DNA of 64,000 bases, taken from the IMG/VR virus record IMGVR_UViG_3300025087_000034. One strand, written 5' to 3'. A model generated the notes under the pieces. It made no database searches and was not told the DNA's origin. It saw only the letters and a list, made by a program, of their open reading frames with translations. Positions 1-64,000 of the stretch are shown here, piece after piece (positions within the stretch are counted from its first letter, which is position 1; the number at the start of each line of letters is the position of its first letter). The position numbers and the translations under genes were made by a program. Source of the stretch: a virus. Lineage: Duplodnaviria; Caudoviricetes.

Positions 1-816
1 TCCGAACTATTAGTTGTAGGGTCTTCCCCTAAAGATAGTAAAAATGTAGAGGAATTGATATCTTTCGGAATAAAATATGCATTAGATTTAAACGACACAG
101 AAGATTATGCGTTTGATAAATCATCTTTCGAGGGCTATCTTAGAGTACCAATTAGTAAGTATTCCCCCCTCACTAAGCTACAAATAGATAGTTGTTTTAA
201 GTTTATATATGACTGTGTTTTAGTAAAGAATAAAAAATTATTTGTGCATAGTAAGATGGGCTTTGAAAGGCCCCCAGTTATCATGGCTTTGTTCTTGGTG
301 GCAGATAAGGATCTCTCTTTTAAAACTGCTATTTCCGTATTGATGAGTAAGCATGAGGCGATTCGACCGAACAGGGACTTGATAACTGCTGAGGTTCTTG
401 ATTATGTATATTCCCTTCGTGGGAAGTTGAAGGAAAAGTATGGCGGAAGTATAGCACAGGATAAGGGTATAGGGGAGGAGGTTCGACTATTAGGGAAGCA
501 GCCTGTTTCTCCTATTAATATTCTTGGCAATTTGTACGTATGTTGCAATCTAAATACTGATGTAGTGTCATATTTAAAAAACAATTCTATAGATACAATT
601 ATAGATTTAAATATGAAACCAATAAAGATGACTCAAGAAACTTCTTGGTTCAAGAAATTGCACTTACCTGTGTTTTTGGACCAGGTTGATTATATATTGC
701 CAACTGTATTAAAATCAGTGAATAAGTATATAAATAAAGGTAAAGTTATGCTTGTTTGTGAGGATGAGGGTGTCTTATCTCTGGTTGTTGAAAAAATATC
801 TATTCACGTATCATAA
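1..816 (+). CDS. Tandem dual-specificity-phosphatase-like protein, 5'-truncated by the window edge; both domains look catalytically degenerate
   Basis: Frame is open from base 1 (SELLVVGSSPKDSKNVEELISFGIKYALDLN). P-loop reads FVHSKMGFERP versus HCxxGxxR; second domain ends VMLVCEDEG. Confidence 0.6.
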   Translation, partial: SELLVVGSSPKDSKNVEELISFGIKYALDLNDTEDYAFDKSSFEGYLRVPISKYSPLTKLQIDSCFKFIYDCVLVKNKKLFVHSKMGFERPPVIMALFLVADKDLSFKTAISVLMSKHEAIRPNRDLITAEVLDYVYSLRGKLKEKYGGSIAQDKGIGEEVRLLGKQPVSPINILGNLYVCCNLNTDVVSYLKNNSIDTIIDLNMKPIKMTQETSWFKKLHLPVFLDQVDYILPTVLKSVNKYINKGKVMLVCEDEGVLSLVVEKISIHVS

Positions 817-852
817 AGAAGAGCAGGAGGTTTTTGATATTGTTCTTTTTAA

Positions 853-994
853 GCGGGTGTTTGTGTAAGTCCCTACACCGGCTACGGCCGGATAAAATCC
901 CGTTCCCTGTAGGGGAAGAGGGGCGGGTTGACTATACACCGCCTGCACGTTTTTTGCAGGCACAAGGCTAGGGTATATATACCCAAGAAAGGAG
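853..994 (+). ncRNA. Candidate structured leader RNA upstream of the receiver-domain gene
   Basis: GC-rich island with stems CCGGC-TACG-GCCGG (878-891), CCCTACA/TGTAGGG (871-877/908-914), GGCGG/CCGCC (922-943), GCCTGCA/TGCAGGC (941-961), palindrome GGGTATATATACCC (971-984), then SD AAGGAG. Confidence 0.4.
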
Positions 995-1001
995 TTTTTA
1001 A

Positions 1002-1355
1002 ATGCACATTTTAGTTTTGGATAATACACCAGACCTGCAGTTTAGGGAGGTTTTTGATCACTTATTGGGATCAAAACATGAAATAATTACTGTCAATACT
1101 GTAGAAACGGCAATAAGTAATATCCGTGCACGAGTATACGGAGCTATTTTTATTACGAATATTAAGGGTAGACATCTGTCTATTTATGAATTTATAGAGG
1201 CGTTAAAAACATCTAGTGTTAATAGACAGGCGAATGTGATTGTACTAAATGATATGTCTTCGATTTCACAAAGAATTAAAGCCTCGTTTGGAGGGAGAGT
1301 AGTACATTTTATTGCTAAGGAATATTTAGAAGAGCTTCTTAAAGGAGTAACCTAA
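1002..1355 (+). CDS. Stand-alone CheY-like receiver-domain protein lacking the phosphoacceptor Asp
   Basis: MHILVLDN start and beta/alpha pattern; GAIFITNI where DLILLD is expected. Confidence 0.5.
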   Translation: MHILVLDNTPDLQFREVFDHLLGSKHEIITVNTVETAISNIRARVYGAIFITNIKGRHLSIYEFIEALKTSSVNRQANVIVLNDMSSISQRIKASFGGRVVHFIAKEYLEELLKGVT

Positions 1356-1927
1356 TGTGTTATGTTGCGATTGATACAGAGACCACGGGTTTAATGCCAA
1401 GCATGAATGAGGTTGTCGAAGTAGCCTTGATTGTTTGCAACGATAGGTTAATCGAGACAGGTAGGGTATCGTTTAGGATGGATATAGAAAGGCCACAGAA
1501 CGCAGAAGCTCGTGCACTTGAAATTTGTGGTTATGATAAACATACGTGGAATCCTAAGTTTAAATCACATGCAGATGGTCTTAATTATCTTAATAAGTTT
1601 ATAGATTTTGCTATTTCTGAGTTTTCTTCCGCTCCTATTTTAGTAGGGCAGAACGTTAAGTTTGATCTTGGTTTTATGAATGAAGAATATAAAAGGGCGG
1701 GTATAGTCAACCCCTTTTCTAAAATGAGTCTTCTAGATTTACAAGAGGTGGCTCAGGTCTGGGCTGCCTACAAAGGTGTTCGTTTAAAATATAGGAGACT
1801 TTCTTATTTTTGTGAACTAGCTAATATTGTTAATGAAAGGGCCCATTCAGCAGAGGGTGATGTAGAAGCTACTTTAGCTTCAATGAGGGTCTTTTTGCTG
1901 GATTTGAAGGGGGTTGTAGGTGATTAG
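1355..1927 (+). CDS. DEDDh 3'-5' exonuclease (DnaQ/epsilon-like)
   Basis: IDTETTGL, GQNVKFDLGF, AHSAEGDV motifs. Confidence 0.9.
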   Translation: MCYVAIDTETTGLMPSMNEVVEVALIVCNDRLIETGRVSFRMDIERPQNAEARALEICGYDKHTWNPKFKSHADGLNYLNKFIDFAISEFSSAPILVGQNVKFDLGFMNEEYKRAGIVNPFSKMSLLDLQEVAQVWAAYKGVRLKYRRLSYFCELANIVNERAHSAEGDVEATLASMRVFLLDLKGVVGD

Positions 1928-2213
1928 TTCTAAAGAAATACATTTTAAGTTTAAGAGTGTACATATGGTGGTAACTGAAATGCTAGGAAAAGACGGTCTG
2001 GTTGAAGCTGTTTATCCGTCTGGTATTATTCCTAAAACAGAAGACGGGGAGTCTTTAAAATTGGCATTAAGTAGGCTTAATAACCTTTTAGCTACAGGGT
2101 TAAGAAGCAAGGAAACAATTACTCAATTGTTAAATAGGACAAGTAGAATAAATAGTTATGTGTTGGGTGTTGTTGGAAACCTCATAAATAATGACCTATT
2201 ACTCAACAAGTAG
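1920..2213 (+). CDS. Hypothetical protein
   Basis: 97-aa ORF overlapping its neighbours in an operon-like run. Confidence 0.5.
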   Translation: MISSKEIHFKFKSVHMVVTEMLGKDGLVEAVYPSGIIPKTEDGESLKLALSRLNNLLATGLRSKETITQLLNRTSRINSYVLGVVGNLINNDLLLNK

Positions 2214-2368
2214 TTTTAGGATTGGGGACTGTATTGGGTATTGCAGACGAGGCGGGGCTAAAGGTTCCATAGTTTTGGTAGTTGTGTTTTCAGACTATGA
2301 AATTGATGAGTATTATGAATTGCCATTTTTAGCAACTACGGATATTCCTATAGGGTTCCCTGTGTGTT

Positions 2369-3352
2369 TTGGCGGAAACGGAACCATATACCATAAAAAT
2401 TCTTCCGGCGGGTGAAAAAAATATGTTAAAATTACTAGATATACTAAAACTAATCCTGTCTAAAATATTGGTGCTTTTTAGTAAAAAAGATATAGTACAA
2501 CCTAAACAACCAGAACAAGCGGAAAAAGAACCAAAAGTTGAACCAGAACCAGAAGTAATTATAGAAGAAAAAGAAAGGGAGCTTCTTTCCCCTATACTAC
2601 ATAAAAGATATATTAGTCTTTATTGTATTGCTGATATGGTTTCTGGAAGTGTAAAATTGTTGGACAAACAAGATAATATAGTTGCGCTACTAACCAGCTA
2701 TTCGAAGTCTAGGTTAGACATGGAAGGTACTGGTCTACTCCCAGACGGGCGGGTTATAAATGTTGATGGTATGGCTTTGGGGGAAATGCGCTATAAGATA
2801 ATGGATTCTACTCGGCCATATGGGGTAGGTATATATGGTAAGGCATTAGAACCTTGGGTATCTCTTGCTCATCAGCTAAGCCAACTACTACAGTATAGCT
2901 TGTTTGGTAGGACTGTGGTAATACCCTCTATGCGGGGGTATGTTTTGCCAGACGGGAAGGTTCACACAGGAATTTTTAGGGTCGATGACACCGGGGGTGG
3001 CTTACATAAATGTCCGTATTCTAATGGTTTATGGCGCACGGGTAGCTCCAAGTCTGAATATGGGCAGTTTGACGTGTTCATTGGTGGACCAGAAAGCGTT
3101 TATAAGAAATTGTTAGGAAAGTGGGATAGTTATAAAGAAGTTTTTGTTATGCCTCGCGATTTAGACTCTCCTGATGGTATTCAAGAGTCCCTTAACTTAC
3201 TTCTTGACGCTGGCTTGAAGGTGGACGGTATAATAGGGCTCGCTTCAATGGCAGCCATAAATAGAATAAAGGCGATATTAGATCTTCCTCAAGATGGTTT
3301 TTGGTCTGACGATGTGAAACAGTATGTTTCAGACTGTTTAAATAGCTGGTAG
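2369..3352 (+). CDS. 3D-domain (MltA-like) cell-wall hydrolase with C-terminal peptidoglycan-binding-like segment; likely start ATG 2423
   Basis: FRVDDTGGG and QFDVFIG (3D Asp motifs); LKVDGIIG peptidoglycan-binding-like motif. Confidence 0.6.
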   Translation: MAETEPYTIKILPAGEKNMLKLLDILKLILSKILVLFSKKDIVQPKQPEQAEKEPKVEPEPEVIIEEKERELLSPILHKRYISLYCIADMVSGSVKLLDKQDNIVALLTSYSKSRLDMEGTGLLPDGRVINVDGMALGEMRYKIMDSTRPYGVGIYGKALEPWVSLAHQLSQLLQYSLFGRTVVIPSMRGYVLPDGKVHTGIFRVDDTGGGLHKCPYSNGLWRTGSSKSEYGQFDVFIGGPESVYKKLLGKWDSYKEVFVMPRDLDSPDGIQESLNLLLDAGLKVDGIIGLASMAAINRIKAILDLPQDGFWSDDVKQYVSDCLNSW

Positions 3353-3378
3353 TGTTTATGTTTTTGACTAGTTGAGGT

Positions 3379-4641
3379 TTGGATATGTTAAAAAAGTTTT
3401 TCTATGAAAATGTTAAACAAGTTTTTAAGGATAGGGGTTATACACTAATTAGCAAAGAGTATATAAATAGTCGTACAAAGTTGGGCTATGAATGCCCGAA
3501 AGGCCATTTAGGATCTATGACTTATAGTCATTTTCAACAGGGAAGTAGTTGCCCTGTTTGTTCTATTGAGAATAGCAAGCTTTCCTATGAAGAAGTTAAG
3601 AGGGCCTTTGATGATAGGAGCTATACGTTACTTAGTAAAGAGTATACAAATAAAACTATTAAGTTAGACTATGAGTGCCCAAAAGGTCACTTGGGGTCTA
3701 TGACTTATGGTAATTTTCAACAGGGAAATAGTTGCCCTGTTTGTTCTATTGAGAATAGCAAGCTTTCTTACGACGATGTTAAGAAAGTTTTTAGAGATAG
3801 GGGCTATATCTTACGCAGTAAGGAGTATGTAAATAGCCAAACTAAATTAGACTATGAGTGCCCAAAAGGTCACTTGGGGTCTATGACTTATGGTAATTTT
3901 TATCAGAAACACGCCTGCCTTGTTTGTTTTATTGAGAATAGCAGGCTTTCCTATGAAGAAGTTAAGAGGGCCTTTGATGATAGAGGTTATACACTACTTA
4001 GTAAAGAGTATGTGAATGTCCAAACTAAGTTAGACTATATATGCCCAAAAGGTCACCTAGGATCGATGACCTATGGTAACTTTCATCAAGGAAAGGGCTG
4101 CCCTATTTGTAACATAGAGAATAGCAAGCTTTCCTATGAAGAAGTTAAGAGAGCCTTTGACGGTAGAGGTTATACCTTGCTTAGCAAGGAGTATGTAAAT
4201 GCTGGCGCTAAGTTAGACTATAGGTGCCCTAAGGGTCATTTGGGGTCTATGATTTATAGTCATTTTCAACAGGGAAGTGACTGTCCTATTTGTTCAGATA
4301 GCTCTCCTGTTTCTAAAATTTCCCAAAAATGGCTAGCTTCCTTAGGGCTATCGTCGGAGATGGGAATTAGTAGGGAAGTTAGTTTGAAAATAGGGGATAA
4401 CAGGTTTAAGGTAGATGGTTTTGATCTTTCAACAAATACAGTTTATGAGTTTCTTGGGGACTATTGGCATGGGAACCCTAGTGTATTTGATCCTAATGAA
4501 GTGAACAAAAATAATAAAAAGACTTTTGGCCGGCTTTACCAAGAAACCTTGGAAAGAATTCACCTCTTAGAAGAAGCAGAGTACAATGTGGTTTATATTT
4601 GGGAGAAAGATTTTTTAGAAGGAAAGGGGTGTTGTAGTTAA
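3379..4641 (+). CDS. Zinc-ribbon repeat protein with C-terminal Vsr-like (PD-(D/E)xK) endonuclease
   Basis: Five 61-aa CPKGH...CPxC repeats; C-terminal VDGFD..NTVYEFLGDYWHG. Confidence 0.75.
   Translation: MDMLKKFFYENVKQVFKDRGYTLISKEYINSRTKLGYECPKGHLGSMTYSHFQQGSSCPVCSIENSKLSYEEVKRAFDDRSYTLLSKEYTNKTIKLDYECPKGHLGSMTYGNFQQGNSCPVCSIENSKLSYDDVKKVFRDRGYILRSKEYVNSQTKLDYECPKGHLGSMTYGNFYQKHACLVCFIENSRLSYEEVKRAFDDRGYTLLSKEYVNVQTKLDYICPKGHLGSMTYGNFHQGKGCPICNIENSKLSYEEVKRAFDGRGYTLLSKEYVNAGAKLDYRCPKGHLGSMIYSHFQQGSDCPICSDSSPVSKISQKWLASLGLSSEMGISREVSLKIGDNRFKVDGFDLSTNTVYEFLGDYWHGNPSVFDPNEVNKNNKKTFGRLYQETLERIHLLEEAEYNVVYIWEKDFLEGKGCCS
3430..4300 (+). repeat. Five tandem 183-bp coding repeats
   Basis: Units start at 3430, 3613 and onward; DRGYTLLSKEY..KLDYECPKGHLGSMTY is repeated. 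Confidence 0.9.
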
Positions 4642-4642
4642 A

Positions 4643-5077
4643 ATGGCCCGTGATATAAGAACGTATTTAGAAAATTATCTGGATAGCTATCCGGGTATGC
4701 TGGAGTGGTACACCAAAGTAGAAAGTGAGGCAGAGTTTGGCTATAGAGAAGTTTTAGTTGTGCAGCTTTTTAACGGTATAAGGGCTTTGGCAATATTGGA
4801 ACACGATTCTCCCATTGGTAAGCTGTGCCATGTATCTGTAGTGCCTATGTATAGGAGGCTGGGTCTTGGGATGTGTTTAGTTAGTAAGGCATTCGATAGG
4901 TTAATTGCTCGTGGTTCTGAGGAGATTGTTTTAACCACTGATTGGAGTACCTATTTAAATTATGGCCCATTTTTTCTAGGTTGTGGGTTTAACCCTGTTG
5001 GTGCTTTTATTCGTAAGGATATTTCGGGTGCTTTAGAGGTTATTTGGAAAATTAAGTTTAAAACTGCTATTAGATAA
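4643..5077 (+). CDS. GNAT-family acetyltransferase
   Basis: VSVVPMYRRLGLG (R-x-x-G-x-G acetyl-CoA motif); FFLGCGF. Confidence 0.75.
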   Translation: MARDIRTYLENYLDSYPGMLEWYTKVESEAEFGYREVLVVQLFNGIRALAILEHDSPIGKLCHVSVVPMYRRLGLGMCLVSKAFDRLIARGSEEIVLTTDWSTYLNYGPFFLGCGFNPVGAFIRKDISGALEVIWKIKFKTAIR

Positions 5078-5208
5078 GATAATCCTTCAGTGTTTGGGGG
5101 TTTTCCCAACCCTTCCTATAGTAAAATCCATACAAAAATAATATATATTAAAAATTTTCTCTTTACAGAGTTAAGCTATTTTTCTATTTATATAGGTGAA
5201 CGGGGACG

Positions 5209-6093
5209 ATGATCCTCAAGGAGAGAAGCATGGACGAGAAAACAATTGCTAGATTGAAGCAGCCGTTAAAAATTTATAGTTTGCCAGGTCCTAAGGGAAA
5301 AGAGTATAAGTATGTAAAGGGTGAGGACGTGATATCGGCTCTGAACGAGGCTTTTCAACACAATTGGTGTTCGGAGGTAAAAAATGTTATAACTATTGAC
5401 GGGCATGTTGTGGTACATGTTGCCATAACTGCTCAAGGGATCACTCATGAAGCTTTTGGTGGTGCTGATGTAGCTGTACACAAATATGGGGAAAGTCAGG
5501 GGAAACCAGTCAATATGTCTAACACATATAAGAGTGCTTTGACTAATTCTATAAAGAAGGCCAGTGAACAGTTTGGTCTTGGTCTTAATGTAGAGGATTA
5601 TGTTGATACAAATGATACCGAATATGGTGACCCCAGACCAAAGAATGAGATACCTAAAAATTTTGGCGGGCCACAAAAAACTCAACCAAAAACAACAGGT
5701 GAAACTACAGTATCAATAAAAAAACGAGAAGAGGTAAAAGAAGAACTACCAATAGATGTAGAACAACTTAAAAGGCTTGTATCAGCAGTAATTGCTAACT
5801 CTGACCCGATAAAAGAAGAACCAAAAAAACCGGATTCTTTAGTTAAATTATACACAGAAGAGCAAAAGACAGCTCAAGATACATTTCCTAAGTCAAATAC
5901 TGGTAAAATAAATGCTATTCAATTGGGAGCTATAACAGGCATGTGTAAGTTGCGAGGTATTTCTGTTACTGAGGTTGTGGTAGAGGCATTGGGACCCTTA
6001 GAATCTTCAGGTGACATAGATATTAATGATTTATCCTATAATGAGGGTGTCAAGATAATCGGCCATTTAAATGGAAAGAAGAAACTGAGTTAG
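5209..6093 (+). CDS. Rad52/Rad22-like single-strand annealing protein (Sak)
   Basis: YKYVKGEDVISALNEAFQHNW and YKSALTNSIKKASEQFGLG resemble the Rad52/22 core. Confidence 0.7.
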   Translation: MILKERSMDEKTIARLKQPLKIYSLPGPKGKEYKYVKGEDVISALNEAFQHNWCSEVKNVITIDGHVVVHVAITAQGITHEAFGGADVAVHKYGESQGKPVNMSNTYKSALTNSIKKASEQFGLGLNVEDYVDTNDTEYGDPRPKNEIPKNFGGPQKTQPKTTGETTVSIKKREEVKEELPIDVEQLKRLVSAVIANSDPIKEEPKKPDSLVKLYTEEQKTAQDTFPKSNTGKINAIQLGAITGMCKLRGISVTEVVVEALGPLESSGDIDINDLSYNEGVKIIGHLNGKKKLS

Positions 6094-6095
6094 TT

Positions 6096-8027
6096 ATGTC
6101 AAAATACGAGGTCGTTGAACGTCTTTGGGAATCTGCTGGATTTAATATCACAATACTACAAGTACCGCCAGACAAAATAGACGACAAACTGGCAATATTG
6201 TCAGATGGAAGTGGTTTATTAACTTCTTTTATGTATAACAGATTCTTGTTTAATACTTGTATTGTTGATCCCAGTAAGGTGTGGCCTTTCATGGGCAGCT
6301 TATCTGAAAATACTGACCTTGTTGTTAGTGCAGTTATGGATTTAAAGTCTCTGATTATTGAAGCTAATCCCTTACTTGATCCAAGAATATTGATAATAAA
6401 TGATGAAAATATAATAAGACTCCCAAATCAAGGTGACACGACCTCGACAGCTCGGCTACTAATAAACAATCCTCGTTGGGATGATACGAACGTAGAATCA
6501 GATGATGAGGAAGATATTGATAATTTCTTTTCTAATGCCGAGCCACCGAGGCTGCCTTTAAATGTAAATCCCAGTATTCCTTGGGCAGAAAAATTGGAAC
6601 TCAAGGAGTGGTCAACTACTGGTCTGGTTGTGTTAGTACTTAAATGTTCTGTTGACGATATTCCTGAAGTTTTTAAGGATAAGTATTCCTTTGCTAATGA
6701 TGATGGTGGTTATGAGGCATACAGATTATTCATTGTGGCAAAGACAGTAGCAGATTTTGCTGCTATGTTTCAACATTTGGATGAAATGGGTATAACAAAG
6801 AAAAACTCGCCCAAAGAATTAGTACGACAACTATATGAACTAGTTATAGAAGAAAATCCATTTCTAGCCTGGGAAAGTGTAGATTTGGATAAGGTAAAGA
6901 GGGCGGTAATAGCTAAATATGGTAAGCAGCAAAAACCGCATCTGAACAAGTTTAGTAAGGATAGTGTAAAAGGGGATAAGAATACTGAAACAAAGAAACA
7001 AGCAAGGTTAAGTAAAGATTTTTATAGGGAATTTTCCGATGTATCAGAAGAAGAGGTAAATACTTTAGCGGAAAGAATAAAACAAGAAGTAATAGGACAG
7101 GACCCTGTTATAGAAGAAATAGTAGATTCTATAAAACTAGCCAAATGTGGGTTTAAAGAAGAAGGTACACCTATTGCTACTTTCTTGTTAACTGGTGAAT
7201 CCGGTGTTGGTAAAACTCATTGTGCCAAAATGTTGGCTAAATATTTAACAGGTGATGAACATAATTTAGTTAGGGTGGATTGTTCCGAATATAGTCATAG
7301 CCACGAGATTTCAAAGCTTATAGGAAGTCCCAATGGTTATATCGGGTCTTCCGACACTACCAAGTTTTTTGAAATGATGACGAAAAGTCCATTTAGCGTG
7401 GTTTTATTTGATGAACTGGAAAAAAGTCATTCCAAACTCCATGACCTGCTGCTTCAAGCTATAGATGAGGGTCATCTCACAAACGGTAAGTCAGAAACGG
7501 TGTCCTTTGGTCAGGCTATTTTCTTGTTCACTTCTAATATAGGGGTTCAAGAAGTAAAGAGTGTTGGGAGCAGAATCGGTATAGGGGATGGTGCCGTAGT
7601 AACAAGGGATAAGAGGGCGGCTGCTATAACTGAAGCGGTAAAAGATAAATTTAAACCGGAATTCATTGGTAGGTTAGACGGTGTTCTTACCTTTGACGTT
7701 CTAAATAAGGATTCTTGTATGAGAATAGTAGACCTTCAGTTTAATAGGGTAAATGAGTTATTAGCAAAAAAGGACATAAGGATAGAGTATGACGAAGCTG
7801 TGAAGGAGTACATTTATAGTAGAGGATTCAAGAAGGGTTATGGTGCCCGTCCTCTGAAGAGGGTGGTGCGAAAAGAAGTGTTTCTTCCTGTTTCTAAACT
7901 GTTGTTGGAACAAAAGTTGTCTTCTAAGGTAGTTGTAAAGGTAGGTATTAGCGAAGACAAGTTAACCTTTAGTGTAGAAGGGAAAAAATCTAAGAAGAAA
8001 AAGAAGGAGGCTGCAAAAATAGAGTAA
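6096..8027 (+). CDS. Clp-family AAA+ ATPase with one ClpA/B/C D2-type module and a novel ~300-aa N-terminus
   Basis: Walker A GESGVGKT, pore loop GSPNGYIG, Walker B VVLFDELEK, FTSNIG...IGI, FKPEFIGRLD, YGARPLKR. Confidence 0.9.
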   Translation: MSKYEVVERLWESAGFNITILQVPPDKIDDKLAILSDGSGLLTSFMYNRFLFNTCIVDPSKVWPFMGSLSENTDLVVSAVMDLKSLIIEANPLLDPRILIINDENIIRLPNQGDTTSTARLLINNPRWDDTNVESDDEEDIDNFFSNAEPPRLPLNVNPSIPWAEKLELKEWSTTGLVVLVLKCSVDDIPEVFKDKYSFANDDGGYEAYRLFIVAKTVADFAAMFQHLDEMGITKKNSPKELVRQLYELVIEENPFLAWESVDLDKVKRAVIAKYGKQQKPHLNKFSKDSVKGDKNTETKKQARLSKDFYREFSDVSEEEVNTLAERIKQEVIGQDPVIEEIVDSIKLAKCGFKEEGTPIATFLLTGESGVGKTHCAKMLAKYLTGDEHNLVRVDCSEYSHSHEISKLIGSPNGYIGSSDTTKFFEMMTKSPFSVVLFDELEKSHSKLHDLLLQAIDEGHLTNGKSETVSFGQAIFLFTSNIGVQEVKSVGSRIGIGDGAVVTRDKRAAAITEAVKDKFKPEFIGRLDGVLTFDVLNKDSCMRIVDLQFNRVNELLAKKDIRIEYDEAVKEYIYSRGFKKGYGARPLKRVVRKEVFLPVSKLLLEQKLSSKVVVKVGISEDKLTFSVEGKKSKKKKKEAAKIE

Positions 8028-8036
8028 AAAACGAAG

Positions 8037-9422
8037 ATGGCAGTAAAAAATATAAGTAAAAACCACTTAATATTTGAAGTATTTCCTTGGCTTAGGAAAT
8101 GGGTAGACTGGGAAGCCAACAAAGAGGGGCTAGAAGACCTATCGTGTAGAAGTAAATACAGAATTTCTTTAAGATGCCCTGTGTGTGGCTACAGACTTAA
8201 ATATACAGTGTCAATGCTGAAAGAGTTGGTCCATAATTTAGAGTGTAGACGATGTAATAGTTTAGGTATAAAAAGGCCAGACCTTCTTAAATATTGGGAT
8301 TATAAAGCTAATATGTTAGACCCTTTTATAATTTCTCCTGGGTCTCATAAGACGGCTAATTGGAAATGTGAAAAATGTGGGTACAGTTGGACAAAAATAA
8401 TTAGGTATATGTCTTCCTTTACGTATTGCCCACGGTGTGAGTTTCCTGGTCATCATAGCAACCTGTTTGTAAACAGCGGTTCTGAAAATATAAGATTATG
8501 GGACTTGGAAAATAATAATATTGATATAGGTAGCGTAACAAAAAGGAATAAAGATAAACGGTACTGGAGGTGTCCTGATTGCAACCATAGGTGGGGGGCT
8601 TCCATAAGTACAATGTGCCTGCTCCCAGGATGCCCTTATTGTAAGGGGTTAAGTAAGCGTATTAGTAGGCTGGGCAATAAGACTAATAATAGTCTAGCAT
8701 TTTGTTTTCCGGATATAGCAGAGGAATTTTTAAGCGAGGAAAACGGTATAACACCAGACAGGGTATCCAAGTATTCGAATAAAAAGTATATGTGGCGGTG
8801 TAGAGTTTGTGGGGGTAAGTGGGAATCTTTTGTTTATAATAGAATAAGAAACCATGGGTGTCCCTATTGTAATAACCAGCTTCCTACAGAGACGAATAAT
8901 TTGGCCGTTCTTAAACCTGAATTGTTGTTGGAATTTAGTAGTAAAAACAATAAAAGACCCGAAGAATATATGGCACACACAAATAAAAAAGTTTGGTGGG
9001 AATGCCCCGTGTGCGATTTTGAATATTTAATGCGTGTTCATGACAAGACGAGAATAGACGGTAAGGCCTGTGGGTGCCCTCGTTGTGCTATAGGCATACA
9101 CGTTTCTAAGTCAGGAGCCACTTGGTTAGATAGTCTGAATATTAGTAAAGAATATAGAGAAAAGAAAATATATTATCAAGAAGGTACTTTAAAGTTCTAT
9201 AGGGTTGACGCTTTAGTAGGTAATACTGTGTATGAGTTTTTGGGTGACTTTTGGCATGGTAATCCTTCTATATATGCCGAAAATAGACCTAATAAAAAAC
9301 TGGGGGTGTCTTTTGGGGAATTATACGGCGAGTGGTTAAAGAGAAAAGAAATTTTAGAAAATTTAGGCTATATGGTTGTTTATGTATGGGAATCTGACTT
9401 CAAAAAGGGACAAGAACTATGA
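8037..9422 (+). CDS. Zinc-ribbon (treble-clef) repeat protein with C-terminal Vsr-like endonuclease
   Basis: Repeated W-x-C-x2-C..H..CPxC units; C-terminal VDAL..NTVYEFLGDFWHG, paralogous to the 3379 gene. Confidence 0.75.
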   Translation: MAVKNISKNHLIFEVFPWLRKWVDWEANKEGLEDLSCRSKYRISLRCPVCGYRLKYTVSMLKELVHNLECRRCNSLGIKRPDLLKYWDYKANMLDPFIISPGSHKTANWKCEKCGYSWTKIIRYMSSFTYCPRCEFPGHHSNLFVNSGSENIRLWDLENNNIDIGSVTKRNKDKRYWRCPDCNHRWGASISTMCLLPGCPYCKGLSKRISRLGNKTNNSLAFCFPDIAEEFLSEENGITPDRVSKYSNKKYMWRCRVCGGKWESFVYNRIRNHGCPYCNNQLPTETNNLAVLKPELLLEFSSKNNKRPEEYMAHTNKKVWWECPVCDFEYLMRVHDKTRIDGKACGCPRCAIGIHVSKSGATWLDSLNISKEYREKKIYYQEGTLKFYRVDALVGNTVYEFLGDFWHGNPSIYAENRPNKKLGVSFGELYGEWLKRKEILENLGYMVVYVWESDFKKGQEL

Positions 9423-9757
9423 GAACAGGCCTTAAAGGTTTAAATGAAGTACGCTTTTCTTTTACTGCTGTTTTTGTTCGCTATGGACATAAGCCAGGGT
9501 GGTTTGGTGCAGAAAGAACCCTCTTGTTTAAAAACGTTACTAATGTAGAAACCAATAAAATAGTAGCCGACCATGTGTGGTTTACTGGTAATAAAAGTTT
9601 TAGTAAGTATTTTTTCAAGGAAGGTGACCTGGTATCTTTTTGTGCTAGAGTTTCTACTTATGTAAAGGGCTATGTAAATAATAGGGAATATGTAGATGAA
9701 AGAACCCTAGATTATAGGTTAACCTACCCAACAAAAATAGTTTTAGTACGACAATAG
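9419..9757 (+). CDS. Hypothetical protein
   Basis: 112-aa ORF with ATGA overlap to the upstream stop. Confidence 0.6.
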   Translation: MRTGLKGLNEVRFSFTAVFVRYGHKPGWFGAERTLLFKNVTNVETNKIVADHVWFTGNKSFSKYFFKEGDLVSFCARVSTYVKGYVNNREYVDERTLDYRLTYPTKIVLVRQ

Positions 9758-9797
9758 TTTTGGTATAGTTTTATTTTTTAACCCGGGAGAAAAAACA

Positions 9798-10061
9798 ATG
9801 AAGTTCATAATCTCTGCAGCATCAAATAAGATTCCCATTTCTATAAGAAATAGGGTACAGGACATAAAAATAAGTAGTCGTAATAATGAATATGGCACAA
9901 TAGATATTGTTGATTTAGAGGACCTTTTGAGACTGTCTTCTTCACTTGGGGCTAGTTTAGTTGTAGGTAGATATATAGGGTTTGATGAAGAGACGGATAG
10001 AGTGAATGGTGGAATAGTTAGCACTATAGTAATCTATGACGACTATTTGGAGTTGGAGTAG
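9798..10061 (+). CDS. Hypothetical protein
   Basis: 87-aa ORF with GGAG SD. Confidence 0.55.
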   Translation: MKFIISAASNKIPISIRNRVQDIKISSRNNEYGTIDIVDLEDLLRLSSSLGASLVVGRYIGFDEETDRVNGGIVSTIVIYDDYLELE

Positions 10062-10179
10062 GAATACATCGAAATAGAAAATAATAATTGTCATTTTTTG
10101 TGGATTATTGTATTTATATAGTGTGTGGGGATGATGCTGGGTTGGTACCTTGTTCTTGTTGTAATTTTAGGGAGGTTTT

Positions 10180-10860
10180 ATGGACATAGAAAGAAAACAG
10201 GGCGTTTATATAACTGAGCACAAAAAATGGAATACTAAGAAAATTTTTAATAATGGTTGTAGAATGTGTACGTATAGGCACCAGCCCAAAGTCGTTGATT
10301 TTAACTATCCATTCATAAATGATAGGAACCAAGATTACTGTGGTGGATGGAGCATACATGGGGTTGATTATTCTAAAGAGGCCCAACTTATGCGTGTCAT
10401 TGAGGGTTTAAAACCATTCATATCTATTGCTATTGTGGCAGACTCAATAAAGGACCCATCAGGAAATGGCTATAAGGCTGTTTGGACGGATAAAAATGAA
10501 GCAGAAAAACAAAAACTATTTGATATAGCAGAAAAATATAACCATATAAAGTATGTAGGTAAAATGGGGGGAGGTTCTTCTAGCCTAGGTTTTTGGTATT
10601 TTTTTGAGGCTTGTTTTGATACAACCCTTGGTGAATTGGTAGGCCTACAAAAGTTAGAACAAGTTTATAGATCAAGCGGGATATTAGTCGAATGTGTGCA
10701 GAAGAAGGATAAGCCTCTTTCGGACTATTTCGACGAGTTTGATTGCCAGGGAAGCAATGGTTACATCGAGCCCTGGGAAACAGGTCTTGTACTTGGGTAT
10801 CCTATTGAAAATACTATATCTTGGTATTTAGAGTCCATACAATCTTTTGGAAGATATTAA
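10180..10860 (+). CDS. Hypothetical protein
   Basis: 226-aa ORF preceded by GGAGG. Confidence 0.6.
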   Translation: MDIERKQGVYITEHKKWNTKKIFNNGCRMCTYRHQPKVVDFNYPFINDRNQDYCGGWSIHGVDYSKEAQLMRVIEGLKPFISIAIVADSIKDPSGNGYKAVWTDKNEAEKQKLFDIAEKYNHIKYVGKMGGGSSSLGFWYFFEACFDTTLGELVGLQKLEQVYRSSGILVECVQKKDKPLSDYFDEFDCQGSNGYIEPWETGLVLGYPIENTISWYLESIQSFGRY

Positions 10861-10903
10861 AATAAGAAAGCTGTCTTGTAATAGAGTTTAATTTTTTTGG
10901 TCG

Positions 10904-11548
10904 GTGAAAAAAATAGAGGTTAAAAACAACAAGAAGAGGTGTTTTATGTTTCAACCAGGTGAAAACATTTCAGTCCCTTATGTATTAGATAATAAAGGAC
11001 AAGATAGAGTTTTTGACCTCTGGTCAAGACTTAATCAGGATAGAATAATTTTTCTGGGAGACAGAATAAATGACCATGTAGCTAATATTGTCGTAGCTCA
11101 AATGCTATATTTAGAGTCACAAAACCACGATGCTCCTATTTACCTTTATATAAATAGTCCCGGAGGTATTGTTACGAGTGGTTACGCTATTTTAGATGCT
11201 ATGAATTACATTACTCCAGAGGTGCACTGTACTTGTGTGGGACAAGCCTGTTCAATGGGGGCGGTTCTATTGGCTGCGGGGTCAAAAAGGTTTGCGCTTC
11301 CTAATAGTACAATTATGATACATCAGCCCTCCGGCGGTTTTTCCGGTCAAAGTACTGATATGCAAATACATGCAAATTATATACAAAAAATGAAAGAAAC
11401 CTTAACCAAGATAATGGCAGAAAATACAGGCCAATCATATGAAAAGGTCTATGCTGATATGGAACGAGACAACTTTATGAGTGCAGAAGAAGCTAAAGAG
11501 TATGGGATCGTTGATGAGGTCGTCTATAAGAGGCCGGTTATAGATTAA
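10904..11548 (+). CDS. clpP: ATP-dependent Clp protease proteolytic subunit; likely start ATG 10943
   Basis: [14 protein letters not shown] (Ser), IMIHQP (His), [11 protein letters not shown] (Asp): full triad. Confidence 0.97.
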
Positions 11549-11551
11549 TAA

Positions 11552-11713
11552 ATGTATAAATTGACTTTAAAAGATCTACCACTACCTACTACAGAATATT
11601 ATTATGACTCAATAAGGGAATTAATGGATGACATCAACAATATACTATTGTTAAATGTTCCCTTTATAAATAATAGTTCTGAAATTATAATATCATGGGA
11701 AGAGGGTTTTTAG
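11552..11713 (+). CDS. Small hypothetical protein (53 aa, not in the ORF track)
   Basis: Open frame MYKLTLKDLPLPTTEYYYDS... fills the gap directly after clpP. Confidence 0.35.
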   Translation: MYKLTLKDLPLPTTEYYYDSIRELMDDINNILLLNVPFINNSSEIIISWEEGF

Positions 11714-11732
11714 GGGACGTCTTTTAGCGCGC

Positions 11733-11748
11733 AAAAAATTCTAGGTAT
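11733..11748 (+). promoter_or_regulatory. Copy 1 of intergenic motif RAAAAWTTYTAGGTAT
   Basis: AAAAAATTCTAGGTAT; two more copies at 16882 and 17719. Confidence 0.45.
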
Positions 11749-12229
11749 GTCATACAGGCTCGTTCCTTGTTGCTTTTTAGGAGAAAATATGGAGTGTACA
11801 AAAGGGTTGATTATTTCAGGTATAGAAGTAAAAGAACCTCTTGTATGGTGGGGTGGTACAGACTTACTTTTTGTCGGAAGTTTTTCTGGCGGGCCGAAAA
11901 AACTGTTCTACCAAATAAGTAAAGAGGTTTATAGTTTTGAACCAGAAAAACTATTTATGCTTAATGTAGTTGAACCTTTGGAGACCTTAGAAAATATTTC
12001 CTGTATTGAAGTATACCACTACCTTCTTTCAGATATAACAGAAGAAGAGGTAGACGAATTAATAGGTAATGAAATAACTCTATACGAAATCATGAGCAAA
12101 CCCAATAGTAAGAAACTAGTTATTGATGATCTCGGTTGTGTTTTTTCATTTGATAAGTTTAAGTTTGAGGACTTGCCCGAAAAACTAAAAATCAGATCCG
12201 ATGTGTATTTGACGGGGTTGGTAAATTAG
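11747..12229 (+). CDS. Hypothetical protein; likely start ATG 11789
   Basis: ORF with AGGAG SD before the internal ATG. Confidence 0.55.
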   Translation: MSYRLVPCCFLGENMECTKGLIISGIEVKEPLVWWGGTDLLFVGSFSGGPKKLFYQISKEVYSFEPEKLFMLNVVEPLETLENISCIEVYHYLLSDITEEEVDELIGNEITLYEIMSKPNSKKLVIDDLGCVFSFDKFKFEDLPEKLKIRSDVYLTGLVN

Positions 12230-12240
12230 GGGTAAGAAAT

Positions 12241-13056
12241 ATGGAATCTGATATAGTTTATAAAACGTGTAGTAAATGTAAAGAGACAAAACCAGTAGGG
12301 GAGTTTCATAAAAATAGGAGTAGGGTTGACGGGTATGCTCATAGGTGTAAACTATGTGTGAAACAGTATCAAATAGATAATGCAAAGGCTATAGCGAAGT
12401 ATAATAAGCAATACCAAATAGATAATGCAAAGGTTATAGCGGAGAATAAGAAGCAATATAGAATAGATAATGCAAAAGCTATTAAGCAATACAGAATAGA
12501 TAATGCAAAGGCTATAGCGGAGAATAAGAAGCAATATAGAATAGATAATGCAAAGGCTATAGCAGAGTATAAGAAGCAATACCAAATAGATAATGCAAAG
12601 GCTATAGCGGAGAATAATAAGCAATATAGAATAGATAATGCAACAGCTATAGCAGAGTATAAAAAGCAATACCAAATAGATAATGCAAAGGCTATAGCGG
12701 AACGTGAGAAGCAATATTTTAAGTCTCCTTCGGGTAGAAAAGCAGGCAAAGCTGCGCGTCAGAATCGTAGGGCTAGGAAAAAGAAAGCAGAGGGTAGGAT
12801 TACGAAAATAGTAATACAACAGATAGAAGAAAGTAATATTTTGAAGTATGGGGAATTAACTTGTGTTTACTGCGGTGTGGTTGTGCACAATAATTACCAT
12901 CTAGAACATAAAATCCCTCTTGCACGAGGTGGAGATAATACGATAGAGAACTTAACTATAACATGTCCAACATGTAATATGAGGAAGCACACAAGAACAG
13001 ACGAGGAATTTTTGGTTCTTCTACAAGAAGAAAATACAAAAGGAGATAAAAAATAA
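12241..13056 (+). CDS. HNH endonuclease with N-terminal Zn finger and 15-aa tandem repeat linker
   Basis: CSKC...CKLC; KQY(Q/R)IDNAKAIAExx repeats; CVYC...HLEHKIPLARGGDNTIENL...CPTCN. Confidence 0.9.
   Translation: MESDIVYKTCSKCKETKPVGEFHKNRSRVDGYAHRCKLCVKQYQIDNAKAIAKYNKQYQIDNAKVIAENKKQYRIDNAKAIKQYRIDNAKAIAENKKQYRIDNAKAIAEYKKQYQIDNAKAIAENNKQYRIDNATAIAEYKKQYQIDNAKAIAEREKQYFKSPSGRKAGKAARQNRRARKKKAEGRITKIVIQQIEESNILKYGELTCVYCGVVVHNNYHLEHKIPLARGGDNTIENLTITCPTCNMRKHTRTDEEFLVLLQEENTKGDKK
12361..12716 (+). repeat. About eight 45-bp coding tandem repeats, one truncated
   Basis: AAGCAATA(C/T)..AATAGATAATGCAAAGGCTATAGC recurring. Confidence 0.9.
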
Positions 13057-13325
13057 TGGTAAAGACACCTTGGCGATATTCCGAAGTTGAGCTTTTGATA
13101 GAGAACTATGAAACAAAAACAACAGACGAGCTAATGGAGTTGATTCCTAATAAAACAAGAAAGGCTATCAATAGGAAAGTTGAGGAGCTTAGAGCAGAAG
13201 GTACTATTGGGTATAGAGATAGCCGTACAGTTAAGAGGGCGTATCGTCAGAGAGGTAAGTCTGGTAGGCCTACTAAGGACAACGGTGGGGGCCTATCGTC
13301 ACCATTAGATTATGAGGAAGTATAG
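13056..13325 (+). CDS. Small Myb/SANT-like helix-turn-helix protein
   Basis: PWRYSEVELLIENY...L.PNKTRKAI..K pattern. Confidence 0.5.
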   Translation: MVKTPWRYSEVELLIENYETKTTDELMELIPNKTRKAINRKVEELRAEGTIGYRDSRTVKRAYRQRGKSGRPTKDNGGGLSSPLDYEEV

Positions 13326-13844
13326 TTGGATCAAAAACAGATAGATAAATGGCTAACAAAAAAGAAAGCCTCTTCTCAATACTGGCAGATTAAGAATTTA
13401 TTTAAGGGTTTACGTTTAAAGTACAAAGAAGAAGGAAAAAATACTGAGTTTTATGCCCTAACTGTTCCTTTATTTGGTCTAAAAGTTAGATTTTCGGGTG
13501 TGTCGTTACCGAATGAATTAGGATGGGAGGTATTTTTTGTGCCGCCAGAGAAATTAGAGAATAGGGGCGAAGTGGAAGGGATACGTGAGAGTATATTTTG
13601 GTTTTTAGTTCAAGCTGGTTACTTCGCATATATAAGAGAAATAGAAGGGGGCGCTTATACCAATATATTTACTTCCTTATTAATAACACAGGGATGGGCT
13701 GAGAAAATTATGCGTAAAAGGGTCGAGTTGTGCGGTAAAGAGCCCTGTAAAAATTTTATGAAGGTACGGACCGAAGAATTTTTGGGCATGTCTGTTAATA
13801 AAATACTTGCGTATTCTCCTGGTTTTTTTGATTATCTAATGTAG
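13326..13844 (+). CDS. Hypothetical protein
   Basis: 172-aa ORF abutting both neighbours. Confidence 0.55.
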   Translation: MDQKQIDKWLTKKKASSQYWQIKNLFKGLRLKYKEEGKNTEFYALTVPLFGLKVRFSGVSLPNELGWEVFFVPPEKLENRGEVEGIRESIFWFLVQAGYFAYIREIEGGAYTNIFTSLLITQGWAEKIMRKRVELCGKEPCKNFMKVRTEEFLGMSVNKILAYSPGFFDYLM

Positions 13845-13852
13845 GAGGGCAC

Positions 13853-14404
13853 ATGGCGTTTTTAGTTGTAGGTTTATGTTTAGTTTTAGTTTTTGTTATT
13901 AATATGTTTTTTTCCGCGCGAAAAAAACTAATCACTACAACAAACAAGCTATCCAATATGCAGTCTACAATAGATGAACTAAGAAGTGGGAATGAGTTAA
14001 ATAATAAGATGATGGTACAGCTTAGCTATACTTTAGGAAAAAGTAGAGAGGCTTTCGACGAGTTGGAGAGTTCGGCCAGTAAAACCACACAAGAAAGAAA
14101 CGTATTGGATGAATTATATAGGAAAGAAAGAGGTAGAAATAAATCCATAGAGGTTAGAACCGGCCAGATTATGGAAAAAATGGTTCCATTATTAGATATA
14201 TTTGAGGAGGACCACGAAAATGCATATTTTATGGGTCAACCTATTGATTATATTATATATTCCGAAGATAAAGTAGTATTTTTAGAGGTAAAAACAGGAG
14301 GGGCACAACTTACCACAAAACAAAGAAAAATTCGGGATTTGATAAATGATAAGAAGGTAGAGTTTAGGGTAGTTAGGATTAAACCAGAGGAGGAGGAAAG
14401 CTAG
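13853..14404 (+). CDS. Membrane-anchored Holliday-junction-resolvase-like endonuclease (Endonuc_Holl type)
   Basis: N-terminal TM helix, coiled coil, GQIMEKMVP..FMGQPIDYI..VFLEVKTG (PD-ExK). Confidence 0.75.
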   Translation: MAFLVVGLCLVLVFVINMFFSARKKLITTTNKLSNMQSTIDELRSGNELNNKMMVQLSYTLGKSREAFDELESSASKTTQERNVLDELYRKERGRNKSIEVRTGQIMEKMVPLLDIFEEDHENAYFMGQPIDYIIYSEDKVVFLEVKTGGAQLTTKQRKIRDLINDKKVEFRVVRIKPEEEES

Positions 14405-14405
14405 G

Positions 14406-14810
14406 ATGTGGGTACCAGAAGATATAAAGGGAACATTAGAATCTACGGGGGAATTAAATAAAAGGATAATAGAGTTAGAACAAAAGGTAGCTGAGTTAGA
14501 AGTCAAACTAGCTAGTAAGGATACTCTTGTACTAAGAAAACAAGAGATAGATAAAACGACGATACCAATAGATTCTAGTTTAAAGGTAAACAGCAAAAAG
14601 GAACTTATGGAGCAAGCTAGTCAGGAGTTAACAATAACTTCTTCAGGCGAGCAGCCAAGCTATGGTTCAGAGGACGAGTGGTTTGGGCAGGGTAGGAGGA
14701 CTTCTTACCGTCCTTATCAAGAATCTGAAGCTAGGACTAGGACATTGTGTGATATAGTAGAAGACCCGGGGGGTTGGCCCGATGACATAGCTGATTTTTT
14801 AGGTTTTTAA
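14406..14810 (+). CDS. Hypothetical coiled-coil protein
   Basis: 134-aa ORF with heptad-rich N-terminus. Confidence 0.5.
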   Translation: MWVPEDIKGTLESTGELNKRIIELEQKVAELEVKLASKDTLVLRKQEIDKTTIPIDSSLKVNSKKELMEQASQELTITSSGEQPSYGSEDEWFGQGRRTSYRPYQESEARTRTLCDIVEDPGGWPDDIADFLGF

Positions 14811-14838
14811 GTAACAAGATTAAGGAGTATTAATAACT

Positions 14839-15534
14839 ATGAATTCTAGGATAAAACTTTTGTGGGCAACTCCCGATTGTGAGTATCAGATTGTGAGAAG
14901 CACTCGTATTTGTTGGGACAGTGGGGAGGAGTCAGACAGCCGTTGGGTACAAACAGATGACTATAGAAAGCTAATGGTGGAGAAGCAAATGACCCTTGGG
15001 GTTCCCTTATTTGAAGTAAAATTGGGCTCAAAGGACGAAGCTCTCCTTAGAAAGATTATGTCAAACCAACACAACACTTGCCTTCGTTTTGCTAGTGCAG
15101 CTTTTCATATAGAGGGTATTTCTCGTGTGTGTTCACACCAATTGGTTAGAATAGCAAACTTTGGTTTACTACAAAGGTCTCAACGTTATTGTTTAGAAGA
15201 CGGGACAGGGTTTATTTTGCCAACTTCCTTAGAGTTCGACGACGAAGTTTTGGAATTTAATAAGGCGGCAGAAAACCTGTATAGGAAATTAATAGCTAAT
15301 GGTGTTAAGGAGGAGGACGCCAGGTATGTTTTACCATCCTCATCTTCTACACAACTAGATATGACCTCAAATTTCCAGGGATGGAAACACTTTTTGAGTA
15401 TTCGCCTTGCAAAGAAGGTTCAGTATGAGACACGCTTGGTGGCTGCAAAACTATGTCAAGAGTTATATAAGCTAGCCCCCATAGTGTTTGAAGAAGACTA
15501 TAACAAACTTGACAAGATAAGTTTAGGAGACTAA
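14839..15534 (+). CDS. thyX: Flavin-dependent thymidylate synthase with a divergent signature motif
   Basis: FHIEGISRVCSHQLVR...SQRY, EEDARYVLP, HFLSIR, QYETR; the RHRxxS motif reads RIANFG. Confidence 0.85.
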   Translation: MNSRIKLLWATPDCEYQIVRSTRICWDSGEESDSRWVQTDDYRKLMVEKQMTLGVPLFEVKLGSKDEALLRKIMSNQHNTCLRFASAAFHIEGISRVCSHQLVRIANFGLLQRSQRYCLEDGTGFILPTSLEFDDEVLEFNKAAENLYRKLIANGVKEEDARYVLPSSSSTQLDMTSNFQGWKHFLSIRLAKKVQYETRLVAAKLCQELYKLAPIVFEEDYNKLDKISLGD

Positions 15535-15600
15535 AAATGGATACTAATGAGAGGGTGGAATTCAACATTAGTCGTGTACGTACACTCGCGTAGGTGATTT

Positions 15601-15816
15601 TTGTTCTCCGAAAAAAAATATGAAATAGAGTATTATGCAGAACCATTATGTGAATGTTTTAAATGTTCAAATATACACTTACGTAAAGATAGAACTAAAA
15701 AGGCTCTAAATAGCGGTAAGTTCTTATGTATTTATTTGTGCCCAAAATGTGGTGCTGAGAAGTACCTTTGGGTAGGGGATAAAATTCTTAAGAGGAGGGC
15801 GCAAAGTGGAGACTAG
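15601..15816 (+). CDS. Small zinc-ribbon protein
   Basis: CFKC...CPKCG. Confidence 0.45.
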   Translation: MFSEKKYEIEYYAEPLCECFKCSNIHLRKDRTKKALNSGKFLCIYLCPKCGAEKYLWVGDKILKRRAQSGD

Positions 15817-16258
15817 GCCGGTATTTAAGGTGTGGAAGCTATCTGAGGGTTCTAAAATACCCATTCAAGCACATGATACAGATACAGGATGGGATGTTTG
15901 TGCTGAGGTGGATTTTATTTTGCCGCCGAAAAAACTTTCTGCCGTTCCTTTGGGTATTGTTGTTAAGGCTCCAGAGGGATATTATATAGAACTATACCCA
16001 AGAAGTTCTCTATTTAAGAAACATAAATGTGTTTTAGCTAATTCTGTAGGAATAGTAGATGGTTCTTTTTCTGGACCTAATGATAAGTTGATGGCTCTAT
16101 TGTATAATACATCTTCTGAGCTCCAACATATAGAGGCTGGAGAGCGCATTCTTCAGATGGTCCCCAGAAAAAGGTTGGACATTGATTTGTGGGACATGAC
16201 AGGACAACCCTTTGAGACCGGGGACCGTGGGGGTCTTGGTTCGACAGGAGAGAAATAA
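15806..16258 (+). CDS. dut: Trimeric dUTPase
   Basis: GWDV, PRSS, GIVD, GERILQM, RGGLGSTG motifs. Confidence 0.93.
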   Translation: METRPVFKVWKLSEGSKIPIQAHDTDTGWDVCAEVDFILPPKKLSAVPLGIVVKAPEGYYIELYPRSSLFKKHKCVLANSVGIVDGSFSGPNDKLMALLYNTSSELQHIEAGERILQMVPRKRLDIDLWDMTGQPFETGDRGGLGSTGEK

Positions 16259-16638
16259 TGACTATAGAAACACTGAATAAGCTGTTGGACGCAATGACAG
16301 ATTTAAGTGCTATAAATGTAAGATTGAAAGATGAGGAGCTAACTCTTGTCCTTCTTGATTTGTCCTCCATTATGATTGAGGAATTAAAGGCCTATGTTCC
16401 TGGTAAGTTGGAGACTGCTTTAACTGAGCCAGGGCAATGTTGGCAGTGCGGCCCGTATAAGATTTTCAATACGGCTGAGCCCCAAAACCAGGACCCTTGT
16501 CGTTATATTCCTACTGTGTGGAGTGAAGCTGCCGGAGGTTGGCTCAGTACCTTACGGTATGTTGATAACACGGAAAAGGTCGAGGGTACAGACCTATTAG
16601 ACTATACTCATACGGAAACAAAGTCCGATGGCAAATAA
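16258..16638 (+). CDS. Hypothetical protein
   Basis: 126-aa ORF with TAATG coupling to dut. Confidence 0.55.
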   Translation: MTIETLNKLLDAMTDLSAINVRLKDEELTLVLLDLSSIMIEELKAYVPGKLETALTEPGQCWQCGPYKIFNTAEPQNQDPCRYIPTVWSEAAGGWLSTLRYVDNTEKVEGTDLLDYTHTETKSDGK

Positions 16639-16867
16639 GCCTGTTCGTGTTTCAAATTCTGTAGCTATTAATATAGTTCCCCCAAAGGGGTTTTCTTTGA
16701 GTGGTGATACTAAAGTAGTATCAGAAGAACAAAAAAGCCCGCCAGAAGAAGAAATACTTACTCAACTATACAACCATTTAGAGCGACTAGAAAATTTAAA
16801 ACAAGATACAATAAAATTAATTGGTATGGTAAAGAAAAAATTTGGTTGTTCTAATTGTGATAAATAG
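16628..16867 (+). CDS. Hypothetical protein
   Basis: 79-aa ORF overlapping the upstream stop. Confidence 0.45.
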   Translation: MANKPVRVSNSVAINIVPPKGFSLSGDTKVVSEEQKSPPEEEILTQLYNHLERLENLKQDTIKLIGMVKKKFGCSNCDK

Positions 16868-16881
16868 ATTTTTAGAGGCCT

Positions 16882-16897
16882 GAAAAATTTTAGGTAT
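16882..16897 (+). promoter_or_regulatory. Copy 2 of motif RAAAAWTTYTAGGTAT
   Basis: GAAAAATTTTAGGTAT, 15 nt after a stop codon. Confidence 0.45.
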
Positions 16898-16975
16898 GCC
16901 ACGAGGGATCGTTCCTTAGTCGTCGAAAGGCTGTTTCAAAGGGCACGATGTTAGGTTAGCTAGGAGATATAGATA

Positions 16976-17704
16976 GTGGAATCTGGTATAGTTTATAAAA
17001 AATGTAGTAAGTGTAAGGAAGTAAAGCCTATCGAGGAGTTTCATAATGATAAGACTCGCGCTGATGGGCATAGGAACTGGTGTAGAATATGCGCTGTGAA
17101 ACATAGAAGACAGTATTACAAAGATAATAAAGATGCCATAGCCCAATATTACGAAGATAATAAAGAGGCTATAGCTAAGTATGGTAGGCAATATCGCAAA
17201 GATAATAAAGATATCGTAGCAGAGCGGAACAAGCAATATTACGAAGGTAATAAAGATACCATAGCAGAGAAGCATAAGCAATATTACGAAGGTAATAAAG
17301 ATACCATAGCAGAACGGAAAAAGCAATATTACGAAGGTAATAAAGATACCATAGCAGAGAAGCATAAGCGGTATTATAAAACTTTTTTAGGTAGGAAAGC
17401 GATAAAAGCAGGCAGCCAAAATCGTAGAGCCAGGAAAAAGAAAGCTGAAGGTAAGATTACTAAAACAGTAGTGCTGCAGGTGGAAGAAAATAATAGACAA
17501 GAGTATGGTAAGTTAGCTTGTGTTTATTGTGGAGCGGCTGTTTCCGATGATTACCATTTAGATCATAGAGTGCCTCTAGCACGGGGCGGGGATAATACAA
17601 TAGAAAACCTGGCTATAGCTTGTCCAACATGTAATCTTAGAAAACATACAAAAACAGATGAGGAATTTTTAGAAGAACTCCAAAAATATCCCCCAAATAA
17701 TTAG
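16976..17704 (+). CDS. HNH endonuclease paralog with 15-aa repeat linker
   Basis: Same MESxIVYKxCSKCKE start and HxVPLARGGDNTIENL..CPTCN end as the 12241 gene; KQYYEGNKDTIAExx repeats. Confidence 0.9.
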   Translation: MESGIVYKKCSKCKEVKPIEEFHNDKTRADGHRNWCRICAVKHRRQYYKDNKDAIAQYYEDNKEAIAKYGRQYRKDNKDIVAERNKQYYEGNKDTIAEKHKQYYEGNKDTIAERKKQYYEGNKDTIAEKHKRYYKTFLGRKAIKAGSQNRRARKKKAEGKITKTVVLQVEENNRQEYGKLACVYCGAAVSDDYHLDHRVPLARGGDNTIENLAIACPTCNLRKHTKTDEEFLEELQKYPPNN

Positions 17705-17718
17705 GGCGGGGTTTTCTG

Positions 17719-17734
17719 GAAAATTTCTAGGTAT
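17719..17734 (+). promoter_or_regulatory. Copy 3 of motif RAAAAWTTYTAGGTAT
   Basis: GAAAATTTCTAGGTAT, 15 nt after the HNH stop. Confidence 0.45.
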
Positions 17735-17740
17735 CATTCG

Positions 17741-18265
17741 TTGGCGAGGGTTTCTTTCGTGCGCGCAGGAAAGGTTTTTTATTGGACCAACCATAAAACG
17801 AGAACAACAAGTAGAAAAATCCAGAGGGTCTTTCGACGGTCGGTTTGGAAAAAAAGAAGAGGAACGAGGTGTTCTATCTACTGTTTTTCAGATAAGGAGG
17901 GCATAATGCAGGATATTGAGATTAGACCAAAGAAAAGGGCACTAAGAAGACAACAGAAAAAACGTATGAAAGGAAGAGCTAAGAAGGTAGGGAAGCTGTG
18001 GGGTATAAAAGAAGACGAACTAGACGAATTTGCAGGCAAATTCTGTAACAATATAAAAAGGTGTTCTTGTTGGGCATGTGGGAATTTGAGAAAGTATCTA
18101 GGTGAGGAAACTAAGCAGGAGAGACTAGCAAGGTTGAAAGAAGCAGAAGAATTACCAGACAAAGAAGAGGACAATAGATTGGAGGAGTGGTATTGGCTAC
18201 TAGATCTAGAAAAATTCGAGGATGATGATCTTATGGGGGTTTTTAATTGGGAAAAAGTCTTGTAG
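17741..18265 (+). CDS. Hypothetical basic protein; likely start ATG 17906
   Basis: AAGGAGG SD before MQDIEIRPKK; CSCWACGN motif. Confidence 0.55.
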   Translation: MARVSFVRAGKVFYWTNHKTRTTSRKIQRVFRRSVWKKRRGTRCSIYCFSDKEGIMQDIEIRPKKRALRRQQKKRMKGRAKKVGKLWGIKEDELDEFAGKFCNNIKRCSCWACGNLRKYLGEETKQERLARLKEAEELPDKEEDNRLEEWYWLLDLEKFEDDDLMGVFNWEKVL

Positions 18266-18386
18266 ATAGGTAGATACTAAGGGGATTTATGAGGGGCATA
18301 CAAAGAAGGACAAGCGGAATAATTAGTTAGGTAAGTCTATTTGTTCAGTGGTTTTTTTGTCTCCACAGGCATGTATAATTTTTGTT

Positions 18387-19325
18387 TCACAGTTCCTCAC
18401 TATGGAAAGCACACAGCCAGTTATCCTTGCTTTGCTTTCTTGTATCTTGGGTTTTTGCATTAATATAGCTGAGGTATCCCTCCATATCAGAATAACAATC
18501 TTCATAAGGATCTATATATTCAGTTTCCTTCTCTCCTTTTGGGGTCTCCTTTATGAGAGGGGGTTTCTCAGAAGTCTCTATTTTGGTTTTTGTATCTTGT
18601 AAGTTAAGATCTTTAATGTTTGTTGCCCAGGTTCTACCTATTATATGTTGGTCTTCTACCTTGTCAACATCCAGACCATTAAGATTACAATGTTCGAAAC
18701 CTATAGGTGTTATAGCTTGCGTCTTTTCGAATACTGTGCTTATGGCATTCAAAACATTAGTTACATAGGTATAGGTGGGGGTTGTACGTCTATTGAAAAT
18801 ACATTTTAGAAATTTTGTATCATCAAATATACAATTTACGAATCTTACCTGTGTGGTTCTATCTTCTTCTGAACTTCTGGGATCTACGATTCCGTCGAAT
18901 ACACATTTAAGAAAGGTGCACCTACGAAATATGCACCCATCAAATCTTGTATGTTCAAATAAGCATTCCTCAAAAACACAATCTATAAATTGTGTGTCCG
19001 ACCATATGGTGTTTAGGCCTATTTCGTTTTCCTTAAATACACACTTGTTAAAGAGAGTTTTGTTCGTAGTAAAACCCTCAAAATTTATTAAGAATAGTTC
19101 ATTTGCCACCATATTTATGTCAGAAAAGTGGGTATCTCTTATAGTAAGACTGGATAGCGTAGTTTTTTCCATACAGCTATTTGACAATAGACACGACTCT
19201 ATAGTGAGTAATTCTATCTCGCTGTCTTCTAAATCTATATCAGTTAATGTTTTCCCTACTATTAGATTGCCGGTAATATAAGCTTTCTTAGCAGTTAATC
19301 CTGAGAAGAGTTGGTTAATTTTCAT
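18387..19325 (-). CDS. Pentapeptide-repeat protein
   Basis: Runs such as QFIDC-VFEEC-LFEHT-RFDGC-IFRRC-TFLKC. Confidence 0.8.
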   Translation of the reverse strand: MKINQLFSGLTAKKAYITGNLIVGKTLTDIDLEDSEIELLTIESCLLSNSCMEKTTLSSLTIRDTHFSDINMVANELFLINFEGFTTNKTLFNKCVFKENEIGLNTIWSDTQFIDCVFEECLFEHTRFDGCIFRRCTFLKCVFDGIVDPRSSEEDRTTQVRFVNCIFDDTKFLKCIFNRRTTPTYTYVTNVLNAISTVFEKTQAITPIGFEHCNLNGLDVDKVEDQHIIGRTWATNIKDLNLQDTKTKIETSEKPPLIKETPKGEKETEYIDPYEDCYSDMEGYLSYINAKTQDTRKQSKDNWLCAFHSEEL

Positions 19326-20017
19326 ATCAGGCCCCTGGAACAGAATGAAACCATACCACGGTTTTCTATCTTGGGTATCGTTTTATTTATGACCGGTACT
19401 TTTTCATTATAAGTAGGGATGAGCCCATGAGTACTTAAACAATGCTGTACAGTAAATGGAAGAGACCCATCTATGAAGTTATATTTGTTCTGCCTTGTTC
19501 TTACCTGGTTATATTCTGGGTATGTTTTACTAATTCTACTAAACCTACCTAGAGCAGTGTTAGGTAGGAAATCACAGAATTTGAATGCTGGCTTGTCCTT
19601 TTCTACCCATCGAGACATAGAAAAGTTGGTTCCAGATAGGGACGAATTTTTTATCTGGGTTTCTATGAATGAACATTTATTAAATAGACTATTTATAAAG
19701 GCACAGAGGTCGAAAACACACCTTATAAAGGTTATATTATTGAATATACAGTCGTATATAATGGAGTTTTCTATGTGTGTATCTAAGATAACTCCATTTT
19801 GTATTCCAGAGTTTTTTGCATGTAAGCCTGAGATAATAGTATCTTTTATAGCTATTTTATAAGCTAGGCTATTTGTAATATATGGAATATATATTTTACA
19901 GCTGCCTGCTTCTAGATCGCCTAACTGTTTTTTATCTGCCTCTAAAGCTTCGATTATCTTGCCTTTAATGACCTGTTTGTTTATCGTGATAGCTGTGGCT
20001 GTAGGATTTGTTCTCAT
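19322..20017 (-). CDS. Pentapeptide-repeat protein
   Basis: IFNNI-TFIRC-VFDLC-AFINS-LFNKC-SFIET. Confidence 0.75.
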   Translation of the reverse strand: MRTNPTATAITINKQVIKGKIIEALEADKKQLGDLEAGSCKIYIPYITNSLAYKIAIKDTIISGLHAKNSGIQNGVILDTHIENSIIYDCIFNNITFIRCVFDLCAFINSLFNKCSFIETQIKNSSLSGTNFSMSRWVEKDKPAFKFCDFLPNTALGRFSRISKTYPEYNQVRTRQNKYNFIDGSLPFTVQHCLSTHGLIPTYNEKVPVINKTIPKIENRGMVSFCSRGLI

Positions 20018-20048
20018 TGAATTCGTCTTGGGGTCTTTTAGATTGGGG

Positions 20049-20870
20049 TTAGTTGGACATCAATCTTAGAAGGCTATCAGCATAGATAGTCGCTGTTGTG
20101 GAGCTTTCATCTGTGAGACAAGGAGTAGTGTTTATTTCTAAAACATAGGCTTGTTTGTTATCTTTTGAGTAAACAATATCTACTGCTCCATAATGTAGCT
20201 CAAATTTTTGTAGTGTTAATATGGATACCCTATTTATTAGGTCGATAACCTTAGGATCACTATATGAAGGGGCTAGAAAACTATAGCCATTGTCATGATT
20301 TTTTATAATAGAAGACTCCGTCTTTGTTGTGACTTTTTTTTCTGATAGTTTTGCTATGTAATAATCCTCAATTCTCTTAGGATTTAGTATGTTACTAAAT
20401 ACATGAGCCCTGAATTCCCTTGTATTTTTTATAAACTTTATAAAATGAGTGGCCCCTTGTAGTTCGGCACTTCTAGCTTCTTTCATATTTTCGCAAAACC
20501 AGAATCCAGAGGCTTTCATATGATAGGTTGTTCTTCCTATAACAGGGAACTCTGCTTTAGATATTTCTTTTGCACTAAGCCATAGTATAGGAGCAGGGAT
20601 TCCCTTTGCTTTGAATCGTATTCTTGCTAGTCGTTTATTGGCACTAATTGCTATTTTAGAGGGATGGTTTATTATTGTAGGTTTACCTATAATAATAAAT
20701 ATGGAAGAATTTCCCACATTTACTATATAATCGAACTCCCTCCCTTTTATTCTTTTTCCATCAGGTATCCCCTGTAGAACTTCATTGTTTTTATCTGTTC
20801 CTTGTAAGGCAGTTACTAGGGCATTAGCAGACTGTGCTCCCTTTGCATTATGTAACACTAATATTTTCAT
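20049..20870 (-). CDS. ATP-grasp ligase (RimK/YheCD-like)
   Basis: EFRAHV, YGAVDIV..AYVLEINTTP (intact ExN metal motif), ISANKRLAR. Confidence 0.8.
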   Translation of the reverse strand: MKILVLHNAKGAQSANALVTALQGTDKNNEVLQGIPDGKRIKGREFDYIVNVGNSSIFIIIGKPTIINHPSKIAISANKRLARIRFKAKGIPAPILWLSAKEISKAEFPVIGRTTYHMKASGFWFCENMKEARSAELQGATHFIKFIKNTREFRAHVFSNILNPKRIEDYYIAKLSEKKVTTKTESSIIKNHDNGYSFLAPSYSDPKVIDLINRVSILTLQKFELHYGAVDIVYSKDNKQAYVLEINTTPCLTDESSTTATIYADSLLRLMSN

Positions 20871-20879
20871 TATCTCTCC

Positions 20880-21608
20880 TTAGCTAAGTTTACAATATAT
20901 TCCTTGTGTATTAAAACTCCAGCGTAGTCTCTGTTCACAATTACTACAGCGTGTATATATATTATTTTTCTTAGTACAAGAAAAATTATAAAATAGTTTA
21001 TCTATGGTGTCTATGTGGGAGTCACATGAAGGACAATATCCAAAAAATATTCCCGGAGAGACACTATAATAGGTATCTTGTGTTCCCCCTTCTATATTAG
21101 GGGAGGCAGTGTTGAATCTTGTTACAACAAAAGCCTGAAATAGAGCTTTTTGTATAGAATTAGGTGTAGAATCTGGATTTATAAATAGGGGCATAACACT
21201 AGAGTATATCTTTTCTAATATGAGGCCTATTTTGGAATCCTCTTCTTCATTTAGAGAGGATAGACTATAACTGTTGGGTATTTGTTCAGTATTTATTGCA
21301 TAATGCTTATATCCAGAAGGGAATTCTCTTACATCAATAATTCTCTTTTCTGTTTCTTTTAGCAGTTCTGTAAAAATACTACCACAAAAATCAGAATTTT
21401 TAACAACCACACTATTATAGTGGGTGTCTTTCTCTATACAGATAACTTCAGAGTTAAGAACCTTTGTAGGTATCTGACAGGTTTGGTATTTTTCTGCTTT
21501 TATTATACATAAGGTATCTTTATTAAGAGGACTTATTTTTATATTTAGGTTAGTTTCTTCCAGTTCTCTTCTAGATACTACTTTGTATATCATTCCGGGT
21601 TTACTCAT
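20880..21608 (-). CDS. Hypothetical protein with C-terminal zinc ribbon
   Basis: CPSC...CSNC. Confidence 0.55.
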   Translation of the reverse strand: MSKPGMIYKVVSRRELEETNLNIKISPLNKDTLCIIKAEKYQTCQIPTKVLNSEVICIEKDTHYNSVVVKNSDFCGSIFTELLKETEKRIIDVREFPSGYKHYAINTEQIPNSYSLSSLNEEEDSKIGLILEKIYSSVMPLFINPDSTPNSIQKALFQAFVVTRFNTASPNIEGGTQDTYYSVSPGIFFGYCPSCDSHIDTIDKLFYNFSCTKKNNIYTRCSNCEQRLRWSFNTQGIYCKLS

Positions 21609-22407
21609 TTGAAATAAGTCTGCATATTCTCGGATAAGCTAGGGGTGAGTTAGAATAAGTGCTATTATTGTAGGGAAGTAGGTCAGTTGTGCACATGCAA
21701 AAATTTAGTTCAAACGTACTCTTGTGGTCACAGTCAGAACATACTATGGTAAACTTATTTTCGTTTGTTACAGCTACTTCCACGTCTGATCTAAAAGTTA
21801 GAGTACTCCCACAATGGCTACATAGAGTATAAGCAGCACTAATTATAGAAGATACTATAAATTTGTGTTCTACTCCTTCCACAAAGGGTATTTCAGGAGG
21901 AGTAGTGTCCCAATTTGTGGCACAGTGGCCTCCAGCTTTTTTGTGATATTGATAGCCCACAAGCCTTTTTTGTATAAAATATTTTTGTATATAAATAGGA
22001 AATTTGCTAATATTTATTTCTCTTCTTATTGTTTCAAATCCACTTAAAATTTCCAATGGAACCACTATTGGAATAGTATTAAAACGCAGTAGGGATGGTG
22101 TTAATGAATAGTTAAGAGGGTATAAGAATATTTTTTCTTTATACTCTTTTATAGGGCGAAATTCTTCCGGTAGAACGACAAAGATAATATGTTTCAGATT
22201 TTCTATTTCGGATTCTGCTAGGGTCATGACGAAGGAATCCAAAAGAGAGATAAGCTTTATATTTCCCTGGTTTTCTCGTATTGTTTCACCAAACTTTAAT
22301 TCTTCTGATTTTATCTTGAGTATGGTTCCACTAAAAGGTCTAGCTATTTTTGTCACTTTTGTTACCACCTTTTTTATAGTCTGTAGTATACCAACCAGTA
22401 CCGACAA
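21601..22407 (-). CDS. Hypothetical protein with C-terminal zinc ribbon
   Basis: CSHCG...CSDC. Confidence 0.55.
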   Translation of the reverse strand: MSVLVGILQTIKKVVTKVTKIARPFSGTILKIKSEELKFGETIRENQGNIKLISLLDSFVMTLAESEIENLKHIIFVVLPEEFRPIKEYKEKIFLYPLNYSLTPSLLRFNTIPIVVPLEILSGFETIRREINISKFPIYIQKYFIQKRLVGYQYHKKAGGHCATNWDTTPPEIPFVEGVEHKFIVSSIISAAYTLCSHCGSTLTFRSDVEVAVTNENKFTIVCSDCDHKSTFELNFCMCTTDLLPYNNSTYSNSPLAYPRICRLISNE

Positions 22408-22549
22408 GATGAAATGAGGTCGCCTGTATTTGAATTCGCATTTTTGACTTGCATTTAGGACAAACCTTGTCGTTTCTTTTATCTGATGCCTTTTGCTCTA
22501 TTTCTCGTTCTCTACCACAATTTTCACACTTGAAAAGATAGAAAGGCAT
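22340..22549 (-). CDS. FmdB-family zinc-ribbon protein
   Basis: MPFYLFKCENCG...CPKC...FHLVGTGWYTTDY. Confidence 0.8.
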   Translation of the reverse strand: MPFYLFKCENCGREREIEQKASDKRNDKVCPKCKSKMRIQIQATSFHLVGTGWYTTDYKKGGNKSDKNS

Positions 22550-23622
22550 TAAATATCCTCCGAAAAGAAAACTCGTATAAACCTGTCTTTTTTCAAGGCG
22601 ACTTCAAGAACTGGTTTTATATGTGACGGTAAAGGAATCGTAGTTTTACTTTCTAATCCAAAGCCTGAGTACGATACAGCCGATGCAATGTCTTTTTGGC
22701 AGGCTCTTATTTTCGTTGTTACACCACTAAATTTATAAGGACATATTATAAGTTTAGCTTTCTCCGTATCTTCTATAATATTTCCCTCGCTACAAATAAG
22801 TTCTGATATAATAAAGTCTTTAAACACTGCTTCTTTCCCTATTGTAGTACGAATAAGACTACAGGACACCGCCTTTACGTCCAGGATTTCACAGCCAACT
22901 ATACCTGAGTCTACTATTTTGGTAAGTAAAAGCATACATTCCGATAAAGTAGACCCTACAAAAGATACTTTTGACAGGGTACAAAAAAAGAAGTCACACT
23001 CGTGTATCTCCACCTCATTGAGACTGAGATCGTCTATTGTGGACTTAAAAAATGTACAATCATAGAATATTATCTTACCGTTATATTTGTGTCTAGCATC
23101 ATAGATTCTTTCACTAAATTCACAGGCTATAAATTTGCAACCAGAAAAGGAAATAAACTCTATGTATTCAAAATCTGTAAAGGTACAATTAGCAAAGCTA
23201 CAATTTATAAATTCTAATCCTGTGTTTGGGGAACATACTTGTGTAAACTCACAGTGGTCAAAATAGCAATCTCTATATTTACCCATAGTAGCCTGATGAG
23301 CACTAAGATAACAATCTGAGAACAGACAATTATAAAAATCTTCTTCTAAACTTGATAATAAACTAAAATCACATTTATCAAACGCTGTGTTCTCCTTACC
23401 ATAATCAGACCAATTGTGTACACTTTTTTTACTTATGGTTTCATTCGTAATTATAAAGTCTTTTGTTAACTTTAATTTTTTATAGATATAGCCTTGCATG
23501 TGTGTTCTTGTTAACCTCTTTCTTGTGCTCCCATATAATATAGCGTTTTGCTGTCCAGCAGCAATAGCGAACATACTAACCAAGCCATAGATAAGTTTCC
23601 TATAACATAAGAGCATCACCAA
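22549..23622 (-). CDS. Pentapeptide-repeat protein
   Basis: Long xFxxC/xFxxS pentapeptide runs. Confidence 0.8.
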   Translation of the reverse strand: MVMLLCYRKLIYGLVSMFAIAAGQQNAILYGSTRKRLTRTHMQGYIYKKLKLTKDFIITNETISKKSVHNWSDYGKENTAFDKCDFSLLSSLEEDFYNCLFSDCYLSAHQATMGKYRDCYFDHCEFTQVCSPNTGLEFINCSFANCTFTDFEYIEFISFSGCKFIACEFSERIYDARHKYNGKIIFYDCTFFKSTIDDLSLNEVEIHECDFFFCTLSKVSFVGSTLSECMLLLTKIVDSGIVGCEILDVKAVSCSLIRTTIGKEAVFKDFIISELICSEGNIIEDTEKAKLIICPYKFSGVTTKIRACQKDIASAVSYSGFGLESKTTIPLPSHIKPVLEVALKKDRFIRVFFSEDI

Positions 23623-23625
23623 TTT

Positions 23626-23730
23626 AAAAAGAGGTACAGCTCTAGTACCTACCCAAACGTAGGAACCACGTTGTGGTATCGTGGTGTGTTCAGGACGTGC
23701 TTTTTACACCATATAGGTCTTTTTCCTATG
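23626..23730 (-). ncRNA. Candidate attenuator-like leader with five hairpins (two overlapping pairs), ending in a terminator-like stem
   Basis: Stems at 23713-23729, 23682-23711, 23666-23684, 23648-23663 and 23632-23650, followed on the minus strand by CTTTTT. Confidence 0.4.
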
Positions 23731-23774
23731 CACCGGGGTTTCTATTCTAGCTATTATATATAGGAGCGTAATAA

Positions 23775-24848
23775 TCAATTTTGTGATTTCTGGCTTCTGG
23801 AGGCCACAACCGTTTGAATTCTATTTTCGAAATCCCTCTGTTTTTGTGTTATCGGAGCCACTTCCCTACCAAGTCTATCAGCCTGCCTAAGAATAAATAG
23901 TGGAAACAAACTCAAATTATTCATGTCTTCCAACTTTAGATTCACCCTCTCAACAAAGCGCATAACCGTAGAATCTTTCCATTTTCTATCATATTGATAC
24001 ATATGATTAGATACCAGATGATATATAATTTTTCCTTCGTCAGAGTTGTGCAATTCAAGTCTATTTAAGATATTGGCTACTAATTTAGATCCCAAGACTT
24101 CGTGTTTATGAAAGGTGGCCCCTTTTTCATTTTTCCCCTTTGTACCTGGTTTTCCAACATCGTGTACTAGAGCAGCAAATTTTATAGTGTAATCGTTCGT
24201 AGGGCACAAGTCACAGGCCATAAGACAATGGTCATATACAGTGAACTTGTGGTACAGTTCATTTTGTGTAATGCCAAAGCAATTAGATAATTCAGGGAGA
24301 ATAATATCTAGAGCCCCCACAAGCCTTAAAAACTCTATTCCTGTCGAGGGTTTTGTTGATTTTATTAGTCTCTTTAGTTCTCTCCATATAAATCTACCAG
24401 GAGTCTGTGCTAACTTTGCTACATTCTTACTTATAGAGAGGAGTAGCCTTTCTGATATAGAGAAACCGGTTTCCGCTTTCAAAGCTGCGGCTCTGATTAT
24501 AAGTTGTGGTTTCTCAGCTAACTCCTGTTCTGGTTCGTGTACTGTTGTTATTCTTTTTTTCTCTATATCTTTCATAGCTCCATAAGGGTCTATTATCTCC
24601 TTGGTTGAGGAGTTCAAGAGAAGGCCATCTAGTTTAAACGGCTGTATGGGTAGATACTTTGTTGGAGTACAGTGAGTTACGTGTTTTACTTTTATCCCTT
24701 TTGCAATTATTTGTTCCGAGGTGTCAAAAGAAACTAGGTAGACTTCTTCTGGAGTGAGGTCCATAATTAGCAAACATGCAGTGGTATAACTGAAATACAG
24801 GTTCTTGTTTCGGTATCCTTGTACCAGAGGTATAAGGCTATTTGTCAT
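23775..24848 (-). CDS. CCA-adding enzyme/poly(A) polymerase homolog with degenerate NTase head and intact HD domain
   Basis: DPYGAMKDI and PGRFIWRELKRL body motifs, VYDHC..ALVHDVGKP..FHKHE HD motifs; no GGxVRD, DxD or RRD. Confidence 0.8.
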   Translation of the reverse strand: MTNSLIPLVQGYRNKNLYFSYTTACLLIMDLTPEEVYLVSFDTSEQIIAKGIKVKHVTHCTPTKYLPIQPFKLDGLLLNSSTKEIIDPYGAMKDIEKKRITTVHEPEQELAEKPQLIIRAAALKAETGFSISERLLLSISKNVAKLAQTPGRFIWRELKRLIKSTKPSTGIEFLRLVGALDIILPELSNCFGITQNELYHKFTVYDHCLMACDLCPTNDYTIKFAALVHDVGKPGTKGKNEKGATFHKHEVLGSKLVANILNRLELHNSDEGKIIYHLVSNHMYQYDRKWKDSTVMRFVERVNLKLEDMNNLSLFPLFILRQADRLGREVAPITQKQRDFENRIQTVVASRSQKSQN

Positions 24849-25677
24849 CTTTGACTTTTTTCTCCGCTGATTTTAGGAGACCCCAAATAGCTTGGCGCGA
24901 AACTCTTCTAGGAGTAATACCTTCTGAAAAGACTACGTCCGCGATGTCTTCATTGTTGAGGCCTTGTTGATGAAGGACTAGTATAGAAGCCTTTTTCTTG
25001 CCCATATTTTCTCTTAGTTTTTCAACTAATTCATTTGCAGCAACATTATTTATTATGCTATCTTCACTAGTTATATGGTGTGACATTGCTGACTCGTCGT
25101 CTGGAACTTCTATAGTTATACTTTCGTAGGCAAGGCTGACTATTGTTTCATAAGTGGTCTTCGAGTTCTTTGCCAGCTTATCTACCATTGCCTTTATACA
25201 TCTTAACTTATCTAATGAACCGATAGAAAGTAGTAATTCTGCTTCGTGCTGCCAAACTCCTATTATTTCTCTAGGTTCTATATGACGACAGAATAATGTA
25301 TGTTCCTGTTCCAAGAGCCTAGTCATTCTATCTATATAGACCCTTGTTTTACTTATATAAATGGGGACAGATATAGATGTAGTATTTTTTATGCAGTATT
25401 CATATAAACGACCTTTTATTCTTGTTATAGCATGTATATCAAAATTGGATGAACGTGTAGGATCAAAATGCCTTGAAGCTTCTATAAGCCCTATTATTCC
25501 ACACATTACAAGATCTTCATACTCTACCCCGGGTCTTACGTATTTTTCAGCCATAGTTAATACCAATTTTATATATTTTTTTATATCCTTTTCCTCTTTA
25601 TTCTTTGGTATGTATCCATTAATTATATATGATATGTGTCTAAAAAATTCGGGTGACATTCTTTTGCTTCCAGACAT
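24838..25677 (-). CDS. Sigma70-family RNA polymerase sigma factor
   Basis: Region 2 EDLVMCGIIGLIEASRHFDPTRSSNF; region 4 HTH EDIAD...VSRQAI. Confidence 0.85.
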   Translation of the reverse strand: MSGSKRMSPEFFRHISYIINGYIPKNKEEKDIKKYIKLVLTMAEKYVRPGVEYEDLVMCGIIGLIEASRHFDPTRSSNFDIHAITRIKGRLYEYCIKNTTSISVPIYISKTRVYIDRMTRLLEQEHTLFCRHIEPREIIGVWQHEAELLLSIGSLDKLRCIKAMVDKLAKNSKTTYETIVSLAYESITIEVPDDESAMSHHITSEDSIINNVAANELVEKLRENMGKKKASILVLHQQGLNNEDIADVVFSEGITPRRVSRQAIWGLLKSAEKKVKDDK

Positions 25678-25689
25678 TTTGGATCCTAT

Positions 25690-26676
25690 TTAGTGTGGGG
25701 CAAATTTTCTGCCTATTTCTATATAACCATTTTCTTTTAAGTATTCTACTCCTTTTTTGGATATTATCCTCCCTCTGCTAGTTCTTATAAGTAGACCTTG
25801 CTGTATAAGATACGGTTCTGTGCTATTTTGTATAGTTTCGGGGGATTCATTTAGCAATATAGATGTTGTATCAAGTCCTAGTGGAACCCCTGTTTCATAC
25901 ATAGTTTTTAAATATTTTATGTCAGTATATAATAGCCCATTTTTGTCTATTCCTATAATATTAAAAACTGAGGAACATTCATCCATAGTTATAGTGTCTC
26001 TTTTTAACACCACAACAGCATCCCAAACACGATATAATAGGTTTACGACTATGCGAGGGACACCTCTTGCTCGAGAAGCGATAGCTTCCGCGGCATCTTG
26101 TGTTATCTGCATTTTATTTATTTCTGCATGTTTTATAGCTATTTGTGTAGTTTCTTCTAGGTTATAGGTTTTGAAGTGAAAACCCATTCTAAATCTGTCC
26201 CTAAAAGGCTTTGATAGTTTACCGGCTAGCGTTGTAGCTCCTATGATAGTAAATTGTGGAACCCACATTTCCCAGTTTTCACCTGTGTATTGATTTTTTG
26301 TAACAATATAGTGTTCTTCCATTGCTATACCAAGAGACTCTTGTCCATTTGTTGGAAGCCTGTGTATTTCGTCCAAAAATATTATTGTTGGTTTGATTTT
26401 ACTTACCTTTAATCCTTCTTTTGTGTATCCCTCTACAGACAGTTTTTCTATGAGCTCATACACATCTTTAGATGTTTTTAGGCTCTCCGACGGAACCTTC
26501 AACATCCCTGCTCCTTGGTGTATAGCAAGAGCCTTCGACATAGTGGTTTTTCCACATCCAGAGGCACCTGTAAATAGAGTATGCGGTATAGCCTCATTAT
26601 TTATTCTTGCTGCCTCACTGGCTATTGTTAATTGTAGCTTTATATTATTATTCCCTATTATATCATTAAATCTCAA
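25690..26676 (-). CDS. ruvB: Holliday junction branch-migration ATPase RuvB
   Basis: GASGCGKTT, FLDEIHRL, GATTLAGKLSKPFRDRF, ARGVPRI, EPYLIQQG..RTSRGR. Confidence 0.93.
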   Translation of the reverse strand: MRFNDIIGNNNIKLQLTIASEAARINNEAIPHTLFTGASGCGKTTMSKALAIHQGAGMLKVPSESLKTSKDVYELIEKLSVEGYTKEGLKVSKIKPTIIFLDEIHRLPTNGQESLGIAMEEHYIVTKNQYTGENWEMWVPQFTIIGATTLAGKLSKPFRDRFRMGFHFKTYNLEETTQIAIKHAEINKMQITQDAAEAIASRARGVPRIVVNLLYRVWDAVVVLKRDTITMDECSSVFNIIGIDKNGLLYTDIKYLKTMYETGVPLGLDTTSILLNESPETIQNSTEPYLIQQGLLIRTSRGRIISKKGVEYLKENGYIEIGRKFAPH

Positions 26677-26685
26677 AATTTCCTC

Positions 26686-27138
26686 CTACTGATTTTGAAC
26701 ATTAACATTTGGTACCCACTTTGGGGCCGTTTTAATTAAGCAGAGAATTATTTTTTCATCCGTTTGGTATCCCCCCACTATCTTAAATCCAGCAGACCCA
26801 AATGTTTTTATCGACCCTTCGTTATCCCTTCTTACCATGGCATATATTAAGGGAGTCTGCGAGGACTTTATTCCGGCTTCCACTAATGTCTTCGCTATGC
26901 CTTGTTTTCTTAGCAACTCGGTTACACATAGGTGTTTCAACTCGGTAATATTGTAAGATTGTTTATTTACTCTTATACATCCCACGACAATATTCTTGAA
27001 TGTCTCTATTATGTATTCGTTTGAATTGCTTAGAATTTCGTCTATATCGTGGACGGTGCCCAGTTGGTTGTATTTATTTATTAGGGCAGTTATTTGTACG
27101 GCTATTTTTGTATCTGTTAGTATTCGTCTAAAGCTCAC
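26686..27138 (-). CDS. GNAT-family acetyltransferase
   Basis: ELKHLCV..LRKQGIAKTL; NEGSIKTF..AGF. Confidence 0.75.
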   Translation of the reverse strand: MSFRRILTDTKIAVQITALINKYNQLGTVHDIDEILSNSNEYIIETFKNIVVGCIRVNKQSYNITELKHLCVTELLRKQGIAKTLVEAGIKSSQTPLIYAMVRRDNEGSIKTFGSAGFKIVGGYQTDEKIILCLIKTAPKWVPNVNVQNQ

Positions 27139-28138
27139 TTAAACTTCCTAGATTGATAAGGCCGGCTTCTTTTAGTAGATCTGCTGCTTTCTTAGCATTG
27201 TCATCGGAAATATTACCTATCAGATTTAACAAAGATTCCTTGGAAAACTTACGACCAAATCTCAATATATTTCTAAAGTAATCTGACACAGTAAACAAAA
27301 CCTCGCTATCTTGTAGGGAGGGTGAACACGTAGCATTCATAATAAATACCCTGCCATCCTTGTCAGATACCAAATCGACAGCGGCGAAATCTAATCTGTA
27401 TTTATTCTGTAAGATTTTTGCTATATTCATTATAGTAGTATCTATACCTTCTTTTACAAATTGTTGTTCCGACCATGCAACAATGGCTTTTGTAGTGTCT
27501 TCTGTTATGAGTCCTTTTTCAAACATTTCGGTCAAGGCAGTCTTTACTTCTTCGCTTCTATTTAACATAAGAGTCTCTTTGTGGGAGAGTAATTTCTTAG
27601 ATGAGGAGATTCTACCAAGTATATTGTTCCCCATTATATCATGGCCGACGAATACTCGGTCAAAACCAGCCCTGTCAATGTGGTTGCAAGCAAAGGTAGC
27701 AGAGGGAATAGTCGTAGCTTGATTATAGTCGGTAGCATTTTTTATAACAGCTAACAAATCTCCTGACTTGGCTAGTATATCGAATTTTGTGCTACCAAAA
27801 AAGTCTCTCATACTAGTGTAGTTTCTATTAACTATCTTTCTATAATTACCGGTTAGTAATTCATGTTGAGTGCTTACGTCTGTTAGAAAAGCCTGTCTAT
27901 GTGCAAGTAAGTCTGCCGAGCTTGGTAGATTGAACATCCTTGTTTCGTCTATTTCTACTCCCTCTGTATCCACCAATCCGTAAAAGATTATTTTAGTTTC
28001 CGGCTCTCGTATGATATTGCGAAGTTCCTCCGTTAATTCCGCGAAGGAACCAACGGCTATCTCGGCATCTACAGCCTGAGCTAAAAATATAGCAGAAGTG
28101 TCTACGGAGTGGGTACACCAAACTATTGTTGTTGACAT
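27128..28138 (-). CDS. Degenerate ATP-grasp-like protein
   Basis: FAAVDLV..GRVFIMNATCSPSL parallels the 20049 gene but ExN is replaced. Confidence 0.55.
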   Translation of the reverse strand: MSTTIVWCTHSVDTSAIFLAQAVDAEIAVGSFAELTEELRNIIREPETKIIFYGLVDTEGVEIDETRMFNLPSSADLLAHRQAFLTDVSTQHELLTGNYRKIVNRNYTSMRDFFGSTKFDILAKSGDLLAVIKNATDYNQATTIPSATFACNHIDRAGFDRVFVGHDIMGNNILGRISSSKKLLSHKETLMLNRSEEVKTALTEMFEKGLITEDTTKAIVAWSEQQFVKEGIDTTIMNIAKILQNKYRLDFAAVDLVSDKDGRVFIMNATCSPSLQDSEVLFTVSDYFRNILRFGRKFSKESLLNLIGNISDDNAKKAADLLKEAGLINLGSLSEL

Positions 28139-28148
28139 CTCTTTGCTC

Positions 28149-29378
28149 CTAAAGGGATTTTCCGGCTAACCAACCGCGTTTAAGGTCTAATTGAGAGGCC
28201 TTTAATGGTACTTGTTTCCTGCAGCATATCTTTATAAACCCATCTATTTCACTCTTATATAAAGGATAGGTAGACATTTGTTTTAGTTTATTGTGTATGG
28301 ATAAAACTAGGGAAGTTGGAACATCTGATATGGAAGAGTTATTTACTATATTTCGTACATATTCTGTATCCATACAATCAAAGTATCTCTGTATATTGTT
28401 CTTATTGTCAACTAGCATTAAAAAATCTTTATTGTAATTGTTGTCTTCATATTTTTTCCATATTTCTTCAACCACTGCTTTTGTGGTTGCTATGGTAACC
28501 AAAGCAAGTGTTGGATGCACAAACCAGATTCCACTTGGAACTCGCCATTCAAATTTTATGTCACCACTTCTCATTGCTCCAAAACAACCGTAGTCCTTTT
28601 CTTTTAGTCTGCGTTCCGAGGCTACTGGGGTATCCAATCTTACGAGAGGAAGAGCTACAAACTCGTCTAATATTCTTACTATTCTAGCTTGTATCATTTT
28701 ATCCGGATGCTTTGCCCCACCTTCTATGTTTGGCAGGCCTAAATGAATGTGCCCTCCTATGTAATAACGACGGTCCATGTCTGGGTGCCAGAAACTAGCC
28801 CCACCCACCCAATCATAGTTTTCTATTTTGTGCCCCTCTGTTTCAAATATATTTTTCATGTTTTCTACTAGTTGCTTAGAGTTGTTACTAGGAGGCGGCC
28901 TCATTTCAGCGCAAGGACCATCACTACCCAGAACAGCCTGTTTTTTAGCCGGGTCATCAAATTCATATCCTAGACCATCATCTCCATATTCTGCCGTACC
29001 GTCTTTATTAACTAGAATGAACTCTGGGTCACATCCTATCATTATTTTTTCAACTTGTTCAGAGACCCATATTTTTTTATATTTATCTATTTTTCCCATT
29101 ATTTTATTATAGGTTTTTGTGGTCACAAACCCTATAGTTTTAGTATTTTCCATCCCTTCATTAGCAAGGTCTTCATTAATAGCTTGACCTATTTTTAATT
29201 TTATGTTTTCTAATACGCCTTCTACTTTTATATATGTAGTATCTCCCCCTGATGGTCTATAATGTAATCGTGCTCTTTTAGAAAGTCTTATAAAATCATG
29301 CTCCAGTCTATTTCTTTCTGCTCGTAGATTCATTATTTCTGATGGTTTCAAAAATAATTGCATTTTTGTTTCCCGCAT
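28149..29378 (-). CDS. phiEco32-like COOH-NH2 ligase type 2
   Basis: IGCDPEFIL, GSDGPCAEMRP, GGHIHLG, FEWRVPSG. Confidence 0.85.
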   Translation of the reverse strand: MRETKMQLFLKPSEIMNLRAERNRLEHDFIRLSKRARLHYRPSGGDTTYIKVEGVLENIKLKIGQAINEDLANEGMENTKTIGFVTTKTYNKIMGKIDKYKKIWVSEQVEKIMIGCDPEFILVNKDGTAEYGDDGLGYEFDDPAKKQAVLGSDGPCAEMRPPPSNNSKQLVENMKNIFETEGHKIENYDWVGGASFWHPDMDRRYYIGGHIHLGLPNIEGGAKHPDKMIQARIVRILDEFVALPLVRLDTPVASERRLKEKDYGCFGAMRSGDIKFEWRVPSGIWFVHPTLALVTIATTKAVVEEIWKKYEDNNYNKDFLMLVDNKNNIQRYFDCMDTEYVRNIVNNSSISDVPTSLVLSIHNKLKQMSTYPLYKSEIDGFIKICCRKQVPLKASQLDLKRGWLAGKSL

Positions 29379-29395
29379 TATAAGTCTCCCAAAGA

Positions 29396-31255
29396 TTAGT
29401 TCATAGTTTTATTAGTTGGGGTCTTAAATACACTAAGATTCAATTCCTTAGCGGCACTAATTTCGTCTATGTCAAGGACGTCTGCTAGTTTATTCTCGTC
29501 AATTTGTCCAGTCTCTGCAAACAAATTTTGCTTAGATAACAAAGCAGACAAAACTAATCGTAGATTCCGCACCAATTTAGTTGCGGATTCCAACTTGATA
29601 TTTAATGATATTCTGTCTTCCGTATTTTTGAAGAAGGTCTTTTCCATACTGACTACTTTTATTTTGAGGTCTTCAACCTTCTTTTTCTCCTCAAGGGCTT
29701 CGTCTGCAGACACTGTTTCATATTCACTGGTGCCTTGTTCATAACCTGCACTATAACCATATGCGTATCCTTCGGGAAAGATCTTTTCATAGCAAGCAAC
29801 CAAAATCTTTAAGGCCTCTGTTTCATCTTCAATATCTACTAACCAGGACTTTAATAATTCTTTTACATCTACCTCGCCAATTTTCGCTATAGTAGCCTTA
29901 CCTTCAGTTTCTATAGCAACACTATGTAAACACTCTAATCCAAAGGCTATTCGTTCATCCCAAGAATAGGAGCACGAAGGGTCGTCTTCCACTATTTCAG
30001 TTTCTATTTCTATATCCTCGTAAACATCCTCATTGTCTGCACATATACCAGGCAAAGTTATCTCTAACAAACTTCCTTCCTCGTCTTTAGACTTATCTTC
30101 TATTGTGTTATTTCCACTAGGATAGGATGCATTAGTTTCGCTAGGAAAGGAGGTACTAAATTTTTCTGTAGCAGCCCTGGTATCCTTAGTTGCATTAGTT
30201 TTTACTCCATTGTCATATTTTGTGATAGTCTGTGGGGTACCCCTAGCACAGCTGTATATTTTTTCTACTTTTATTAGATCCTCTGGTATTGTTTTGGAGT
30301 TTACTTCTGTATCCAAATCCAGTATGAAGACTCCTGATTCTATAGAGGAGGGACTGCTTACTGTCTTACCATACCAAGTCTTACTAAGGTAGGGAAAGAC
30401 CTCCCCCACATTTCCTAGTTCTATTTTGGTACCCTCTTTAGTATTTACTATCATGCTAGTCTTGTATTCTCTATTACGCCAGCGGTCATAATTTTCCATG
30501 GCTGCTACTAAGTATTTTCTTTCCGATACCATAACCAAGCAACCTAATTCAGGGATATAGGCACCCTCCATGGGTTTTTGACCCTCCCTCAGGCAACCTA
30601 CTTTGGATGGGTTCCCTGTTGTATAGGACATTACGGCAAATTCCCCAATAAGTTCGTTGTGTGTAGTTTTTAAGTTTTCTATTGTAAAGTTGTTTTTATA
30701 TTCTGCTATGAGTTGGAAAATAATTTCACTATCTACTTTTCCTATTCTTTCGATTCCATGTTTTGCAAATAAGGCATCATCATTGGATATACTACCGTTA
30801 TGAACACCGACTATGGTATCTTGGGTTAATCTTTTGTTTTCTTTATCTAGATTTTTTGAAGTAATTATTACTGGGTGGTTGTTATGCGGATTATGTGGGT
30901 CCCCCTTCGTACTTTTTCTTACGTGTCCGAGGATTTGCTTTATTCTTTTCTCCCCAATTTTTCTAAACCACATATCCATAAACCAAGAAAAATTAGTTTC
31001 TTTATCCGTCGGATTTATATACTCGTCTCCCCAGCTACTAGGATCTCTAGCAAAGAAAGAGGAGGCTACTGGTTGTTTTACTATCAATGTTTTCTTATCT
31101 TCCCATAACAAAGCTACCCCAGTAGCGTCTGCTCCACGAGGTTCCATTGCTACCAAGGTTTCCAATAGTAGAAATCTTTGTATCAAGACCTCTACAATTG
31201 GGTCTATAGATTTTTCCGTATTGTTATATGAAAAAAGACCAAATATTCCGCACAT
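29396..31255 (-). CDS. Class II (Ntn) glutamine amidotransferase with acidic C-terminal extension
   Basis: MCGIFG, RGADATG, GHVRKST, NNHPV, VHNGSI, VDSEII. Confidence 0.9.
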   Translation of the reverse strand: MCGIFGLFSYNNTEKSIDPIVEVLIQRFLLLETLVAMEPRGADATGVALLWEDKKTLIVKQPVASSFFARDPSSWGDEYINPTDKETNFSWFMDMWFRKIGEKRIKQILGHVRKSTKGDPHNPHNNHPVIITSKNLDKENKRLTQDTIVGVHNGSISNDDALFAKHGIERIGKVDSEIIFQLIAEYKNNFTIENLKTTHNELIGEFAVMSYTTGNPSKVGCLREGQKPMEGAYIPELGCLVMVSERKYLVAAMENYDRWRNREYKTSMIVNTKEGTKIELGNVGEVFPYLSKTWYGKTVSSPSSIESGVFILDLDTEVNSKTIPEDLIKVEKIYSCARGTPQTITKYDNGVKTNATKDTRAATEKFSTSFPSETNASYPSGNNTIEDKSKDEEGSLLEITLPGICADNEDVYEDIEIETEIVEDDPSCSYSWDERIAFGLECLHSVAIETEGKATIAKIGEVDVKELLKSWLVDIEDETEALKILVACYEKIFPEGYAYGYSAGYEQGTSEYETVSADEALEEKKKVEDLKIKVVSMEKTFFKNTEDRISLNIKLESATKLVRNLRLVLSALLSKQNLFAETGQIDENKLADVLDIDEISAAKELNLSVFKTPTNKTMN

Positions 31256-31270
31256 GTACGAGGGACTCCT

Positions 31271-31945
31271 TTATCCGAGGTCCAAGGGGATTTCTGTAGA
31301 ATATTCTGGGCAAAAAGATTCGACCCAAAAAAATTCTTTTAATCCGTGGTTTGTAAATATGATATCACCTAGAGAAAGGGAAGTTGAATTTTTACGGTAT
31401 AGTTTAGCCCATATGCCTTCGCATTTTTGCCATTCTTCACAAAGTACGTCCTCTGTTCTGGATAGAGATAACAAAATATTAATTGGATCCTTTACAGAAT
31501 TAAGCCCCTCTTTGTCCCAAAAAAGTACGTAGGTATTTCTATACTTTTTTCTTAGAGTCGGCAGTATCATTTTTTTTATTTTTGCAAGGTCTTTCACTAT
31601 CGTGTAGTCTTTATATAGGGGTAAAATAGCCTCTATGTCGGTGTATTCTACTAGATAACATGTAAACTTTTTGTAGCTGACCTTTTGTAATTCTTCAGTC
31701 TTAATTGTCTGGTATACGTATTTATTGTGGGGAACTTTAGTGGCAATAGGTAAAGAATGAGGAAAGAATACCAATGTTTCAGATTGTTTTTTATAGTCCG
31801 TAGTAAAACCCAAAGGTGAAGCTATACAGGAGTTAGTCAGTGCACTATTATCATAGACAGCAATTATATCTATATTATTAAACGGAAATGGGTATGGATA
31901 TATTAGTTTGGTCCCTAATTTTAGATTTGGCAGTAGGGAAGGCAT
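31271..31945 (-). CDS. Hypothetical protein, possible YodL-like C-terminus
   Basis: TSLSLGDII..FFWVESF resembles the SLSVSDVV..YYVDSFGF pattern. Confidence 0.4.
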   Translation of the reverse strand: MPSLLPNLKLGTKLIYPYPFPFNNIDIIAVYDNSALTNSCIASPLGFTTDYKKQSETLVFFPHSLPIATKVPHNKYVYQTIKTEELQKVSYKKFTCYLVEYTDIEAILPLYKDYTIVKDLAKIKKMILPTLRKKYRNTYVLFWDKEGLNSVKDPINILLSLSRTEDVLCEEWQKCEGIWAKLYRKNSTSLSLGDIIFTNHGLKEFFWVESFCPEYSTEIPLDLG

Positions 31946-32787
31946 TTTTCAACCCAATCGGATGAATAGCCTTTGGTAGTCATAGGCTCAAGAATAAGGG
32001 CCTCATTTTTCTTTAGGAGGATTTCTTGAGCATCTAAGAATATATGCCCCGCTTTATTAGTGTCTATGCCTATAATAGTGTCATTTAATAGTTGTTCATT
32101 GTTTGATATGAAGACTAAGTCCTGCCATTTCTTTGTTTTTATTGTCAGATTATCCGATTTTTTTGCGATAAATAGTCTAATTGTGTCTGTAGCAAACACT
32201 ATATAAAAATAGTTACCATGACATATAGAGGCAGCCTTCTTAAAGGCTTCTTTTATAGGTGCTCCTTCTACAATGAACTTTCCTGTCAAAGCGAGAACCA
32301 AATCAACTTTGCTGGGTAATGTTTGTAGGTTTATACGATATTGCTTGGCTATTTTTTCTACGGATTTAATATTACCCATGCCAAACCCTATCATATTACC
32401 CATTTTTATAGGGGCTGTTTCTTTGTGGGTTTCTTTTGTTAGTATTCCGGCTATCAATGCAGTTGGGTTAATTATATCATTGTTTATTATATTTAAGAAC
32501 TTGAGGTTATCTACTAGTTTTCCTTTAGAAAGAATTTCTTTTATAGTAATTAGTCCTGTTTTGTATGGTCTGACAGAGTTGGCATTTTGAAAGATGGAAT
32601 TAGTACTATGGAGAGTAGAATTAAATACAGATAAGGAGCATAGTGGATTTTCCATGCCAAGTAAAGCAATGTTAAAGAAGGTTTTTATCACAGTTTGCTT
32701 ATCAGTAGCTGGGGAAGATTGAACAGCATGGGTATATTCTTTGGGCTTAGACAAACAAATGAGTAGGGTGGTGTTATGGTCGTACAT
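31921..32787 (-). CDS. Probable inactive class II amidotransferase-like (Ntn) paralog
   Basis: IGFGMGNIK / SKVDLV / EAFKKAASICHGNY follow GAT-II spacing; no N-terminal Cys, no HNG. Confidence 0.4.
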   Translation of the reverse strand: MYDHNTTLLICLSKPKEYTHAVQSSPATDKQTVIKTFFNIALLGMENPLCSLSVFNSTLHSTNSIFQNANSVRPYKTGLITIKEILSKGKLVDNLKFLNIINNDIINPTALIAGILTKETHKETAPIKMGNMIGFGMGNIKSVEKIAKQYRINLQTLPSKVDLVLALTGKFIVEGAPIKEAFKKAASICHGNYFYIVFATDTIRLFIAKKSDNLTIKTKKWQDLVFISNNEQLLNDTIIGIDTNKAGHIFLDAQEILLKKNEALILEPMTTKGYSSDWVEKCLPYCQI

Positions 32788-34378
32788 ATGTACCTGACTC
32801 TTTATCCCAAATTACGCCGTTGGTTGTTTGTAAATATAAAATCCCAAGTTTTACTTGTTCTGTTTTAGCTCCTATAATTTCACTAACAGTGCTTATCCAC
32901 TCTAGTTCGTTAGAACACTCATCAATAAGGGCGGTATCTATTGTTTCTGAGATTTTATCAAGAACTATCTTACTTATTTTGTTTTTGTTCTTCACTAAAT
33001 CTTTTTCTATCTTGTCCCAAGAGTCGCCTTCACTTAACCTATACGAACAAGGTCGCTCGGCTAATTCTAGTAGTATGTTAAAGGAATTTCCGTGTCCTCT
33101 AAGTTCCGGCTTTAATAGATTAACCATCTCTTTTGCTTGTAATCTAACCTTTTCCACGTAGGGTTCAAAGTTCTTGGTATTACTATGTCTAGGTCCCCCA
33201 TAGTCTCCATAATTGTTTAAAAGTTTTTCTTGTATTTCACTTGCCTCATCCATATAGTCTGTATCGCCACTATGTAAAATACCATAGGTACTGAAAGACA
33301 CGGCCTTTATAAGTAGCGAATATACAAGGAGGGATATTGCTGTTATAGCGGAAGGGGACAGCAGGCCATCACAGAAGCGGGCTTCTAGGTGTAGTTTTTC
33401 TATAGCTTCTTTGGAATCAAATTCTATATTGGAGTAGTTTATAAAAGAATATCTGCCCTTGGTGCCATCTGACTCGCTTATTTCTTTTATAATAGATTTC
33501 ATATTTCTACGTAGAGCGGAAAACTTTAGTATTGTGTGTCTGAATTTTGCCCATCTAGTAAGAGTATCCTTGGAAGTACCCGCAGAGGAGATCCAAACTA
33601 GGGCATTATGGTAACGTCTGATAAGTTGGTGAAAGTTTGTCAATATAATTTCCGGCATAGCTCTTTCGAGTTCTATTATATTATGTTTATTATTGACTCC
33701 CTTTTTGTATATTGGTATCACTTCCCCCCTATCGTTGAAACCAATATTATAGTATCCTGATAAAAGATGTATGTGGGTGCTAGCTCTTTCATCTACGTAA
33801 GCACCCTTAGCTATACATTTGTCTATAATATTCTTTGTTTGTTCTAATAACATATCGTAGCTTACTCTCCTACCCACCGTTGTAACTTCAACGCCTCCGT
33901 CTCCCTTTAAGCTGCCATCTTTTACGATTTGGAATACTCCGTTATCGCCAATCTTAAGAAGGTTTTCCGATGGAGTCAGTTCCTTAACAAGCTTAGCTCG
34001 TACATGGGAGGGATTTTTATTCTCGTCCAGAAAGAGGGCACATTTGGTACAGTCCCTTATGGCATCCTTGCATGTAAAGCAAGGAGAGTAAAATTCCACG
34101 CAGTATATTCCTGGGCATTCATATTTTTGTCTTAGAGTACAATGCTTATAGGAAGCACATTTGGTGAAACACTTGGAGTTTTCTTTTTGGGGATGAGAGC
34201 ACGGGCATAGAAAGCTCTTACCATTACAGTTGCCTGTTTTTTCTAGCAGGTTTAGTTCGTGTTCGAGCCCTATTTTTAGAGTAGCTTCCAATATTCTTTT
34301 CCAATAATTAGCTTCCTCCGATAGCAAACAGGGCCTGTTCTTTTTCTTTGTGAATACTAACTTCTGATTTTGTTTCAT
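32774..34378 (-). CDS. Putative amidoligase (glutamine-synthetase/glutamate-cysteine-ligase-like fold) with Cys-rich insert
   Basis: KIGLEHE, KDGSL..GGVEVTT, ASTHIHL, RYSFIN, LEARF. Confidence 0.8.
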   Translation of the reverse strand: MKQNQKLVFTKKKNRPCLLSEEANYWKRILEATLKIGLEHELNLLEKTGNCNGKSFLCPCSHPQKENSKCFTKCASYKHCTLRQKYECPGIYCVEFYSPCFTCKDAIRDCTKCALFLDENKNPSHVRAKLVKELTPSENLLKIGDNGVFQIVKDGSLKGDGGVEVTTVGRRVSYDMLLEQTKNIIDKCIAKGAYVDERASTHIHLLSGYYNIGFNDRGEVIPIYKKGVNNKHNIIELERAMPEIILTNFHQLIRRYHNALVWISSAGTSKDTLTRWAKFRHTILKFSALRRNMKSIIKEISESDGTKGRYSFINYSNIEFDSKEAIEKLHLEARFCDGLLSPSAITAISLLVYSLLIKAVSFSTYGILHSGDTDYMDEASEIQEKLLNNYGDYGGPRHSNTKNFEPYVEKVRLQAKEMVNLLKPELRGHGNSFNILLELAERPCSYRLSEGDSWDKIEKDLVKNKNKISKIVLDKISETIDTALIDECSNELEWISTVSEIIGAKTEQVKLGILYLQTTNGVIWDKESGTYVRP

Positions 34379-35432
34379 GTTTCAACCATTTAAGTATGAG
34401 TGGTGCCTCGTGCTCCTCGGGTTTATAACTTATGTTTTGCATATATTCACCAGCTAGGTTGCCAATATTTTCTTCTATTTTTTTCATTTCTTCTTTCATC
34501 TTATTCTTATTTCTACTGTAGTACATATCTTGTACTTTAGTTGTATCTGGTAATTTATATAGTTTAGCTATGTAATCTTTGTCAGATATTTTTTCTGTTC
34601 TTTTCCAAGCAAGGCTTTCTTTATAAACTGTGTTTAGGATGTTTTCCATAAGGACAAAAGAAGTTGTTAGTAGGCTTAGTGCAAGTCGTGGGGACTTCAA
34701 ATAATATCCCCCTGGGGTTCTATACTCCAAAGTTCTTCTACTTAAGCGGTAGTCTCCTAACTTGCCATAATCTTTTGACAATCTTCTACTATCATTGCTA
34801 TCTATAAAAGCACTTGGAATACCAATATAGTAATCTAATATGGACACCATATTCTTTATTATTTTATCAGTGTTATTTGGGGCAAATAGAAGAAGGTCTT
34901 CAGGAAGACCAAGGTGAACGTGAAAACCACATACACGATTATACAGACAAGACCCCGCAATGGGAAACAAGCCTTTCGGTAGTGTAGTATAAATTTTTAA
35001 TACTTGGTTTTTTAGATTTTCCAGGTGCTGCTCCGGAGATAAAGCAAAATCTGGACGTAATTCCCCTAATTCGCCATCACACCCTATTTGGCTGTCGAAT
35101 GGAAGGACGGAAGAGGCATCTACTAATGTTCCTTTACGATTTACAATAAAGAATTCAGGGTCGGACCCTATTGTTAGATCGTGCTTCTCTATATATATGT
35201 TTTTTCCTGGATTGTATATTATAGGGGATAATACGTTGACAAATATATTCTTATTCCCGTGAGAGACAATATCTTCTTTTATAGCAGGGCAAACTAATAA
35301 ACTAAATTTTCCAACCGCGGTATCAAATATTAACCAATCACCATGGTCGATACCATAAGATAGCATTATTTCTCTTGGTACTCTAACCTGGTGCATTGCG
35401 CATGAAGTAGACGGAACAGCAGTAAGAAACAT
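34308..35432 (-). CDS. Second phiEco32-like COOH-NH2 ligase type 2, with a small N-terminal domain
   Basis: TIGSDPEFFI, GCDGELGELRP, GFHVHLG, LEYRTPGG. Confidence 0.85.
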   Translation of the reverse strand: MFLTAVPSTSCAMHQVRVPREIMLSYGIDHGDWLIFDTAVGKFSLLVCPAIKEDIVSHGNKNIFVNVLSPIIYNPGKNIYIEKHDLTIGSDPEFFIVNRKGTLVDASSVLPFDSQIGCDGELGELRPDFALSPEQHLENLKNQVLKIYTTLPKGLFPIAGSCLYNRVCGFHVHLGLPEDLLLFAPNNTDKIIKNMVSILDYYIGIPSAFIDSNDSRRLSKDYGKLGDYRLSRRTLEYRTPGGYYLKSPRLALSLLTTSFVLMENILNTVYKESLAWKRTEKISDKDYIAKLYKLPDTTKVQDMYYSRNKNKMKEEMKKIEENIGNLAGEYMQNISYKPEEHEAPLILKWLKHETKSEVSIHKEKEQALFAIGGS

Positions 35433-35449
35433 GCACCACCTCTTATGAA

Positions 35450-36820
35450 TTAATGATAACGAATTAACATATTTTTCTGTTCGTAAGCAGCTTTCCTTTT
35501 CCAGAATTGATTTTTAAACATTTTTATATTGTCTACATAATCGTAGACAATAGCATTTTCTTTTCCTTCCAACGGTCTCTCAATCCTGCCAGTTGACTGA
35601 ACTATTAGGCTAGAACTCTTTAGGGGGGCGGCGAGAAATAAGCGACTTGAAGGTTTATAATTAAAACCCTCAGCTAGAAGGCCATAGGTTACTATAAGTA
35701 TTTTTGTTTCTCCAGAGAGAAACCCTTCTATCTGTTTATCCCTAATCTTATTTGTCTGTTTGGAATGCGGAGAAGCAACAGTTATCCCCAAACTATTAAA
35801 GATATCTGTTAGAATATCTATATGTTTAGTGGTAACAGTTAATACCATACAGGTATTTTCTAGACCATACTCATATAGTATATCTGATACTATGAGATTG
35901 TTTCTTCTTTCATTAGTAGAAATATATTCTATTAGATCTGCATAGTTGGCTCCCCATAACTTCTTCGTAGCGGTAATTTCAGTATAGTGTACTAAGACAG
36001 AAGAATTTATTATTCTATTTGCATCTACTGCATCCTTATGCTTTATTGTTGTTACTACTGGTCCTATGTAATTAAACATCAAAGGATCTAATCCATCTTC
36101 TCTATACGGGGTAGCTGTAATTCCATATAAAAATCTAGGAGAAAATCCACAGATAACCTTTAAGAAAGTAGAGGAAGGAACATGTTGGCATTCATCAACA
36201 AGTATTAATCCAAAAGAATATTTAAGTTCTTTTATTAGTTCTTTGTTACGAACTAGTGTGGGAACCATACCTATAGTAAGTATATCCCCAAGTGCCTTCT
36301 TACTCTCTCCTATAATTCCTATTTTTCCTACTTCTATAAATTTCTCTATCTCTTTCTTAACTTGTTTAACAAGGGGCCCCCTATGAGTTAGCCATAGTGT
36401 GGGTAACCCTAGTCTGGCTATGACTTCCAAAGCCATTACAGTTTTTCCACTTCCTGCGGGGGCTATGCCAATACCCTGTCGGTGGGAAACTAAACTCTCA
36501 ACCCAGGGTATTTGTATAGGTTCCAACTTTATGTTATTATTTATTAATCTTTTACTGAAATTGGCGGTAGTGTCTTCTATAACATTTATACTATTAGTTA
36601 TTTCTGTAGCCCTATAGAGATAGCCTCTAGGAACTATTATGCCTTCGGTTATTTCTGAATATTGTTTTATGAATTTTGGTATACCGAAGGTTCGTCTGCC
36701 AAATTGTATAGCAGATTTCCACGCAGGATTCGGGAAGGTTAGGTCTTTTCTAAATTGGTCTAGTTCAGTTTTTGATATGTTTGTTATAGTTAAGTCTTTG
36801 TCAATTTTGACATCCATCAA
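35450..36820 (-). CDS. Superfamily II DNA/RNA helicase (UvsW/SSL2-like)
   Basis: APAGSGKT, DECQH, TATPYREDG, EGFN, QSTGRIER. Confidence 0.92.
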   Translation of the reverse strand: MMDVKIDKDLTITNISKTELDQFRKDLTFPNPAWKSAIQFGRRTFGIPKFIKQYSEITEGIIVPRGYLYRATEITNSINVIEDTTANFSKRLINNNIKLEPIQIPWVESLVSHRQGIGIAPAGSGKTVMALEVIARLGLPTLWLTHRGPLVKQVKKEIEKFIEVGKIGIIGESKKALGDILTIGMVPTLVRNKELIKELKYSFGLILVDECQHVPSSTFLKVICGFSPRFLYGITATPYREDGLDPLMFNYIGPVVTTIKHKDAVDANRIINSSVLVHYTEITATKKLWGANYADLIEYISTNERRNNLIVSDILYEYGLENTCMVLTVTTKHIDILTDIFNSLGITVASPHSKQTNKIRDKQIEGFLSGETKILIVTYGLLAEGFNYKPSSRLFLAAPLKSSSLIVQSTGRIERPLEGKENAIVYDYVDNIKMFKNQFWKRKAAYEQKNMLIRYH

Positions 36821-36825
36821 ATCTT

Positions 36826-37075
36826 CAACGCGAGTACCCCGAGCTTTAGCTCTGGGGAGGAAGCGCTCCTCCTTGTTGTATTAGTAAAGTTTTACGACCT
36901 TTTAACCAAACAGTAGTCATGGCTTTAGGTCACTTATGATTCGTAATTAGCTGGTTTGTTATCCCCAGTCTTCCTAGATTTTACTTGAGTAATGCTTTGG
37001 CTTTCCTTTTTTGGAATTATTTCCTAGTAAGCAAGGACTTGAAAGCCCCCGTTTTTAGGCGGGGGGTTATTTATA
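36826..37075 (-). mobile_element. Non-autonomous IS200/IS605-family (IscB-type ends) mini-element
   Basis: Minus-strand 5' end ATAACCCCCCGCCTAAAAACGGGGGCTT and 3' end GGAGGAGCGCTTCCTCCCCAGAGCTAAAGCTCGGGGTACTCGCG resemble recalled IscB-element subterminal hairpins; no ORF inside. Confidence 0.65.
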
Positions 37076-37081
37076 GTCCTC

Positions 37082-37291
37082 TTACAAGGTCGTAGAACCC
37101 ATCTCTTTAGGGGTGGGATATAAGGCCTTTTGATAGTCCTCACTTTCTTTTTTTACTATATTTGTAACTTCTACTTCGTATCCTCCTTCTTCTAAGTTTT
37201 TTCTATGTCTGTCTCTAAGTTTCATAAATTCATAGTATTCTTTCATGGATTCAAATGTTCTTCCTGGAAATAGGGGAACAGTGAAAGCCAC
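37082..37291 (-). CDS. Hypothetical protein
   Basis: 69-aa ORF coupled to ssb. Confidence 0.5.
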   Translation of the reverse strand: MAFTVPLFPGRTFESMKEYYEFMKLRDRHRKNLEEGGYEVEVTNIVKKESEDYQKALYPTPKEMGSTTL

Positions 37292-37746
37292 TATAAACCT
37301 TTTACTAAGGACAAGATCTTATCTTGAGCTTCCTGTGAAACTCCAGAAGGAAGACGAGGATCCGTGTTTGCAATAGTTTCTGATGGGTCCGAGGGTGCTT
37401 CTGAGCGTACTGTTGAAACAAAGCGAACATCATTAGCTACTATATTTACGAACCTCTTTACTCCGGCTTCGGTCTCTATGCGCCTATTTTCTAAACGTCC
37501 TTCTACTATTACTGGAGTACCTTTTGAACAATACTTCATGACGGCTTCACCCTGGGGTCCCCAACATACTATTGACATATATGTGGTTTCTTCCTGTTTT
37601 ACTCCGTCTCTAGTCTTATACCGCCTGTTGGAAGCGAGATCAAAACGGCACCCTTTGGTACCGTCCCCTATTGGGCTAGGATCCGAAGTAAGCCTACCAC
37701 CAAATACCACCAAATTAATGTCTACTGACATAAAAACCTCCCACAC
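37291..37746 (-). CDS. ssb: Single-stranded DNA-binding protein
   Basis: NLVVFGGRLTSDP, FDLASNR, KGTPVIVEGRLE. Confidence 0.92.
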   Translation of the reverse strand: MWEVFMSVDINLVVFGGRLTSDPSPIGDGTKGCRFDLASNRRYKTRDGVKQEETTYMSIVCWGPQGEAVMKYCSKGTPVIVEGRLENRRIETEAGVKRFVNIVANDVRFVSTVRSEAPSDPSETIANTDPRLPSGVSQEAQDKILSLVKGL

Positions 37747-37752
37747 TTTCTT

Positions 37753-38103
37753 CTAGTGTTTGCGTCCTCTACACCCACTGCCACAACTATGTGACTTATC
37801 GGTGTCGAGATTATTATTACAGTTTTTGCTACTATCACAACCACACCCCTTTTTTACATTGCTGTTCTGGTTATTCTCCCATTCGCTATCCCCTAAACAC
37901 ATACAATTTCTCATATCATTCTTTTTATAAACCAATCTGTCTAGGGTCTCCCATATTTTTATTTCTTCAATATTCCAAGGGTTTTTTTTGAACCCACAGC
38001 TTGTACAAACGAATACTCTAAACCGTTCGTCTCCAAAACCGTGTTGGGTTTCCATATCGGCCAACATATCTTTTCCACAAACTTTACATTTGAGATTATC
38101 CAT
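37753..38103 (-). CDS. Cys-rich zinc-binding protein
   Basis: CKVC..CTSC plus a metallothionein-like Cys-rich tail. Confidence 0.5.
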   Translation of the reverse strand: MDNLKCKVCGKDMLADMETQHGFGDERFRVFVCTSCGFKKNPWNIEEIKIWETLDRLVYKKNDMRNCMCLGDSEWENNQNSNVKKGCGCDSSKNCNNNLDTDKSHSCGSGCRGRKH

Positions 38104-38329
38104 TAGTGTTCTCCTTTTTTGCGGGTATAAGACGTATTAAAGCTGAGTATGAAATCCAAGAAAAGACCAGAACTATGAAGTAACCTAATAATTTAGACCT
38201 TATTCTAAATTCTAAACCCTCCTTTATAGCATATTTTTCTAGCTTTACATATTTTCTATATTCATATAGTGCACATACTGCTCCTACTAAATGTAGTAAT
38301 AAGACAGAAGTGACTAAAATGTCAAGCAT
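38096..38329 (-). CDS. Small two-TM membrane protein
   Basis: Two hydrophobic stretches. Confidence 0.5.
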   Translation of the reverse strand: MLDILVTSVLLLHLVGAVCALYEYRKYVKLEKYAIKEGLEFRIRSKLLGYFIVLVFSWISYSALIRLIPAKKENTNG

Positions 38330-38330
38330 T

Positions 38331-38684
38331 TTAGTTAACTTTTGCCGATCTTAGTACGTATTTTGAATTACAAGGGCCACCTTCAAAATATATAAGCTCC
38401 CCTTCTTTTACTATTGCTCTACATCCCTCCAAATATAGAATTCCAAACTGCATTACTCCGAATAAACTAGTGTAGTGTATTTTAAATTGACTCCCTTCTT
38501 TTGGAATATCGTTTTCTATAACTAGACCTCGTATTGGTTCTCCTCTTAATTTTATATCCGCCACTTTACGCCCTCTATTTGGAAAGAACTTTTCATCTAT
38601 AGTAAATAAGTCGTACATTGTTCCTTCCGCTTCTAGAGGTATTTCGGAATATACTATACTATGTTCAAAGGCATCCTTGTCCAT
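38331..38684 (-). CDS. Hypothetical protein
   Basis: 117-aa ORF. Confidence 0.5.
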   Translation of the reverse strand: MDKDAFEHSIVYSEIPLEAEGTMYDLFTIDEKFFPNRGRKVADIKLRGEPIRGLVIENDIPKEGSQFKIHYTSLFGVMQFGILYLEGCRAIVKEGELIYFEGGPCNSKYVLRSAKVN

Positions 38685-38726
38685 GTTTTTTAACGCAACC
38701 CTTTTCTTTAAAGGAGAGAAAAGACA

Positions 38727-38981
38727 CTATTCCCTTTCACCAAAGGGATTAAATCTAGTATGGTTAGGGAGTTCAGGAATAGGTAACCCCGGCCTCCAAT
38801 TTGGATCTACTTCGCGAATACGACAAATCCAGCATATCTTGCCCTCACCAGGTACATTCATAGATGAAATACGTTTGTTGTACCACTCGTTGGCTCGCAA
38901 CCACATCTTACGTATTTTACCACAACGAGGACACCGACTATGGGCCGATCGCGTTTTATGGTTGTACACTTTGGTTGTCAT
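38727..38981 (-). CDS. Small zinc-finger protein
   Basis: CPRCG...CWIC. Confidence 0.45.
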   Translation of the reverse strand: MTTKVYNHKTRSAHSRCPRCGKIRKMWLRANEWYNKRISSMNVPGEGKICWICRIREVDPNWRPGLPIPELPNHTRFNPFGERE

Positions 38982-39009
38982 TTTCGTTCTCTTTTAACCA
39001 TCATTGTAT

Positions 39010-39702
39010 TCACTCATATTTGTCTATCCATTTAAGAAGGCGTATTGTTCCATAGTTATATCTATTATACCTTCCCTCCCGTTTCTGACTTTCGATAATG
39101 TTTCTACACACAGATATGTTCGCGCCGTGTTCTAATAGCGCTTCTATTACTTCAGTATGGCCGCAGGCTAAGGCATATTTGAGGGCCCGATCATAGTCTG
39201 CATGTACGTTCGCCCCATGCCTAAGTAGTACTTTTACAATAGCAAGATGCCCTGTTCTACAAGCTTTCCTAAGAGCTAAATCATTATACATATGAACATC
39301 AGCTCCTTCGGTAATAACTCTACTCAATACTTTGGGTGTAATCTTCTCTTTTTCACCCATAATTACTTTGTTGGCGTGCCATACTTGTGGCTTATTTTCA
39401 AGGTGTCCGAAAAACCCTGCAAAAGTATCTTTTACCACGTGGGTATTACTAGGTATGGTAACTTTTCGTAGCCACGGTCCACAATCTAAAAAGGCTAGAG
39501 TGTCTTCCTTGGTAAAATAGATATCGAATGATGGCTTAGCTACATTGAGCCCAGTCTTGAGTTTTAGTCCGTCATAAATTCTATTCAGCATTATAATTTT
39601 GTAGAAACCCATTTGGGTATCGTTTTTTATTTCGTGTGGGTCGTAGCTACAATGAGCCTGGGCATGGTAGTACTTAGACATTGTTCTTTCTTCTGATGTC
39701 AA
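39010..39702 (-). CDS. Ankyrin-repeat protein (family member 1)
   Basis: FYKI..GLKLKTGLNV N-module; GADVH..D.ALR.A..GH..IVK.LL repeats. Confidence 0.85.
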   Translation of the reverse strand: MTSEERTMSKYYHAQAHCSYDPHEIKNDTQMGFYKIIMLNRIYDGLKLKTGLNVAKPSFDIYFTKEDTLAFLDCGPWLRKVTIPSNTHVVKDTFAGFFGHLENKPQVWHANKVIMGEKEKITPKVLSRVITEGADVHMYNDLALRKACRTGHLAIVKVLLRHGANVHADYDRALKYALACGHTEVIEALLEHGANISVCRNIIESQKREGRYNRYNYGTIRLLKWIDKYE

Positions 39703-42700
39703 CTTCTCATTTTTTCTTTGGCGTGTTTAAACATCCAACCAGTCAGGTCTTTTGGTTCAGTATTTATGTTCTTTATCATTACAATTGGGTGCAGATTAGA
39801 CCTAGTGGTAAACCAAAACTTGTGAAATTTTCTAACTATTATATTAACAATGGAGGACCTACCTTCTAACTCTGCCTTTTTATAATATTCCTCCAAACTT
39901 TCGGGACGAAATCCACAAAGGGCGGCCTTTTTTCTTATTATGTCAGTTAATTTTATGCTGGTAGATTTATCAAATCCTAATTCCACCATCTTATCAACTC
40001 GGGCTGTACATATCGCTTCTTTACATTCTTTTTCCAGGCTTCTTCCAGCATGCTTTCTACTAAATACACTATTAGCAACTTTGTCTAGTAGAATTTCCAT
40101 TGCTATTGTAGTATCAGGGTCATTATAGTCCAATTCACCCTCTAAGATCCTCATTATATTATAGCACAAGGCAATTATTGTTCCGGTACCTCGTTTTATT
40201 CCCGTCAAACCCTCTACTATTTCTGCATTTTCTTTGGCATTTAGTAGCCCAAATCTTTGTATGTTGTATTCATCCAATACTAGCTCCCTAAATCCAGGTA
40301 TTTTCTTTAATCTGGCTTTTTCATACGCAGCCAGCCTCGCCGGGTGTGGATTATTGAACTCTGTTTCTAGGGCTACTCTGGATTCCTTACTGTGAAAGCT
40401 CATTATATATATAACATCCCCATCGAAATCTAGGGTGAGTGAAGAAAGACTACTCCCACTTACTTTGACTACATACTTAGCAAGGGGCTCATCGGTTATT
40501 TTTACTTTCTGGGCTCGTACGGACATGAATCCTAGACAAGGAAACCTTTCTACTAAAACTATGTCTCCTTCTAATATTCTTAAGTCATTAGCCATTTCTC
40601 TGTGAAGCTCTATTTGGTTAGGTTCCAGTATATCACTAACACCGGCTGTGGCTTTAATTGTGTAAGGATACCGAATTGAAAGACAGTAATTACTTATCTT
40701 GCCATTTTTAGAACTTAAGGTGCCTGCTATAGTGTGAAAATATAAAAACACAGCCCTACCTACTTGTGACACACTGACTTCTTCGTTTTTATACTTATGA
40801 ATAGCACTTACTATGGCATTTGCTAAGGCGGATATGTCTGACAAACCAAACTGCCCGCTTTGATGTTTCCAAGGCTTTCTAAATTTACTGGAAGGAATTA
40901 GTATTTTGTCTAATATATAGGTGTCATTTTCATTATCCATGTGTTTGTTGGTAAACTCTTCAGAAAATTCTGAAAACATGGCCTTCTTTAATATATATTT
41001 ATAATCGTCGGGTAACTTTAGATAGAAGCCATTTGGGCATAAGGTTTCATCAGAAACTGTCCCACTAAAATCAATAAGGTGGTGAAAGAATCCCCCTGTC
41101 TGATTAACTGGGTTTATCTTATCCCACTCTATTGTTGGTATATCCTTTTCCTCTCTGTTGATAGATTCTAATACACGGATATATTCAAATACCTGGTCCT
41201 CGCCTTGGGAGTGTTTTAATATTTCTTTTATGATAGGATTTTTCTTTCCAAACGTGGTTAGTAGGGCTCTGAATTCTATGTGACTGAGTTTATTACCCGC
41301 TTGTCGTACACCCCTACCGTCTACTACATCAGTATCGTATTTTGTCCATAGCTGGTCCTCAGGTGTCTTGGTGTAACCCCAGAATATCCACCCAGCGACC
41401 CCCCTAAAGTCTCCCCATTGGGTGGCAGCCGTTACCGTTCCATCTTCTGAATACCCTATATTAGAGAGTTTATCTTTTATTGATTCCATACTGGTAACGA
41501 ACTCATCTTCTACTATTGTCTCTTTATCGGAGCCATGTATCAAACTACTGAGAGCTTCTAATAGCTGCCCAAAATTCTTTCTTTTTTGTACAGAACTAGC
41601 TGAAACTATAACGTCTATGGGTACATCCCCACGAACGGGGTCATGAATTACCCCCGTATCTTGTAAGGTAATAACACCTTTATTTCCATGCCTATTGGTA
41701 ATCTTTACACCCTCCTTGAAGGTTCTCTTATAAATTATGGTTATTCGTCGTATTTTAGTTGGTGCATTATTGAAATTTATTACCGATTCGATAACGGAGG
41801 ATACTATAGCACTTTCGGCTCTTAAATTGAAACGAATGAAACTACCGTCAGGTTCTATTGCTAAGGGATACAAAAAGTTTAGCGAGTCTCCTTCTCGTAC
41901 CAAAGTCGTACCAAAAGTTGTATAGCTTTTGGTTTCCATGGTAAAGAGATGTTCAAGCCTATTACTAACTATTATTTGGTCTTCAAAATTTAGGGGCATA
42001 TCTACAAATAGGGTCATTAAGTTCCACCCTGTTCTATTGATCCCTACGTCACTTAAAGTTTTTTCTGTCCTACTCATTATTTTGGGTGGTTCATCCCCTC
42101 GCATCCCTAAAGTTTGGTATAAATTTCTACGGGGGTTATGATATCCTATACCAAACGGTATAGTCTTTCTTACGTCCACAGTAAGAATATTATTATTGCA
42201 CATACCACTATCTGACAAACCCAAGGAAGTACACGGAAACAATATTTCATTAGCTGTCTTTTGATATTCCAAGGCTTTATTTGGAGGAAGGTCTTTAAAT
42301 GTAGAATCCACTATTTGCATTCTATGGCACATGGCCCAATTTTGCATGTCAGTGCCTACTATGGGAAGTGCATTTACATAGGAATCAATGACCTTTTGAA
42401 AGCCTTTAAACACTATAGGAGCAGAACCATAGATAAAGCTTCGTACTAGGCGATCAAGCTGAGTTCTTTTACTGGAAGTTTTAGCAAACTTTTGTGGGTT
42501 GTCGGTGAACATCCCATATATAAGATTCCAGAAATCTATTTCTTTGCCATCCACAAACCAGGTCCCCACGGCTCGTTTTACGTGTCCCTCCTCAATAAAA
42601 CACAGGCCTTTTTCATCAGAACTGGGAATCGGGATATTGATCGATTGTTCTATTTCTTTGGATTTGAATGTGAGCCAAAGACTACCAGATTTTTCCTCAA

Positions 42701-42818
42701 TCCTTATTAACTCAGTTTGAAAGATATCCCCCAACTGTCCCTGGGCTTTACTACGAGAGGTCTCTGAAGAAGATTTTATCTTAGATATAAAACCATCTTT
42801 TCCAAGAACCTGTGTCAT
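39699..42818 (-). CDS. Single-chain two-barrel DNA-directed RNA polymerase (reduced beta-beta' fusion)
   Basis: beta motifs NFEDQIIVS, GVKITNRHGNKG, RKNFGQLLE followed in the same frame by beta' motifs ERFPCL and LDFDGD. Confidence 0.9.
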   Translation of the reverse strand: MTQVLGKDGFISKIKSSSETSRSKAQGQLGDIFQTELIRIEEKSGSLWLTFKSKEIEQSINIPIPSSDEKGLCFIEEGHVKRAVGTWFVDGKEIDFWNLIYGMFTDNPQKFAKTSSKRTQLDRLVRSFIYGSAPIVFKGFQKVIDSYVNALPIVGTDMQNWAMCHRMQIVDSTFKDLPPNKALEYQKTANEILFPCTSLGLSDSGMCNNNILTVDVRKTIPFGIGYHNPRRNLYQTLGMRGDEPPKIMSRTEKTLSDVGINRTGWNLMTLFVDMPLNFEDQIIVSNRLEHLFTMETKSYTTFGTTLVREGDSLNFLYPLAIEPDGSFIRFNLRAESAIVSSVIESVINFNNAPTKIRRITIIYKRTFKEGVKITNRHGNKGVITLQDTGVIHDPVRGDVPIDVIVSASSVQKRKNFGQLLEALSSLIHGSDKETIVEDEFVTSMESIKDKLSNIGYSEDGTVTAATQWGDFRGVAGWIFWGYTKTPEDQLWTKYDTDVVDGRGVRQAGNKLSHIEFRALLTTFGKKNPIIKEILKHSQGEDQVFEYIRVLESINREEKDIPTIEWDKINPVNQTGGFFHHLIDFSGTVSDETLCPNGFYLKLPDDYKYILKKAMFSEFSEEFTNKHMDNENDTYILDKILIPSSKFRKPWKHQSGQFGLSDISALANAIVSAIHKYKNEEVSVSQVGRAVFLYFHTIAGTLSSKNGKISNYCLSIRYPYTIKATAGVSDILEPNQIELHREMANDLRILEGDIVLVERFPCLGFMSVRAQKVKITDEPLAKYVVKVSGSSLSSLTLDFDGDVIYIMSFHSKESRVALETEFNNPHPARLAAYEKARLKKIPGFRELVLDEYNIQRFGLLNAKENAEIVEGLTGIKRGTGTIIALCYNIMRILEGELDYNDPDTTIAMEILLDKVANSVFSRKHAGRSLEKECKEAICTARVDKMVELGFDKSTSIKLTDIIRKKAALCGFRPESLEEYYKKAELEGRSSIVNIIVRKFHKFWFTTRSNLHPIVMIKNINTEPKDLTGWMFKHAKEKMRS

Positions 42819-42895
42819 GCTACAGACATACCTTTCTTTTTGGGTTTCTGCACATTCCCGACCACAAATTCCGCAAAAAACTAAATAGGTGCCAA

Positions 42896-43870
42896 CTAAT
42901 CAACCCAACAATCATACGCATACCATTCGTTCATTACAGATTCAAGATTGTGTTTTAGGACATATCTTGGGTTATTTATTAAATCCAGGCGTACCCAAGA
43001 AAAGAAATATTGCAACATATTTACTGCTAAACCAGAATCTTTATTTCTATCCCTATATTCTATAAGTTTATCCATCGATAACATATAACCTAAATTATAT
43101 AGTTTACATATATAATACAGCGGTATCAATTCATATCTGGCTATGTCTGTTGGATTTTTTTTATACTTTTTTCTTATACTATCAAATGATAGTAAAGGAA
43201 TGCCTTCTGAATCCTTGGCTTCTTTATCCAAATAGTTTTCCAATAGCAAGAACAACTTACCCCCTCTTACATCTCTGCCCTTTTGATGTGTCAAAAAGGC
43301 AAGGCCAGACCTACTCACAGTACCATTCTCAAAGAGGCGGATAAAACTAGATGAGTTGGCCTCATTAAATATACCGCATAGATCTATGTCTAAGAGTTCA
43401 AACTTATGTGGTCTTAATCTTGTTATTTCATTCATATACTTTACGAAGGGTCTTTTGGCCCAGGGACTTGTTTTATTTCCTGGGGGTTTTATACAGGTTT
43501 TTTTCCCATAACAGGCACTAAAAGAATTAAAACTGTGGGGCCATATTTTCATAAATGGGAGGTGTTCTTCTCTAGTTCTTATAAGCTTTCGTAATAGTTC
43601 CTCTCCATTATGTACAACTGATAGTTTCTCCGTAGTTTGTATGGTAGTTATACTACCCGCAGTTGTAATACCCTGGTTTACTAACAATCTTTCAAATAGA
43701 GCGTCAGGACCAGCAAAGGTGAGACATTTTATTTTGTCTCTTCTATCACCATAATAGAAAGGGAAAGTAGTTTCTAGGAAATTTTTTACTGAAAAGATTT
43801 TATGAATTCTTACGAGTGTTTTATTCTTCCCATTCCAACACATTACTTTATTAGAGTTTATTGACATCAA
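42896..43870 (-). CDS. Hypothetical protein, possible SAM-dependent methyltransferase-like fold
   Basis: CLTFAGP and FELLDIDLCG resemble class I MTase motifs; weak. Confidence 0.35.
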   Translation of the reverse strand: MMSINSNKVMCWNGKNKTLVRIHKIFSVKNFLETTFPFYYGDRRDKIKCLTFAGPDALFERLLVNQGITTAGSITTIQTTEKLSVVHNGEELLRKLIRTREEHLPFMKIWPHSFNSFSACYGKKTCIKPPGNKTSPWAKRPFVKYMNEITRLRPHKFELLDIDLCGIFNEANSSSFIRLFENGTVSRSGLAFLTHQKGRDVRGGKLFLLLENYLDKEAKDSEGIPLLSFDSIRKKYKKNPTDIARYELIPLYYICKLYNLGYMLSMDKLIEYRDRNKDSGLAVNMLQYFFSWVRLDLINNPRYVLKHNLESVMNEWYAYDCWVD

Positions 43871-43945
43871 TCTCTCCCAAAATAAGTTTCATGTGCTTCG
43901 ATGAGCACCCAGATAGTTTGGGGCTATCGAAGCGTGAAGGCTGGA

Positions 43946-44116
43946 TTACTTACCCTTACGGGTTTTGTTCGCCTTCTTGGCTGCTAGAGACCTCTTTCGT
44001 GCAGCAGCACGTCGAGTATCCCATGCCTTTTTCGCAGCAGCAGAGCGCTTGGCCGACGTCTCATTAGCCTTACGAGTTTCCCATGCCTTCTTGGCCGCTT
44101 TACTTGTATTATTCAT
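43946..44116 (-). CDS. 56-aa Lys/Ala/Arg-rich histone-H1-like basic protein (not in the ORF track)
   Basis: SD AAGGAGGTG; MNNTSKAAKKAWETRKANETSAKRSAAAKKAWDTRRAAARKRSLAAKKANKTRKGK. Confidence 0.75.
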   Translation of the reverse strand: MNNTSKAAKKAWETRKANETSAKRSAAAKKAWDTRRAAARKRSLAAKKANKTRKGK

Positions 44117-44174
44117 TAAATCACCTCCTTTCCATTTTTTTAGATTTTCCCATTTCTGATATAGTTATACAGTT

Positions 44175-44714
44175 TTAATCGTCGAAAATTGTTTTTAAGT
44201 ACTCTGCAAGAGTACAGTTTGGAGTAACACTTTCAAGTAAAGGTAAATGTTTTTTTGCACGCTGTATAAGTTCTTCTGGTCCATGAGCTAGTATGGAATT
44301 TATATTCCAAATTAACATATTAGAAATTTGTTTTCCTTTAACGCCAATATACATAGAAAGTGCTGCCCCAGCTTTGGAGTAATCCCTAGTAGCATTTCCG
44401 TAAGAGCAGTTGGTGCAAACCGGCCAAAGATCCCCCAAATGAGTATTTGTATTATCTTTGCACCTAGGACAACATAGGACTCCTTTCATCATAGTAAATA
44501 AAAACAATAGGGACATTAACTCAATAGTCAAGGGGGTATCTTTTAATGCCTTTATTTTATACTTCCTTCCCTCTTTATTTATATCTACGTCCCATCTTGG
44601 CAACAAGCTTGCAGCTTCCCCCTCTAGTATTAGTTTACCACAAGAGCAGGCTGCAATGGTACAGTCTGAAAATTCAGAATATCGAATACGTTCTCTGCAT
44701 TTTTCACAAATCAC
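44175..44714 (-). CDS. Hypothetical multi-zinc-ribbon protein
   Basis: CEKC..CSCG, CPRC..CTNC. Confidence 0.55.
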   Translation of the reverse strand: MICEKCRERIRYSEFSDCTIAACSCGKLILEGEAASLLPRWDVDINKEGRKYKIKALKDTPLTIELMSLLFLFTMMKGVLCCPRCKDNTNTHLGDLWPVCTNCSYGNATRDYSKAGAALSMYIGVKGKQISNMLIWNINSILAHGPEELIQRAKKHLPLLESVTPNCTLAEYLKTIFDD

Positions 44715-44863
44715 TGTCGGATTCCTCTATTCAGTGTTTCCCATCACTCCACCCCTTAGTTCACCATAATTGGCACAAGGACTAGATTGATATCGATAGT
44801 TATTCATCTTTTTTAGATTCCTTTGTTTTTTTGTGTCTATAGTTTTGCTAAGATTTTAAGGAG

Positions 44864-45667
44864 CTATCTATTATATATTTTGATTACCGATATTTCAGTG
44901 TAACCCTGCCAATTTTTTACCAATAAAAAGTGATAGTAGTCATCTTTTGTCTCCAGTGAACCTCCACCCCCTCCGCTACAATAATTCTTGATCTTCTTAT
45001 ACGTATATTCCCTATATGCATGATAGTGCCCGTGAAAAATCGCCCGTATAGAATCTCTATATTTGTAAACAGTGTTCCAGAGGCGCTTGTTTGAGGGAAA
45101 GAAGTACAAGCCGGACATATCGTAAAGTCGATGCCATCGCTTGCCTCCTTCCCCATAATATATCTTGAAGTTTTCCGGATATGGTAAAGGTTTGTGGGTA
45201 AAAATAAAAGTAGACTTGTTTCCAGTGTCAGACAAAGCTAGGTTTAGTTGACTTAACATTATGTCTGAGGTAAAAATACCAGCACTATCTAAGATAATAA
45301 ATTTTAGATTTCTATATGTGAAGGTTTCAAAGGTGGTTCCATAGCCACCTTTCCAGAAATCTCTCCACTGGTCTCTTGTGGGTTCATGGTCGTATCTACA
45401 AGGTAATAGCTCATGATTTCCTATAACATAATAAAAAGGTATATTAATTTTGTCTATAGATTTTTTTTGGCCTCGCCACAAAGATTTAGATCCACAATAT
45501 GCCATATCACCAAGGTGTATTACAAATTTTACATTATGTTTTTTTATTTCTGCTAAAGCATTTATAAATACTTTAGGTCTAGCTTGGGTATCTCCTATAA
45601 TAGCAAATTCCCAAGGTTCAGAATCTCCAGATAGGAGTAAAGAAGAAAGAAAGAAAAATTCTAACAT
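44864..45667 (-). CDS. Calcineurin-like metallophosphoesterase with N-terminal signal/anchor
   Basis: GDTQ, HLGDM, GNHE, HGHYH. Confidence 0.9.
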   Translation of the reverse strand: MLEFFFLSSLLLSGDSEPWEFAIIGDTQARPKVFINALAEIKKHNVKFVIHLGDMAYCGSKSLWRGQKKSIDKINIPFYYVIGNHELLPCRYDHEPTRDQWRDFWKGGYGTTFETFTYRNLKFIILDSAGIFTSDIMLSQLNLALSDTGNKSTFIFTHKPLPYPENFKIYYGEGGKRWHRLYDMSGLYFFPSNKRLWNTVYKYRDSIRAIFHGHYHAYREYTYKKIKNYCSGGGGGSLETKDDYYHFLLVKNWQGYTEISVIKIYNR

Positions 45668-45691
45668 GTTCTCCTCTTCTAATCTAAAATA

Positions 45692-45778
45692 TGGCGAGGG
45701 TAGGACTCGAACCTACGTTGTTTTCCCTAAGGGTAACAGATTTACAGTCTGTCGCCTTCGCCGCTAGGCTACCTCGCC
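45692..45778 (-). tRNA. tRNA-Tyr(GTA); CCA not encoded
   Basis: GGCGAGG/CCTCGCC acceptor, ACAGA-CTGTAAA-TCTGT anticodon arm, long variable arm, GTAGG-TTCGAGT-CCTAC. Confidence 0.95.
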
Positions 45779-45779
45779 T

Positions 45780-46670
45780 TTAAGTGAAAACCTTGTTTAA
45801 GATAGAGCGCACTATACGACCTACCATTGGAACAGTATTCAAATGGTACCCAACCCAGTTTAACGGGTTTATCATTTCTACAGGTTTCTTTTTTTCTATG
45901 GCTGCTATAATTTTTCTTGCCACTGTTTCTGGTTCGTTTGAATATAAGGGTAATAATCTCATACTCATTTTTCCCATCCATGTCGAGGATTTTTCCTCCA
46001 CTCCTTCATAGAAACCTGTATTTACCATGAAAGGGTAAACTGTTGTAATGTCTATCCCGTCTTTTTTGGCCTCTATACCTAGAGATTCCGAAAAGACTGC
46101 GAGAGCAGCCTTGGTTGTAGCATATGAAGTCCACGTAGGCAGTCTGAAGAAAGACTGCCCACTACATATGTTTACAATGTGTAACCTTCTATCGTCATTG
46201 TATTTTTGTCTGTGTGCTTTTAATGCTGCCATGGAAGTGACAGAAATTTTCACGGCGGAAAAGAAGTTTATATCAAAAATACGGTTCCATGTATCTACGT
46301 CCGTATCTTGTATAGGTTCATTTAATCCTATCCCTGCATTATTTATAACTATATCTGGTAATCCTATCTCTTCACTTCTAAAATAACATATTTGTTGAAA
46401 TTCTCTAATTAGAGCATTATTATCTGTTATGTCTAATACAAAAGCGAATACAATTACTCCATAATTCTTTTCTAGTTTTTTCTTTAATAAATCCAGCCCT
46501 ATAGAATCTTTATCCCATAAGATTAGCTTGGTTTTCTTCTTAGCAAATAATTCAGCCAAACATTTTCCAATACCATTTGCAGCACCAGTTATTAAGACTG
46601 TTTTGTTTTTTACTTCTAGATTTCTACCCATTTTTCTATCACAATCTCTTTCTTTCTCACTTCTGGACAC
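45780..46670 (-). CDS. Short-chain dehydrogenase/reductase (SDR)
   Basis: TGAANGIG, NNAG, YATTK. Confidence 0.92.
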   Translation of the reverse strand: MSRSEKERDCDRKMGRNLEVKNKTVLITGAANGIGKCLAELFAKKKTKLILWDKDSIGLDLLKKKLEKNYGVIVFAFVLDITDNNALIREFQQICYFRSEEIGLPDIVINNAGIGLNEPIQDTDVDTWNRIFDINFFSAVKISVTSMAALKAHRQKYNDDRRLHIVNICSGQSFFRLPTWTSYATTKAALAVFSESLGIEAKKDGIDITTVYPFMVNTGFYEGVEEKSSTWMGKMSMRLLPLYSNEPETVARKIIAAIEKKKPVEMINPLNWVGYHLNTVPMVGRIVRSILNKVFT

Positions 46671-46882
46671 TCTATTTCTCTTGAGTCATATTCATACGGT
46701 TCTTCATCCTGCATTTCAGTAGCACCTTTCCTATAATAAGAACGGTAGAACTTATCCTCATATTGGAATACGACCAAGAAGACTATTGCCCATCGGTCAT
46801 GGTCCGTTATTTCTTCATACACTTTTTGTAGTTTTCTACCCCCATACACCATGTCTTGCAAGTCTTCTCTGTTAAATTTCAT
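46616..46882 (-). CDS. Hypothetical protein
   Basis: 88-aa ORF typical of phage early regions. Confidence 0.5.
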   Translation of the reverse strand: MKFNREDLQDMVYGGRKLQKVYEEITDHDRWAIVFLVVFQYEDKFYRSYYRKGATEMQDEEPYEYDSREIECPEVRKKEIVIEKWVEI

Positions 46883-47572
46883 TTAACTCTCCGCTATGAG
46901 CTTTCCTTTTTCTTGTCCGTGTATTTCATAGACTTTGTCATACCACCACTGGGTTTTTGTCTTGAATCTATGGATATTATGACCCGTTCCACCTTTGCCC
47001 ACCATCCCCTCCAATTGAGTACCCTTCATTTGGGCCCAGGGAGTTTCTTGACGAACACTTTCTATGTATTCATTATCCCACAATAGATTGCCTAAATATT
47101 CTATGTTTATCACTTCATGACCGTCAAAAAGTTTTACAAACTCTTTTGGGGATAACATCCCTCTTTTGTGTATATCTATATCTATTAATGTAAGATACTT
47201 TTTATCATCTTGTTGGTGCACACCAGCAAAGCTGTTGTTTCCATAGAATTCACAGAAGGCTACTATGTTCTCCCATCTATTGTCTATCGCAAGTTTTGTC
47301 AATGGTTCTATTAGAGTGTCATGAAATATTTTTATTGCGCCGCCAAAAATTAAGTCAGTACTATCAAAGAGTCTATGTCGAGTACCTAATTTGTAAAACC
47401 CTTGTTTTTTAGACCATTCAAATCTTAAATTTGAACCGTCTAGCTTGACAAATGTATAGAGAGTTAGTCTTGGTCCGCTATAGGTGTTATAGTTTGGTAT
47501 ATTTGGGTAGGATTTCAAATCTTTGAATACCTTTCGTAGTGTCTTTGAACATCCATTTCGAATGGTAGACAA
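46883..47572 (-). CDS. RNA ligase-like nucleotidyltransferase (Rnl family)
   Basis: Motif I KLDGSN, FCEFYG, motif IV EGMV, motif V FKTK. Confidence 0.75.
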   Translation of the reverse strand: MSTIRNGCSKTLRKVFKDLKSYPNIPNYNTYSGPRLTLYTFVKLDGSNLRFEWSKKQGFYKLGTRHRLFDSTDLIFGGAIKIFHDTLIEPLTKLAIDNRWENIVAFCEFYGNNSFAGVHQQDDKKYLTLIDIDIHKRGMLSPKEFVKLFDGHEVINIEYLGNLLWDNEYIESVRQETPWAQMKGTQLEGMVGKGGTGHNIHRFKTKTQWWYDKVYEIHGQEKGKLIAES

Positions 47573-47703
47573 TCAGGACATTCGTAGTAAGACATCTCTA
47601 TCTTTTCACCGTCTTCCGAATCTATTAAAATTAGCTTTCTTAGTACTTTTTTAATATTACATTTAGGGCAAGTATTAAATAGCAGGCATTTTAAGGTATG
47701 CAA
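47515..47703 (-). CDS. Small zinc-ribbon protein
   Basis: CPKC...CPDC. Confidence 0.4.
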   Translation of the reverse strand: MHTLKCLLFNTCPKCNIKKVLRKLILIDSEDGEKIEMSYYECPDCLPFEMDVQRHYERYSKI

Positions 47704-47728
47704 AAGTTTTTTCTTATTAAATTTCTTT

Positions 47729-47917
47729 TTAAGTCACTACTTCTTCTATCGTCCAGCCCTCTGGATTCAAATTGTGGCTATATTCTAATATAACACTGTT
47801 TTCTACAGAGATTTCTGCGGCTAGTCTTTTGATTTCTTCAACATTTGTATCGTCAGGAATAGAAACCTCTACTGTATTAACATGCACCTCTCTAGTACCA
47901 ACGTGATATTTTTTCAT
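47729..47917 (-). CDS. Hypothetical protein
   Basis: 62-aa ORF in the co-oriented run. Confidence 0.45.
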   Translation of the reverse strand: MKKYHVGTREVHVNTVEVSIPDDTNVEEIKRLAAEISVENSVILEYSHNLNPEGWTIEEVVT

Positions 47918-47941
47918 TTTAAGTTCCTTTTTTTCTTCTAG

Positions 47942-48313
47942 CTACAGATAGCTAACAACTTTGTCCAACGCTTCTTGTTGGCTTGACTCTCTTAAGTCTA
48001 GTTTTTTCAATAGAGGACGTATAGTTTTGAGAAGTAATCGACACTCTCGCCACCCCAAGACTATACGAATGTATGTGTATAGGCCCAGTTCTGTAGGAAT
48101 GTATTTAGCATTTGCATAACCACTAATAAATATTAGTCCTTTCAGGTTTACGTTGCATTCCCGACGTTTTACGGTATAACTAAAACATTTTTTACATTTT
48201 ACAGGTTGGCCGTAAAGAGGGTTATAGACCTGGATTTCAATCGCATATTTTTCCGGGGTTTTTCGAATAGACGAAGCTATAGCCCTAATCTCTGGTCTGA
48301 TTTTGAACCACAA
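47942..48313 (-). CDS. Hypothetical protein
   Basis: 123-aa ORF. Confidence 0.5.
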   Translation of the reverse strand: MWFKIRPEIRAIASSIRKTPEKYAIEIQVYNPLYGQPVKCKKCFSYTVKRRECNVNLKGLIFISGYANAKYIPTELGLYTYIRIVLGWRECRLLLKTIRPLLKKLDLRESSQQEALDKVVSYL

Positions 48314-48316
48314 TTC

Positions 48317-48559
48317 TTAAGACTCCTTTCTCGGTGAAAGTTTTCCCACAACAGTCACATTTATAGGGAAACTTTCCCATTCATACAAATGAATAAATGT
48401 CTCATAATGTTCAGCAAGTACTCTCAATTCCAATTTGGCATCTTCACCAAAACAACTTACACCGCAGCCTCCAAACCAGGGTTCGTGTCCAAACATTTCC
48501 ACAAAACCTCTTTGTACTGTTGTCGCTTGTTTAAGTTTTTCTACGTTATATCCTGGCAT
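48317..48559 (-). CDS. Hypothetical protein
   Basis: 80-aa ORF. Confidence 0.45.
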   Translation of the reverse strand: MPGYNVEKLKQATTVQRGFVEMFGHEPWFGGCGVSCFGEDAKLELRVLAEHYETFIHLYEWESFPINVTVVGKLSPRKES

Positions 48560-49278
48560 CTAGTTTTTTTCTTTTTATCGGACAAGAGTTTTACCACCTC
48601 AGAGTGTTCGTTCATAATAGCCCACCTAAGAGCCTCGTCTTCGTGAGCGTGTACGTCAGCTCCGTGCTCAAGAAGAAGTTTTACTATTTCAATGTGTCCG
48701 TACTCACTAGCCAATCTGAGAGCCTCGTCTTCGTGAGCGCGTACGTCAGCTCCGTGCTCAAGAAGAAGTTTTACTACTTCAAGGTGCTCGTTTTCACTTG
48801 CCCACCTAAGAGCTACGTCTTCTTGAACGTGTACGTCGGCTCCGTGCTCAAGAAGAAGTTTTACTACTTCAAGGTGCCCGTTTATACTAGCCCATCTAAG
48901 AGCAAGGTCTGTCTCAGCGTGTATGTTGGCCCCTTCTTGGATTAGTCTTTCTACCACCTCAACGGTAATCTTTTCTCTTTTCCCAAGAATAACCCTGGAA
49001 GCCCGCCACTTCTCAGGCTCTTTTTCAGGGTCTAGCACCATTTCTGCGTCGGTAGGAATGGTAACCTTTCTAAGCCAGGGTCCATAGCCTAAAAAGGCTA
49101 GAATGTCTTTCCTAGCGAAGTAAATTCCCCCTGGACAACAAGAACCTTCCTTCTCGAAAGGAATTGGGTCTACATTTAGACTAGTTTTGAATTGTAACCC
49201 GTTGTGGTTTTCTTTTTCGTTGAGAATTTTGTAGAAATTCAGGGGCCTTCCTCCAGAGTTCGAGTGGAAAAACGTCAA
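48541..49278 (-). CDS. Ankyrin-repeat protein (member 2), 30-aa repeats
   Basis: Same N-module; HGADVH.xED.ALRWASxxxHLEVVKLLLE units with 90-bp period (48651, 48741, 48831). Confidence 0.9.
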   Translation of the reverse strand: MTFFHSNSGGRPLNFYKILNEKENHNGLQFKTSLNVDPIPFEKEGSCCPGGIYFARKDILAFLGYGPWLRKVTIPTDAEMVLDPEKEPEKWRASRVILGKREKITVEVVERLIQEGANIHAETDLALRWASINGHLEVVKLLLEHGADVHVQEDVALRWASENEHLEVVKLLLEHGADVRAHEDEALRLASEYGHIEIVKLLLEHGADVHAHEDEALRWAIMNEHSEVVKLLSDKKKKTRCQDIT

Positions 49279-49811
49279 ATACTATTGTCTATAAAGGAAT
49301 ATTCTATTGACAGGACTGTGAATACTATTTTGTATCCTTCATACTTATGAATTTTTTGGTGGGTTATTTGTATCTTAGGCAGCTCTAACTTTAATCCCCT
49401 CTTAGAATAGTACTTTAGTATTTTTTGAGACACCTCTTCTAGTATTATTTCATCTTCTCCTTGAGTAAAAAAGACATATATAAACTCATTTTTACCGACT
49501 GGAAGACCTTTGGATTTGACTATTATAAAAGCATATTTTTCTTCTATAAAGGTATGTTCTATATTGCCGTCTTTTGGTAAGTATTTTTGTATGTTTTTAT
49601 TAAAGGAAAATGTCTTTATGGATTTCCTTAGGGGTTCTTTTTTAGCCGGCGAAATTTTTGGTGTGTTCGTTTCTATTTCTGGTGCACATTCGATCTCTAT
49701 TGTGGGAACTTTTATCTCTTCTGTGGGTTCTCTATTCAGATAAACAATTAACGGAATGAAAATACTAACTAAGACTATTAACATCAGTAGTAGAAAGGGT
49801 TTTGTGTGCAC
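49275..49811 (-). CDS. Membrane-anchored hypothetical protein
   Basis: N-terminal TM helix. Confidence 0.55.
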   Translation of the reverse strand: MHTKPFLLLMLIVLVSIFIPLIVYLNREPTEEIKVPTIEIECAPEIETNTPKISPAKKEPLRKSIKTFSFNKNIQKYLPKDGNIEHTFIEEKYAFIIVKSKGLPVGKNEFIYVFFTQGEDEIILEEVSQKILKYYSKRGLKLELPKIQITHQKIHKYEGYKIVFTVLSIEYSFIDNSI

Positions 49812-49812
49812 T

Positions 49813-50199
49813 TTAACTTCTCCAGCCTTTATAGTATGTTACCCACTCAACTTTGTTCTTGTTGGTAACCCGGTCCATAAAGCCACAAGCAGGACATAAC
49901 CACCCAGGGTGATATTCTGTGTGGAAGGGAAAACAATAGCCAGAAAGAAAGAACTCGGATGCTGCTACCATTTTTTGCGAGCCACAAGAAACACACTCTT
50001 TAAAACTATTATCAAATCCATAAATTAAGGAATTTGTTTTAGCTTCAAACTTTTGTGCCCACAAAAACCTATTCCTATGTTTGGTTACTATTTCAAGGCC
50101 ACATTCTGTACATACCCAACCAGGCACTCTTTCTGTTCCTATTTTAAGTTTAATATCTATTATTTTTGCGACCAAATCTCTTCCACACACACAATTCAT
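49813..50199 (-). CDS. Double zinc-ribbon protein (YgiT/MqsA-like ribbons)
   Basis: CVCG..WVCTECG and CVSCG..WLCPACG. Confidence 0.5.
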   Translation of the reverse strand: MNCVCGRDLVAKIIDIKLKIGTERVPGWVCTECGLEIVTKHRNRFLWAQKFEAKTNSLIYGFDNSFKECVSCGSQKMVAASEFFLSGYCFPFHTEYHPGWLCPACGFMDRVTNKNKVEWVTYYKGWRS

Positions 50200-50212
50200 C
50201 TCACCCTCCTAG

Positions 50213-50578
50213 TGGAGCCGCCGGGTATCGAGCCCGGGTCCATTGTATGCTCTGAAAATTTACCTTCTGCTACGGCTATCTTTGTCAAGAATTAAGTTCT
50301 TCCTATTTAGATAGGGGGGGACTTTACTTGACTTCATCCCCGTAAAACCTCTCTGCCTATAACTACCACTTGGTTGACAAGGCTGGTAGTAACCACCCCG
50401 TAGCTACTCTAGGCAGCCATACGAAGCTCGGGCTGCTTGGTTACCCTGGGGGTTCCGCCTAGCAAGTGCTTCGCGTAGTCTACAAGAGACTTGTCGGTTC
50501 GTTTTTGTTTTTCTATTTAAGGCATAGATGCCAGCCGGGTAAACTAACTTTACACCAATGTCGAATCTATTCGGCCCC
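50213..50578 (-). ncRNA. ssrA: tmRNA; predicted tag ORF 50510-50409 encoding KQKRTDKSLVDYAKHLLGGTPRVTKQPELRMAA
   Basis: 5' GGGGCCGAATAGATTCGAC, 3' GGACCCGGGCTCGATACCCGGCGGCTCCA, acceptor GGGGCCG/CGGCTCC with G3-U70, tag frame ends ...LRMAA-stop. Confidence 0.92.
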
Positions 50579-50584
50579 TTAAGT

Positions 50585-50824
50585 TTAAAGACCAGTAGAC
50601 CTAAATATATGCATACCTTTGTATTTTTTAGTTTCTTTCTCTACTATTTTAGTATTGATTCCTATTGGAAGACTAGCACAACTTCCCCAGTCCCTATAGA
50701 CCATATTTGTAGAATTACACCAAGGGCATTCTTCCGTAATAAATGAATAATAGTCTTGTTCCCACAGATCAAATTTGGGACAGCTTGGATTAGTACATTT
50801 GTATTCTATGTCAAAATTAGTCAT
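50585..50824 (-). CDS. Small zinc-ribbon protein
   Basis: CTNPSC...CPWC. Confidence 0.45.
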   Translation of the reverse strand: MTNFDIEYKCTNPSCPKFDLWEQDYYSFITEECPWCNSTNMVYRDWGSCASLPIGINTKIVEKETKKYKGMHIFRSTGL

Positions 50825-50980
50825 CTAAATTTTCCGAGGCAAAAATGTACATCTCTCTGCTTTTTCTACGCCTGTTTTTTTCTTTTCTTTTATCCATTCC
50901 ACTTTGTATATTATCTTCATACCAAGCTAAGGCTAATCCCTTTTTTTCTTTTTTCTTCTTTCTATTTCTCCCCATCAATT

Positions 50981-51358
50981 TCAACACTTTAGGATTTCTG
51001 ATTGTGTAGGTTTAGAATCTAGCCCAAAATTATACAGGGTTGTTCTCGCCTCATCAATCAAGCATATGACTGAGTATTCAAAATTATTGTTCATAGGGGT
51101 TCCGACTATTCCAAAAGAATAACACCATGTTTTAAGAGTACTAGAATGAAATTTCTTCACGTAGTAGGAAAATCCTCTGTATTCTTGTATTAATAGTGTT
51201 TCTTTCGCACTCTTTTTTATCGTATTAAGAGGCAACTCTACTCCGAAAAGAGGGCAAATAAAATAGGTTGTTCTTGCTTCTAGGGCGTCTAACAAAGAAA
51301 ATAGTAAGGCCTTAGTGTTCTTTGTCCACGATGTCGGAGTAATCTTCGAAAAGTTCAT
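50981..51358 (-). CDS. Hypothetical protein
   Basis: 125-aa ORF. Confidence 0.45.
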   Translation of the reverse strand: MNFSKITPTSWTKNTKALLFSLLDALEARTTYFICPLFGVELPLNTIKKSAKETLLIQEYRGFSYYVKKFHSSTLKTWCYSFGIVGTPMNNNFEYSVICLIDEARTTLYNFGLDSKPTQSEILKC

Positions 51359-51505
51359 CTGCTGACCAATTCCTTGGAAATTTGTTTGTATTTCTCTTGG
51401 GACGTTCCTTCCTAACTTTGTTCTTACTTCTGTACCCTTCCTCTACGTCCCTTCTGTCTTTTTGAGTCTTTCCCATCTCTAAATGTTTTCCTCCAAGAAT
51501 GTATG

Positions 51506-51985
51506 TTAGGCTTTTTTTTCGGTGCCTGTTATTCCAGATAAAAGCACCAGAAACCTTGTATAACTATCTTCTATGACTTCGACAACCCTTTTCATAGCAT
51601 ATTCATCAGCAAATGTATCCATATCTTTTTCATGCTCTTCAGGGTTCTCTATGAAGCCAACCAAGTGACCTGTCTCGTGAGCCAGTGCATATATTGCGGC
51701 CGTTTCATCTATTGAACTATTTATTCTAATTACGAACTTACCGTTTAGTCTCTCCTTTTCTTCTCCGGTCATACGAAGTAAACCACCAAGGTCTACAATT
51801 TGTCCATATAGTTTGGAATCTTCTGGAGAATCCTTATACCAAATATTTCTAGATTTCTCCATGCTTTGTTCGTCAACCAGGTAAACTCCTAATAGTGGTT
51901 TCTTCGCGTCCAATTCTCTATTAGGACCATATTGGGGAGGGACTATTATGGGGACCCATTTTTCCAAAAAAGAATTATCAAGCAT
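51506..51985 (-). CDS. HExxH zincin-like metallopeptidase (ImmA/IrrE-like)
   Basis: ALAHETGHL..E..AD.YA. Confidence 0.6.
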   Translation of the reverse strand: MLDNSFLEKWVPIIVPPQYGPNRELDAKKPLLGVYLVDEQSMEKSRNIWYKDSPEDSKLYGQIVDLGGLLRMTGEEKERLNGKFVIRINSSIDETAAIYALAHETGHLVGFIENPEEHEKDMDTFADEYAMKRVVEVIEDSYTRFLVLLSGITGTEKKA

Positions 51986-52039
51986 CTTTTTTCCTCGTCT
52001 ATAGATATAAATATGAAAATATTAATATTTTGTCAACCT

Positions 52040-52576
52040 TTAATATTCAATATTGTATTTGTCAAACTCTAATAATATATCTTCTAATATTACAGGAAAG
52101 AAGTCCCACGCATCAACACCAACATTTATCAGCAAAGTGTTTTCTCCAACCCTCTGGGATTTCCATTGTTGGTGTACATGTCCACACAACCAAACTGAAT
52201 TGGATATTTGTGCCCATGCAGGGTCATGCACCATATAAATCTCAAGTTTTGTGGTCAGTGAAACCCTTAGAGAGGTGTGAACACTAAAAAATCCCATATC
52301 ATGATAAGAGAAAGGTTTGAATTTATCGTGATTACCCAATATTAGGTGTTTTTTGCCAGGTAAAGAACTAAAAAGTGATACAAACTTTTCTTGATTACTT
52401 GGTCCATCCATAGTTAGGTCACCCAAAAAATAGACCTCATCTTTATCTGTTACTGTAGTGTTATATTTTTCCAATATGTCTGTGTTCATATGGTGGATAT
52501 TTGAATAGGGTCTTCCACAGTATTCTATAATGTTTCTATGATACAAATGCCAATCTGAAGTAAAAAAGGTACTCAT
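52040..52576 (-). CDS. Phage-type metallophosphoesterase
   Basis: TSDWH, FLGD, LGNHD, CGHVH, INVGVD. Confidence 0.9.
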   Translation of the reverse strand: MSTFFTSDWHLYHRNIIEYCGRPYSNIHHMNTDILEKYNTTVTDKDEVYFLGDLTMDGPSNQEKFVSLFSSLPGKKHLILGNHDKFKPFSYHDMGFFSVHTSLRVSLTTKLEIYMVHDPAWAQISNSVWLCGHVHQQWKSQRVGENTLLINVGVDAWDFFPVILEDILLEFDKYNIEY

Positions 52577-52762
52577 TAGTTAACTCCCATACTGGGAACT
52601 TCTCTTACATCTCACGAGTCCGCGTCTTTATTGCACCCTTTTTCCAATTCTTCTACCTTGGCTTTGACCGAGCACGAGAGAGGTTCCATAAACAAGCCAA
52701 TTGTGTATATAGCTAATAAAAGCAGGAGAAGACCCAAAGTTATGCATATACTATTATAGATT

Positions 52763-53332
52763 CTATTTCCCATCTAAGCTCCTTATGATTATTTCCAATA
52801 TTTTGGCTGTTTTTCTATTTGTATCATGTAATAAGGCTATGGTAGGTTTTCTACCTCCACGACTCCATCTTGCTATTTTGTCTACAATGTTTTGTTCGGA
52901 AGTTTTCCAGTGCCAATCTTTCGTATCTAAATCCCACATAAGGATACTCATGCCTAAGGATTTAACTTCTGAAAGCATGGCTTTAGTTCTTACTCCACAT
53001 GGAGGACGAAAATACAAGGGCCTAGCGCCTAGTTTTTCTTCAAACAATGTTTGTGCTTGTCTTATTTCCCATCTCTGTCTAGTAATCGATATTTTAGAAA
53101 AGTCGGGGTGATAGACAGAGTGATTACACATTATGTGTCCTTCCGCCAATATCCTTTTTGCTATTTTTAGTTTTTTCTTATCAAGAAGATTTCCTGCAGG
53201 AATACAAAATATTGCTTTTATTCCATTTTTCTTTAGTGTATCCAATATGATCGGAGTAGTCTCTATTTTGGGGCCATCATCAAAAGTAAATAGAAGTCCC
53301 CCGACTAGAAAGAGGGAAAGAAGGGGATCCAT
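52763..53332 (-). CDS. Polysaccharide deacetylase (NodB family)
   Basis: TFDDGP, NHSVYH, FRPPCG, WDLDTKDW, LLHD. Confidence 0.92.
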   Translation of the reverse strand: MDPLLSLFLVGGLLFTFDDGPKIETTPIILDTLKKNGIKAIFCIPAGNLLDKKKLKIAKRILAEGHIMCNHSVYHPDFSKISITRQRWEIRQAQTLFEEKLGARPLYFRPPCGVRTKAMLSEVKSLGMSILMWDLDTKDWHWKTSEQNIVDKIARWSRGGRKPTIALLHDTNRKTAKILEIIIRSLDGK

Positions 53333-53340
53333 ATTGCCTC

Positions 53341-53859
53341 CTACATAGAAATTTCATCTATTATATATTTTAAAACCAAGGTGTTGTGAATTCGATTCCG
53401 TGTTTCTGTTATTTTGTCCATAAAAATATCAATAGTCCAGGTGCCAGTGTTGGAGGGGACATCGTATAGTAAACGTAACATCTGTATAGGCCATTTACGT
53501 AAGTCTAGTCCATAATAACTATTAGTAGGAATTCCATTTATAGTTAGTAATTCTACATCATTAGAAAATTTAAATTTATAAACTGGTTTTGCCTTAGTGT
53601 TAATATTAGATATATTATAGTATTTTATTATATTATATAAGGAAGGTTCTATTGGATATATCATATTTCTATTGGGTAACTCTCTTATTATTGGATATAT
53701 TATTCTAGGCCCTATTAGATCAATTTGTTTATGAGTTAGGTCGATATTTGACACCACTCCTTCTATTGTTCTATTTATTGATTTATAATGTAGAGAAATC
53801 TTTTTTCCTAGTAGGCTTTTGTTTAACATTATGTATTTTTGGAACTTAGCATTCCCCAT
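53341..53859 (-). CDS. Hypothetical protein
   Basis: 172-aa ORF. Confidence 0.5.
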   Translation of the reverse strand: MGNAKFQKYIMLNKSLLGKKISLHYKSINRTIEGVVSNIDLTHKQIDLIGPRIIYPIIRELPNRNMIYPIEPSLYNIIKYYNISNINTKAKPVYKFKFSNDVELLTINGIPTNSYYGLDLRKWPIQMLRLLYDVPSNTGTWTIDIFMDKITETRNRIHNTLVLKYIIDEISM

Positions 53860-54104
53860 ATGACATTAGAATCTACTAGCTTATTTAATGAATTTTTATC
53901 TACTGGTTTTGATTTAGGAAGTCTTCCTTTTCCGCCCGAAATTTTTTTCAGGAAAACAATCATAGCAGTTGTATCATCTAGTTCCTCCGCCCTAACTAAG
54001 TATTTCCTATCACCATCAGTATAAATACAGATTATCTTATCTACCTGCTCTGGCATTTTGCTTCCTTTCTGGTTAAAACAACTAGGTAGTACTAGTATAG
54101 CCAA
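53829..54104 (-). CDS. Hypothetical protein
   Basis: ORF coupled to its neighbours; likely start MPEQVDK. Confidence 0.45.
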   Translation of the reverse strand: MAILVLPSCFNQKGSKMPEQVDKIICIYTDGDRKYLVRAEELDDTTAMIVFLKKISGGKGRLPKSKPVDKNSLNKLVDSNVIWGMLSSKNT

Positions 54105-54693
54105 AGTTGCTAATAGTTATTGTGTTCATACTGGTAAGTTCATCTAGACCAGGTATTATAGTGACACCTTGACTAATCGTGTTATCTATGCTAATAGTGA
54201 GAGGGGACTCCCAGGGAGTTGGGGGGATAAAAGCTGTGGTGTCTAGTTTATTTTTTTCATTATTAATACGACCAACACAATATTTATCCGAAAGATCTAT
54301 ATATCGTATGCCTGTTTCCAGACATAGGGACTTAAATCCTTTTCCTAGTTTACTATTACTATATAGTATCACCAAACCTAGATTAGACTCAAACAGACAT
54401 TTGAGTGATTGTGTTATTTTTTCTGTCAGTTTATTACTTTTTATTTTAAACATTTCCCCGATTTTTTTACTAAACAGAGTTGCCTCAGATTCCTGTCTTG
54501 GTACTACTTGGGCTGGCACTGAAAGCAAAGAAAGGAAATATTTGTCCAGAGAATTCAAACTAAAAGGAAAATTCATACGTATTGTATCTGGCATCATATG
54601 GCCACTGTTTATTAAAAGAGCCAAATTTTCGGTTACTTTTATCTCCTCCTCTGTAGGATCTATTTTTCCTATAAAAAGCAGGTTATATGGCAC
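54082..54693 (-). CDS. Hypothetical protein
   Basis: 203-aa ORF. Confidence 0.5.
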   Translation of the reverse strand: MPYNLLFIGKIDPTEEEIKVTENLALLINSGHMMPDTIRMNFPFSLNSLDKYFLSLLSVPAQVVPRQESEATLFSKKIGEMFKIKSNKLTEKITQSLKCLFESNLGLVILYSNSKLGKGFKSLCLETGIRYIDLSDKYCVGRINNEKNKLDTTAFIPPTPWESPLTISIDNTISQGVTIIPGLDELTSMNTITISNFGYTSTT

Positions 54694-54711
54694 TATTAAT
54701 TCCCTAGGGTG

Positions 54712-55665
54712 TTAAAGACCCCACTCTTTGTATAGATTATATGTCTTTCTACAACACTTATTAAATAACTTCATAGTTCCCTCACTCACTTCTTTAGAAA
54801 TATACTTCTTCCATAGGTTAGAGGCTGTCTTAAAATCTCCATTGTTTATAATGTCTACTACGGTTTGTTCTGGAATATTGTTGACCAAACCTTGTAAGCG
54901 TTTTTCTCTAACAATATCTACGGCATCCTCCGCCATAGAATAGACCAATTCCACTAATTTTGGGGATTGGGCCCAGTAATTACTTAGAGTACGATATTCT
55001 ACTCCATAACTAGTTGGGCGATGACAGCCGGCCTTTCCGTATAGTTTGCGTCTGTTTATAGAATCTTCTGAGTGGTCCATAATTGTAAATGGGATTCCTG
55101 CTACTATATCTAATGCTTTTATCACAGCTACCTTTCCATATGGATCCAATAAAAAGTCATTGCCTGAATCTTCTACATACCCTATGTGAAGATGCCCCCC
55201 ACAACTTCTAAAAGTCCTTTCTGTGGCACCAATAGGAACCTCGTTTCTCGTAAGTTTCCATGCATCATAGTCGGGCTCACACCCAAACTCACGGCACCTG
55301 GGGTCTAACAATTCAGATTCTGGAAACTCCGTCGAACCTATAGGGAGAACCAACAATCCTTCTGGAAGAGATTTGAACGCCTCTGCCATCGTATCTCTGA
55401 TTGCTTTCACAAAGTCTTGCACATTGTCCACGGGTGGCGTGGCGAATTCTAAGGCTACGTTATCATGAGTAACATTGCCTCCATTGGATAATATAGTTGG
55501 GTTATGCTTACTTCCCGATATAAACTTTATAGCCGATAAAAGATTGTTTTCCGCATCTCTAAGAAATAGCTCTGTGTCTGTTCCTACGGTTATATGAGAC
55601 ATATTCAATCCTTTTTCAAAAGTTGGAGTAGGTTCTTTTGCCAAATATCTCCAAACCTGGAGCAT
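54712..55665 (-). CDS. Third phiEco32-like COOH-NH2 ligase type 2
   Basis: TVGTDTELFL, DNVALEF, FGCEPDY, CGGHLHIG, YGVEYRTLSN. Confidence 0.88.
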   Translation of the reverse strand: MLQVWRYLAKEPTPTFEKGLNMSHITVGTDTELFLRDAENNLLSAIKFISGSKHNPTILSNGGNVTHDNVALEFATPPVDNVQDFVKAIRDTMAEAFKSLPEGLLVLPIGSTEFPESELLDPRCREFGCEPDYDAWKLTRNEVPIGATERTFRSCGGHLHIGYVEDSGNDFLLDPYGKVAVIKALDIVAGIPFTIMDHSEDSINRRKLYGKAGCHRPTSYGVEYRTLSNYWAQSPKLVELVYSMAEDAVDIVREKRLQGLVNNIPEQTVVDIINNGDFKTASNLWKKYISKEVSEGTMKLFNKCCRKTYNLYKEWGL

Positions 55666-56423
55666 TTAAAATCTTTGGGTTTAGACGCAGCATTTGTTAT
55701 AAAGGACACAATACCATTGTTATAGTGTATATAGTCTGTATCTTTTTCCTTTTTTTCTATTTCTGTATATGGGAGTTTAAAAATCTTGTTACTATTCTTT
55801 AATACGAACATTATTATATGGTCATCTAGATTAAACTTTATAGCTTTCTCCACTACATTTTTTAAATAGCCTTGATCGTTAGTCCATTTCCCTATTTTTT
55901 CTTTATCTATGCAAACATCAAGATAGTCCCTTATTTTTTCCCCTCCATATTGTTTCACTCCAGACAAGCGCCACAGCATAGTATAAATAGAAATCAAAAC
56001 AGTAGAACTAATCCATTTTTTAGTGGAAATTACCAAAAATACAGGTATATTTTCACTTTTGACACCAAGGTTTATTAGCTCAGATTTTTTCCAACTTAGT
56101 TCTGTTTCTATTTTGTTTAATAAATTAAGTTGTGCTTGTAGCCCTTCTTTATTTTCATATTTAATTAGTAAGTATGTTTTATCAGAGGGAATTTTTCCAT
56201 CCGTCGTTTGATTCCATGAGAAGTTATATATATTTACTCCGTCTTCTCGGTTGGAGGCTACCAGAGCATCTCCTAGAAAATCTCTACACAAGACAAACCC
56301 GTGCAGTTGTTTTATTTTAGTCTTTCCATCCCCTGTTTTATTGATTAAGCAAAAAGCAAACTGCATATTTACTTGCTGGTATATTTCTGCAAAAGAACCT
56401 GATTTAAATTCTATCTCGTACAT
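55605..56423 (-). CDS. Hypothetical protein adjacent to the ligase
   Basis: 272-aa ORF containing LCRDFLGD. Confidence 0.55.
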   Translation of the reverse strand: MYEIEFKSGSFAEIYQQVNMQFAFCLINKTGDGKTKIKQLHGFVLCRDFLGDALVASNREDGVNIYNFSWNQTTDGKIPSDKTYLLIKYENKEGLQAQLNLLNKIETELSWKKSELINLGVKSENIPVFLVISTKKWISSTVLISIYTMLWRLSGVKQYGGEKIRDYLDVCIDKEKIGKWTNDQGYLKNVVEKAIKFNLDDHIIMFVLKNSNKIFKLPYTEIEKKEKDTDYIHYNNGIVSFITNAASKPKDFKCSRFGDIWQKNLLQLLKKD

Positions 56424-56890
56424 CTGGTCTCCTTGGGATAGGAAAGACGATTCAAAAGTTCAAATATGAAATACTGATCAGGGGTCTTTAATGGGATGCC
56501 ATTCATAACACTTTCCCATAATTCCCTCTTTACTATATAGGGTATCCTGGAAGTAGGTCTACTTTTTTGAAATAAATCTACAACAACTGGTCTATTTATT
56601 CCTTTTTCTAGTAAAGAAAACTCTACGCATAAATGTTGCTCTGTCCACGTCTCTGGTATTTTTTTTATTCTTTGAAGATAGCTAAGCCCTGATTTCGTTA
56701 CAAAACATTCAAATACTATATTTATCTCCTTTTTATTCTTTGTTTCTATTCCATATTTATGTGGCGACAATTTTATTTTTTTCAAGTGTTTTAACAAGCT
56801 TGTATATTTTGGTATGGAGGTACTTTTTTCAGAGTCTAGGAGCAAATAGAATTTAGCAAGGACAAACGGCTCCAGAGTCTGTGTTAACAT
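56411..56890 (-). CDS. Hypothetical protein
   Basis: 159-aa ORF. Confidence 0.5.
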   Translation of the reverse strand: MLTQTLEPFVLAKFYLLLDSEKSTSIPKYTSLLKHLKKIKLSPHKYGIETKNKKEINIVFECFVTKSGLSYLQRIKKIPETWTEQHLCVEFSLLEKGINRPVVVDLFQKSRPTSRIPYIVKRELWESVMNGIPLKTPDQYFIFELLNRLSYPKETRCTR

Positions 56891-57831
56891 CGATAGTTCC
56901 CTATTGTTCTTATACTCAGATTACCATCATACCTTAAACATACCCCATTCGAAACCATAGTCGTAGTGGCCTCTCCGGCGTAGCGCCTACAACTTATTAT
57001 TATATTGTTGTTTTCTATGAAAGCTTCATAAAAATCAGAATGTTGAGAATGCACAAGGTATCCTAATCTAGTAAAGGTCTCAAAATCTACCACTATTACA
57101 TTTTTAGGATGTCCTACACAATAACTATCTATAACTGAAAATTCAGAGAACCTGGCAAAATTATCAGTGACGTCGCCCAGATAATCCCTATAAATTTGTG
57201 TAAAACCACTAGTAAAATGGCACAAAGTTGTAATTCTATATAGAGTACCCCTATTTATTAGTATATGGGTATAGTTTCCCGAAGAGTTGGATAATGTTTG
57301 TACGGATACCACCGTTTCTTCAGGAGCTAGTATGGATTCCATCTTTTGTTGTCGCAAGAGAGCTATATAGACAGTTTTGTCACCATGCTTACCTAAACAT
57401 ACACTGACAAAAGAAATCAAAGCGGAGCCATCCTCTAGAAATTCTGTTAAAAAACAGAGGGGCTTATCTTTTATAGTATTTACAGCTAGTATCTTAGCCT
57501 CCGGGTGTGCCGGATGAATACCAAGGTGGGAGGTACAATTCAACTGCTTACTATTGGAAAAGCCAGCGTCAAATACATAGGTATTGTTTTGATTATTAAG
57601 TAGAAACAAAGTGTGGCCCCTCGGTTCACTTAGTATAAAGGCTAGGCCACAAAGACCACCATATCCTATTCGACCCGCGTAGTTGGTTTCTCTAGACAGA
57701 GATTTATATACAGTGCCTATGTCAGGCATATAGAATAAGGCTATATAGTCGTCAGGTTTCTGTATAGTATTATGTATGCTAGAATAAGGAAAGGGGCATA
57801 TTCCATTAGGTCTTATACGGCCAGCTGGCAT
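56884..57831 (-). CDS. Hypothetical protein
   Basis: 315-aa beta-rich ORF. Confidence 0.55.
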   Translation of the reverse strand: MPAGRIRPNGICPFPYSSIHNTIQKPDDYIALFYMPDIGTVYKSLSRETNYAGRIGYGGLCGLAFILSEPRGHTLFLLNNQNNTYVFDAGFSNSKQLNCTSHLGIHPAHPEAKILAVNTIKDKPLCFLTEFLEDGSALISFVSVCLGKHGDKTVYIALLRQQKMESILAPEETVVSVQTLSNSSGNYTHILINRGTLYRITTLCHFTSGFTQIYRDYLGDVTDNFARFSEFSVIDSYCVGHPKNVIVVDFETFTRLGYLVHSQHSDFYEAFIENNNIIISCRRYAGEATTTMVSNGVCLRYDGNLSIRTIGNYRC

Positions 57832-58481
57832 TTTAGTGTTCCTTGATTAAACAGGTAATTTTTTATACATTGTCGATAATATATAACGCCACGAGAGGTT
57901 TCCCTCATCCATTCTGGGTGGTATTGAACTGCCAGCCCATTTATAGAGGGATAATAAACAACTTCTAATTCCTTTTCCGGGTTTCCTACGTCTTTTCTAG
58001 ATTCAAGCTCATAGATAGAAGATCTGTTTACGTCTGTCCAGGCTAACTCTATAGCACCCTTTACTAGAGGGTGTCCAAACATTTGATGGTGACAACTTGT
58101 CACTTCGAGAGAAGCCCCCTCCGATGTTACTATTTTGTGATAACCTCCTTCGTGACCAGTGGTATGTTGATATAAAAATCCTCCAGCCATAGCGGTGAGA
58201 TATTGTCCACCTCTACAAATACCCGCTATGGGTATATTGTATTTCCTAGCAAAATGATAAACGAACCCGTCTATGTCATCTCTATATTTAGAGTCGTATG
58301 TGTGGGGGTTTTTCTTTTGACCATATAAAGAGGGACTTATGTCTGCCCCCCCAGTCAACACCACTAGTCCAATATTTTTGGCATTTGATTCTATCCCCCC
58401 GACGTATGTAGTCATTTCCCCAAATACTCTATGAGGCAGGTAGTCTGAATGGGAACCTATAACCAATACTTTTTTTGACAT
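57813..58481 (-). CDS. Class I glutamine amidotransferase-like / peptidase C26 (gamma-glutamyl hydrolase)
   Basis: LTGGADI, GICRGGQ (Cys), SCHHQ, QYHPE (His-Glu). Confidence 0.9.
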   Translation of the reverse strand: MSKKVLVIGSHSDYLPHRVFGEMTTYVGGIESNAKNIGLVVLTGGADISPSLYGQKKNPHTYDSKYRDDIDGFVYHFARKYNIPIAGICRGGQYLTAMAGGFLYQHTTGHEGGYHKIVTSEGASLEVTSCHHQMFGHPLVKGAIELAWTDVNRSSIYELESRKDVGNPEKELEVVYYPSINGLAVQYHPEWMRETSRGVIYYRQCIKNYLFNQGTLKCQLAV

Positions 58482-58538
58482 CTGTTTTTCCTTTTCTACT
58501 ATATCTTTAGGTCACTTATGGTCTGCTTCCTTTTTCAA

Positions 58539-58799
58539 CTAAATCTTAAAGTCATATATAGGAGGATAGACTAGGGGGATCGAGGGGACCTCTGTTCCTG
58601 TGTCTACTAATAATATTGCTTTGTGATTTGGTACGAGGCCTGTTTTATGAAAGTACTCTAATTCTTGCGGATTAACTAGAATCCAAGCATTTCTAGAAGT
58701 TTTTTCAGCAAATCCACAGGAACACGCACTAAATAGTTTCCAACAGGACGGACAGACAGCAACCATAGCTCTGCTGCCGTCATATTTTTTTCTAGCCAT
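58539..58799 (-). CDS. Small Cys-rich protein
   Basis: CPSC..CSCG. Confidence 0.45.
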   Translation of the reverse strand: MARKKYDGSRAMVAVCPSCWKLFSACSCGFAEKTSRNAWILVNPQELEYFHKTGLVPNHKAILLVDTGTEVPSIPLVYPPIYDFKI

Positions 58800-59100
58800 C
58801 TATATCGATCCACTTTTCTGGTGGTTCCTTGTAATCAAAAAATCCTTCACTAGGAGGGTCGTTCTCTACATCCTCTATGGGCTTGCTCGTTTCTTCACTA
58901 CAGGGGTCCATAAGAGAAGTTTCCTGGCTATCATTTTCATTTTTCTTTGCTAATAATATAGCTTGGTCTTCGTTATAGTGTCCGTGTATTCCCAAACTTG
59001 TTTTTATAGGACGGCTTCCACAATAGACCAATTCATACCACGTATTCTCTAAATCGTCAAAATAAATCGCTGGATTACCCATTTTTGGCTTGTCTTTCAC
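58792..59100 (-). CDS. Hypothetical acidic protein
   Basis: 102-aa ORF. Confidence 0.45.
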   Translation of the reverse strand: MKDKPKMGNPAIYFDDLENTWYELVYCGSRPIKTSLGIHGHYNEDQAILLAKKNENDSQETSLMDPCSEETSKPIEDVENDPPSEGFFDYKEPPEKWIDIDG

Positions 59101-59410
59101 GCTTGTGTGCCACTCCGTTTTCTACTGTTCCTACACATGTTCCTGTGCTATTTTCTATAATGAATAGTAGCTTTTCGCCTGCACGAGCTCGTTTCTTGAT
59201 TGGATTATCTTTTCCATACATATTTGGAACTACATATAGATATTCTCCAATACGGAGTCCTTTAGCACATTCTCCGTGTTTGTTAAATAGCATTTTTGAG
59301 CTTAGTTGTTCTCCTTTATAGAACAAAACGATATCCTCGAACATGTGGGTATACACAGCTAGAGGAAGATATTTTGGATTATCTATAGTTATGATTCTTT
59401 TGGTTCTCAT
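59075..59410 (-). CDS. Hypothetical protein
   Basis: 111-aa ORF. Confidence 0.5.
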   Translation of the reverse strand: MRTKRIITIDNPKYLPLAVYTHMFEDIVLFYKGEQLSSKMLFNKHGECAKGLRIGEYLYVVPNMYGKDNPIKKRARAGEKLLFIIENSTGTCVGTVENGVAHKRERQAKNG

Positions 59411-59433
59411 TTCACAACCCTTCTCGTTAGCTT

Positions 59434-59931
59434 CTATCCCTTTGTTTTTTTCAACAGTTTTGCTATTTCAAGGTATCCCCACATACTAGCCCACCTAAGA
59501 GCCTCATCTTCACAAGCGTGTACGTCAGCTCCGCGCTCAAGAAGAAGTTTTACTATTTCAAGGTACCCGTTTATACTAGCCCATCTAAGAGCAAAGTCTG
59601 TACCAACATGTACGTTAGCCCCCTCCTGAATCAATCTTTCTATTACCTCGACGGTAATCTTTTCTTTTTTTCCAAGAATAACCTTGGAAGCTCTCCACTT
59701 CTCAGGTTCTTTTCCCGGGTCTAGCACCATTTCTGCGTCGGTAGGAATGGTAACCTTTCTAAGCCAGGGTCCATAGCCTAAAAAGGCTAGAATGTCTTCC
59801 CTAGCAAAGTAAATTCCTCCTCGTACACAAGAACCTTCCTTCTGGAAAGGAACAGGGTCTACGTTTAGACCGGTTTTGAATTGTAACCCGTGGTGACATT
59901 CGTTTGAGTTGAGAATCTTATAAAAGTCCAT
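59434..59931 (-). CDS. Ankyrin-repeat protein (member 3)
   Basis: Near-identical N-module to the 48541 gene (82-bp identical block 59717-59798 = 49028-49109). Confidence 0.9.
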   Translation of the reverse strand: MDFYKILNSNECHHGLQFKTGLNVDPVPFQKEGSCVRGGIYFAREDILAFLGYGPWLRKVTIPTDAEMVLDPGKEPEKWRASKVILGKKEKITVEVIERLIQEGANVHVGTDFALRWASINGYLEIVKLLLERGADVHACEDEALRWASMWGYLEIAKLLKKTKG

Positions 59932-59940
59932 TTGTTTTCC

Positions 59941-60225
59941 CTAGTTAAAGAAGTCAACTATACGTTTTTTCGTTCTTGGTGTCCACAGGCAAAAGGTTTT
60001 TTCTTTTCCTTCTCTCTGTTCAGGCTTGTCTAGAAATAAGCCATTTCTATCTATTTCCGGGTAACCTATTAGAGTAAGGGTATTTCCACAAAAGAAACAA
60101 AACATAGTTAGAACGTCGCTATCACCTAATTCGTTCTCTTTCGTCTGGTCATTTATGAGATGTAGATTATGATTACATTTTTGACATATGGGTAAGGATA
60201 ATACCACTTCTTCGCCTATTTCCAT
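59941..60225 (-). CDS. Small zinc-ribbon protein
   Basis: CQKC...CFFCG. Confidence 0.45.
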   Translation of the reverse strand: MEIGEEVVLSLPICQKCNHNLHLINDQTKENELGDSDVLTMFCFFCGNTLTLIGYPEIDRNGLFLDKPEQREGKEKTFCLWTPRTKKRIVDFFN

Positions 60226-60232
60226 AGTTTTC

Positions 60233-61660
60233 CTATCCCTTGATTGTAAGTAAAGGCCGGAGTTTTACTCTTGGGCTGGCAATATCAGCATCTTGCATTG
60301 TTTGGATAATTGGTCCGCTGGGTTTGTAAGCTTCGGGTGCTTCTTCTGCTAATGTTCTATGGTATTTTTTCAGGATATCTGGGCGGCATCTTATTTCAAT
60401 AGTGTTTGGATCTATAGCTGTTACTATTTTTAATTTGCTTAACTCTTCTTGTTTTAAAGTTTTCCCTCTAGCTATTTGTCTACCAGTACCATGGCAGGCA
60501 CTATTTAATGCTGTTTCATTTCCACTACCTACTAACACATAACTTGCGTCTCCCATAGAGCCAGGAATTAAGACGGGCTTTCCCTTCTTCGCTAGACAGG
60601 CTCCCTTACGATGTAAATAATGGTTACCTTCTTGGGAGATCCAGTTATGAGGAGAGTCCCACAACAAGCAATGTTGAACTTTTTGTCCTAGTGTTTCTAC
60701 CAAAGCACGAATTACCATTAGACCTAGAAACATGCGATTGCAAGCTGCAAAATTGATCGCGTTCCACATCGCTGTAAGGTATTCTTCTGCGTTTATCCCC
60801 TCTAATTTATAGAATCCGCTCTTAGGTTTTGCAGCTCCTTTAGGCCAATGTTCTCTTGCACGGTTTACAAAATATCTCCCTACAAGGGAGCCTAGACTAA
60901 CAGAGCCTGTGTGTACCATGATGGTAACAATACCAGGATGAATTGGCATATTTATAAGCTTGTTATCTAACAAGTAAGTTGAACCTAACAGTTGATTTAC
61001 CTCTTGGATTTCAACAAAGTGATTACCTCCTCCTACGGAACCTATTTGGGCATCTCGGCTATCTTGCCTCCCTGAACCTTCTACATAGTTTAAAAATGGA
61101 GAAAACAAAGTTACTGGTTGTGAAGTTACAAGAGTAGCATTAATAGCTTGTATTTTGGGTTCATAATATTGCCATAGCCCAATATGTGCGTTGATATTAT
61201 AATTTTCTAATAGACCAAGGGGACCTTGGCATAACATCGATATTCGTTGCTCTGGTGACATCGGGATATCTCTTCCTCCTTGAAAGAAAAGATATCGTAG
61301 CTTGGTCTGAAAAGTGGGCCAATGAGGTTCCAAATCTTTAGATTGTAAATCAGTAATTAGAAGACTAACCCCACAACCTATATCGGTTCCTATTGCCTGG
61401 GGTAACACTAGTCCCTTCATTAGTGCAACAGTACCAATAGGTATTCCTCTACCTTTATGAAAATCTGGGGTTATTACAACTTTTTCGAGAGTTCCTTCAT
61501 AATCTTGGTGAACTCTAAGAAATCCTAGTAACTCCTCTACTGCGTTAGTTTCTATTTGTACCTCTTGGTTAGCAAATATATGGGCATCCACTCCTTGTGG
61601 ATTATCAATTCTCAAAGTATACTCGTTTAAGCGATTCAAAGCAGGATGCAATTTAAACAT
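60233..61660 (-). CDS. rtcB: RtcB-family RNA ligase
   Basis: PDFHKG, DIGCG, GGGNHFVE, HTGS, HRKGA, CHGTGR, EEAPEAYK. Confidence 0.95.
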   Translation of the reverse strand: MFKLHPALNRLNEYTLRIDNPQGVDAHIFANQEVQIETNAVEELLGFLRVHQDYEGTLEKVVITPDFHKGRGIPIGTVALMKGLVLPQAIGTDIGCGVSLLITDLQSKDLEPHWPTFQTKLRYLFFQGGRDIPMSPEQRISMLCQGPLGLLENYNINAHIGLWQYYEPKIQAINATLVTSQPVTLFSPFLNYVEGSGRQDSRDAQIGSVGGGNHFVEIQEVNQLLGSTYLLDNKLINMPIHPGIVTIMVHTGSVSLGSLVGRYFVNRAREHWPKGAAKPKSGFYKLEGINAEEYLTAMWNAINFAACNRMFLGLMVIRALVETLGQKVQHCLLWDSPHNWISQEGNHYLHRKGACLAKKGKPVLIPGSMGDASYVLVGSGNETALNSACHGTGRQIARGKTLKQEELSKLKIVTAIDPNTIEIRCRPDILKKYHRTLAEEAPEAYKPSGPIIQTMQDADIASPRVKLRPLLTIKG

Positions 61661-61676
61661 TCTAATAGCTTTTTAA

Positions 61677-62138
61677 CTAGGCTCTCTTCCAGCAAGCTTT
61701 TACTAAAGAAACAAGGGCAAACAGTGGAAGGAGGATTTCCGGCTCCTTACTAGGTTTCGTTTCTATTTCAGATTCCTTTTGTTCCAACAATGAAGGATTT
61801 TCTTCTTTGGCTATCCGATTTTTCTCAAGGACCTTGTGTTCACGAAGGAGTTTTACTATTTCAACGTACCCCCTCACACTAGCCGACTTAAGAGCCTCAT
61901 CTTCACAAGCGTGTACGTCAGCTCCGTGCTCAAGAAGAAGTTTTACCACCTCAGTGTGTCCATTCATACTAGCCCACTTGAGAGCCTCGTCTTCGTGCGC
62001 GTGTACGTCAGCCCCGTGTTCTAGTAAGAGTTTTACTACTTCAAGGTATCCATAATTACTAGCCCGCATAAGAGTCGTGTTAAGTTGTTCTTCTTTTGTT
62101 GGGAGCAAGGTTTTTTCTTTCACGGTTTTTGACTGCAA
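61677..62138 (-). CDS. Ankyrin-repeat protein (member 4), no N-module, hydrophobic C-terminal tail
   Basis: 30-aa ankyrin units; ends EILLPLFALVSLVKACWKRA. Confidence 0.85.
   Translation of the reverse strand: MQSKTVKEKTLLPTKEEQLNTTLMRASNYGYLEVVKLLLEHGADVHAHEDEALKWASMNGHTEVVKLLLEHGADVHACEDEALKSASVRGYVEIVKLLREHKVLEKNRIAKEENPSLLEQKESEIETKPSKEPEILLPLFALVSLVKACWKRA
61693..61819 (+). repeat. Copy 1 of an identical direct repeat of at least 127 bp
   Basis: Matches 63874-64000 base for base as read. Confidence 0.9.
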
Positions 62139-62165
62139 AGCCTTCTAAAGAAATTAAAATTTTTG

Positions 62166-62248
62166 TACCCAGGGTCGAATTTGAATCGACACGGGAAATT
62201 CCCGAGGAATTTTGAGTCCCTTGCGTCTACCAATTTCATCATCTGGGC
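62166..62248 (-). tRNA. tRNA-Leu(CAA); CCA not encoded
   Basis: GCCCAGA/CCTGGGT acceptor (one mismatch), AGGGA-CTCAAAA-TTCCT, variable arm, GTCGA-TTCAAAT-TCGAC. Confidence 0.88.
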
Positions 62249-63195
62249 TATAAATATTGGGGATTTTTATTCTCCAGAACGCACAACCAGTATTTTGTTT
62301 TTTTAAGATTCAATCCCGGTAATTGAATGGTTTGTCCTCCTAATTTAGAACGGATTACCTCTAAAGCTTGAACAACATGTTTTCTTGATAATTGTTCTGA
62401 GGTATGGGAATGTGTTTTCCAAAGTCTGATTAGGAGTCTAGCTGCCATTTCTTTTGGCATGTCCTTTAGGAGGGATAAATTTAAAGCGTTACTATGGTAT
62501 GTTTTTTTCCACTCTCTCTGTTCATAACTTTCTACTAAAGAAAGCTCCTCTTGAAGAGTTTCAGCAGTATTACATGCTACCTCAAGAATATTAGGATTTT
62601 CTTTCAGGAAAAAGGGAATCACTTGCTTTCGAACTCTATTTCTAAAATATGTTTCAGTTTTATTAGAGCTATCTTCTATGGGTTCCCACCCACGATATTT
62701 TATGTATTCGTCAATTCTTTCTCGTGGAGTATTAAGTAGAGGCCGAATAACAGACTTCGATACTTTCCTAATCCCACAAGCACCTGTAAGACCATGGCCC
62801 CTACACACTCTCATAAGAAGGGTTTCTAATTGGTCATTGGCATTATGGGCTAAAGCTACCTTCTCTGCTATTACAAACTCCCTCATTTTTTCCAGTGCTT
62901 GGTGTCTGACCACACGGGCGGTATTTTCATCGGTCTTTAACAGGTGTAACTTATTTACTAGACAAAGCAAGCCAAGGCTTTTTGACCAAGAAGTTACCTC
63001 TTCAGCGTCCCTATTAGATTCAGGCCTAATTCCATGGTCGATATGACCTACTACTATATGTAGATTAAGAGGGCTATCTAAGAAGGCCCCGACTAAACTT
63101 TTGGAATCAGCGCCACCAGAACAGCCTACAAGAACGGTTTCCTTTTCCTTAAAAAAGATATTCAGACTGTCTATTTCTTTTTGTAGCGGGTTCAC
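62248..63195 (-). CDS. tilS: tRNA(Ile)-lysidine synthetase, short form
   Basis: SGGADS PP-loop, HIDHGIR, AHNANDQLET, IRPLL, DSSN...RNRVR. Confidence 0.92.
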   Translation of the reverse strand: MNPLQKEIDSLNIFFKEKETVLVGCSGGADSKSLVGAFLDSPLNLHIVVGHIDHGIRPESNRDAEEVTSWSKSLGLLCLVNKLHLLKTDENTARVVRHQALEKMREFVIAEKVALAHNANDQLETLLMRVCRGHGLTGACGIRKVSKSVIRPLLNTPRERIDEYIKYRGWEPIEDSSNKTETYFRNRVRKQVIPFFLKENPNILEVACNTAETLQEELSLVESYEQREWKKTYHSNALNLSLLKDMPKEMAARLLIRLWKTHSHTSEQLSRKHVVQALEVIRSKLGGQTIQLPGLNLKKTKYWLCVLENKNPQYL

Positions 63196-63218
63196 TTCAT
63201 TCTCCGGTCCTGGTCGAA

Positions 63219-63845
63219 TTAACTAAAAGGAATGTATCTCAAACCGTGTTTTCTCAATATATTCCTTATCTCTACTATACCTTCATTAGAAGTCCAGCTG
63301 GAAAATTCTTCATCTATATCGTCTGCATGTCGTTCCAGAAGGTTCTTTTTAGATTGTGCTAACATATCTTTTAATGGATTGTTCAAATTTTTGTTTGCGC
63401 GATAAAAGAAAGTAAACTTGTTAGTAATATAATTACCTAAAGTTTCACCAAAATATATTCTCAAGAAATTATTTTTACCTAACTTCTTATATTGATATAC
63501 GTGAACAAGTTCATGTACTAAGAGATAGATCGACATATCTTTCATGTCTTTAACCACTATAATATTATCTACCGTCATAGCTACATCGTTTAAAAAAGGA
63601 CCTAACACCCAAGACTTGCCTACACAAATTTTTGGATTTTCCTTGAGTGCTCTTCTTAGTACTTGTCCTCTTTGTTTGTCAAAGGAAATAAATACCTCGA
63701 TTATTTCTTTCGTGGCTTTAGAGAGGTTATAACATTTAGTGTTTCTGGAAATATTCTTTTCACTGAGAGGATTAACTACGTCACTAAAGATAGTCGTTAA
63801 CACAATAACTATTGCAATAGTTAATATGTAAACCACTGTCTTCAC
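63219..63845 (-). CDS. Membrane-anchored HExxH protein (DUF4157-like)
   Basis: N-terminal TM; LLVHELVHVYQ..E..A. Confidence 0.6.
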   Translation of the reverse strand: MKTVVYILTIAIVIVLTTIFSDVVNPLSEKNISRNTKCYNLSKATKEIIEVFISFDKQRGQVLRRALKENPKICVGKSWVLGPFLNDVAMTVDNIIVVKDMKDMSIYLLVHELVHVYQYKKLGKNNFLRIYFGETLGNYITNKFTFFYRANKNLNNPLKDMLAQSKKNLLERHADDIDEEFSSWTSNEGIVEIRNILRKHGLRYIPFS

Positions 63846-63857
63846 GGTACTCCTCCT

Positions 63858-64000
63858 TTAGGTTTTCTCCCAACAAGCTTTTACTAAAGAAACAAGGGCA
63901 AACAGTGGAAGGAGGATTTCCGGCTCCTTACTAGGTTTCGTTTCTATTTCAGATTCCTTTTGTTCCAACAATGAAGGATTTTCTTCTTTGGCTATCCGAT
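63858..64000 (-). CDS. 3' end of a further paralog sharing the tail of ankyrin member 4; 5' part outside the window
   Basis: Identical 127 bp, then diverges to ...ACWEKT-stop. Confidence 0.7.
   Translation of the reverse strand, partial: RIAKEENPSLLEQKESEIETKPSKEPEILLPLFALVSLVKACWEKT
63874..64000 (+). repeat. Copy 2 of the direct repeat (runs to the window edge)
   Basis: Identical to 61693-61819. Confidence 0.9.

Follow-up and report, generated by a model that had tools for sequence, protein, structure and literature searches.

A conserved run of eight amide-ligation-type genes in the genome of an uncultured giant phage

Gene content and layout of the run

Eight abutting genes of amide-ligation type occupy positions 26686-35432 of the window, the 64,000-nt stretch of DNA from an uncultured giant phage analysed here. 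The run is real, and each of its genes, A to H, is present on the minus strand where the first-pass annotation had placed it. The run, its flanks and a related gene nearby are as follows:

35450-36820, minus strand: superfamily-2 helicase, upstream flank, 17 nt from A (ResIII 7.1e-17, Helicase_C, DEAD)
34308-35432, minus strand: A, type-2 COOH-NH2 ligase paralog 1, 374 aa (PF14395 COOH-NH2_lig 1.4e-20)
32774-34378, minus strand: B, glutamine-synthetase-fold amidoligase, 534 aa (AF2 model and structural matches)
34025-34240, minus strand: cysteine-rich insert of B, residues 47-118, between the ExE strand and the DGSL motif
32777-32983, minus strand: C-terminal winged-helix domain of B, residues 466-534
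31921-32787, minus strand: C, short GAT-II paralog, 288 aa (ortholog HMM, Atlas structure)
31271-31945, minus strand: D, variable-slot protein between the two GAT genes, 224 aa
29396-31255, minus strand: E, GAT-II with intact N-terminal nucleophile, 619 aa (GATase_6 6.1e-9, GATase_7 1.6e-5)
28149-29378, minus strand: F, type-2 COOH-NH2 ligase paralog 2, 409 aa (PF14395 5.1e-24, 85.3 bits)
27128-28138, minus strand: G, RimK-like ATP-grasp fold protein with a non-canonical active site, 336 aa
26686-27138, minus strand: H, GNAT acyltransferase, 150 aa (Acetyltransf_1 2.7e-7)
23775-26676, minus strand: RuvB-like AAA+, sigma-70-family factor and HD/CCA-related protein, downstream flank in the same packed run
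20049-20870, minus strand: second ATP-grasp gene, RimK-like and canonical, 273 aa (phrog_2599 3.1e-29)

From the helicase through the HD gene, the 12 genes are spaced by -71 to +17 nt (9, 12 and -11 nt in the downstream flank), in agreement with the earlier description of a contiguous, mostly coupled run, and the gap after the HD gene widens to 152 nt. Pfam matches of the downstream flank are RuvB_N (1.5e-26), Sigma70_r2 (5.9e-10) and HD plus PolyA_pol_RNAbd. The block is probably transcribed together with these replication and transcription genes; since a promoter scan stayed at chance level, it is the gene packing that argues for co-transcription. The G+C content of the genome is 36%, and a Thy1/ThyX gene lies at 14839-15534.

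Conservation across related phage contigs

A synteny comparison, proposed with the first-pass annotation, showed the block in identical order at 20 metagenomic loci; their contigs reach 320 kb, and three are CheckV-complete genomes of 269-298 kb. B proteins at these loci are just 33-53% identical to that of the window, and a shared order at such divergence is far beyond chance. The position of the block is equally constant, between the helicase and the genes for RuvB, sigma factor and HD protein, with helicase/SSB on one side and RuvB on the other; the helicase precedes A in 20/20 loci, either directly or after one small ORF (L003). In addition, a B-family amidoligase stands directly before an MCG-type GAT-II on two unrelated short contigs (L034 and L035).

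Type-2 ligases and a second conserved locus

A matches PF14395 at 74 bits (cut-off 25) and phrog_3815 at 2.2e-14, and retains all motifs that it has in common with F among 17 orthologs (DPE, DG..E.RP, H.H, D, RR and E.R). The AF2 model of F (pLDDT 89.8) has the YbdK-type carboxylate-amine ligases 1tt4 and 1r8g as its top PDB matches (E 2e-6 to 2e-5, TM 0.43-0.50), and its catalytic-type motifs are intact by comparison with orthologs. Furthermore, a second conserved locus (54712-58481), newly noted here, contributes a third ligase of this type and a C26 amidotransferase:

54712-55665, minus strand: third type-2 COOH-NH2 ligase, 317 aa (PF14395 1.1e-13; phrog_3815 2.2e-59)
57813-58481, minus strand: Peptidase C26/class-I glutamine amidotransferase, 222 aa (Peptidase_C26 5.5e-16, GATase 7.7e-8)

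Orthologs of the third ligase occur in 5/5 related records (E 7e-62 to 5e-90), and the C26 gene, which also matches phrog_7218 (1.6e-38), lies 2-4 kb from it in all five relatives.

Adjoining the second locus is a gene for a NodB-type polysaccharide deacetylase (1.1e-25), which would suit a cytoplasmic alteration of cell-wall precursors (the peptidoglycan stem peptide or similar), for example as a block to superinfection. Stem-peptide synthesis and amidation employ ATP-dependent amide ligases and a glutamine amidotransferase. An alteration of cell-wall precursors is on record as a proposal for phiEco32; it is reported in PMC10580990, and later papers credit Iyer et al. 2009. For the present block we consider this role improbable: the NodB gene is 19 kb off, the neighbourhood consists of replication and transcription genes rather than lysis or envelope genes, no membrane segment is predicted in any block member (all products are predicted to be soluble), and the block contains no Mur ligase, MurT/GatD, lipid carrier or membrane-associated protein.

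An amidoligase with two additional modules

B has no match in Pfam, PHROG or NCBIfam and is a member of a family captured by no Pfam model, which is also a new point. Its homologs include 63 metagenomic proteins and 276 clusters at E<=1e-3 among 1.84 billion representatives; tblastn against 50,697 phage records gave no match. K35, E39, E41, H202, H204, E332 and R334 are invariant. The AF2 model (pLDDT 85.9) adopts the glutamine-synthetase/glutamate-cysteine-ligase fold, with structural matches to 1tt4 (VIA Z 19.4), 2gwc (19.3), PafA 4bjr (16.4) and Dop (16.3), and viral 'Amidoligase enzyme' annotations are frequent among its BFVD matches.

The cysteine-rich insert, which is not present in relatives of ~430 aa, holds eight invariant cysteines (C60, C70, C74, C80, C88, C93, C100 and C103) and is modelled at a pLDDT of 47-56; orthologs of B have a median of 12 Cys each. 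The winged helix resembles 1xd7 (VIA Z 9.2, rmsd 1.9 A over 60 residues) and a Zalpha domain (Z 8.6), and is acidic, with a median net charge of -7.5 in 28 orthologs. The insert and the winged helix are likely two recognition modules.

DNA binders among the structural neighbours of the winged helix, the constant embedding of the block between helicase/SSB and RuvB, and the Thy1/ThyX gene would all be in line with base hypermodification, in which an amino-acid-derived group is attached to phage DNA or to a nucleotide precursor. Such a modification is nevertheless very unlikely, given that the domain is strongly acidic, that the genes seen beside the block include none for a hydroxymethylase, base kinase or glycosylase-type transferase, and that we know of no member of these ligase families that acts on DNA.

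Active and non-canonical copies

E starts with MCGIFG and keeps its motifs (MCG, RG.DATG, GH.RK, NHP, G.HNG and VDSE) in 17 orthologs, so the earlier claim of an active GAT-II stands as a prediction. Its GAT domain covers approximately residues 1-260, followed by an acidic, poorly conserved tail (net charge of E, -29); because residues 300-619 are without conservation in the 17 orthologs, an acceptor-binding domain cannot be named. C has no Pfam match and is detected by an HMM built from five positional orthologs (E 1.7e-10) and by its Atlas model (TM 0.70 to GATase_6 clusters). The start MC[GSA] is found in 13 of 18 orthologs of C; in the window's C, Cys1 and the RG.DSTG, GHTR, NNHP, GVHNG and CDSE motifs are all replaced, and the protein, 16-18% identical to its orthologs, is predicted to be catalytically dead in this phage. 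D, between the two, belongs to no family in Pfam, PHROGs or NCBIfam and has an Atlas model of pLDDT 0.28. In relatives its slot is empty or filled by an ORF of up to 520 aa, and these ORFs have no invariant residue past the start Met and no Pfam family.

G is identified as an ATP-grasp protein by Atlas language-model features (0.96) and structure (TM 0.60-0.65 to RimK/LysX clusters), with its Mg-binding E-x-N replaced by N-A-T; E-x-N is found in 10/17 orthologs and N-x-T/I/V in the other 7/17. The additional ATP-grasp gene at 20049, rightly pointed out in the first-pass annotation, has E-x-N intact (LEIN), and its MptN/RimK-family NCBIfam matches are under the cut-off. Its strong orthologs (E <= 5e-48) were detected only in records with a non-canonical G. 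Because G is without ExN, the ATP-grasp step probably falls to the 20049 copy, which is likely to be the system's functional ATP-grasp enzyme in this sub-lineage. H scores 31.3 bits against Acetyltransf_1 (cut-off 20.7), matches RimI weakly (3.1e-5) and has a CoA motif, R-K-Q-G-I-A, that is kept among orthologs.

Profile and structure evidence thus upholds the family assignments made at the outset. The argument that many ligases mean many steps fared less evenly: it was an undercount with regard to the third type-2 ligase and the C26 amidotransferase, and an overcount with regard to C, which is without Cys1 and the GAT-II motifs, and G, which is without ExN. The possibility of inactive or redundant enzymes, also raised at the outset, would apply to C and G by their lost motifs, with the five predicted catalysts of the run (A, B, E, F and H) keeping all family-invariant residues. 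The same losses, together with a D that is variable or missing in relatives, could be taken to mean that redundant or decaying paralogs have piled up in the block and that it encodes no coherent pathway. We regard this as highly improbable: order and content are kept at B identities down to 33%, the five predicted catalysts are intact, and even the dead C is an open frame of normal length (288 codons in a 36% G+C genome). C, and probably G, appear to be retained as non-catalytic copies, which may serve as scaffolds or regulators.

Proposed pathway

The identities and folds of the parts, the catalytic residues retained by A, B, E, F, H and the 20049 gene, and the conserved gene order are direct results. 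The best reading, in our judgement an even call, is that these enzymes act together in the cytoplasm and carry out several steps of amide ligation, amidation and acylation. By family chemistry, A, B and F would each consume ATP to activate a carboxylate as an acyl-phosphate and join it to an amine; E would split glutamine and pass the ammonia to one of these three, converting a free carboxylate into a carboxamide; the RimK-type ATP-grasp, here the 20049 copy, would add an amino acid, most likely glutamate; and H would transfer an acyl group to a free amine, capping it. Such a route would yield a short peptide-like moiety of gamma-glutamyl type, amidated and N-acylated; the Ngg/AsnO pathway provides a precedent for combining GNAT, ATP-grasp and GAT-II chemistry (PMC8070244).

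Is this moiety attached or free? We lean slightly, and only tentatively, towards a protein on which it is assembled or to which it is transferred, because B has two likely recognition modules (the multi-cysteine insert and the acidic winged helix) and because RimK and RimI, to which the ATP-grasp and GNAT come closest, modify proteins. PafA and Dop among B's best structural matches, together with the acidic winged helix, also count for attachment to a protein. Against it count B's top matches, which are small-molecule ligases scoring slightly above PafA, and the absence of a tag-like small gene, none being seen inside the cluster.

A free small molecule, which would reshape host nitrogen or redox pools or neutralise packaged DNA, is possible, if somewhat doubtful. 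It could be a di- or tripeptide carrying N-acylation and amidation, along the lines of N-acetylglutaminylglutamine amide or related to glutathione; alternatively, an amine, for instance a polyamine, could be gamma-glutamylated or acylated. E. coli PuuA (GS fold), PuuD (C26) and SpeG (GNAT) act on polyamines. The best matches of B and F are YbdK/1tt4, plant GCL 2gwc and gamma-glutamylmethylamide synthetase, a C26-type member of the gamma-glutamyl hydrolase family lies at the second locus, the enzyme set resembles Ngg/AsnO (PMC8070244), and LUZ24-type cassettes have an extra gamma-glutamylcyclotransferase-like gene (PMC3890496). However, the conserved insert and winged helix of B are unusual among small-molecule ligases, the block has no exporter or regulator within it, and the RimK-like and RimI-like affinities favour proteins, if weakly.

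Comparison with known systems

In the Ngg/AsnO pathway of S. meliloti and P. aeruginosa (PA3459-PA3460), three kinds of enzyme, namely an acetyltransferase, an ATP-dependent peptide-bond former and a glutamine-dependent amidotransferase, produce N-acetylglutaminylglutamine amide, a dipeptide acetylated at its N terminus and amidated at its C terminus (PMC8070244). The parallel is one of enzyme classes, with ATP-grasp and GNAT as neighbours here (G-H). In Ngg these two are fused, and in AsnO the carboxylate is activated by an asparagine-synthetase domain, whereas here stand-alone GAT-II proteins accompany glutamine-synthetase-fold ligases; the three extra ligases of the block have no counterpart in that pathway.

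PafA and Dop (PDB 4bjr, 9cku and 4b0r) have a glutamine-synthetase-type fold in common with B over ~275 residues at ~10% identity, and B resembles them in having additional C-terminal structure that could hold a protein partner. In contrast, no Pup-like gene is seen in the block, YbdK and GCL outscore PafA/Dop, and the winged helix and cysteine insert are unmatched in the PafA/Dop alignments (model range 23-462). For B the best structural matches are YbdK-type ligases (1r8g, 1tt4) together with plant glutamate-cysteine ligase (2gwc), and for F they are likewise of YbdK type. Strand-borne acidic, His and Arg motifs recur in them, but identity is 12-13%, the accessory domains are other ones, and no solved structure is matched at the sequence level. 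As for the RimK-family alpha-L-glutamate ligases, which act on ribosomal protein S6, the 20049 gene and G match RimK-like viral clusters and PHROG 2599, labelled S6 glutaminyl transferase, although the Pfam RimK score is under threshold (E 0.015) and G is without ExN.

The kinship claimed with smaller phiEco32-type clusters is borne out by several cassettes. Pseudomonas phage UFV-P2 has COOH-NH2_lig (ORF21), Amidoligase_2 (ORF23), GAT-II (ORF25), ATP-grasp (ORF28) and a GGCT-like gene (ORF29); the four enzyme classes shared with the block follow the block's order, and a helicase is adjacent (ORF21-31, PMC3890496); phage tf is another example (PMC3517423). In Klebsiella phage Klyazma (orf049-060, checked directly), the same families cluster beside primase/helicase and a sigma gene, although their order differs and A is just 29% identical to the Klyazma ligase. 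Like the block, the UFV-P2 and Klyazma cassettes lie in the early replication region next to a helicase. As the first-pass annotation had stated, the product was unidentified, and as of 2023 these cassettes still had no product or function assigned (PMC10580990). Here, by comparison, the type-2 ligase and GAT-II are both duplicated, a GNAT is extra and GGCT is absent, the amidoligase is missed by PF12224 and carries the cysteine insert and winged helix, one GAT copy and one ATP-grasp copy are non-canonical, and the genome measures 260-300 kb against 45-80 kb. The block is an enlarged descendant of the four-gene phiEco32/LUZ24-type cassette of ligase, amidoligase, GAT-II and ATP-grasp.

Organization and conservation of the block

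The amide-ligase block is a tightly packed run of eight genes at 26686-35432 whose order is kept across 20 loci, in agreement with the operon-like assembly described in the first-pass annotation. Its members, from the helicase side downstream, are as follows.

34308-35432 (-): A, type-2 COOH-NH2 ligase (COOH-NH2_lig, 1.4e-20)
32774-34378 (-): B, amidoligase of 534 aa, GS/GCL fold (model-based)
31921-32787 (-): C, short GAT-II homolog of 288 aa
31271-31945 (-): D, no family assigned
29396-31255 (-): E, long GAT-II, starting MCGIFG (GATase_6, 6.1e-9)
28149-29378 (-): F, type-2 COOH-NH2 ligase (COOH-NH2_lig, 5.1e-24)
27128-28138 (-): G, RimK-type ATP-grasp fold, 336 aa
26686-27138 (-): H, GNAT

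Genes lie on the minus strand from ~18.4 kb onward in the window, and from 36820 to 23775 twelve consecutive genes are spaced by gaps of -71 to +17 nt, with the block genes in mid-run; the first larger gap (152 nt) comes only after the last of the twelve. The G+C content of the window is low (34-40% in 2-kb bins, ~0.36-0.37 over the block). A terminator-like hairpin with a T-run at 23632-23650 (-), directly past the HD gene, and a 250-nt stretch at 36826-37075, directly before the helicase, that contains no gene but several G+C-rich hairpins bracket the twelve-gene run and may be the limits of a transcription unit. A sigma-70 promoter scan stayed at chance level (69 vs 66.5), and no membrane segments were predicted in any block member.

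The conserved order is helicase, A, B, C, (D), E, F, G, (H), (extra gene), RuvB, sigma factor and HD, as found in eight loci from assemblies and 12 from IMG/VR, two of the latter being near-identical. Contigs with the block reach 320 kb; three IMG/VR records rated complete measure 268,764, 295,848 and 297,725 bp, and among the contigs encoding the very G protein of the window phage the longest has 258,514 bp. In relatives, the slot of D is either vacant or occupied by an ORF that can reach 520 aa. D itself has no family in any library searched, a poor Atlas model and a C-terminus that is not conserved, and among its seven positional counterparts neither a conserved residue nor a family was found.

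Some variation surrounds the block. Between the GNAT gene and RuvB, related loci L001, L002, L005 and L007-L018 carry an extra gene of no Pfam family, 230-261 aa in length and 383-417 aa in one sub-lineage, which the window, L003, L004 and L031-L033 are without. The upstream helicase measures 627-833 aa in some relatives (812-833 aa for the ORFs of L010 and L012) versus 452-486 aa in others. In L004 the helicase (L004:7023-8906) gives weak intein/Hint matches and is probably interrupted by an intein.

Four of the eight block genes belong to known Pfam families

Pfam directly places A, E, F and H, and no match was obtained for B, C, D and G in Pfam, PHROG or NCBIfam. Against PF14395 (gathering cut-off 25 bits), A and F score 74 and 85.3 bits, respectively, and the motifs invariant in both paralog sets (DPE, DG..E.RP, H.H, D, RR and E.R) are kept in the window; the predicted model of F matches YbdK-type ligases. 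E reaches 36.4 bits for GATase_6 (cut-off 27) and has the features of a class II (Ntn) amidotransferase, namely a cysteine after the start methionine and the R-G-x-D, N-H-P, H-N-G and D-S-E motifs. These motifs are conserved in 17 orthologs; the acidic C-terminal half of E is not, and no conserved domain was found in it. H scores 31.3 bits against Acetyltransf_1 (cut-off 20.7), with the CoA motif (R/Q-x-x-G-x-A/G) reading R-K-Q-G-I-A and conserved across 15 orthologs.

B belongs to a new family of GS-fold ligases

An alignment of 28 homologs revealed seven invariant residues in B (K35, E39, E41, H202, H204, E332 and R334) and eight invariant cysteines within residues 60-103. The AlphaFold model built from this alignment has a pLDDT of 85.9 and is confident except for the cysteine stretch. 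By structure comparison, residues 26-460 of the model adopt the glutamine-synthetase/glutamate-cysteine-ligase fold, with the strand-borne ExE, HxH and ExR motifs of such ligases. The model matches the YbdK-type ligase 1tt4 (Z 19.4), plant glutamate-cysteine ligase 2gwc (Z 19.3), the Pup ligase PafA (Z 16.4), Dop (16.3) and glutamine synthetases (Z 12-14), in agreement with Foldseek (glutamine synthetase at E 1e-4). Matching viral models in BFVD frequently carry the annotation 'Amidoligase enzyme', and one comes from the LUZ24-like phage tf. The C-terminal residues 466-534 fold as a winged helix (Z 9.2; 60 residues aligned at rmsd 1.9 A). Almost every ortholog has an acidic version of it (median net charge -7.5), an argument against direct binding to nucleic acids; modification of DNA is a minor alternative for the function of the block.

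Judged by sequence, B stands outside Pfam Amidoligase_2. PF12224 (gathering cut-off 22 bits) did not match it even at E<=10, and its hits were below threshold in two of the 28 orthologs (E 0.035 only) and in one of 10 B relatives that do not have the cysteine insert (15.3 bits). Profile alignments by hhalign of the B family with the amidoligase of Klebsiella phage Klyazma (E 0.12) and with the F family (E 0.045) were not significant, and in both the catalytic motifs fall within the aligned stretches. Searching PDB sequences with the B profile yielded noise only (E >= 0.23), and tblastn of B found no match in 50,697 phage records.

A full HMMER scan of 1.84 billion representatives returned 276 clusters (50% identity) at E<=1e-3, and none of 63 metagenomic homologs has a recorded Pfam domain. 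B represents a new GS-fold ligase family that is missed by current domain libraries. Many of the 276 clusters are proteins of ~430 aa that have no cysteine insert and keep the remainder. On two short contigs (L034:3-3115 and L035:544-2117), such an insert-less relative is directly followed by a GAT-II gene starting with MC, and one of the two has a second amidoligase copy ahead, giving a tandem pair and then an MCG GAT-II. This suggests that the pairing of amidoligase and GAT-II, habitual in the B family, is wider than the present phage clade. An IMG/VR scan with the insert-less relatives returned the same loci only, and complex prediction for B with C gave a score of 0.01, which counts neither for nor against an interaction.

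C and G are non-canonical copies

C is genuinely homologous to the short GAT-II that relatives encode in the same position, yet it is not predicted to be an enzyme. An HMM of five positional orthologs detects C at E 1.7e-10 and its Atlas model superimposes on GATase_6 clusters (TM 0.70); its identity to the nearest orthologs is only 16-18%, it starts MYDHN, and the N-terminal cysteine and all catalytic motifs are replaced. Orthologs of C still score as GATase_6, and this includes the closest relatives (48-52% identity to the window in B). The short GAT starts MC[GSA] in 13 of the 18 loci compared; its cysteine is also replaced in L007/L008, L012 and L014, and on the B tree the loss amounts to at least two events. 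The frame of C is open and of normal length, unlike what would be left of a neutral sequence after such divergence in an AT-rich genome, and we therefore infer a retained, non-catalytic protein and not a pseudogene.

For G, a word-based homolog search gave two relatives only, so the assignment of its fold comes from the Atlas search (features 0.96; TM 0.60-0.65 to RimK/LysX clusters). The Mg-binding E-x-N reads N-A-T in G and N/S-x-T/I/V in its sub-lineage; among 17 orthologs, 10 have E-x-N and seven N-x-T/I/V. These seven loci make up one side of a split in the B tree with a support of 100/100.

The further ATP-grasp gene reported in the first pass was recovered at its place:

20049-20870 (-): ATP-grasp gene (phrog_2599, 3.1e-29), E-x-N intact (E-I-N)

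Its Pfam ATP-grasp score, like that of G, is below threshold. A separate canonical ATP-grasp gene lies a few kb downstream in all five checkable genomes with a non-canonical G (window, L003, L013, L015 and L018), and this co-occurrence ties the 20049 gene to the system of the block. Records with a canonical G have no strong ortholog of it, and two of them carry weak extra ATP-grasp genes. The non-canonical G together with the extra canonical ATP-grasp is one evolutionary event. Repeated compensation was rejected in view of the single B-tree split (100/100), and the two canonical-G records with weak extra genes also oppose it.

A second locus and a protease pair

Four genes elsewhere in the window may bear on the function of the block.

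54712-55665 (-): third type-2 ligase (PF14395, 51.4 bits)
57813-58481 (-): C26/class-I amidotransferase
6096-8027 (+): Clp-type unfoldase (AAA_2 5.9e-41; ClpB_D2-small 6.4e-20)
10904-11548 (+): ClpP protease (4.3e-76), ~3 kb from the unfoldase

The third ligase and the C26 amidotransferase occur together in all five relatives searched. Their locus, 52763-58481 (-), also contains a NodB polysaccharide deacetylase and three ORFs (315, 159 and 272 aa) with no assigned role. It is unusual for a phage to encode an ATP-dependent protease pair itself, and the pair may be relevant to any reading as protein tagging. Other genes of the window include a Thy1/ThyX thymidylate-synthase homolog (14839-15534 (+), 1.1e-40), a single tRNA-Tyr (GTA anticodon; 45692-45778 (-)) and genes of the homing-endonuclease type, namely two for arrays of CapR/DUF4379 treble-clef zinc fingers (3379-4641 (+) and 8037-9422 (+)) and HNH endonucleases at 12241-13056 and 16976-17704.

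Possible chemistry and acceptor

By family chemistry, each of the three GS-fold ligases and the ATP-grasp enzyme would form one amide bond via an acyl-phosphate, the GAT-II would provide the ammonia with which a carboxylate is amidated, and acylation of an amine would fall to the GNAT. On this analogy, we think it rather probable that the block combines steps of amide ligation, amidation and acylation. The multi-step product proposed in the first-pass annotation therefore holds in part: the chemistry of the families fits several amide steps, but the copies of C and G are non-canonical.

As the acceptor, a protein is only slightly favoured over a free molecule. A free product, ranked slightly below, would fit the best structural matches of B and F, which are small-molecule ligases, and the C26 enzyme encoded by the phage; the conserved cysteine insert and acidic winged helix of B, its similarity to PafA/Dop and the RimK/RimI affinities favour a protein instead. 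The C-terminal tails of neighbouring pentapeptide-repeat proteins showed no acidic end of the RimK type. A more specific form of the protein reading, to which we give little credence, is a phage protein-tagging system consisting of a PafA-like B with tag-building ligases, an amidotransferase and a GNAT. The acidic winged helix and zinc-type insert of B would hold the protein target, while the remaining enzymes (the other ligases, amidotransferase and GNAT) would both assemble and complete a short peptide tag on proteins of the host or the phage. Such a tag might direct proteins to the phage ClpP and Clp-ATPase (10904-11548 and 6096-8027) or, alternatively, might adjust the activity of the transcription and replication proteins whose genes flank the block. 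Should the acceptor turn out to be a protein, the phage would be driving a novel type of post-translational modification.

Comparison with known systems

Small cassettes of ligase, amidoligase, GAT-II and ATP-grasp are present in many phages; the cassette was reportedly first described in 2009 and is said to have had no assigned product since. A paper of 2023 still calls the functions of its genes unknown (PMC10580990), and a passage there attributes to Iyer et al. 2009 the idea of a role in the cell wall or superinfection; cell-wall modification is a minor alternative for the present block. A 2021 survey of jumbo phages does not discuss such a cluster, our literature search found no published work linking 'amidoligase' with giant phages, and megablast of the block DNA against 50,697 deposited phage records gave no match.

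Two better-known pathways were compared with the block. In the Ngg/AsnO pathway, a GNAT, an ATP-grasp enzyme and a GAT-II yield an N-acetylated, amidated dipeptide (PMC8070244). Pupylation-like tagging would call for a small tag protein encoded with the ligase and for a deamidase/ligase pair; within the block, the gaps (<=17 nt) leave no room for a conserved small ORF.

The closest likeness is to the phiEco32/LUZ24-type cassette, in which ligase, amidoligase, GAT-II and ATP-grasp genes cluster in the early/replication region, as they do here. In the LUZ24-like phage UFV-P2, COOH-NH2_lig (ORF21), Amidoligase_2 (ORF23), GAT-II (ORF25), ATP-grasp (ORF28) and a GGCT-like protein (ORF29) are encoded directly before the primase/helicase (PMC3890496), and phage tf has a similar gene set (PMC3517423). 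Klyazma carries two amidotransferases, a ligase, an amidoligase and an ATP-grasp beside primase/helicase and a sigma factor. The window's A-B-C-(D)-E-F-G-H beside a helicase can be set against UFV-P2 ORF21-31 (PMC3890496) and Klyazma, and the same four classes in both confirm the link to the smaller phiEco32-type clusters. In contrast to these, the amidoligase of the window comes from a different family without an existing domain model, and this lineage has a larger, sharply bounded version of the cassette with a fixed gene order. Relatives differing only in whether the short GAT has its nucleophile and whether the in-block ATP-grasp is canonical are natural 'knock-outs' that, with the fixed larger cassette, make the cassette question experimentally approachable. 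The kind of cassette is already known but uncharacterised; to it the present lineage adds a new ligase family, documented pseudoenzyme copies and clade-wide conservation.

What the first reader, a model, noticed from the sequence alone, without database searches (positions are those of the whole stretch)
39699..42818. Miniaturised one-chain beta-beta' RNA polymerase that keeps the sigma-docking clamp
Seen: one uninterrupted 1039-aa ORF carries, in cellular order, beta-like segments (INIPIPSSDEKGLCFI; TIPFG..HNPRRNL; NLMTLFVDMPLNFEDQIIVS; GVKITNRHGNKG; DVIVSASSVQKRKNFGQLLE; AGNKLSHIEFRALL) and then beta'-like segments (ILIPSSKFRKPWKHQSGQFGLSDISALANAIV, matching the lid and clamp helix LPPDLRP..GGRFATSDLNDLYRRVI; SKNGKISNY, matching GKQGRFRQN; ERFPCL; LDFDGD; a bridge-like helix and a short SRKHAG trigger-like element). 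Known: E. coli beta plus beta' total about 2750 aa, catalysis uses DxDGD, and the beta' clamp helices bind sigma region 2. Inference: a natural minimal fusion derived from a cellular-type enzyme, apparently without the flap-tip helix and most lineage-specific inserts, which may work with the sigma factor at 24838-25677. I do not know a characterised enzyme with this architecture.
Basis: partly seen in the sequence, partly recalled or inferred. Interest (0 to 1): 0.92.

Follow-up and report, generated by a model that had tools for sequence, protein, structure and literature searches.

The report
Mini single-chain RNA polymerase, giant phage
A giant groundwater phage encodes, in one 1,039-residue protein, a stripped-down version of both large subunits of a cell-type RNA polymerase; it belongs to a conserved family known only from metagenomes that I found in no paper, and whether it uses the phage's own sigma factor is untested.

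Summary
ORF 39699-42818 (minus strand, 1,039 aa) carries a beta-type and then a beta'-type double-psi barrel. The catalytic residues are invariant in 45-47 homologues (K372, K380, D797, D799, D801).

A confident model (pLDDT 91) matches beta/Rpb2 over residues 4-537 (Z 17-20) and beta'/Rpb1 over 551-1034 (Z 11-13.5). It keeps a small flap barrel, a clamp with lid and coiled-coil, switch 2, a bridge helix and a trigger-loop-like motif. It has no flap-tip helix, and no alpha-like gene was found.

The family is sharply bounded: about 24 clusters at 50% identity, 920-1,200 aa, on metagenomic phage contigs up to 315 kb. No GenBank phage matched. Its nearest sequence relatives are other phage polymerases, not cellular ones.

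The missing flap tip and the variable coiled-coil tip argue for caution.

It is most likely an active phage RNA polymerase (about 0.8). Sigma dependence is about 0.3.

This scan found other fused beta-beta' families before on other DNA, but no look-alike of this sequence. I rate it a new variant of a known kind.

The parts
39699..42818 (-). Whole gene: 1,039-aa single-chain beta-beta' type RNA polymerase (P0001)
   Evidence: ORF; Pfam; homologues; model pLDDT 91, pTM 0.87
42033..42818 (-). Residues 1-262: beta-like N-terminal region with the fork-like motif HNPRRNL (H227, P229, R231, N232 invariant)
   Evidence: Aligned to beta/Rpb2 from residue 4 on (Z 17-20); invariant columns. The 'fork' label is my reading of the motif.
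41946..42032 (-). Residues 263-291: first part of the beta-type double-psi barrel (NFEDQ)
   Evidence: D280 invariant, E279 and Q281 in at least 90% of sequences; Z 17-19 to the AR9 and phiKZ beta-like chains over residues 213-523
41724..41945 (-). Residues 292-365: small all-beta barrel inserted in the beta barrel (minimal flap), without a flap-tip helix
   Evidence: Matches the E. coli flap (3tbi_B, Z 7.2) and the Thermus flap (3woe_A, Z 7.0); strands only in DSSP; translation
41364..41723 (-). Residues 366-485: second part of the beta-type barrel (KITNRHGNKG; KRKNFGQLLE)
   Evidence: K372, N375, N379, K380, G381, R413, N415, Q418, E421 invariant; Pfam Rpb2_6; hhalign to E. coli beta 1048-1120, probability 91%
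41184..41363 (-). Residues 486-545: beta C-terminal segment (AGNKLSHIEFRALL) and the junction to the beta' half
   Evidence: G508, K510, E515, T521, G524 invariant; beta alignments end at 523-537 and beta' alignments start at 551-555; sister-clade genes are split at about residue 507
40683..41168 (-). Residues 551-712: clamp core, lid (P642, R647, W650), coiled-coil and start of switch 2 (K704, G706)
   Evidence: The sub-model of 545-762 has RNAP clamps as its 12 best PDB matches (3qqc_A Z 8.0; M. tuberculosis beta' residues 14-418 Z 7.1), then a drop to Z 4.6 or less
40716..40838 (-). Residues 661-701: helical hairpin in the position of the beta' clamp helices (candidate docking site for a sigma or another factor)
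   Evidence: Helices 661-677 and 683-701; hhalign register with E. coli beta' 263-310 (weak); tip variable in length across the family; translation
40323..40679 (-). Residues 714-832: beta'-type double-psi barrel (ERFPCLGF; DFDGD at 40416-40430)
   Evidence: Pfam Rpb1_2; Z 9.4 to a designed DPBB over 719-808; E757, R758, P760, D797, D799, G800, D801 invariant; translation
40134..40238 (-). Residues 861-895: 35-residue bridge-like helix
   Evidence: Single helix in the model; K875, T878, G879, Y886, R890, E893 invariant; lies inside the region aligned to beta'/Rpb1
40008..40118 (-). Residues 901-937: trigger-loop-like helix-loop-helix (SVFSRKHAG)
   Evidence: V918, F919, K922, H923 invariant; helices 901-918 and 929-937. 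The assignment is inferred from position and motif, not shown.
39702..39998 (-). Residues 941-1039: C-terminal helical region
   Evidence: Aligned to beta'/Rpb1 up to residue 1033-1034; R1006 and D1024 invariant
24838..25677 (-). Sigma-70-family factor (279 aa), co-conserved with the polymerase 13-17 kb away
   Evidence: Pfam, PHROG and NCBIfam matches; orthologue in 10 of 12 polymerase-bearing IMG/VR records, 3 of 3 complete ones. A physical link is untested.
35450..36820 (-). XPB/Rad25-like SF2 helicase downstream of the polymerase gene, conserved in synteny
   Evidence: NCBIfam XPB E 1e-16; present 0.9-2.9 kb downstream in 12 of 12 IMG/VR loci, and about 5.7 kb downstream in L040. A role in transcription is only a possibility.

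Best explanation
The gene encodes an active DNA-dependent RNA polymerase of the two-barrel (beta/beta') superfamily, built as one 1,039-residue chain.

The N-terminal half supplies the beta-type barrel, with its two catalytic lysines and a minimal flap. The C-terminal half supplies the beta'-type barrel with the DFDGD metal site, a clamp with lid and coiled-coil, switch 2, a bridge helix and a short trigger-loop-like element.

Because the two halves are covalently joined, no alpha-type assembly platform is needed. The phage would make the enzyme after infection and use it to transcribe part of its own roughly 258-kb genome independently of the host core enzyme.

Shown here: the fold, the domain order and the conservation of the catalytic residues. 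Inferred: RNA synthesis on a DNA template, and a role in phage gene expression.

How promoters are chosen is open. It could be the co-conserved phage sigma-70-type factor docking on the coiled-coil (about 0.3), or an intrinsic or still unrecognised specificity determinant, with sigma serving the host core instead.
For: - Both barrel domains are found by Pfam in all 45 family members.
- K372, K380, D797, D799, D801 and the RFPCLGF, switch-2, bridge-helix and FxxKH motifs are invariant in 45-47 sequences at 35-58% identity.
- The model has pLDDT 91 and pTM 0.87.
- Residues 4-537 match beta/Rpb2 at Z 17-20 over 357-494 residues; residues 551-1034 match beta'/Rpb1 at Z 11-13.5 over about 390-420 residues.
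- RdRP/QDE-1 (Z 11-12), P23-45/P74 polymerases (Z about 10) and crAss gp66 (Z 6.8) score lower.
- The clamp sub-model hits only RNAP clamps at the top of the list. The flap barrel matches bacterial flaps.
- Switch 2 is conserved; PMC2919709 reports it as shared by the DNA-dependent enzymes and absent from RdRPs.
- The context is a giant phage: an identical protein lies on a 258,514-bp contig, and relatives lie on contigs up to 315 kb, one with terminal repeats.
- Each complete relative checked has one beta-type barrel match, and none has an alpha-like match.
Against: - There are no biochemical data and no RNA runs for this DNA.
- Rpb1_2 scores just under Pfam's cut-off in this protein.
- Position 795, which aligns by motif with E. 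coli N458 (a ribose contact, from my own knowledge), is Asn in the family consensus but Thr here.
- The trigger-loop assignment rests on position and motif only.
- Phage-encoded sigma factors are usually taken to mean that a jumbo phage relies on the host core enzyme (PMC7824862, PMC7598289, PMC13282480). That leaves unclear why this phage would need its own polymerase.
Confidence: 0.8

Rival explanations
1. Sigma-dependent mini-holoenzyme. The polymerase binds the phage sigma-70-family factor (24838-25677) through its clamp coiled-coil and starts at phage promoters read mainly through a -10-like element. It would be a self-contained phage transcription machine.
For: - A helical hairpin sits in the position of the beta' clamp helices, flanked by a lid and switch 2 in cellular order.
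- A sigma orthologue is present in 11 of 13 polymerase-bearing genomes (window included) and in 3 of 3 complete ones, always 13-17 kb from the polymerase gene.
- From my own knowledge: the beta' coiled-coil alone suffices to activate sigma-70 binding of the -10 non-template strand, and the flap tip is dispensable at extended -10 promoters.
Against: - There is no flap-tip helix for sigma region 4, yet this sigma keeps region 4.
- The coiled-coil tip varies in length by up to about 12 residues and is not conserved in sequence.
- E. coli R275, a sigma contact (from my own knowledge), aligns with A672.
- Sigma genes are near-universal in large phages that have no polymerase (PMC7824862).
- A 95%-complete 260-kb phage has a sigma-70-family factor similar over region 2 (33% identity) but no beta barrel, with positive controls. 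It is a distant phage, so this evidence is weak.
- The fixed gene distance may only reflect a conserved genome order.
- The complex prediction could not be run.
Confidence: 0.3
2. Sigma-independent phage polymerase. The enzyme recognises its promoters by itself or with an unrecognised phage factor, as YonO, the P23-45 non-virion enzyme, AR9 gp226 and phiKZ gp68 do. The phage sigma redirects the host core enzyme to another class of phage genes.
For: - Every phage two-barrel polymerase studied so far works without a sigma-70-family protein (PMC5467207, PMC10770324, PMC7598289, PMC13282480).
- The flap tip is missing and the coiled-coil tip is variable.
- The nearest sequence relatives outside the family are other phage polymerases.
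- A conserved XPB/Rad25-like helicase lies nearby. It echoes the Rad25-like helicase linked to polymerase genes in phiKZ-type phages (PMC7824862).
Against: - The clamp, lid and coiled-coil are retained in every member, which suggests that some partner docks there.
- The gene directly upstream is not conserved in sequence between sub-clades, so no obvious dedicated factor travels with the polymerase.
- Sigma co-occurs with the polymerase in 11 of 13 genomes.
Confidence: 0.5
3. Not a transcriptase. A two-barrel enzyme used for another polymerisation: priming of replication, RNA-templated RNA synthesis as by QDE-1 or RDR2, or DNA synthesis as by archaeal PolD. Alternatively, an inactive decoy.
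For: - Two-barrel enzymes include RdRPs and PolD (PMC9508822, PMC6355029).
- The gene sits among replication and repair genes: SSB, helicase and RuvB.
- RDR2 and QDE-1 match at Z 11-12 across both halves.
Against: - Cellular beta and beta' match better, and over far more of each half.
- The flap insert, clamp and switch 2 are traits of the DNA-dependent transcriptases (PMC2919709, PMC7824862).
- All catalytic residues are invariant, which rules out a decoy.
Confidence: 0.07

Closest known systems
Orf6 of yeast linear killer plasmids (pGKL2), a 982-aa Rpb2::Rpb1 fusion (PMC2919709)
   Same: One chain of about 1,000 residues, with the beta/Rpb2-like half first and the beta'/Rpb1-like half second. 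About half of each cellular subunit is deleted. It keeps both barrels, the bridge helix, fork, hybrid-binding region and switch 3.
   Different: Orf6 is eukaryotic-plasmid borne. It is reported to lack detectable lid, rudder and trigger-loop homology. The phage protein has a lid-like segment, a coiled-coil and an FxxKH trigger-like motif, and it comes with a sigma-70-type gene. I held no Orf6 sequence, so direct homology was not tested.
YonO of Bacillus prophage SPbeta (PMC5467207)
   Same: A single-chain phage enzyme of about 100 kDa from the two-barrel superfamily that transcribes phage genes.
   Different: YonO shares only a few active-site residues with cellular enzymes and has no detectable trigger loop (PMC5467207). 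The YonO/RdRP branch lacks the barrel inserted in the beta domain (PMC7824862). The phage protein here has that insert, a clamp and a trigger-like motif. tblastn against 50,697 GenBank phage records found nothing.
Non-virion RNA polymerases of phiKZ and AR9 (PDB 7ogp, 7s00)
   Same: Phage-encoded, cell-type fold, no alpha or omega subunit. Their beta-like chains are among the best structural matches (Z 16.9-18.8). The related PHROG families 3295 and 2987 are the best PHROG matches.
   Different: Those enzymes are split into four or five polypeptides and use non-sigma factors (gp68, gp226). This one is fused and less than half the total size, and its phages encode a true sigma-70-family protein, which the review says group 1 phages lack (PMC7824862).
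Bacterial RNA polymerase core beta + beta' (E. coli, 1,342 + 1,407 aa)
   Same: The order of structural elements is the same: fork, barrel with flap insert, switch 3, clamp, lid, clamp helices, switch 2, DFDGD barrel, bridge helix, trigger loop. Z 19.7 to Xanthomonas beta and Z 11.0 to M. tuberculosis beta'.
   Different: It is 38% of the combined length. It has no flap-tip helix and no cysteine cluster in the aligned clamp segment 545-762 where a zinc-binding domain would be, and no alpha partner was found. Sequence similarity is limited to about 70 residues (28 bits to the family profile).
P23-45 gp96 and P74 gp62 two-barrel polymerases (PDB 8h2n, 8f5m; PMC10770324) and crAss-like phi14:2 gp66 (6vr4)
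   Same: Single-chain phage two-barrel RNA polymerases.
   Different: Structural matches are much weaker (Z 9.4-10.1 and 6.8). Those enzymes are either fused to a tape-measure protein or packaged as a giant virion protein.
Other fused beta-beta' families noted earlier in this scan (about 2,000-aa phage class; about 1,600-aa sigma-54-linked class; 119-kDa archaeal-element class)
   Same: Single-chain beta-then-beta' polymerases from uncultured elements. Proteins of about 1,760-2,330 aa appear as distant hits of this family's profile, but I did not check that they are the ones the earlier notes describe.
   Different: They are different families. No look-alike of this sequence is in the scan's index. 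This class is half the size of the 2,000-aa class and is linked to a sigma-70-type, not a sigma-54-type, factor.

Membership tests
Two-barrel (beta/beta'-type) RNA polymerase superfamily | Two double-psi beta-barrels in one active centre | tested here: met
   Pfam Rpb2_6 and Rpb1_2 in 45 of 45 members; model residues 719-808 match a designed DPBB at Z 9.4; the beta half matches beta/Rpb2 at Z 17-20
Two-barrel (beta/beta'-type) RNA polymerase superfamily | DxDGD metal-binding triad in the beta'-type barrel | tested here: met
   D797, D799, G800, D801 invariant in 47 sequences; DFDGD at 40416-40430
Two-barrel (beta/beta'-type) RNA polymerase superfamily | Two conserved basic residues in the beta-type barrel | tested here: met
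   K372 and K380 invariant, aligned to E. coli KMAGRHGNKG
Two-barrel (beta/beta'-type) RNA polymerase superfamily | Template-dependent RNA synthesis | not testable with these tools
   Needs purified protein
Cell-type (canonical) branch, as opposed to the YonO/RdRP branch | Sandwich-barrel (flap) domain inserted in the beta barrel | tested here: met
   Residues 292-365 match the E. coli and Thermus flaps at Z 7.0-7.2. PMC7824862 gives this insert as the feature that separates the branches.
Cell-type (canonical) branch, as opposed to the YonO/RdRP branch | Clamp with coiled-coil, lid and switch 2 N-terminal to the beta' barrel | tested here: met
   The top 12 PDB matches of the 545-762 sub-model are RNAP clamps (Z 4.9-8.0), then unrelated folds at Z 4.6 or less; hhalign register
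Cell-type (canonical) branch, as opposed to the YonO/RdRP branch | Trigger loop after the bridge helix | tested here: inconclusive
   Helix-loop-helix at 901-937 with invariant F919, K922, H923, but no residue-level structural alignment was available
Bacterial core enzyme (alpha2-beta-beta'-omega) | Alpha dimer as assembly platform | tested here: not met
   No PF01193 match in 5 related phage genomes, 3 of them complete; the control genomes all matched
Bacterial core enzyme (alpha2-beta-beta'-omega) | Flap-tip helix | tested here: not met
   Residues 292-366 are all strands in DSSP
Sigma-70-dependent holoenzyme | A cognate sigma-70-family factor is encoded alongside | tested here: met
   Sigma at 24838-25677; orthologue in 10 of 12 related records
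Sigma-70-dependent holoenzyme | Physical binding of sigma region 2 to the clamp helices | not testable with these tools
The coiled-coil is present but its tip is variable.
YonO-like single-chain polymerases | Sequence homology to YonO and absence of the flap insert | tested here: not met
   The flap insert is present, whereas the YonO/RdRP branch lacks it (PMC7824862). tblastn against the GenBank phage collection gave no match; whether that collection holds SPbeta was not checked. No YonO sequence or solved structure was compared directly.
Killer-plasmid Orf6-type fusion | Rpb2-like half fused before the Rpb1-like half in about 1,000 aa | tested here: met
   Domain order and length. This is a shared architecture, not shown common descent.
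Killer-plasmid Orf6-type fusion | Direct sequence or structural homology to Orf6 | not tested
   No Orf6 sequence was available from the tools

The most novel reading that the evidence does not exclude
This would be the first phage-encoded two-barrel RNA polymerase that forms a holoenzyme with a true sigma-70-family factor. A roughly 150-kDa, two-protein transcription machine (1,039 aa plus 279 aa) would keep the cellular logic of clamp-helix docking and -10 recognition while lacking the flap tip, alpha and omega. That would overturn the published split between jumbo phages with their own polymerase and no sigma, and jumbo phages with sigma and no polymerase.
Probability: 0.28. Interest if true: 0.85.

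Novelty: new variant of a known kind. Interest (0 to 1): 0.62.

Why it matters
Cellular RNA polymerases have a catalytic core of about 400 kDa. How much of it is truly needed is usually asked with YonO, which has lost almost every recognisable element.

This family is an intermediate: 38% of the beta + beta' length in one chain, yet with the clamp, lid, coiled-coil, flap barrel, switch 2, bridge helix and a trigger-like motif still in place. That makes it a natural minimal model of the cell-type enzyme for structural and single-molecule work. It is also a candidate compact orthogonal polymerase for synthetic biology.

It bears on phage biology too. Reviews state that jumbo phages with sigma factors lack their own polymerase and depend on the host core (PMC7824862, PMC7598289, PMC13282480). 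This lineage of giant groundwater phages has both.

The existence of a sister clade with the same mini-enzyme split into two overlapping genes gives a handle on how fusions and splits of the two large subunits arise.

Tried and rejected
- **Sequence searches of GenBank phages.** tblastn with the protein and megablast with 10 kb of DNA gave no match.
- **hhalign of the family against single E. coli beta and beta' sequences.** Only short stretches aligned. This fixes the register but proves little by itself.
- **A conserved partner gene directly upstream.** Every locus has a 248-335 aa gene 7-94 nt upstream. They fall into three groups with no detectable homology by BLAST, hhalign or jackhmmer, so I dropped the idea of a dedicated conserved subunit.
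- **A sigma-bearing relative without the polymerase as evidence that sigma serves the host.** G006 fits. But its sigma matches only over region 2 at 33%, its helicase is 29% identical and its synteny differs, so it carries little weight.
- **T7-type polymerase in relatives.** Nothing matched, but the control genomes did not match either, so this is uninformative.
- **Promoter motifs.** TATTTATATAG is enriched (18 against 5.8 expected), but many copies lie inside ORFs or on the opposite strand to the local genes.
- **Expression.** No RNA run holds this DNA.
- **Host inference from MAG bins.** Members are binned with Muribaculaceae, Woesearchaeota, Altiarchaeales, Patescibacteria and others. That spread is inconsistent and most likely reflects mis-binned phage contigs.
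- **Names from source records.** There are none.

Full report
**1. The observation**

The window has an uninterrupted 1,039-codon ORF on the minus strand at 39699-42818.

Pfam finds RNA_pol_Rpb2_6 at residues 335-462 (E 5e-11). It finds RNA_pol_Rpb1_2 at 745-815 (E 8e-5, 23.3 bits against a cut-off of 25.3). The best PDB sequence matches are bacterial beta subunits over residues 355-422. So the beta-type module precedes the beta'-type module in one chain, as claimed.

**2. It is a real, conserved gene**

A search of 5.8 billion proteins returned more than 120 homologues at 35-58% identity over 91-99% of the length for most. Nearly all are 930-1,176 aa and all come from metagenomes.

In a 47-sequence alignment the catalytic signature is invariant: K372, N375, N379, K380 and G381 in KITNxHGNKG; R413, N415, Q418 and E421; E757, R758, P760, C761, L762, G763 and F764; D797, D799, G800 and D801. 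So are residues in the bridge-like helix (K875, T878, G879, Y886, R890, E893) and in the motif FxxKH (F919, K922, H923). All 45 members scanned match both Pfam families.

A profile search of 1.84 billion cluster representatives shows a sharply bounded family. About 24 full-length representatives (922-1,202 aa) score above 900 bits. Fragments follow, and then the scores drop to 60-90 bits for other proteins.

**3. Structure**

AlphaFold2 with the family alignment gave a confident model (mean pLDDT 91.1, pTM 0.87). An all-against-representatives structural search gave these matches:

| Model residues | Best matches | Z | Residues aligned |
|---|---|---|---|
| 4-537 | beta/Rpb2 of plastid, ASFV, Xanthomonas, Pol IV, Pol I | 18.8-20.0 | 357-492 |
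| 213-523 | beta-like chains of AR9 and phiKZ non-virion polymerases | 16.9-18.8 | 268-297 |
| 551-1034 | largest subunits: human Pol I, Pol II, M. tuberculosis beta' | 11.0-13.5 | 391-418 |
| both halves | RDR2, QDE-1 | 11.2-11.8 | about 470 |
| both halves | P23-45 gp96, P74 gp62 | 9.4-10.1 | 306-348 |
| both halves | crAss gp66 | 6.8 | 496 |

Residues 292-365 form an all-beta domain inserted in the beta barrel. It matches the E. coli and Thermus flap domains (Z 7.2 and 7.0). According to PMC7824862, this insert separates the cell-type branch from the YonO/RdRP branch. DSSP shows no helix in this insert, so the flap-tip helix is absent.

I folded residues 545-762 alone (pLDDT 85). Its twelve best PDB matches are all clamp regions of the largest RNAP subunit: the archaeal clamp 3qqc_A (Z 8.0, 146 residues), M. 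tuberculosis beta' residues 14-418 (Z 7.1), and the AR9, vaccinia and ASFV enzymes. The next, unrelated fold scores Z 4.6.

The hairpin of helices 661-677 and 683-701 sits where the clamp helices are. hhalign independently put E. coli beta' 237-376 against residues 634-746. That places the lid, the clamp helices and switch 2 (K704, G706, R716, Y717 against E. coli K334, G336, R346, Y349) in the same order. That alignment is statistically weak on its own (E 0.025).

A 35-residue helix (861-895) and a helix-loop-helix (901-937) follow the DFDGD barrel, as the bridge helix and trigger loop do in cellular enzymes. The trigger-loop call is inferred from position and invariance, not shown.

**4. Where it lives**

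The window is phage DNA. It holds homing endonucleases, a Lon-type protease, thymidylate synthase, a phiEco32-type amidoligase cluster, RuvB, SSB and RNA ligases.

The identical protein occurs on 24 or more contigs, the longest 258,514 bp. The DNA is in groundwater and soil metagenomes from six studies.

IMG/VR holds 12 related loci on contigs of 45-298 kb. One is a complete 295,848-bp genome with terminal repeats. No GenBank phage has a detectable homologue. Members binned into MAGs are scattered over unrelated bacterial and archaeal lineages, which points to mis-binning, so the host is unknown.

An AlphaFold DB cluster representative (A0A0F9QJZ1, 1,052 aa, TM 0.91, 39% identity) carries the automatic name 'DNA-directed RNA polymerase'. 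Pipelines therefore recognise the domains, but I found no paper on the family.

**5. Relatives**

The family profile scores E. coli beta at only 28.5 bits, and E. coli beta' not at all at E of 10 or less. The best non-family hits score 60-90 bits. They are:
- beta-like proteins of about 550 aa and beta'-like proteins of 440-500 aa, several of which match the phiKZ-type PHROGs 3295 and 2987;
- fused proteins of about 1,760-2,330 aa;
- giants of 4,560-5,013 aa, similar in size to the 5,002-residue tape-measure-fused polymerase of P23-45, though I did not check their identity.

So 'cell-type' describes the fold. By sequence the family sits among non-cellular, mostly phage, polymerases.

A sister clade encodes the same mini-enzyme as two overlapping genes (about 506 aa and 537 aa). 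Two contigs that are only 28-33% identical to each other are split at the same point, near residue 507 of this protein. The split is therefore genuine rather than a sequencing error.

**6. The sigma question**

ORF 24838-25677 is a sigma-70-family protein with regions 2 to 4.

Evidence for a link:
- An orthologue is present in 10 of 12 polymerase-bearing IMG/VR records, and in 3 of 3 complete ones.
- It always lies next to a RuvB-like gene and 13-17 kb from the polymerase gene.

That is co-inheritance within one phage lineage, not proof of partnership.

Evidence against a canonical holoenzyme:
- The flap-tip helix that holds sigma region 4 is absent.
- The tip of the coiled-coil varies in length and sequence across the family.
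- E. coli R275 aligns with A672.
- Sigma genes are the rule in large phages without a polymerase (PMC7824862, PMC7598289, PMC13282480).
- A distant, 95%-complete giant phage has a sigma-70-family factor similar over region 2 (33% identity) and no beta barrel. This is weak evidence because the phage is only distantly related.

I put sigma dependence at about 0.3.

**7. Other context**

No alpha-like gene was found in five related genomes. Each of the two complete genomes checked has a single beta-barrel match.

An XPB/Rad25-like SF2 helicase lies 0.9-2.9 kb downstream of the polymerase gene in 12 of 12 IMG/VR loci, and about 5.7 kb downstream in an NCBI contig. This recalls the Rad25-like helicase whose distribution tracks polymerase genes in phiKZ-type phages (PMC7824862). 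It may equally be the UvsW/A18-type replication helicase of this phage group.

The gene directly upstream (324 aa here) looks like a class I methyltransferase. It is not conserved in sequence between sub-clades.

**8. Comparison and verdict**

In architecture the closest precedent is the 982-aa Rpb2::Rpb1 fusion Orf6 of yeast killer plasmids (PMC2919709). In biology it is YonO (PMC5467207). In fold and sequence it is the phiKZ and AR9 non-virion enzymes.

It differs from each:
- Unlike YonO, it keeps the flap insert, the clamp and a trigger-like motif.
- Unlike Orf6 as described, it has a lid-like segment and a coiled-coil.
- Unlike phiKZ and AR9, it is one chain of less than half the mass, and its phages encode a true sigma.

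The reading 'minimal fused cell-type polymerase' is supported, and the sigma partnership is open.

Earlier agents of this scan described other fused beta-beta' families on other DNA, but the scan's index holds no look-alike of this sequence. I rate it a new variant of a known kind, with interest 0.62.

Noticed in passing
L042:1-2356 and L043:281-2169: A sister clade encodes the same mini-polymerase as two overlapping genes: beta-like, about 506 aa, and beta'-like, about 537 aa, with a 14-16 nt overlap. The two contigs are only 28-33% identical to each other yet split at the same point (about residue 507 of the window protein). The split is therefore real, and it is not at the cellular beta/beta' boundary.
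   Followed up: partly
window 35450-36820 (-): An XPB/Rad25-like SF2 helicase lies 0.9-2.9 kb downstream of the polymerase gene in 12 of 12 IMG/VR loci, followed by the amidoligase cluster. It may be a transcription-linked helicase, as proposed for phiKZ-type phages, or simply the replication helicase.
   Followed up: partly
window 42896-43870 (-): The gene directly upstream of the polymerase (324 aa, no Pfam hit) resembles class I SAM methyltransferases (PP_RS20740-like; Atlas feature score 0.95, structure TM 0.67). Every related locus has a 248-335 aa gene 7-94 nt upstream, but these fall into three groups with no detectable sequence homology.
   Followed up: partly
window 5661, 9774, 11722, 11881, 13907, 15918, 46247: A run of T, a G/C-rich core and a run of A (for example TTTTAGCGCGCAAAAAA) occurs 7 times, against 0.14 expected from shuffles. 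It appears to be the signal another agent described elsewhere in this genome as a possible punctuation of transcription.
   Followed up: no
window 5185-5195 and 10111-10121 (+): TATTTATATAG occurs exactly twice, each time just upstream of a plus-strand gene. With one mismatch allowed there are 18 copies against 5.8 expected, but many lie inside ORFs or on the opposite strand to the local genes. It is a possible promoter-like element with no clear pattern.
   Followed up: partly
window 25690-26676 (-): A complete RuvB homologue (N, lid and C domains) lies immediately upstream of the sigma gene. The pair is conserved in the three related loci examined (L022-L024).
   Followed up: partly
L046-L052 (genome contigs): Family members sit on 16-43 kb contigs binned into MAGs named Muribaculaceae, Woesearchaeota, Arcobacteraceae, Stahlbacteria, Altiarchaeales and Patescibacteria. 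These are most likely phage contigs mis-binned into cellular genomes.
   Followed up: no
window 37291-37746 (-): A 151-aa SSB (PF00436 in the source's gene call) lies between the polymerase and the helicase. An SSB gene also lies between the two in L040.
   Followed up: no

What the first reader, a model, noticed from the sequence alone, without database searches (positions are those of the whole stretch)
39010..62138. Dispersed family of giant-virus-like 30-aa ankyrin proteins
Seen: four genes (39010, 48541, 59434, 61677) plus a probable fifth at the window edge. Repeats have a 90-bp/30-aa period rather than 33 aa. Three share an N-module FYKI..H.GL..KTGLN....F...GSC..GG.YF....I..FL.YG..LR.V..P, and two share an 82-bp identical block. 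Recalled, not searched: this module and the short GADVH..D.ALR.A repeat resemble Mimiviridae ankyrin proteins; sponge-phage ankyrins have been reported to dampen eukaryotic immunity. Inference: gene exchange in a protist- or animal-associated niche and ongoing expansion by recombination.
Basis: partly seen in the sequence, partly recalled or inferred. Interest (0 to 1): 0.68.

Follow-up and report, generated by a model that had tools for sequence, protein, structure and literature searches.

The report
Phage ankyrin family with ART-like head
A large uncultured groundwater phage carries about 15 related genes that join a constant small domain shaped like an ADP-ribosyltransferase to ankyrin repeats whose binding surface varies from copy to copy, a design shared with many other phages and with amoeba giant viruses and probably used to act on different host proteins inside the infected bacterium.

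Summary
Observation confirmed: four minus-strand ankyrin genes with 30-residue repeats, an 82-bp identical block, and a real fifth gene at the window edge. Linked assemblies show about 15 paralogs in this phage, about 11 with the N-module.

The Mimiviridae likeness is real (45-52% identity, same architecture). Closer relatives (64-70%) lie in phage or phage-like contigs, the family has thousands of members, and this phage's copies do not nest inside Mimiviridae. A direct giant-virus donor is therefore not shown. There is no signal peptide and the source is groundwater, so a sponge-type immune-dampening role is unsupported.

Best reading: intracellular variable-binder plus ART-fold-head conflict proteins. 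The scan reported this ART-like head earlier on other DNA (e1-790765); I found no paper describing it.

The parts
39010..39702 (-). Gene A: degenerate head (about 39612-39330; lacks His13, Cys35 and the Gly-Gly loop) + 3 ankyrin repeats; likely ATG start at 39681 (223 aa); directly downstream of the RNA polymerase subunit gene
48541..49278 (-). Gene B: intact ART-like head (from 49242) + four 30-aa ankyrin repeats (48933-48574); probable CTG start at 49242, 7 nt behind a GGAGG (inferred from the sequence)
59434..59931 (-). Gene C: intact ART-like head (residues 1-95, about 59931-59650) + two 30-aa ankyrin repeats; the head was modelled and fold-searched
61677..62138 (-). Gene D: head-less; 2-3 ankyrin repeats + charged linker + moderately hydrophobic C-terminal 17-mer (mean hydropathy 1.8); in sister assembly L008 this site holds a head-bearing mosaic gene
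63858..64000 (-). 3' end of gene E, a head-less 199-aa ankyrin protein with the same C-terminal tail as D (complete in L007:50-649)
49028..49109 (.). 82-bp exact block in the head of B, identical to 59717-59798
59717..59798 (.). 82-bp exact block in the head of C, identical to 49028-49109
61693..61819 (.). 127-bp exact block in the tail of D, identical to 63874-64000 (tail of E)
60233..61660 (-). RtcB RNA ligase gene lying between ankyrin genes D and C (context)
62248..63845 (-). Cargo between E and D (TilS-like gene and a 208-aa zincin-like gene); replaced by other genes in sister assembly L008

Best explanation
A lineage-expanded family (about 15 copies) of intracellular conflict proteins of a roughly 250-280 kb phage. 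Each full copy has two parts. The constant 95-residue head has a minimal ART fold with a conserved cleft (Lys5, His13, Cys35, Gly38-Gly39, Tyr41, Lys78). The array of 30-residue ankyrin repeats has a fixed framework and a diversified binding face (repeat positions 7, 10, 14, 17, 18). Recombination among the dispersed copies keeps the heads alike and reshuffles repeats, and apparently flanking cargo, giving new binding specificities. Shown: architecture, repeat period, variable face, purifying selection on the head, recombination signal, predicted ART-type fold. Inferred: the ankyrins pick different host proteins (most likely defence or gene-expression components), and the head brings an NAD/ADP-ribose-using cleft to them, either transferring ADP-ribose as AcrIF11 or T4 Mod/Alt do (about 0.3) or binding without catalysis.
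Confidence: 0.5

Rival explanations
1. The head is a catalytically dead, ART-derived docking or folding cap with no nucleotide role. The proteins are plain variable binders or adaptors (F-box-like logic) that inhibit or recruit targets stoichiometrically.
For: No catalytic Glu/Asp is conserved. Head-less paralogs D, E, E2 and g183 are kept. The same head caps other solenoids: DUF4116 and hexapeptide repeats.
Against: Invariant Lys, His, Cys and Tyr across 309 sequences suit a ligand cleft better than a cap. Stand-alone heads exist (Mimivirus L26, 104 aa).
Confidence: 0.25
2. The head acts on nucleic acid ends (Tpt1/KptA-like 2'-phosphotransferase or RNA ADP-ribosylation) as part of a phage RNA-repair kit.
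For: Tpt1 structures rank 3, 4 and 7. In this phage ankyrin genes flank RtcB and lie near RNA ligases.
Against: No separate Tpt1 RNA-binding domain. Homologues in L010, L011, L014 and L022 have no RNA-repair neighbours. A fixed RNA substrate does not explain a diversified protein-binding face.
Confidence: 0.08
3. The copies are mainly recombination anchors or by-products of a genomic accordion; their number reflects repeat-driven duplication, not many selected specificities.
For: Sister assemblies L006 and L008 are essentially identical to the others up to an ankyrin gene, then switch to different repeats and cargo. Assemblies end inside these genes.
Against: Purifying selection on heads and repeat framework, with variation focused on the binding face. 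The switches could partly be mis-assembly.
Confidence: 0.1
4. One reading: giant-virus-derived ankyrins used against a eukaryote (protist grazing or animal immunity), like sponge-phage ANKp.
For: Same architecture and up to 52% head identity with Mimiviridae proteins. A sister relation with Mimiviridae is not rejected (p-AU 0.077). ANKp precedent (10.1101/608950).
Against: No signal peptide, whereas two Ankyphage ANKs have one. Groundwater source. Closer relatives in many unrelated phages, from 38-kb to jumbo. Not nested in Mimiviridae.
Confidence: 0.07

Closest known systems
Mimiviridae 'putative ankyrin repeat proteins' with the same N-terminal domain (Megavirus baoshan A0A8K1T2A9, Tupanvirus A0A6N1NMS3, Mimivirus R267 Q5UPU4 and L26 Q5UP99)
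   Same: Same head (Foldseek E 3e-10 to 4e-8, TM 0.86-0.88, 35-52% identity), same 30-aa repeats, same variable repeat positions, multi-copy expansion
   Different: Here in a bacteriophage; forms its own clade with closer relatives in phages; the head has no assigned function in those annotations
Pfam DUF7666 (PF24703)
   Same: Weak hits from family members (best E 2.8e-5, below the curated cut-off); Atlas neighbours carry DUF7666
   Different: The window's heads do not hit DUF7666 themselves; this subfamily is fused to ankyrin or DUF4116 repeats
Small divergent ARTs: rifampin ART Arr (2HW2, 9IAF), Tpt1/KptA, Rhs toxin TreX, anti-CRISPR AcrIF11 (6KYF)
   Different: No significant sequence or profile similarity; inferred triad K-Y-K instead of H-Y-E/D or R-S-E; smaller (95 aa); specificity apparently supplied by a separate repeat array
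Sponge Ankyphage ANKp (bioRxiv 10.1101/608950)
   Same: Phage-encoded ankyrin repeats
   Different: No signal peptide, has an ART-like head, about 15 copies, groundwater rather than host-associated
DARPins / consensus ankyrin repeats
   Same: Near-consensus framework with variation on the binding face (best PDB sequence hits, E 1e-30)
   Different: Natural; 30 rather than 33 residues, 3 missing from the hairpin

Membership tests
Ankyrin repeat proteins | Tandem helix-turn-helix repeats matching Pfam Ank models | tested here: met
   Ank/Ank_2 over the cut-off for all four genes; helix pairs at pLDDT 80-95 in a single-sequence model
Ankyrin repeat proteins | Canonical 33-residue period | tested here: not met
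   Period 30 here, and in 134 of 142 spacings among homologues: a short variant
ART superfamily | ART split beta-sheet fold | tested here: met
ART superfamily | Catalytic triad H-Y-E/D or R-S-E | tested here: not met
   Conserved Lys5, Tyr41, Lys78 and no conserved acid; register inferred from strand order, Tyr41 falls on the PARP and Arr Tyr only in non-significant alignments
ART superfamily | NAD+ binding, ADP-ribose transfer or NAD+ cleavage | not testable with these tools
   Needs biochemistry
Arr / Tpt1-KptA / PARP families | Significant sequence-profile similarity | tested here: not met
   hhalign E 0.1-0.17; Arr score 12.9 vs shuffled mean 12.5; templates were shallow
DUF7666 (PF24703) | Score above the gathering cut-off (27 bits) | tested here: not met
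   Best homologue 25 bits, E 2.8e-5; the window's protein has no hit: related, not a member by cut-off
Mimiviridae head-plus-ankyrin family | Homologous head followed by 30-aa repeats | tested here: met
Mimiviridae head-plus-ankyrin family | Descent from within the giant-virus clade | tested here: inconclusive
   Not nested in Mimiviridae in either broad tree; sister grouping not rejected, p-AU 0.077; 95 columns, no root
Ankyphage ANKp | N-terminal signal peptide | tested here: not met
   No hydrophobic N-terminal stretch, maximum 12-mer hydropathy 0.22 or less
Ankyphage ANKp | Dampens eukaryotic phagocytosis or immunity | not testable with these tools
   Needs a cell assay

The most novel reading that the evidence does not exclude
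The head is an active ADP-ribosyltransferase (or NAD-cleaving enzyme) with a new K-Y-K active site. The family is a natural, recombination-diversified library of 'programmable' ARTs in which ankyrin faces choose the substrate, used by phages against bacterial defences and by Mimiviridae against amoebal proteins. That would assign a function to a domain heading thousands of phage and giant-virus proteins.
Probability: 0.3. Interest if true: 0.82.

Novelty: new variant of a known kind. Interest (0 to 1): 0.6.

Why it matters
The head has no assigned function, yet it matches 3,310 protein clusters at 50% identity and heads many Mimiviridae ankyrin proteins. Ankyrin proteins are the most expanded gene class of amoebal giant viruses (PMC8715426). 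An ART-type fold gives a direct, cheap test (NAD+ assay, three point mutants). This phage supplies about 15 near-identical heads with different binding faces, an unusually clean natural series for asking whether repeats set substrate choice. It also documents a module shared across the phage / giant-virus divide.

Full report
Setting. The window reads as part of a large phage genome. It has long co-directional gene runs, a divergent RNA polymerase subunit (Rpb2_6 and Rpb1_2 hits; PHROG RNAP beta), a sigma-70-type factor, RuvB, ClpP, a Clp ATPase, ThyX, a COOH.NH2 ligase, RtcB, an RNA ligase, TilS and one tRNA. The clusters of its ankyrin proteins include contigs of up to 248-259 kb. A record labelled groundwater metagenome is 100% identical to 58960-60155. 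I saw no virion genes in the window; earlier unchecked notes place capsid and tail genes elsewhere on the same contig.

Observation. Four ankyrin genes are at the stated coordinates on the minus strand with an exact 30-residue period. The 82-bp block is 49028-49109 = 59717-59798, and a 127-bp block links the tail of the 61677 gene to the window edge. The edge gene is a complete 199-aa ankyrin protein in L007, which is identical to the window over 14.6 kb. Three genes carry the N-module, but the 39010 copy lacks the Cys/Gly-Gly loop and His13. Against DARPins the repeats lack three hairpin residues, and the repeat part folds as helix pairs without an alignment.

Family size. One scaffold carries both L023 (99.995% identical to the window) and L004, which ties L001-L006 to this phage. 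L020 comes from the same sample and has the head-to-head pair noted earlier at the far end of the window's contig, so its link is inferred. Together these give about 15 paralogs, about 11 with the head. Other phage or phage-like contigs have their own expansions: ten heads in L010, five in L022, three in L011. These group largely by genome in the trees.

The repeats. 59 repeats (55 distinct) from this phage keep a fixed framework and vary most at positions 7 and 17 (over 3 bits), then 10, with 8, 14, 18, 21 and 30 at 1.5-1.8 bits. Positions 7, 17 and 18 correspond to DARPin randomised positions (mapping and my knowledge). Positions 7, 10, 17 and 18 (and 14 in Mimiviridae and L014) also top the list in Mimiviridae and other homologues. 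pN relative to overall pS is 1.75-1.8 at positions 7 and 17, while framework pN is 0.13 and the head has pN/pS 0.22. The excess is suggestive only, being uncorrected and recombination-affected.

Recombination. Site incompatibility among nine heads rises with distance (0.27 vs 0.53, p<0.0005), and identical 90-bp repeats occur in different genes. L006 has no mismatch to L005 over 13.9 kb, then switches inside an ankyrin gene to other repeats and other downstream genes. L008 matches the window over 12 kb but has a head-bearing mosaic gene and other cargo at the D site. Mis-assembly cannot be excluded without reads. The three SNPs in unique sequence next to the L008 junction (intergenic and in the RtcB 5' end) favour a real recombinant there.

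Giant-virus link. The best named viral matches are Megavirus, Tupanvirus and Mimivirus ankyrin proteins. Contigs of 1,021,348 and 1,259,197 bp (the sizes of moumouvirus and Megavirus chiliensis, from memory; rounded sizes in PMC8715426) carry the same design. However, the nearest Atlas cluster is mostly Uroviricota (TM 0.93), identity to other phage heads is 64-70% against 40-45% for the fetched Mimiviridae copies, and homologues sit in small and large phages, one with a terminase. In trees, this phage's intact heads form one clade (100 SH-aLRT) outside Mimiviridae. Giant-virus heads fall in two separate groups. The Mimiviridae-side group includes giant-virus-like contigs (L050, L052) and one phage-like contig (L040). 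A sister relation is not rejected (p-AU 0.077). Exchange between phages and giant viruses happened in the family's history, but direction and date are unresolved and a direct donor is not shown.

Eukaryote-directed role. No signal peptide is present, unlike two Ankyphage proteins, and the source is groundwater. D and E have only a short hydrophobic C-terminal tail.

Verdict. The feature is real and larger than reported. It most likely is a family of intracellular variable binders carrying a constant ART-fold head (0.5); catalysis about 0.3. It is a new variant of a known kind: viral ART-fold conflict proteins and constant-domain-plus-variable-repeat families. No paper found describes it. Interest 0.6.

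Noticed in passing
window 39699-42818 (-): 1039-aa RNA polymerase subunit with both beta-type (Rpb2_6) and beta-prime-type (Rpb1_2) hits in one chain; no match in cultured phages or IMG/VR
   Followed up: partly
window 20049-35432 and 54712-58481 (-): phiEco32-like sets of COOH.NH2 ligases (several), glutamine amidotransferases and ATP-grasp-like genes, present in two clusters
   Followed up: no
window 18387-20017 and 22549-23622 (-): Three pentapeptide-repeat-like proteins (by eye)
   Followed up: no
window 3379-4641 and 8037-9422 (+): Zinc-finger-array proteins with C-terminal Vsr-like nuclease domains (by eye)
   Followed up: no
window 12241-13056 and 16976-17704 (+): Two HNH-type nuclease genes with internal tandem 14-residue helical repeats (by eye)
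   Followed up: no
window 43950-44099: Short imperfect direct repeats (36 and 26 nt) between genes, possibly a small repeat ORF or a structured RNA
   Followed up: no
window 45692-45778 (-): Single tRNA-Tyr(GTA) gene
   Followed up: no
window 46883-47572, 60233-61660, 62248-63195; L001:5871-12590: RNA repair and modification genes (RNA ligases, two RtcB, TilS) are interspersed with the ankyrin genes
   Followed up: partly
window near 18300: Coding strand and GC skew switch from + to -
   Followed up: no
L019:4134-5276: Complete 38.8-kb virus record encodes a Macro-like + hexapeptide-repeat + ART-like-head fusion protein
   Followed up: partly
L040:2826-4358: Phage-like contig encodes a full WGR-PARP_reg-PARP protein 3.6 kb from a head-plus-ankyrin gene
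   Followed up: partly
L010:6956-18473: Ten head-bearing genes within 11.5 kb of a 115-kb phage-like contig
   Followed up: partly
L022 and L041/L048: NCBI records labelled Sphaerochaetaceae and Patescibacteria look like phage contigs binned into MAGs
   Followed up: partly
L018:4995-5294: A giant-virus copy of the head is interrupted by an in-frame stop
   Followed up: no

Follow-up and report, generated by a model that had tools for sequence, protein, structure and literature searches.

A divergent phage tmRNA gene with a probable 28-codon tag in an uncultured groundwater jumbo phage

An uncultured jumbo phage from groundwater carries, by the evidence of its sequence, a genuine but divergent tmRNA gene of the one-piece type. 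Comparison with five homologues suggests that its tag is probably 28 codons long and begins on GAC, a G-initial codon. The stretch of DNA that was analysed, 64,000 nt in length and termed the window in what follows, is part of a 258,514-bp contig of this phage, whose sequence occurs in groundwater and soil metagenomes of six studies. The proteins of the phage are distant from those of known phages, and the best helicase matches are to Bacillus phages, at 27–32% identity. Coordinates of the features discussed are collected in Table 1.

A first-pass annotation had placed a phage tmRNA gene at this locus, and the search with the Rfam model RF00023 upholds it. With reporting by E-value, the match spans the whole model (positions 1–374), scores 46.2 bits (E 3.7e-17) and lies on the minus strand, at 50578..50210. 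The gathering cut-off of RF00023 is 47 bits, a curation device rather than a biological feature; relative L022 also scores 46.2 bits and relative L019 passes the cut-off with 51.1 bits (E from 1e-15 to 1e-17). At gathering thresholds Rfam reports only the tRNA in the window and no tmRNA, and ARAGORN reports only the tRNA-Tyr in the window, with nothing at 50100–50700. Of the checks that the first-pass annotation had proposed, Infernal gave a full-length match just under the cut-off and ARAGORN gave no call. In the Rfam alignment the posterior probability is near 1 across both termini. The alignment and the minimum free energy fold both have a D-loop-like GAUUCGAC and a T-arm, lack an anticodon arm, and are closed by a long helix 2.

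The termini were read correctly from the sequence alone. The acceptor stem GGGGCCG/CGGCUCC includes the wobble pair G3·U70 and is followed by discriminator A, and the six RNAs all retain the seven acceptor pairs, G3·U70 and the discriminator A, pairs 2, 5 and 6 having changed in a compensatory way. The T-loop CTCGATA, as first reported, lies on a T-stem of five pairs, and its first position, equivalent to tRNA position 54, is C. Position 54 is U in tRNAs and most tmRNAs; within the lineage of six, C54 is peculiar to the window RNA. The T-arm word GGGCTCGATACCC is found at 17 other tmRNA or tmRNA-like loci (three IMG/VR viral and 14 JGI metagenome loci), which makes C54 a recurrent viable variant. 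The 3′ end reads ACTA rather than ACCA, as had been noted: the limit originally given, 50213, is the discriminator A, and the encoded CTA follows it. None of the six lineage RNAs has an encoded CCA (tails CUA, ACA, CAC, AAC, CAA and CAA), nor do the tRNA-Tyr of the window and the tmRNAs of phages Bxz1 and G; in the tmRNA database the CCA position is described as ‘not always encoding CCA’ (PMC11915505).

Relatives were found by way of a phosphoesterase gene (52040–52576) 1.5 kb upstream of the tmRNA gene, by examining the contigs of its closest homologues (51–59% identity). Five metagenome contigs carry a homologous tmRNA gene in synteny, 1.5–2.1 kb downstream of the same phosphoesterase gene, with nhmmer E-values of 1e-94 to 1e-103; the aquifer samples that yielded the window phage are also the source of some of these contigs. 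The window tmRNA, at 369 nt, is shorter than its intron-free relatives (415–509 nt), and its sequence is identical across the three contigs compared, from several samples. A blastn search of 50,697 phage records with the locus found no match. In IMG/VR neither tmRNA terminus had an exact-word match, and queries with the mini RNA polymerase and with the downstream ORF brought up no relatives. By nhmmer the lineage tmRNA was absent from 80 IMG/VR loci with the neighbouring phosphoesterase. Scans with words from the N-terminal block of the tag (the N-block, described below) gave three chance matches without a tmRNA in genome contigs and none in IMG/VR, and scans with T-arm words found other tmRNA-like RNAs and no close relatives.

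Table 1. Features of the window and tmRNA genes of the five relatives
Feature	Coordinates	Strand	Remarks
Single-ring Clp-type ATPase	6096..8027	+	
Phage ClpP	10904..11548	+	Pfam CLP_protease, E 4e-76; NCBIfam NF001368, 278 bits (cut-off 249)
CCA-enzyme-like HD protein	23775–24848	−	~25 kb from the tmRNA gene
tRNA-Tyr(GUA)	45692..45778	−	No encoded CCA
Downstream orphan ORF	49813..50199	−	128 aa; GGAGG ribosome-binding site directly after the tmRNA tail
One-piece tmRNA gene	50210..50578	−	369 nt including the encoded tail CTA
T-arm, acceptor 3′ strand, discriminator A and tail CUA	50210..50237	−	T-arm CCGGG-CUCGAUA-CCCGG
3′ pseudoknot	50284..50341	−	GGGGA...UCCCC hairpin; loop GUCAAG pairs with downstream CUUGAC
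Tag stop TAG	50409..50411	−	Directly after the helix 5 hairpin (50413–50436)
Predicted tag reading frame DKSLVDYAKHLLGGTPRVTKQPELRMAA	50412..50495	−	28 codons from GAC; by homology
A-rich single-stranded spacer AAAACAAAAACGAACC	50496..50511	−	Pseudoknot 1 to the resume codon; A at −4, G at −5
Pseudoknot 1, GGCA-UCUA-UGCC-UUAAA-UAGA	50512..50532	−	tmRNA nt 47–67; stem 1 GGCA/UGCC
Acceptor stem 5′ strand GGGGCCG	50572..50578	−	Contains G3 of G3·U70; pairs with CGGCTCC at 50214–50220
Upstream ORF	50585..50824	−	79 aa, no family; stop codon 6 nt before the tmRNA 5′ end
tmRNA of L019	5989–6497		
tmRNA of L022	8569–9063		
tmRNA of L018	7057–7797		
tmRNA of L023 (= L024)	2231–2645		
tmRNA of L110	2730–3437		

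The helices of these RNAs covary. Stem 2 of pseudoknot 1 (PK1), UCUA/UAGA in the window, is replaced among the relatives by UUCAC/GUGAA, GUUA/UAAC, UCCA/UGGA and CUCA/UGAG, and the Rfam alignment likewise puts UCUA/UAGA on the PK1 hairpin. In the 3′ pseudoknot both strands of the loop helix vary in all six RNAs (GUCAAG/CUUGAC, GCUAA/UUAGC, GCUAG/CUAGC, ACUAG/CUAGU, GUCAGA/UCUGAC and GUAGG/CCUAC). Since the acceptor stem, PK1 and the 3′ pseudoknot all show compensatory changes, the RNA is under structural selection and is not a relic.

Two of the five relatives have an insert of ~260–330 nt in the tmRNA T-loop (L018:7504-7767 and L110, about 3165-3415). In L018 the insert gives a full-length match to RF00028, the group I intron model, at 39 bits (cut-off 50; E 1e-8), and group I introns in the T-loop of tmRNA are known, mostly from Bacillota (PMC11915505). 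When the intron boundaries of L018 and L110 were sought by hand, no placement reconciled a U at −1, a terminal G and a canonical 7-nt T-loop.

The scans with the T-arm word also turned up RNAs of other kinds. Three other viral or metagenomic tmRNAs share the C54 T-arm (L003:1167-1483 and L011:799-1144, both on the minus strand, and L017, about 3575-4010, minus strand). Their frames, read by eye, have ~41–44 codons behind the canonical resume contexts AAUAACU-GAC, AAUAAUU-GGC and UUUAAAU-GCU, respectively, and long tags may be common in phage-borne tmRNAs; ARAGORN missed L003 and L017 and gave an implausible tag for L011. At the 3′ ends of the matches, L006, L013 and L016 contain RNAs of ~80 nt with little beyond the tRNA-like domain of tmRNA (GGGGCCGAGAAAGGUUUCGAC...GGACGCGGGCUCGAUACCCGCCGGCUCCACCA), preceded in L006 and L013 by tandem ~95-nt repeats; these RNAs resemble the domain-only tmRNA of mycobacteriophage DS6A (PMC4131195).

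The resume codon was assigned by homology among the six sequences. The spacer between PK1 and this codon is 13–16 nt long and its lengths take all residues modulo 3, leaving the frame unconserved; because the length varies by non-multiples of three, the spacer codons are not conserved as codons. A stands at −4 in six of six RNAs; in Escherichia coli the A at −4 (A86) is the main determinant of frame, and changes of U85 to C or G are tolerated (PMC2481249). The codon at the resume position is GAC in the window and GGC in L019, L022, L018 and L110. In L023 it is AGC (Ser; L023:2315-2317), so that a non-G resume codon is possible in the lineage, though not in the window RNA. The position corresponds to tmRNA nt 84 in the window and to nt 84–89 in five of the six RNAs; in L110 it is nt 104, owing to a hairpin inserted in PK1. 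Peptide similarity among the relatives begins at the GAC/GGC codon. Upstream of GCT GCC TAG the first in-frame stop is a TAA at 50519..50517, as the first-pass annotation had stated, and in-frame upstream stops set no bound on the resume codon.

From the GAC/GGC position the window frame runs without a stop for 28 codons, and those of the five relatives for 26, 31, 30, 33 and 30 codons. GCU GCN stop is kept in all six; the two remaining frames contain, between them, 3–6 stops in every RNA. The claim of an unusually long tag thus stands, at 28 codons versus the usual 10, and the length of 33 residues does not, as the GAC start gives 28. The N-block is DKSLVDYAKHLL in the window. A block of the type G-K/N-S-M-L-N-Y-F-A-K-F-L, with an end L-R-M/A-A-A, occurs in L110, L018 and L023; L019 and L022 have the related blocks GKALLNYVTDML and GKTTLLNRVTELL and the ends CALAA and RAMAA. 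The block is conserved as protein across the lineage, and the middle of the tag is variable. Over the first 13 codon columns of the six sequences, the extra states number 15/3/17 at codon positions 1/2/3 (P = 7e-4 for so few position-2 changes; chi-square P = 0.007). L019 and L022 differ by the synonymous third-position changes GTC/GTA, ACT/ACA, CTC/CTG and CTT/CTA, and both indels in the block are of whole codons. The only hairpin in the N-block, ACAAG-UCU-CUUGU, overlaps the proposed resume codon and occurs in the window RNA alone; the conservation of the block is therefore not accounted for by RNA structure.

Two other starts in the same frame were weighed against GAC. In one, which we consider unlikely, a functional tmRNA would resume far downstream on GGA (nt 123; 50456..50454) with a 15-residue tag, GTPRVTKQPELRMAA, leaving the upstream block untranslated. 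ARAGORN gives such a tag for L023, the only relative that it calls (17 residues, AGTKMTRVDAQPLRMAA, same frame, from gene nt 124); the GGA is preceded by C-U-A-G-G-C, with U at −5 and A at −4 (UA is at −5/−4 in the window, L018 and L023), and the distance from PK1 to U85 is uncritical in E. coli (PMC2481249). This start leaves unexplained the codon-type periodicity of the 13 preceding codon columns with their synonymous changes, the whole-codon indels and the total lack of in-frame stops in six RNAs, in a block that makes no conserved RNA helix. Moreover, L110, L019 and L022 have no A at −4 before any equivalent codon, and a 39-nt untranslated insert behind the canonical A-rich context ...AAUAACU-GGC-AAA would be unprecedented. 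The periodicity argues against the far-downstream start with a tag of normal length that the first-pass annotation had named as its own refutation. That annotation had itself placed the resume codon after ATAGAA, giving a non-G codon (AAA) and a 33-residue tag with the basic start KQKRT, a version that we regard as very improbable. The frame is indeed open from 50516, and there is a superficial likeness between UAGAA-AAA and UAGUC-GCA of E. coli, U standing at −5 and A at −4. The UAGA, however, is base-paired as the 3′ strand of PK1 stem 2, a helix that covaries in the six RNAs; AAA (nt 69) would lie 1 nt past the pseudoknot versus 13–16 nt in the lineage; and the five codons of KQKRT sit in PK1 and the spacer, upstream of the GAC codon (50495..50493) that is homologous to the resume codons of the relatives. 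With the AUAGAA placement unconfirmed, the 33-residue tag and the AAA codon are unconfirmed as well.

The tag read from GAC ends ...L-R-M-A-A before the stop, in agreement with the C-terminal Ala-Ala first reported. C-terminal Ala-Ala is a Clp-type degron, and Ala-Ala after a hydrophobic residue, the ssrA-type pattern, is what the window tag has. The phage encodes a ClpP of its own and a single-ring Clp-type ATPase of 643 residues, whose C-terminal half is a ClpA/ClpB-D2-type module (AAA_2 and ClpB_D2-small) with a GYIG pore loop and an IGI loop and whose N-domain (the first ~310 residues) is matched by only 12 metagenomic proteins. In the relative L132, genes for Rad52, the ATPase and ClpP follow one another in this order without gaps. 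In the window the ATPase and ClpP genes are ~2.9 kb apart with HNH endonuclease genes between them; one of these, the HNH/endonuclease gene at 8037-9422, has the look of a homing endonuclease inserted into an operon. A homologue of the ATPase, P0130, lies on a 3.3-kb contig of a metagenome-assembled genome labelled Candidatus Peribacteraceae; this contig may be a phage fragment binned in error, or else it points weakly to the host. The earlier proposal that the extra N-terminal part of the tag is a docking site keeps some footing as a hypothesis, for the N-block rather than for KQKRT. We give a low probability to its strongest form, a self-contained tag-and-destroy module in which the ATPase N-domain would read the N-block and a phage protease route would bypass or rival the host tmRNA-ClpXP.

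The tmRNA gene is fitted tightly between the stop codon of one ORF and the GGAGG of the next, and so must be excised from a longer transcript; no excess of sigma-70-type promoters was seen near it, and the downstream ORF has no homologue in the protein collection. Within ~11 kb are genes for two metallophosphoesterases, an Rnl-type RNA ligase, RtcB, a PP-loop ATPase and the tRNA-Tyr, a setting among RNA-repair and tRNA genes that points to a likely role in ribosome rescue during infection. The CCA-enzyme-like HD protein matches CCA nucleotidyltransferase models in the body and HD-domain part only (residues 80–312), and cannot be assumed to add CCA to the tmRNA or the tRNA-Tyr. No SmpB gene was seen within the 64,000-nt window of the 258-kb genome. 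No RNA run is among the sequencing runs that contain the locus, all of the sources being DNA contigs of the same phage.

We think it likely that the gene specifies a working tmRNA, which would act as follows. The RNA would be cut from a polycistronic minus-strand transcript, its 5′ end presumably by RNase P and its 3′ end by an endonuclease and then a CCA-adding enzyme. Through G3·U70 and A73 the RNA would receive alanine from AlaRS, and the charged RNA with SmpB would enter stalled ribosomes. Translation would resume on GAC, 16 nt past PK1 and with A at −4, and the stalled product would receive Ala plus the 28 encoded residues. The C-terminal Ala-Ala would serve as a Clp-type degron and the N-block most likely as a second recognition site, by analogy with the SspB site of E. 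coli or the Lon-directed tag of Mycoplasma. In this way the RNA would probably free ribosomes as mRNAs or tRNAs are cleaved in the course of infection, and clear the truncated products.

A different role for a transcribed RNA that enters ribosomes or binds SmpB is improbable in our judgement. It might act as a competitor of the host tmRNA, so that stalled products receive, in place of the host tag, a phage-specific one that is routed to the phage ATPase-ClpP or left undegraded, or it might titrate SmpB. The phage ClpP and the Clp ATPase with its lineage-specific N-domain, adjacent in L132, would suit a competitor, as would an N-block that is conserved and unlike known host tags; for titration there is the precedent of phage DS6A, whose tmRNA is approximately the tRNA-like domain only, and of a similar molecule that strongly inhibits tmRNA in E. 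coli (PMC4131195; PMC11915505). Against these roles, the window RNA retains a full mRNA-like domain, pseudoknots and the Ala-Ala end, as in ordinary tmRNAs. That the gene is a decaying, non-functional copy taken from a host is scarcely credible: the sub-threshold Rfam score, the silence of ARAGORN, the C54 T-loop, the missing CCA and the reduced length might be read as decay, but each helix tested is maintained by compensatory changes, six diverged genomes all have an unbroken tag frame, contigs from several samples have the identical sequence, and the missing CCA and the C54 T-arm recur in other tmRNAs.

There are precedents for long tags, for tmRNAs of phages and for tmRNA genes that lack CCA; the tags of this lineage reach or exceed known lengths, the modal tag length being 10 residues (PMC11915505). 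The tmRNA of the mycobacteriophage Bxz1 group (tmRNA Website; Hudson, Lau and Williams 2014, PMC4131195) is likewise a one-piece phage tmRNA without encoded CCA, with a 25-residue tag (by ARAGORN) and a place among translation-related RNA genes. It has no detectable sequence relationship to the window RNA, however, its tag is acidic and ends in ALV (MAA in the window), it is found by ARAGORN and scores above the Rfam cut-off (73.9 bits), and it lies within a tRNA array, whereas the window gene lies between protein genes. The tag of Bacillus subtilis is AGKTNSFNQNVALAA (PMC8767453). Three relatives share with it a G-K start after an A-rich spacer (AAUAACU in two, ACAACU in one), the lineage tags also end in hydrophobic-Ala-Ala, and two relatives have introns in the T-loop, which occur mostly in Bacillota (PMC11915505); the lineage tag differs in being twice as long with an extra conserved block, and the window RNA in its GAC resume codon, its C54 and its jumbo-phage origin. 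Mycoplasma tmRNA has a tag of similarly unusual length, 27 residues and directed to Lon (Gur and Sauer 2008, as cited in PMC8403727), the extra part of which is thought to hold a site for a particular AAA+ protease. The Mycoplasma case is cellular, with other tag ends and genomes without ClpXP, whereas the window tag keeps Ala-Ala and the phage supplies ClpP and a Clp ATPase. Huge phages of >200 kb from environmental metagenomes also carry tmRNA, with or without SmpB, in an expanded translation set (Al-Shayeb et al. 2020, PMC7162821); in that survey tmRNAs were assigned by ARAGORN, which misses the window gene and four of its five relatives, and tags were not discussed.

A whole lineage of jumbo-phage tmRNAs thus evades the usual tools, Rfam at threshold and ARAGORN, which calls one of the six and gives it a shortened tag. 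Surveys of phage translation genes that are based on ARAGORN will accordingly undercount. Second-site readers of tmRNA tags are known in SspB of proteobacteria and Lon of Mycoplasma, and six tags of two to three times the usual length, with a common N-block that evolves like protein, bear the signature of a second degron recognition site. The window phage and at least one relative with the same ATPase encode both ClpP and a Clp ATPase whose N-domain is private to its family; if the N-block is indeed read by that ATPase, phage tmRNA and phage protease might form a tag-writer and tag-reader pair.
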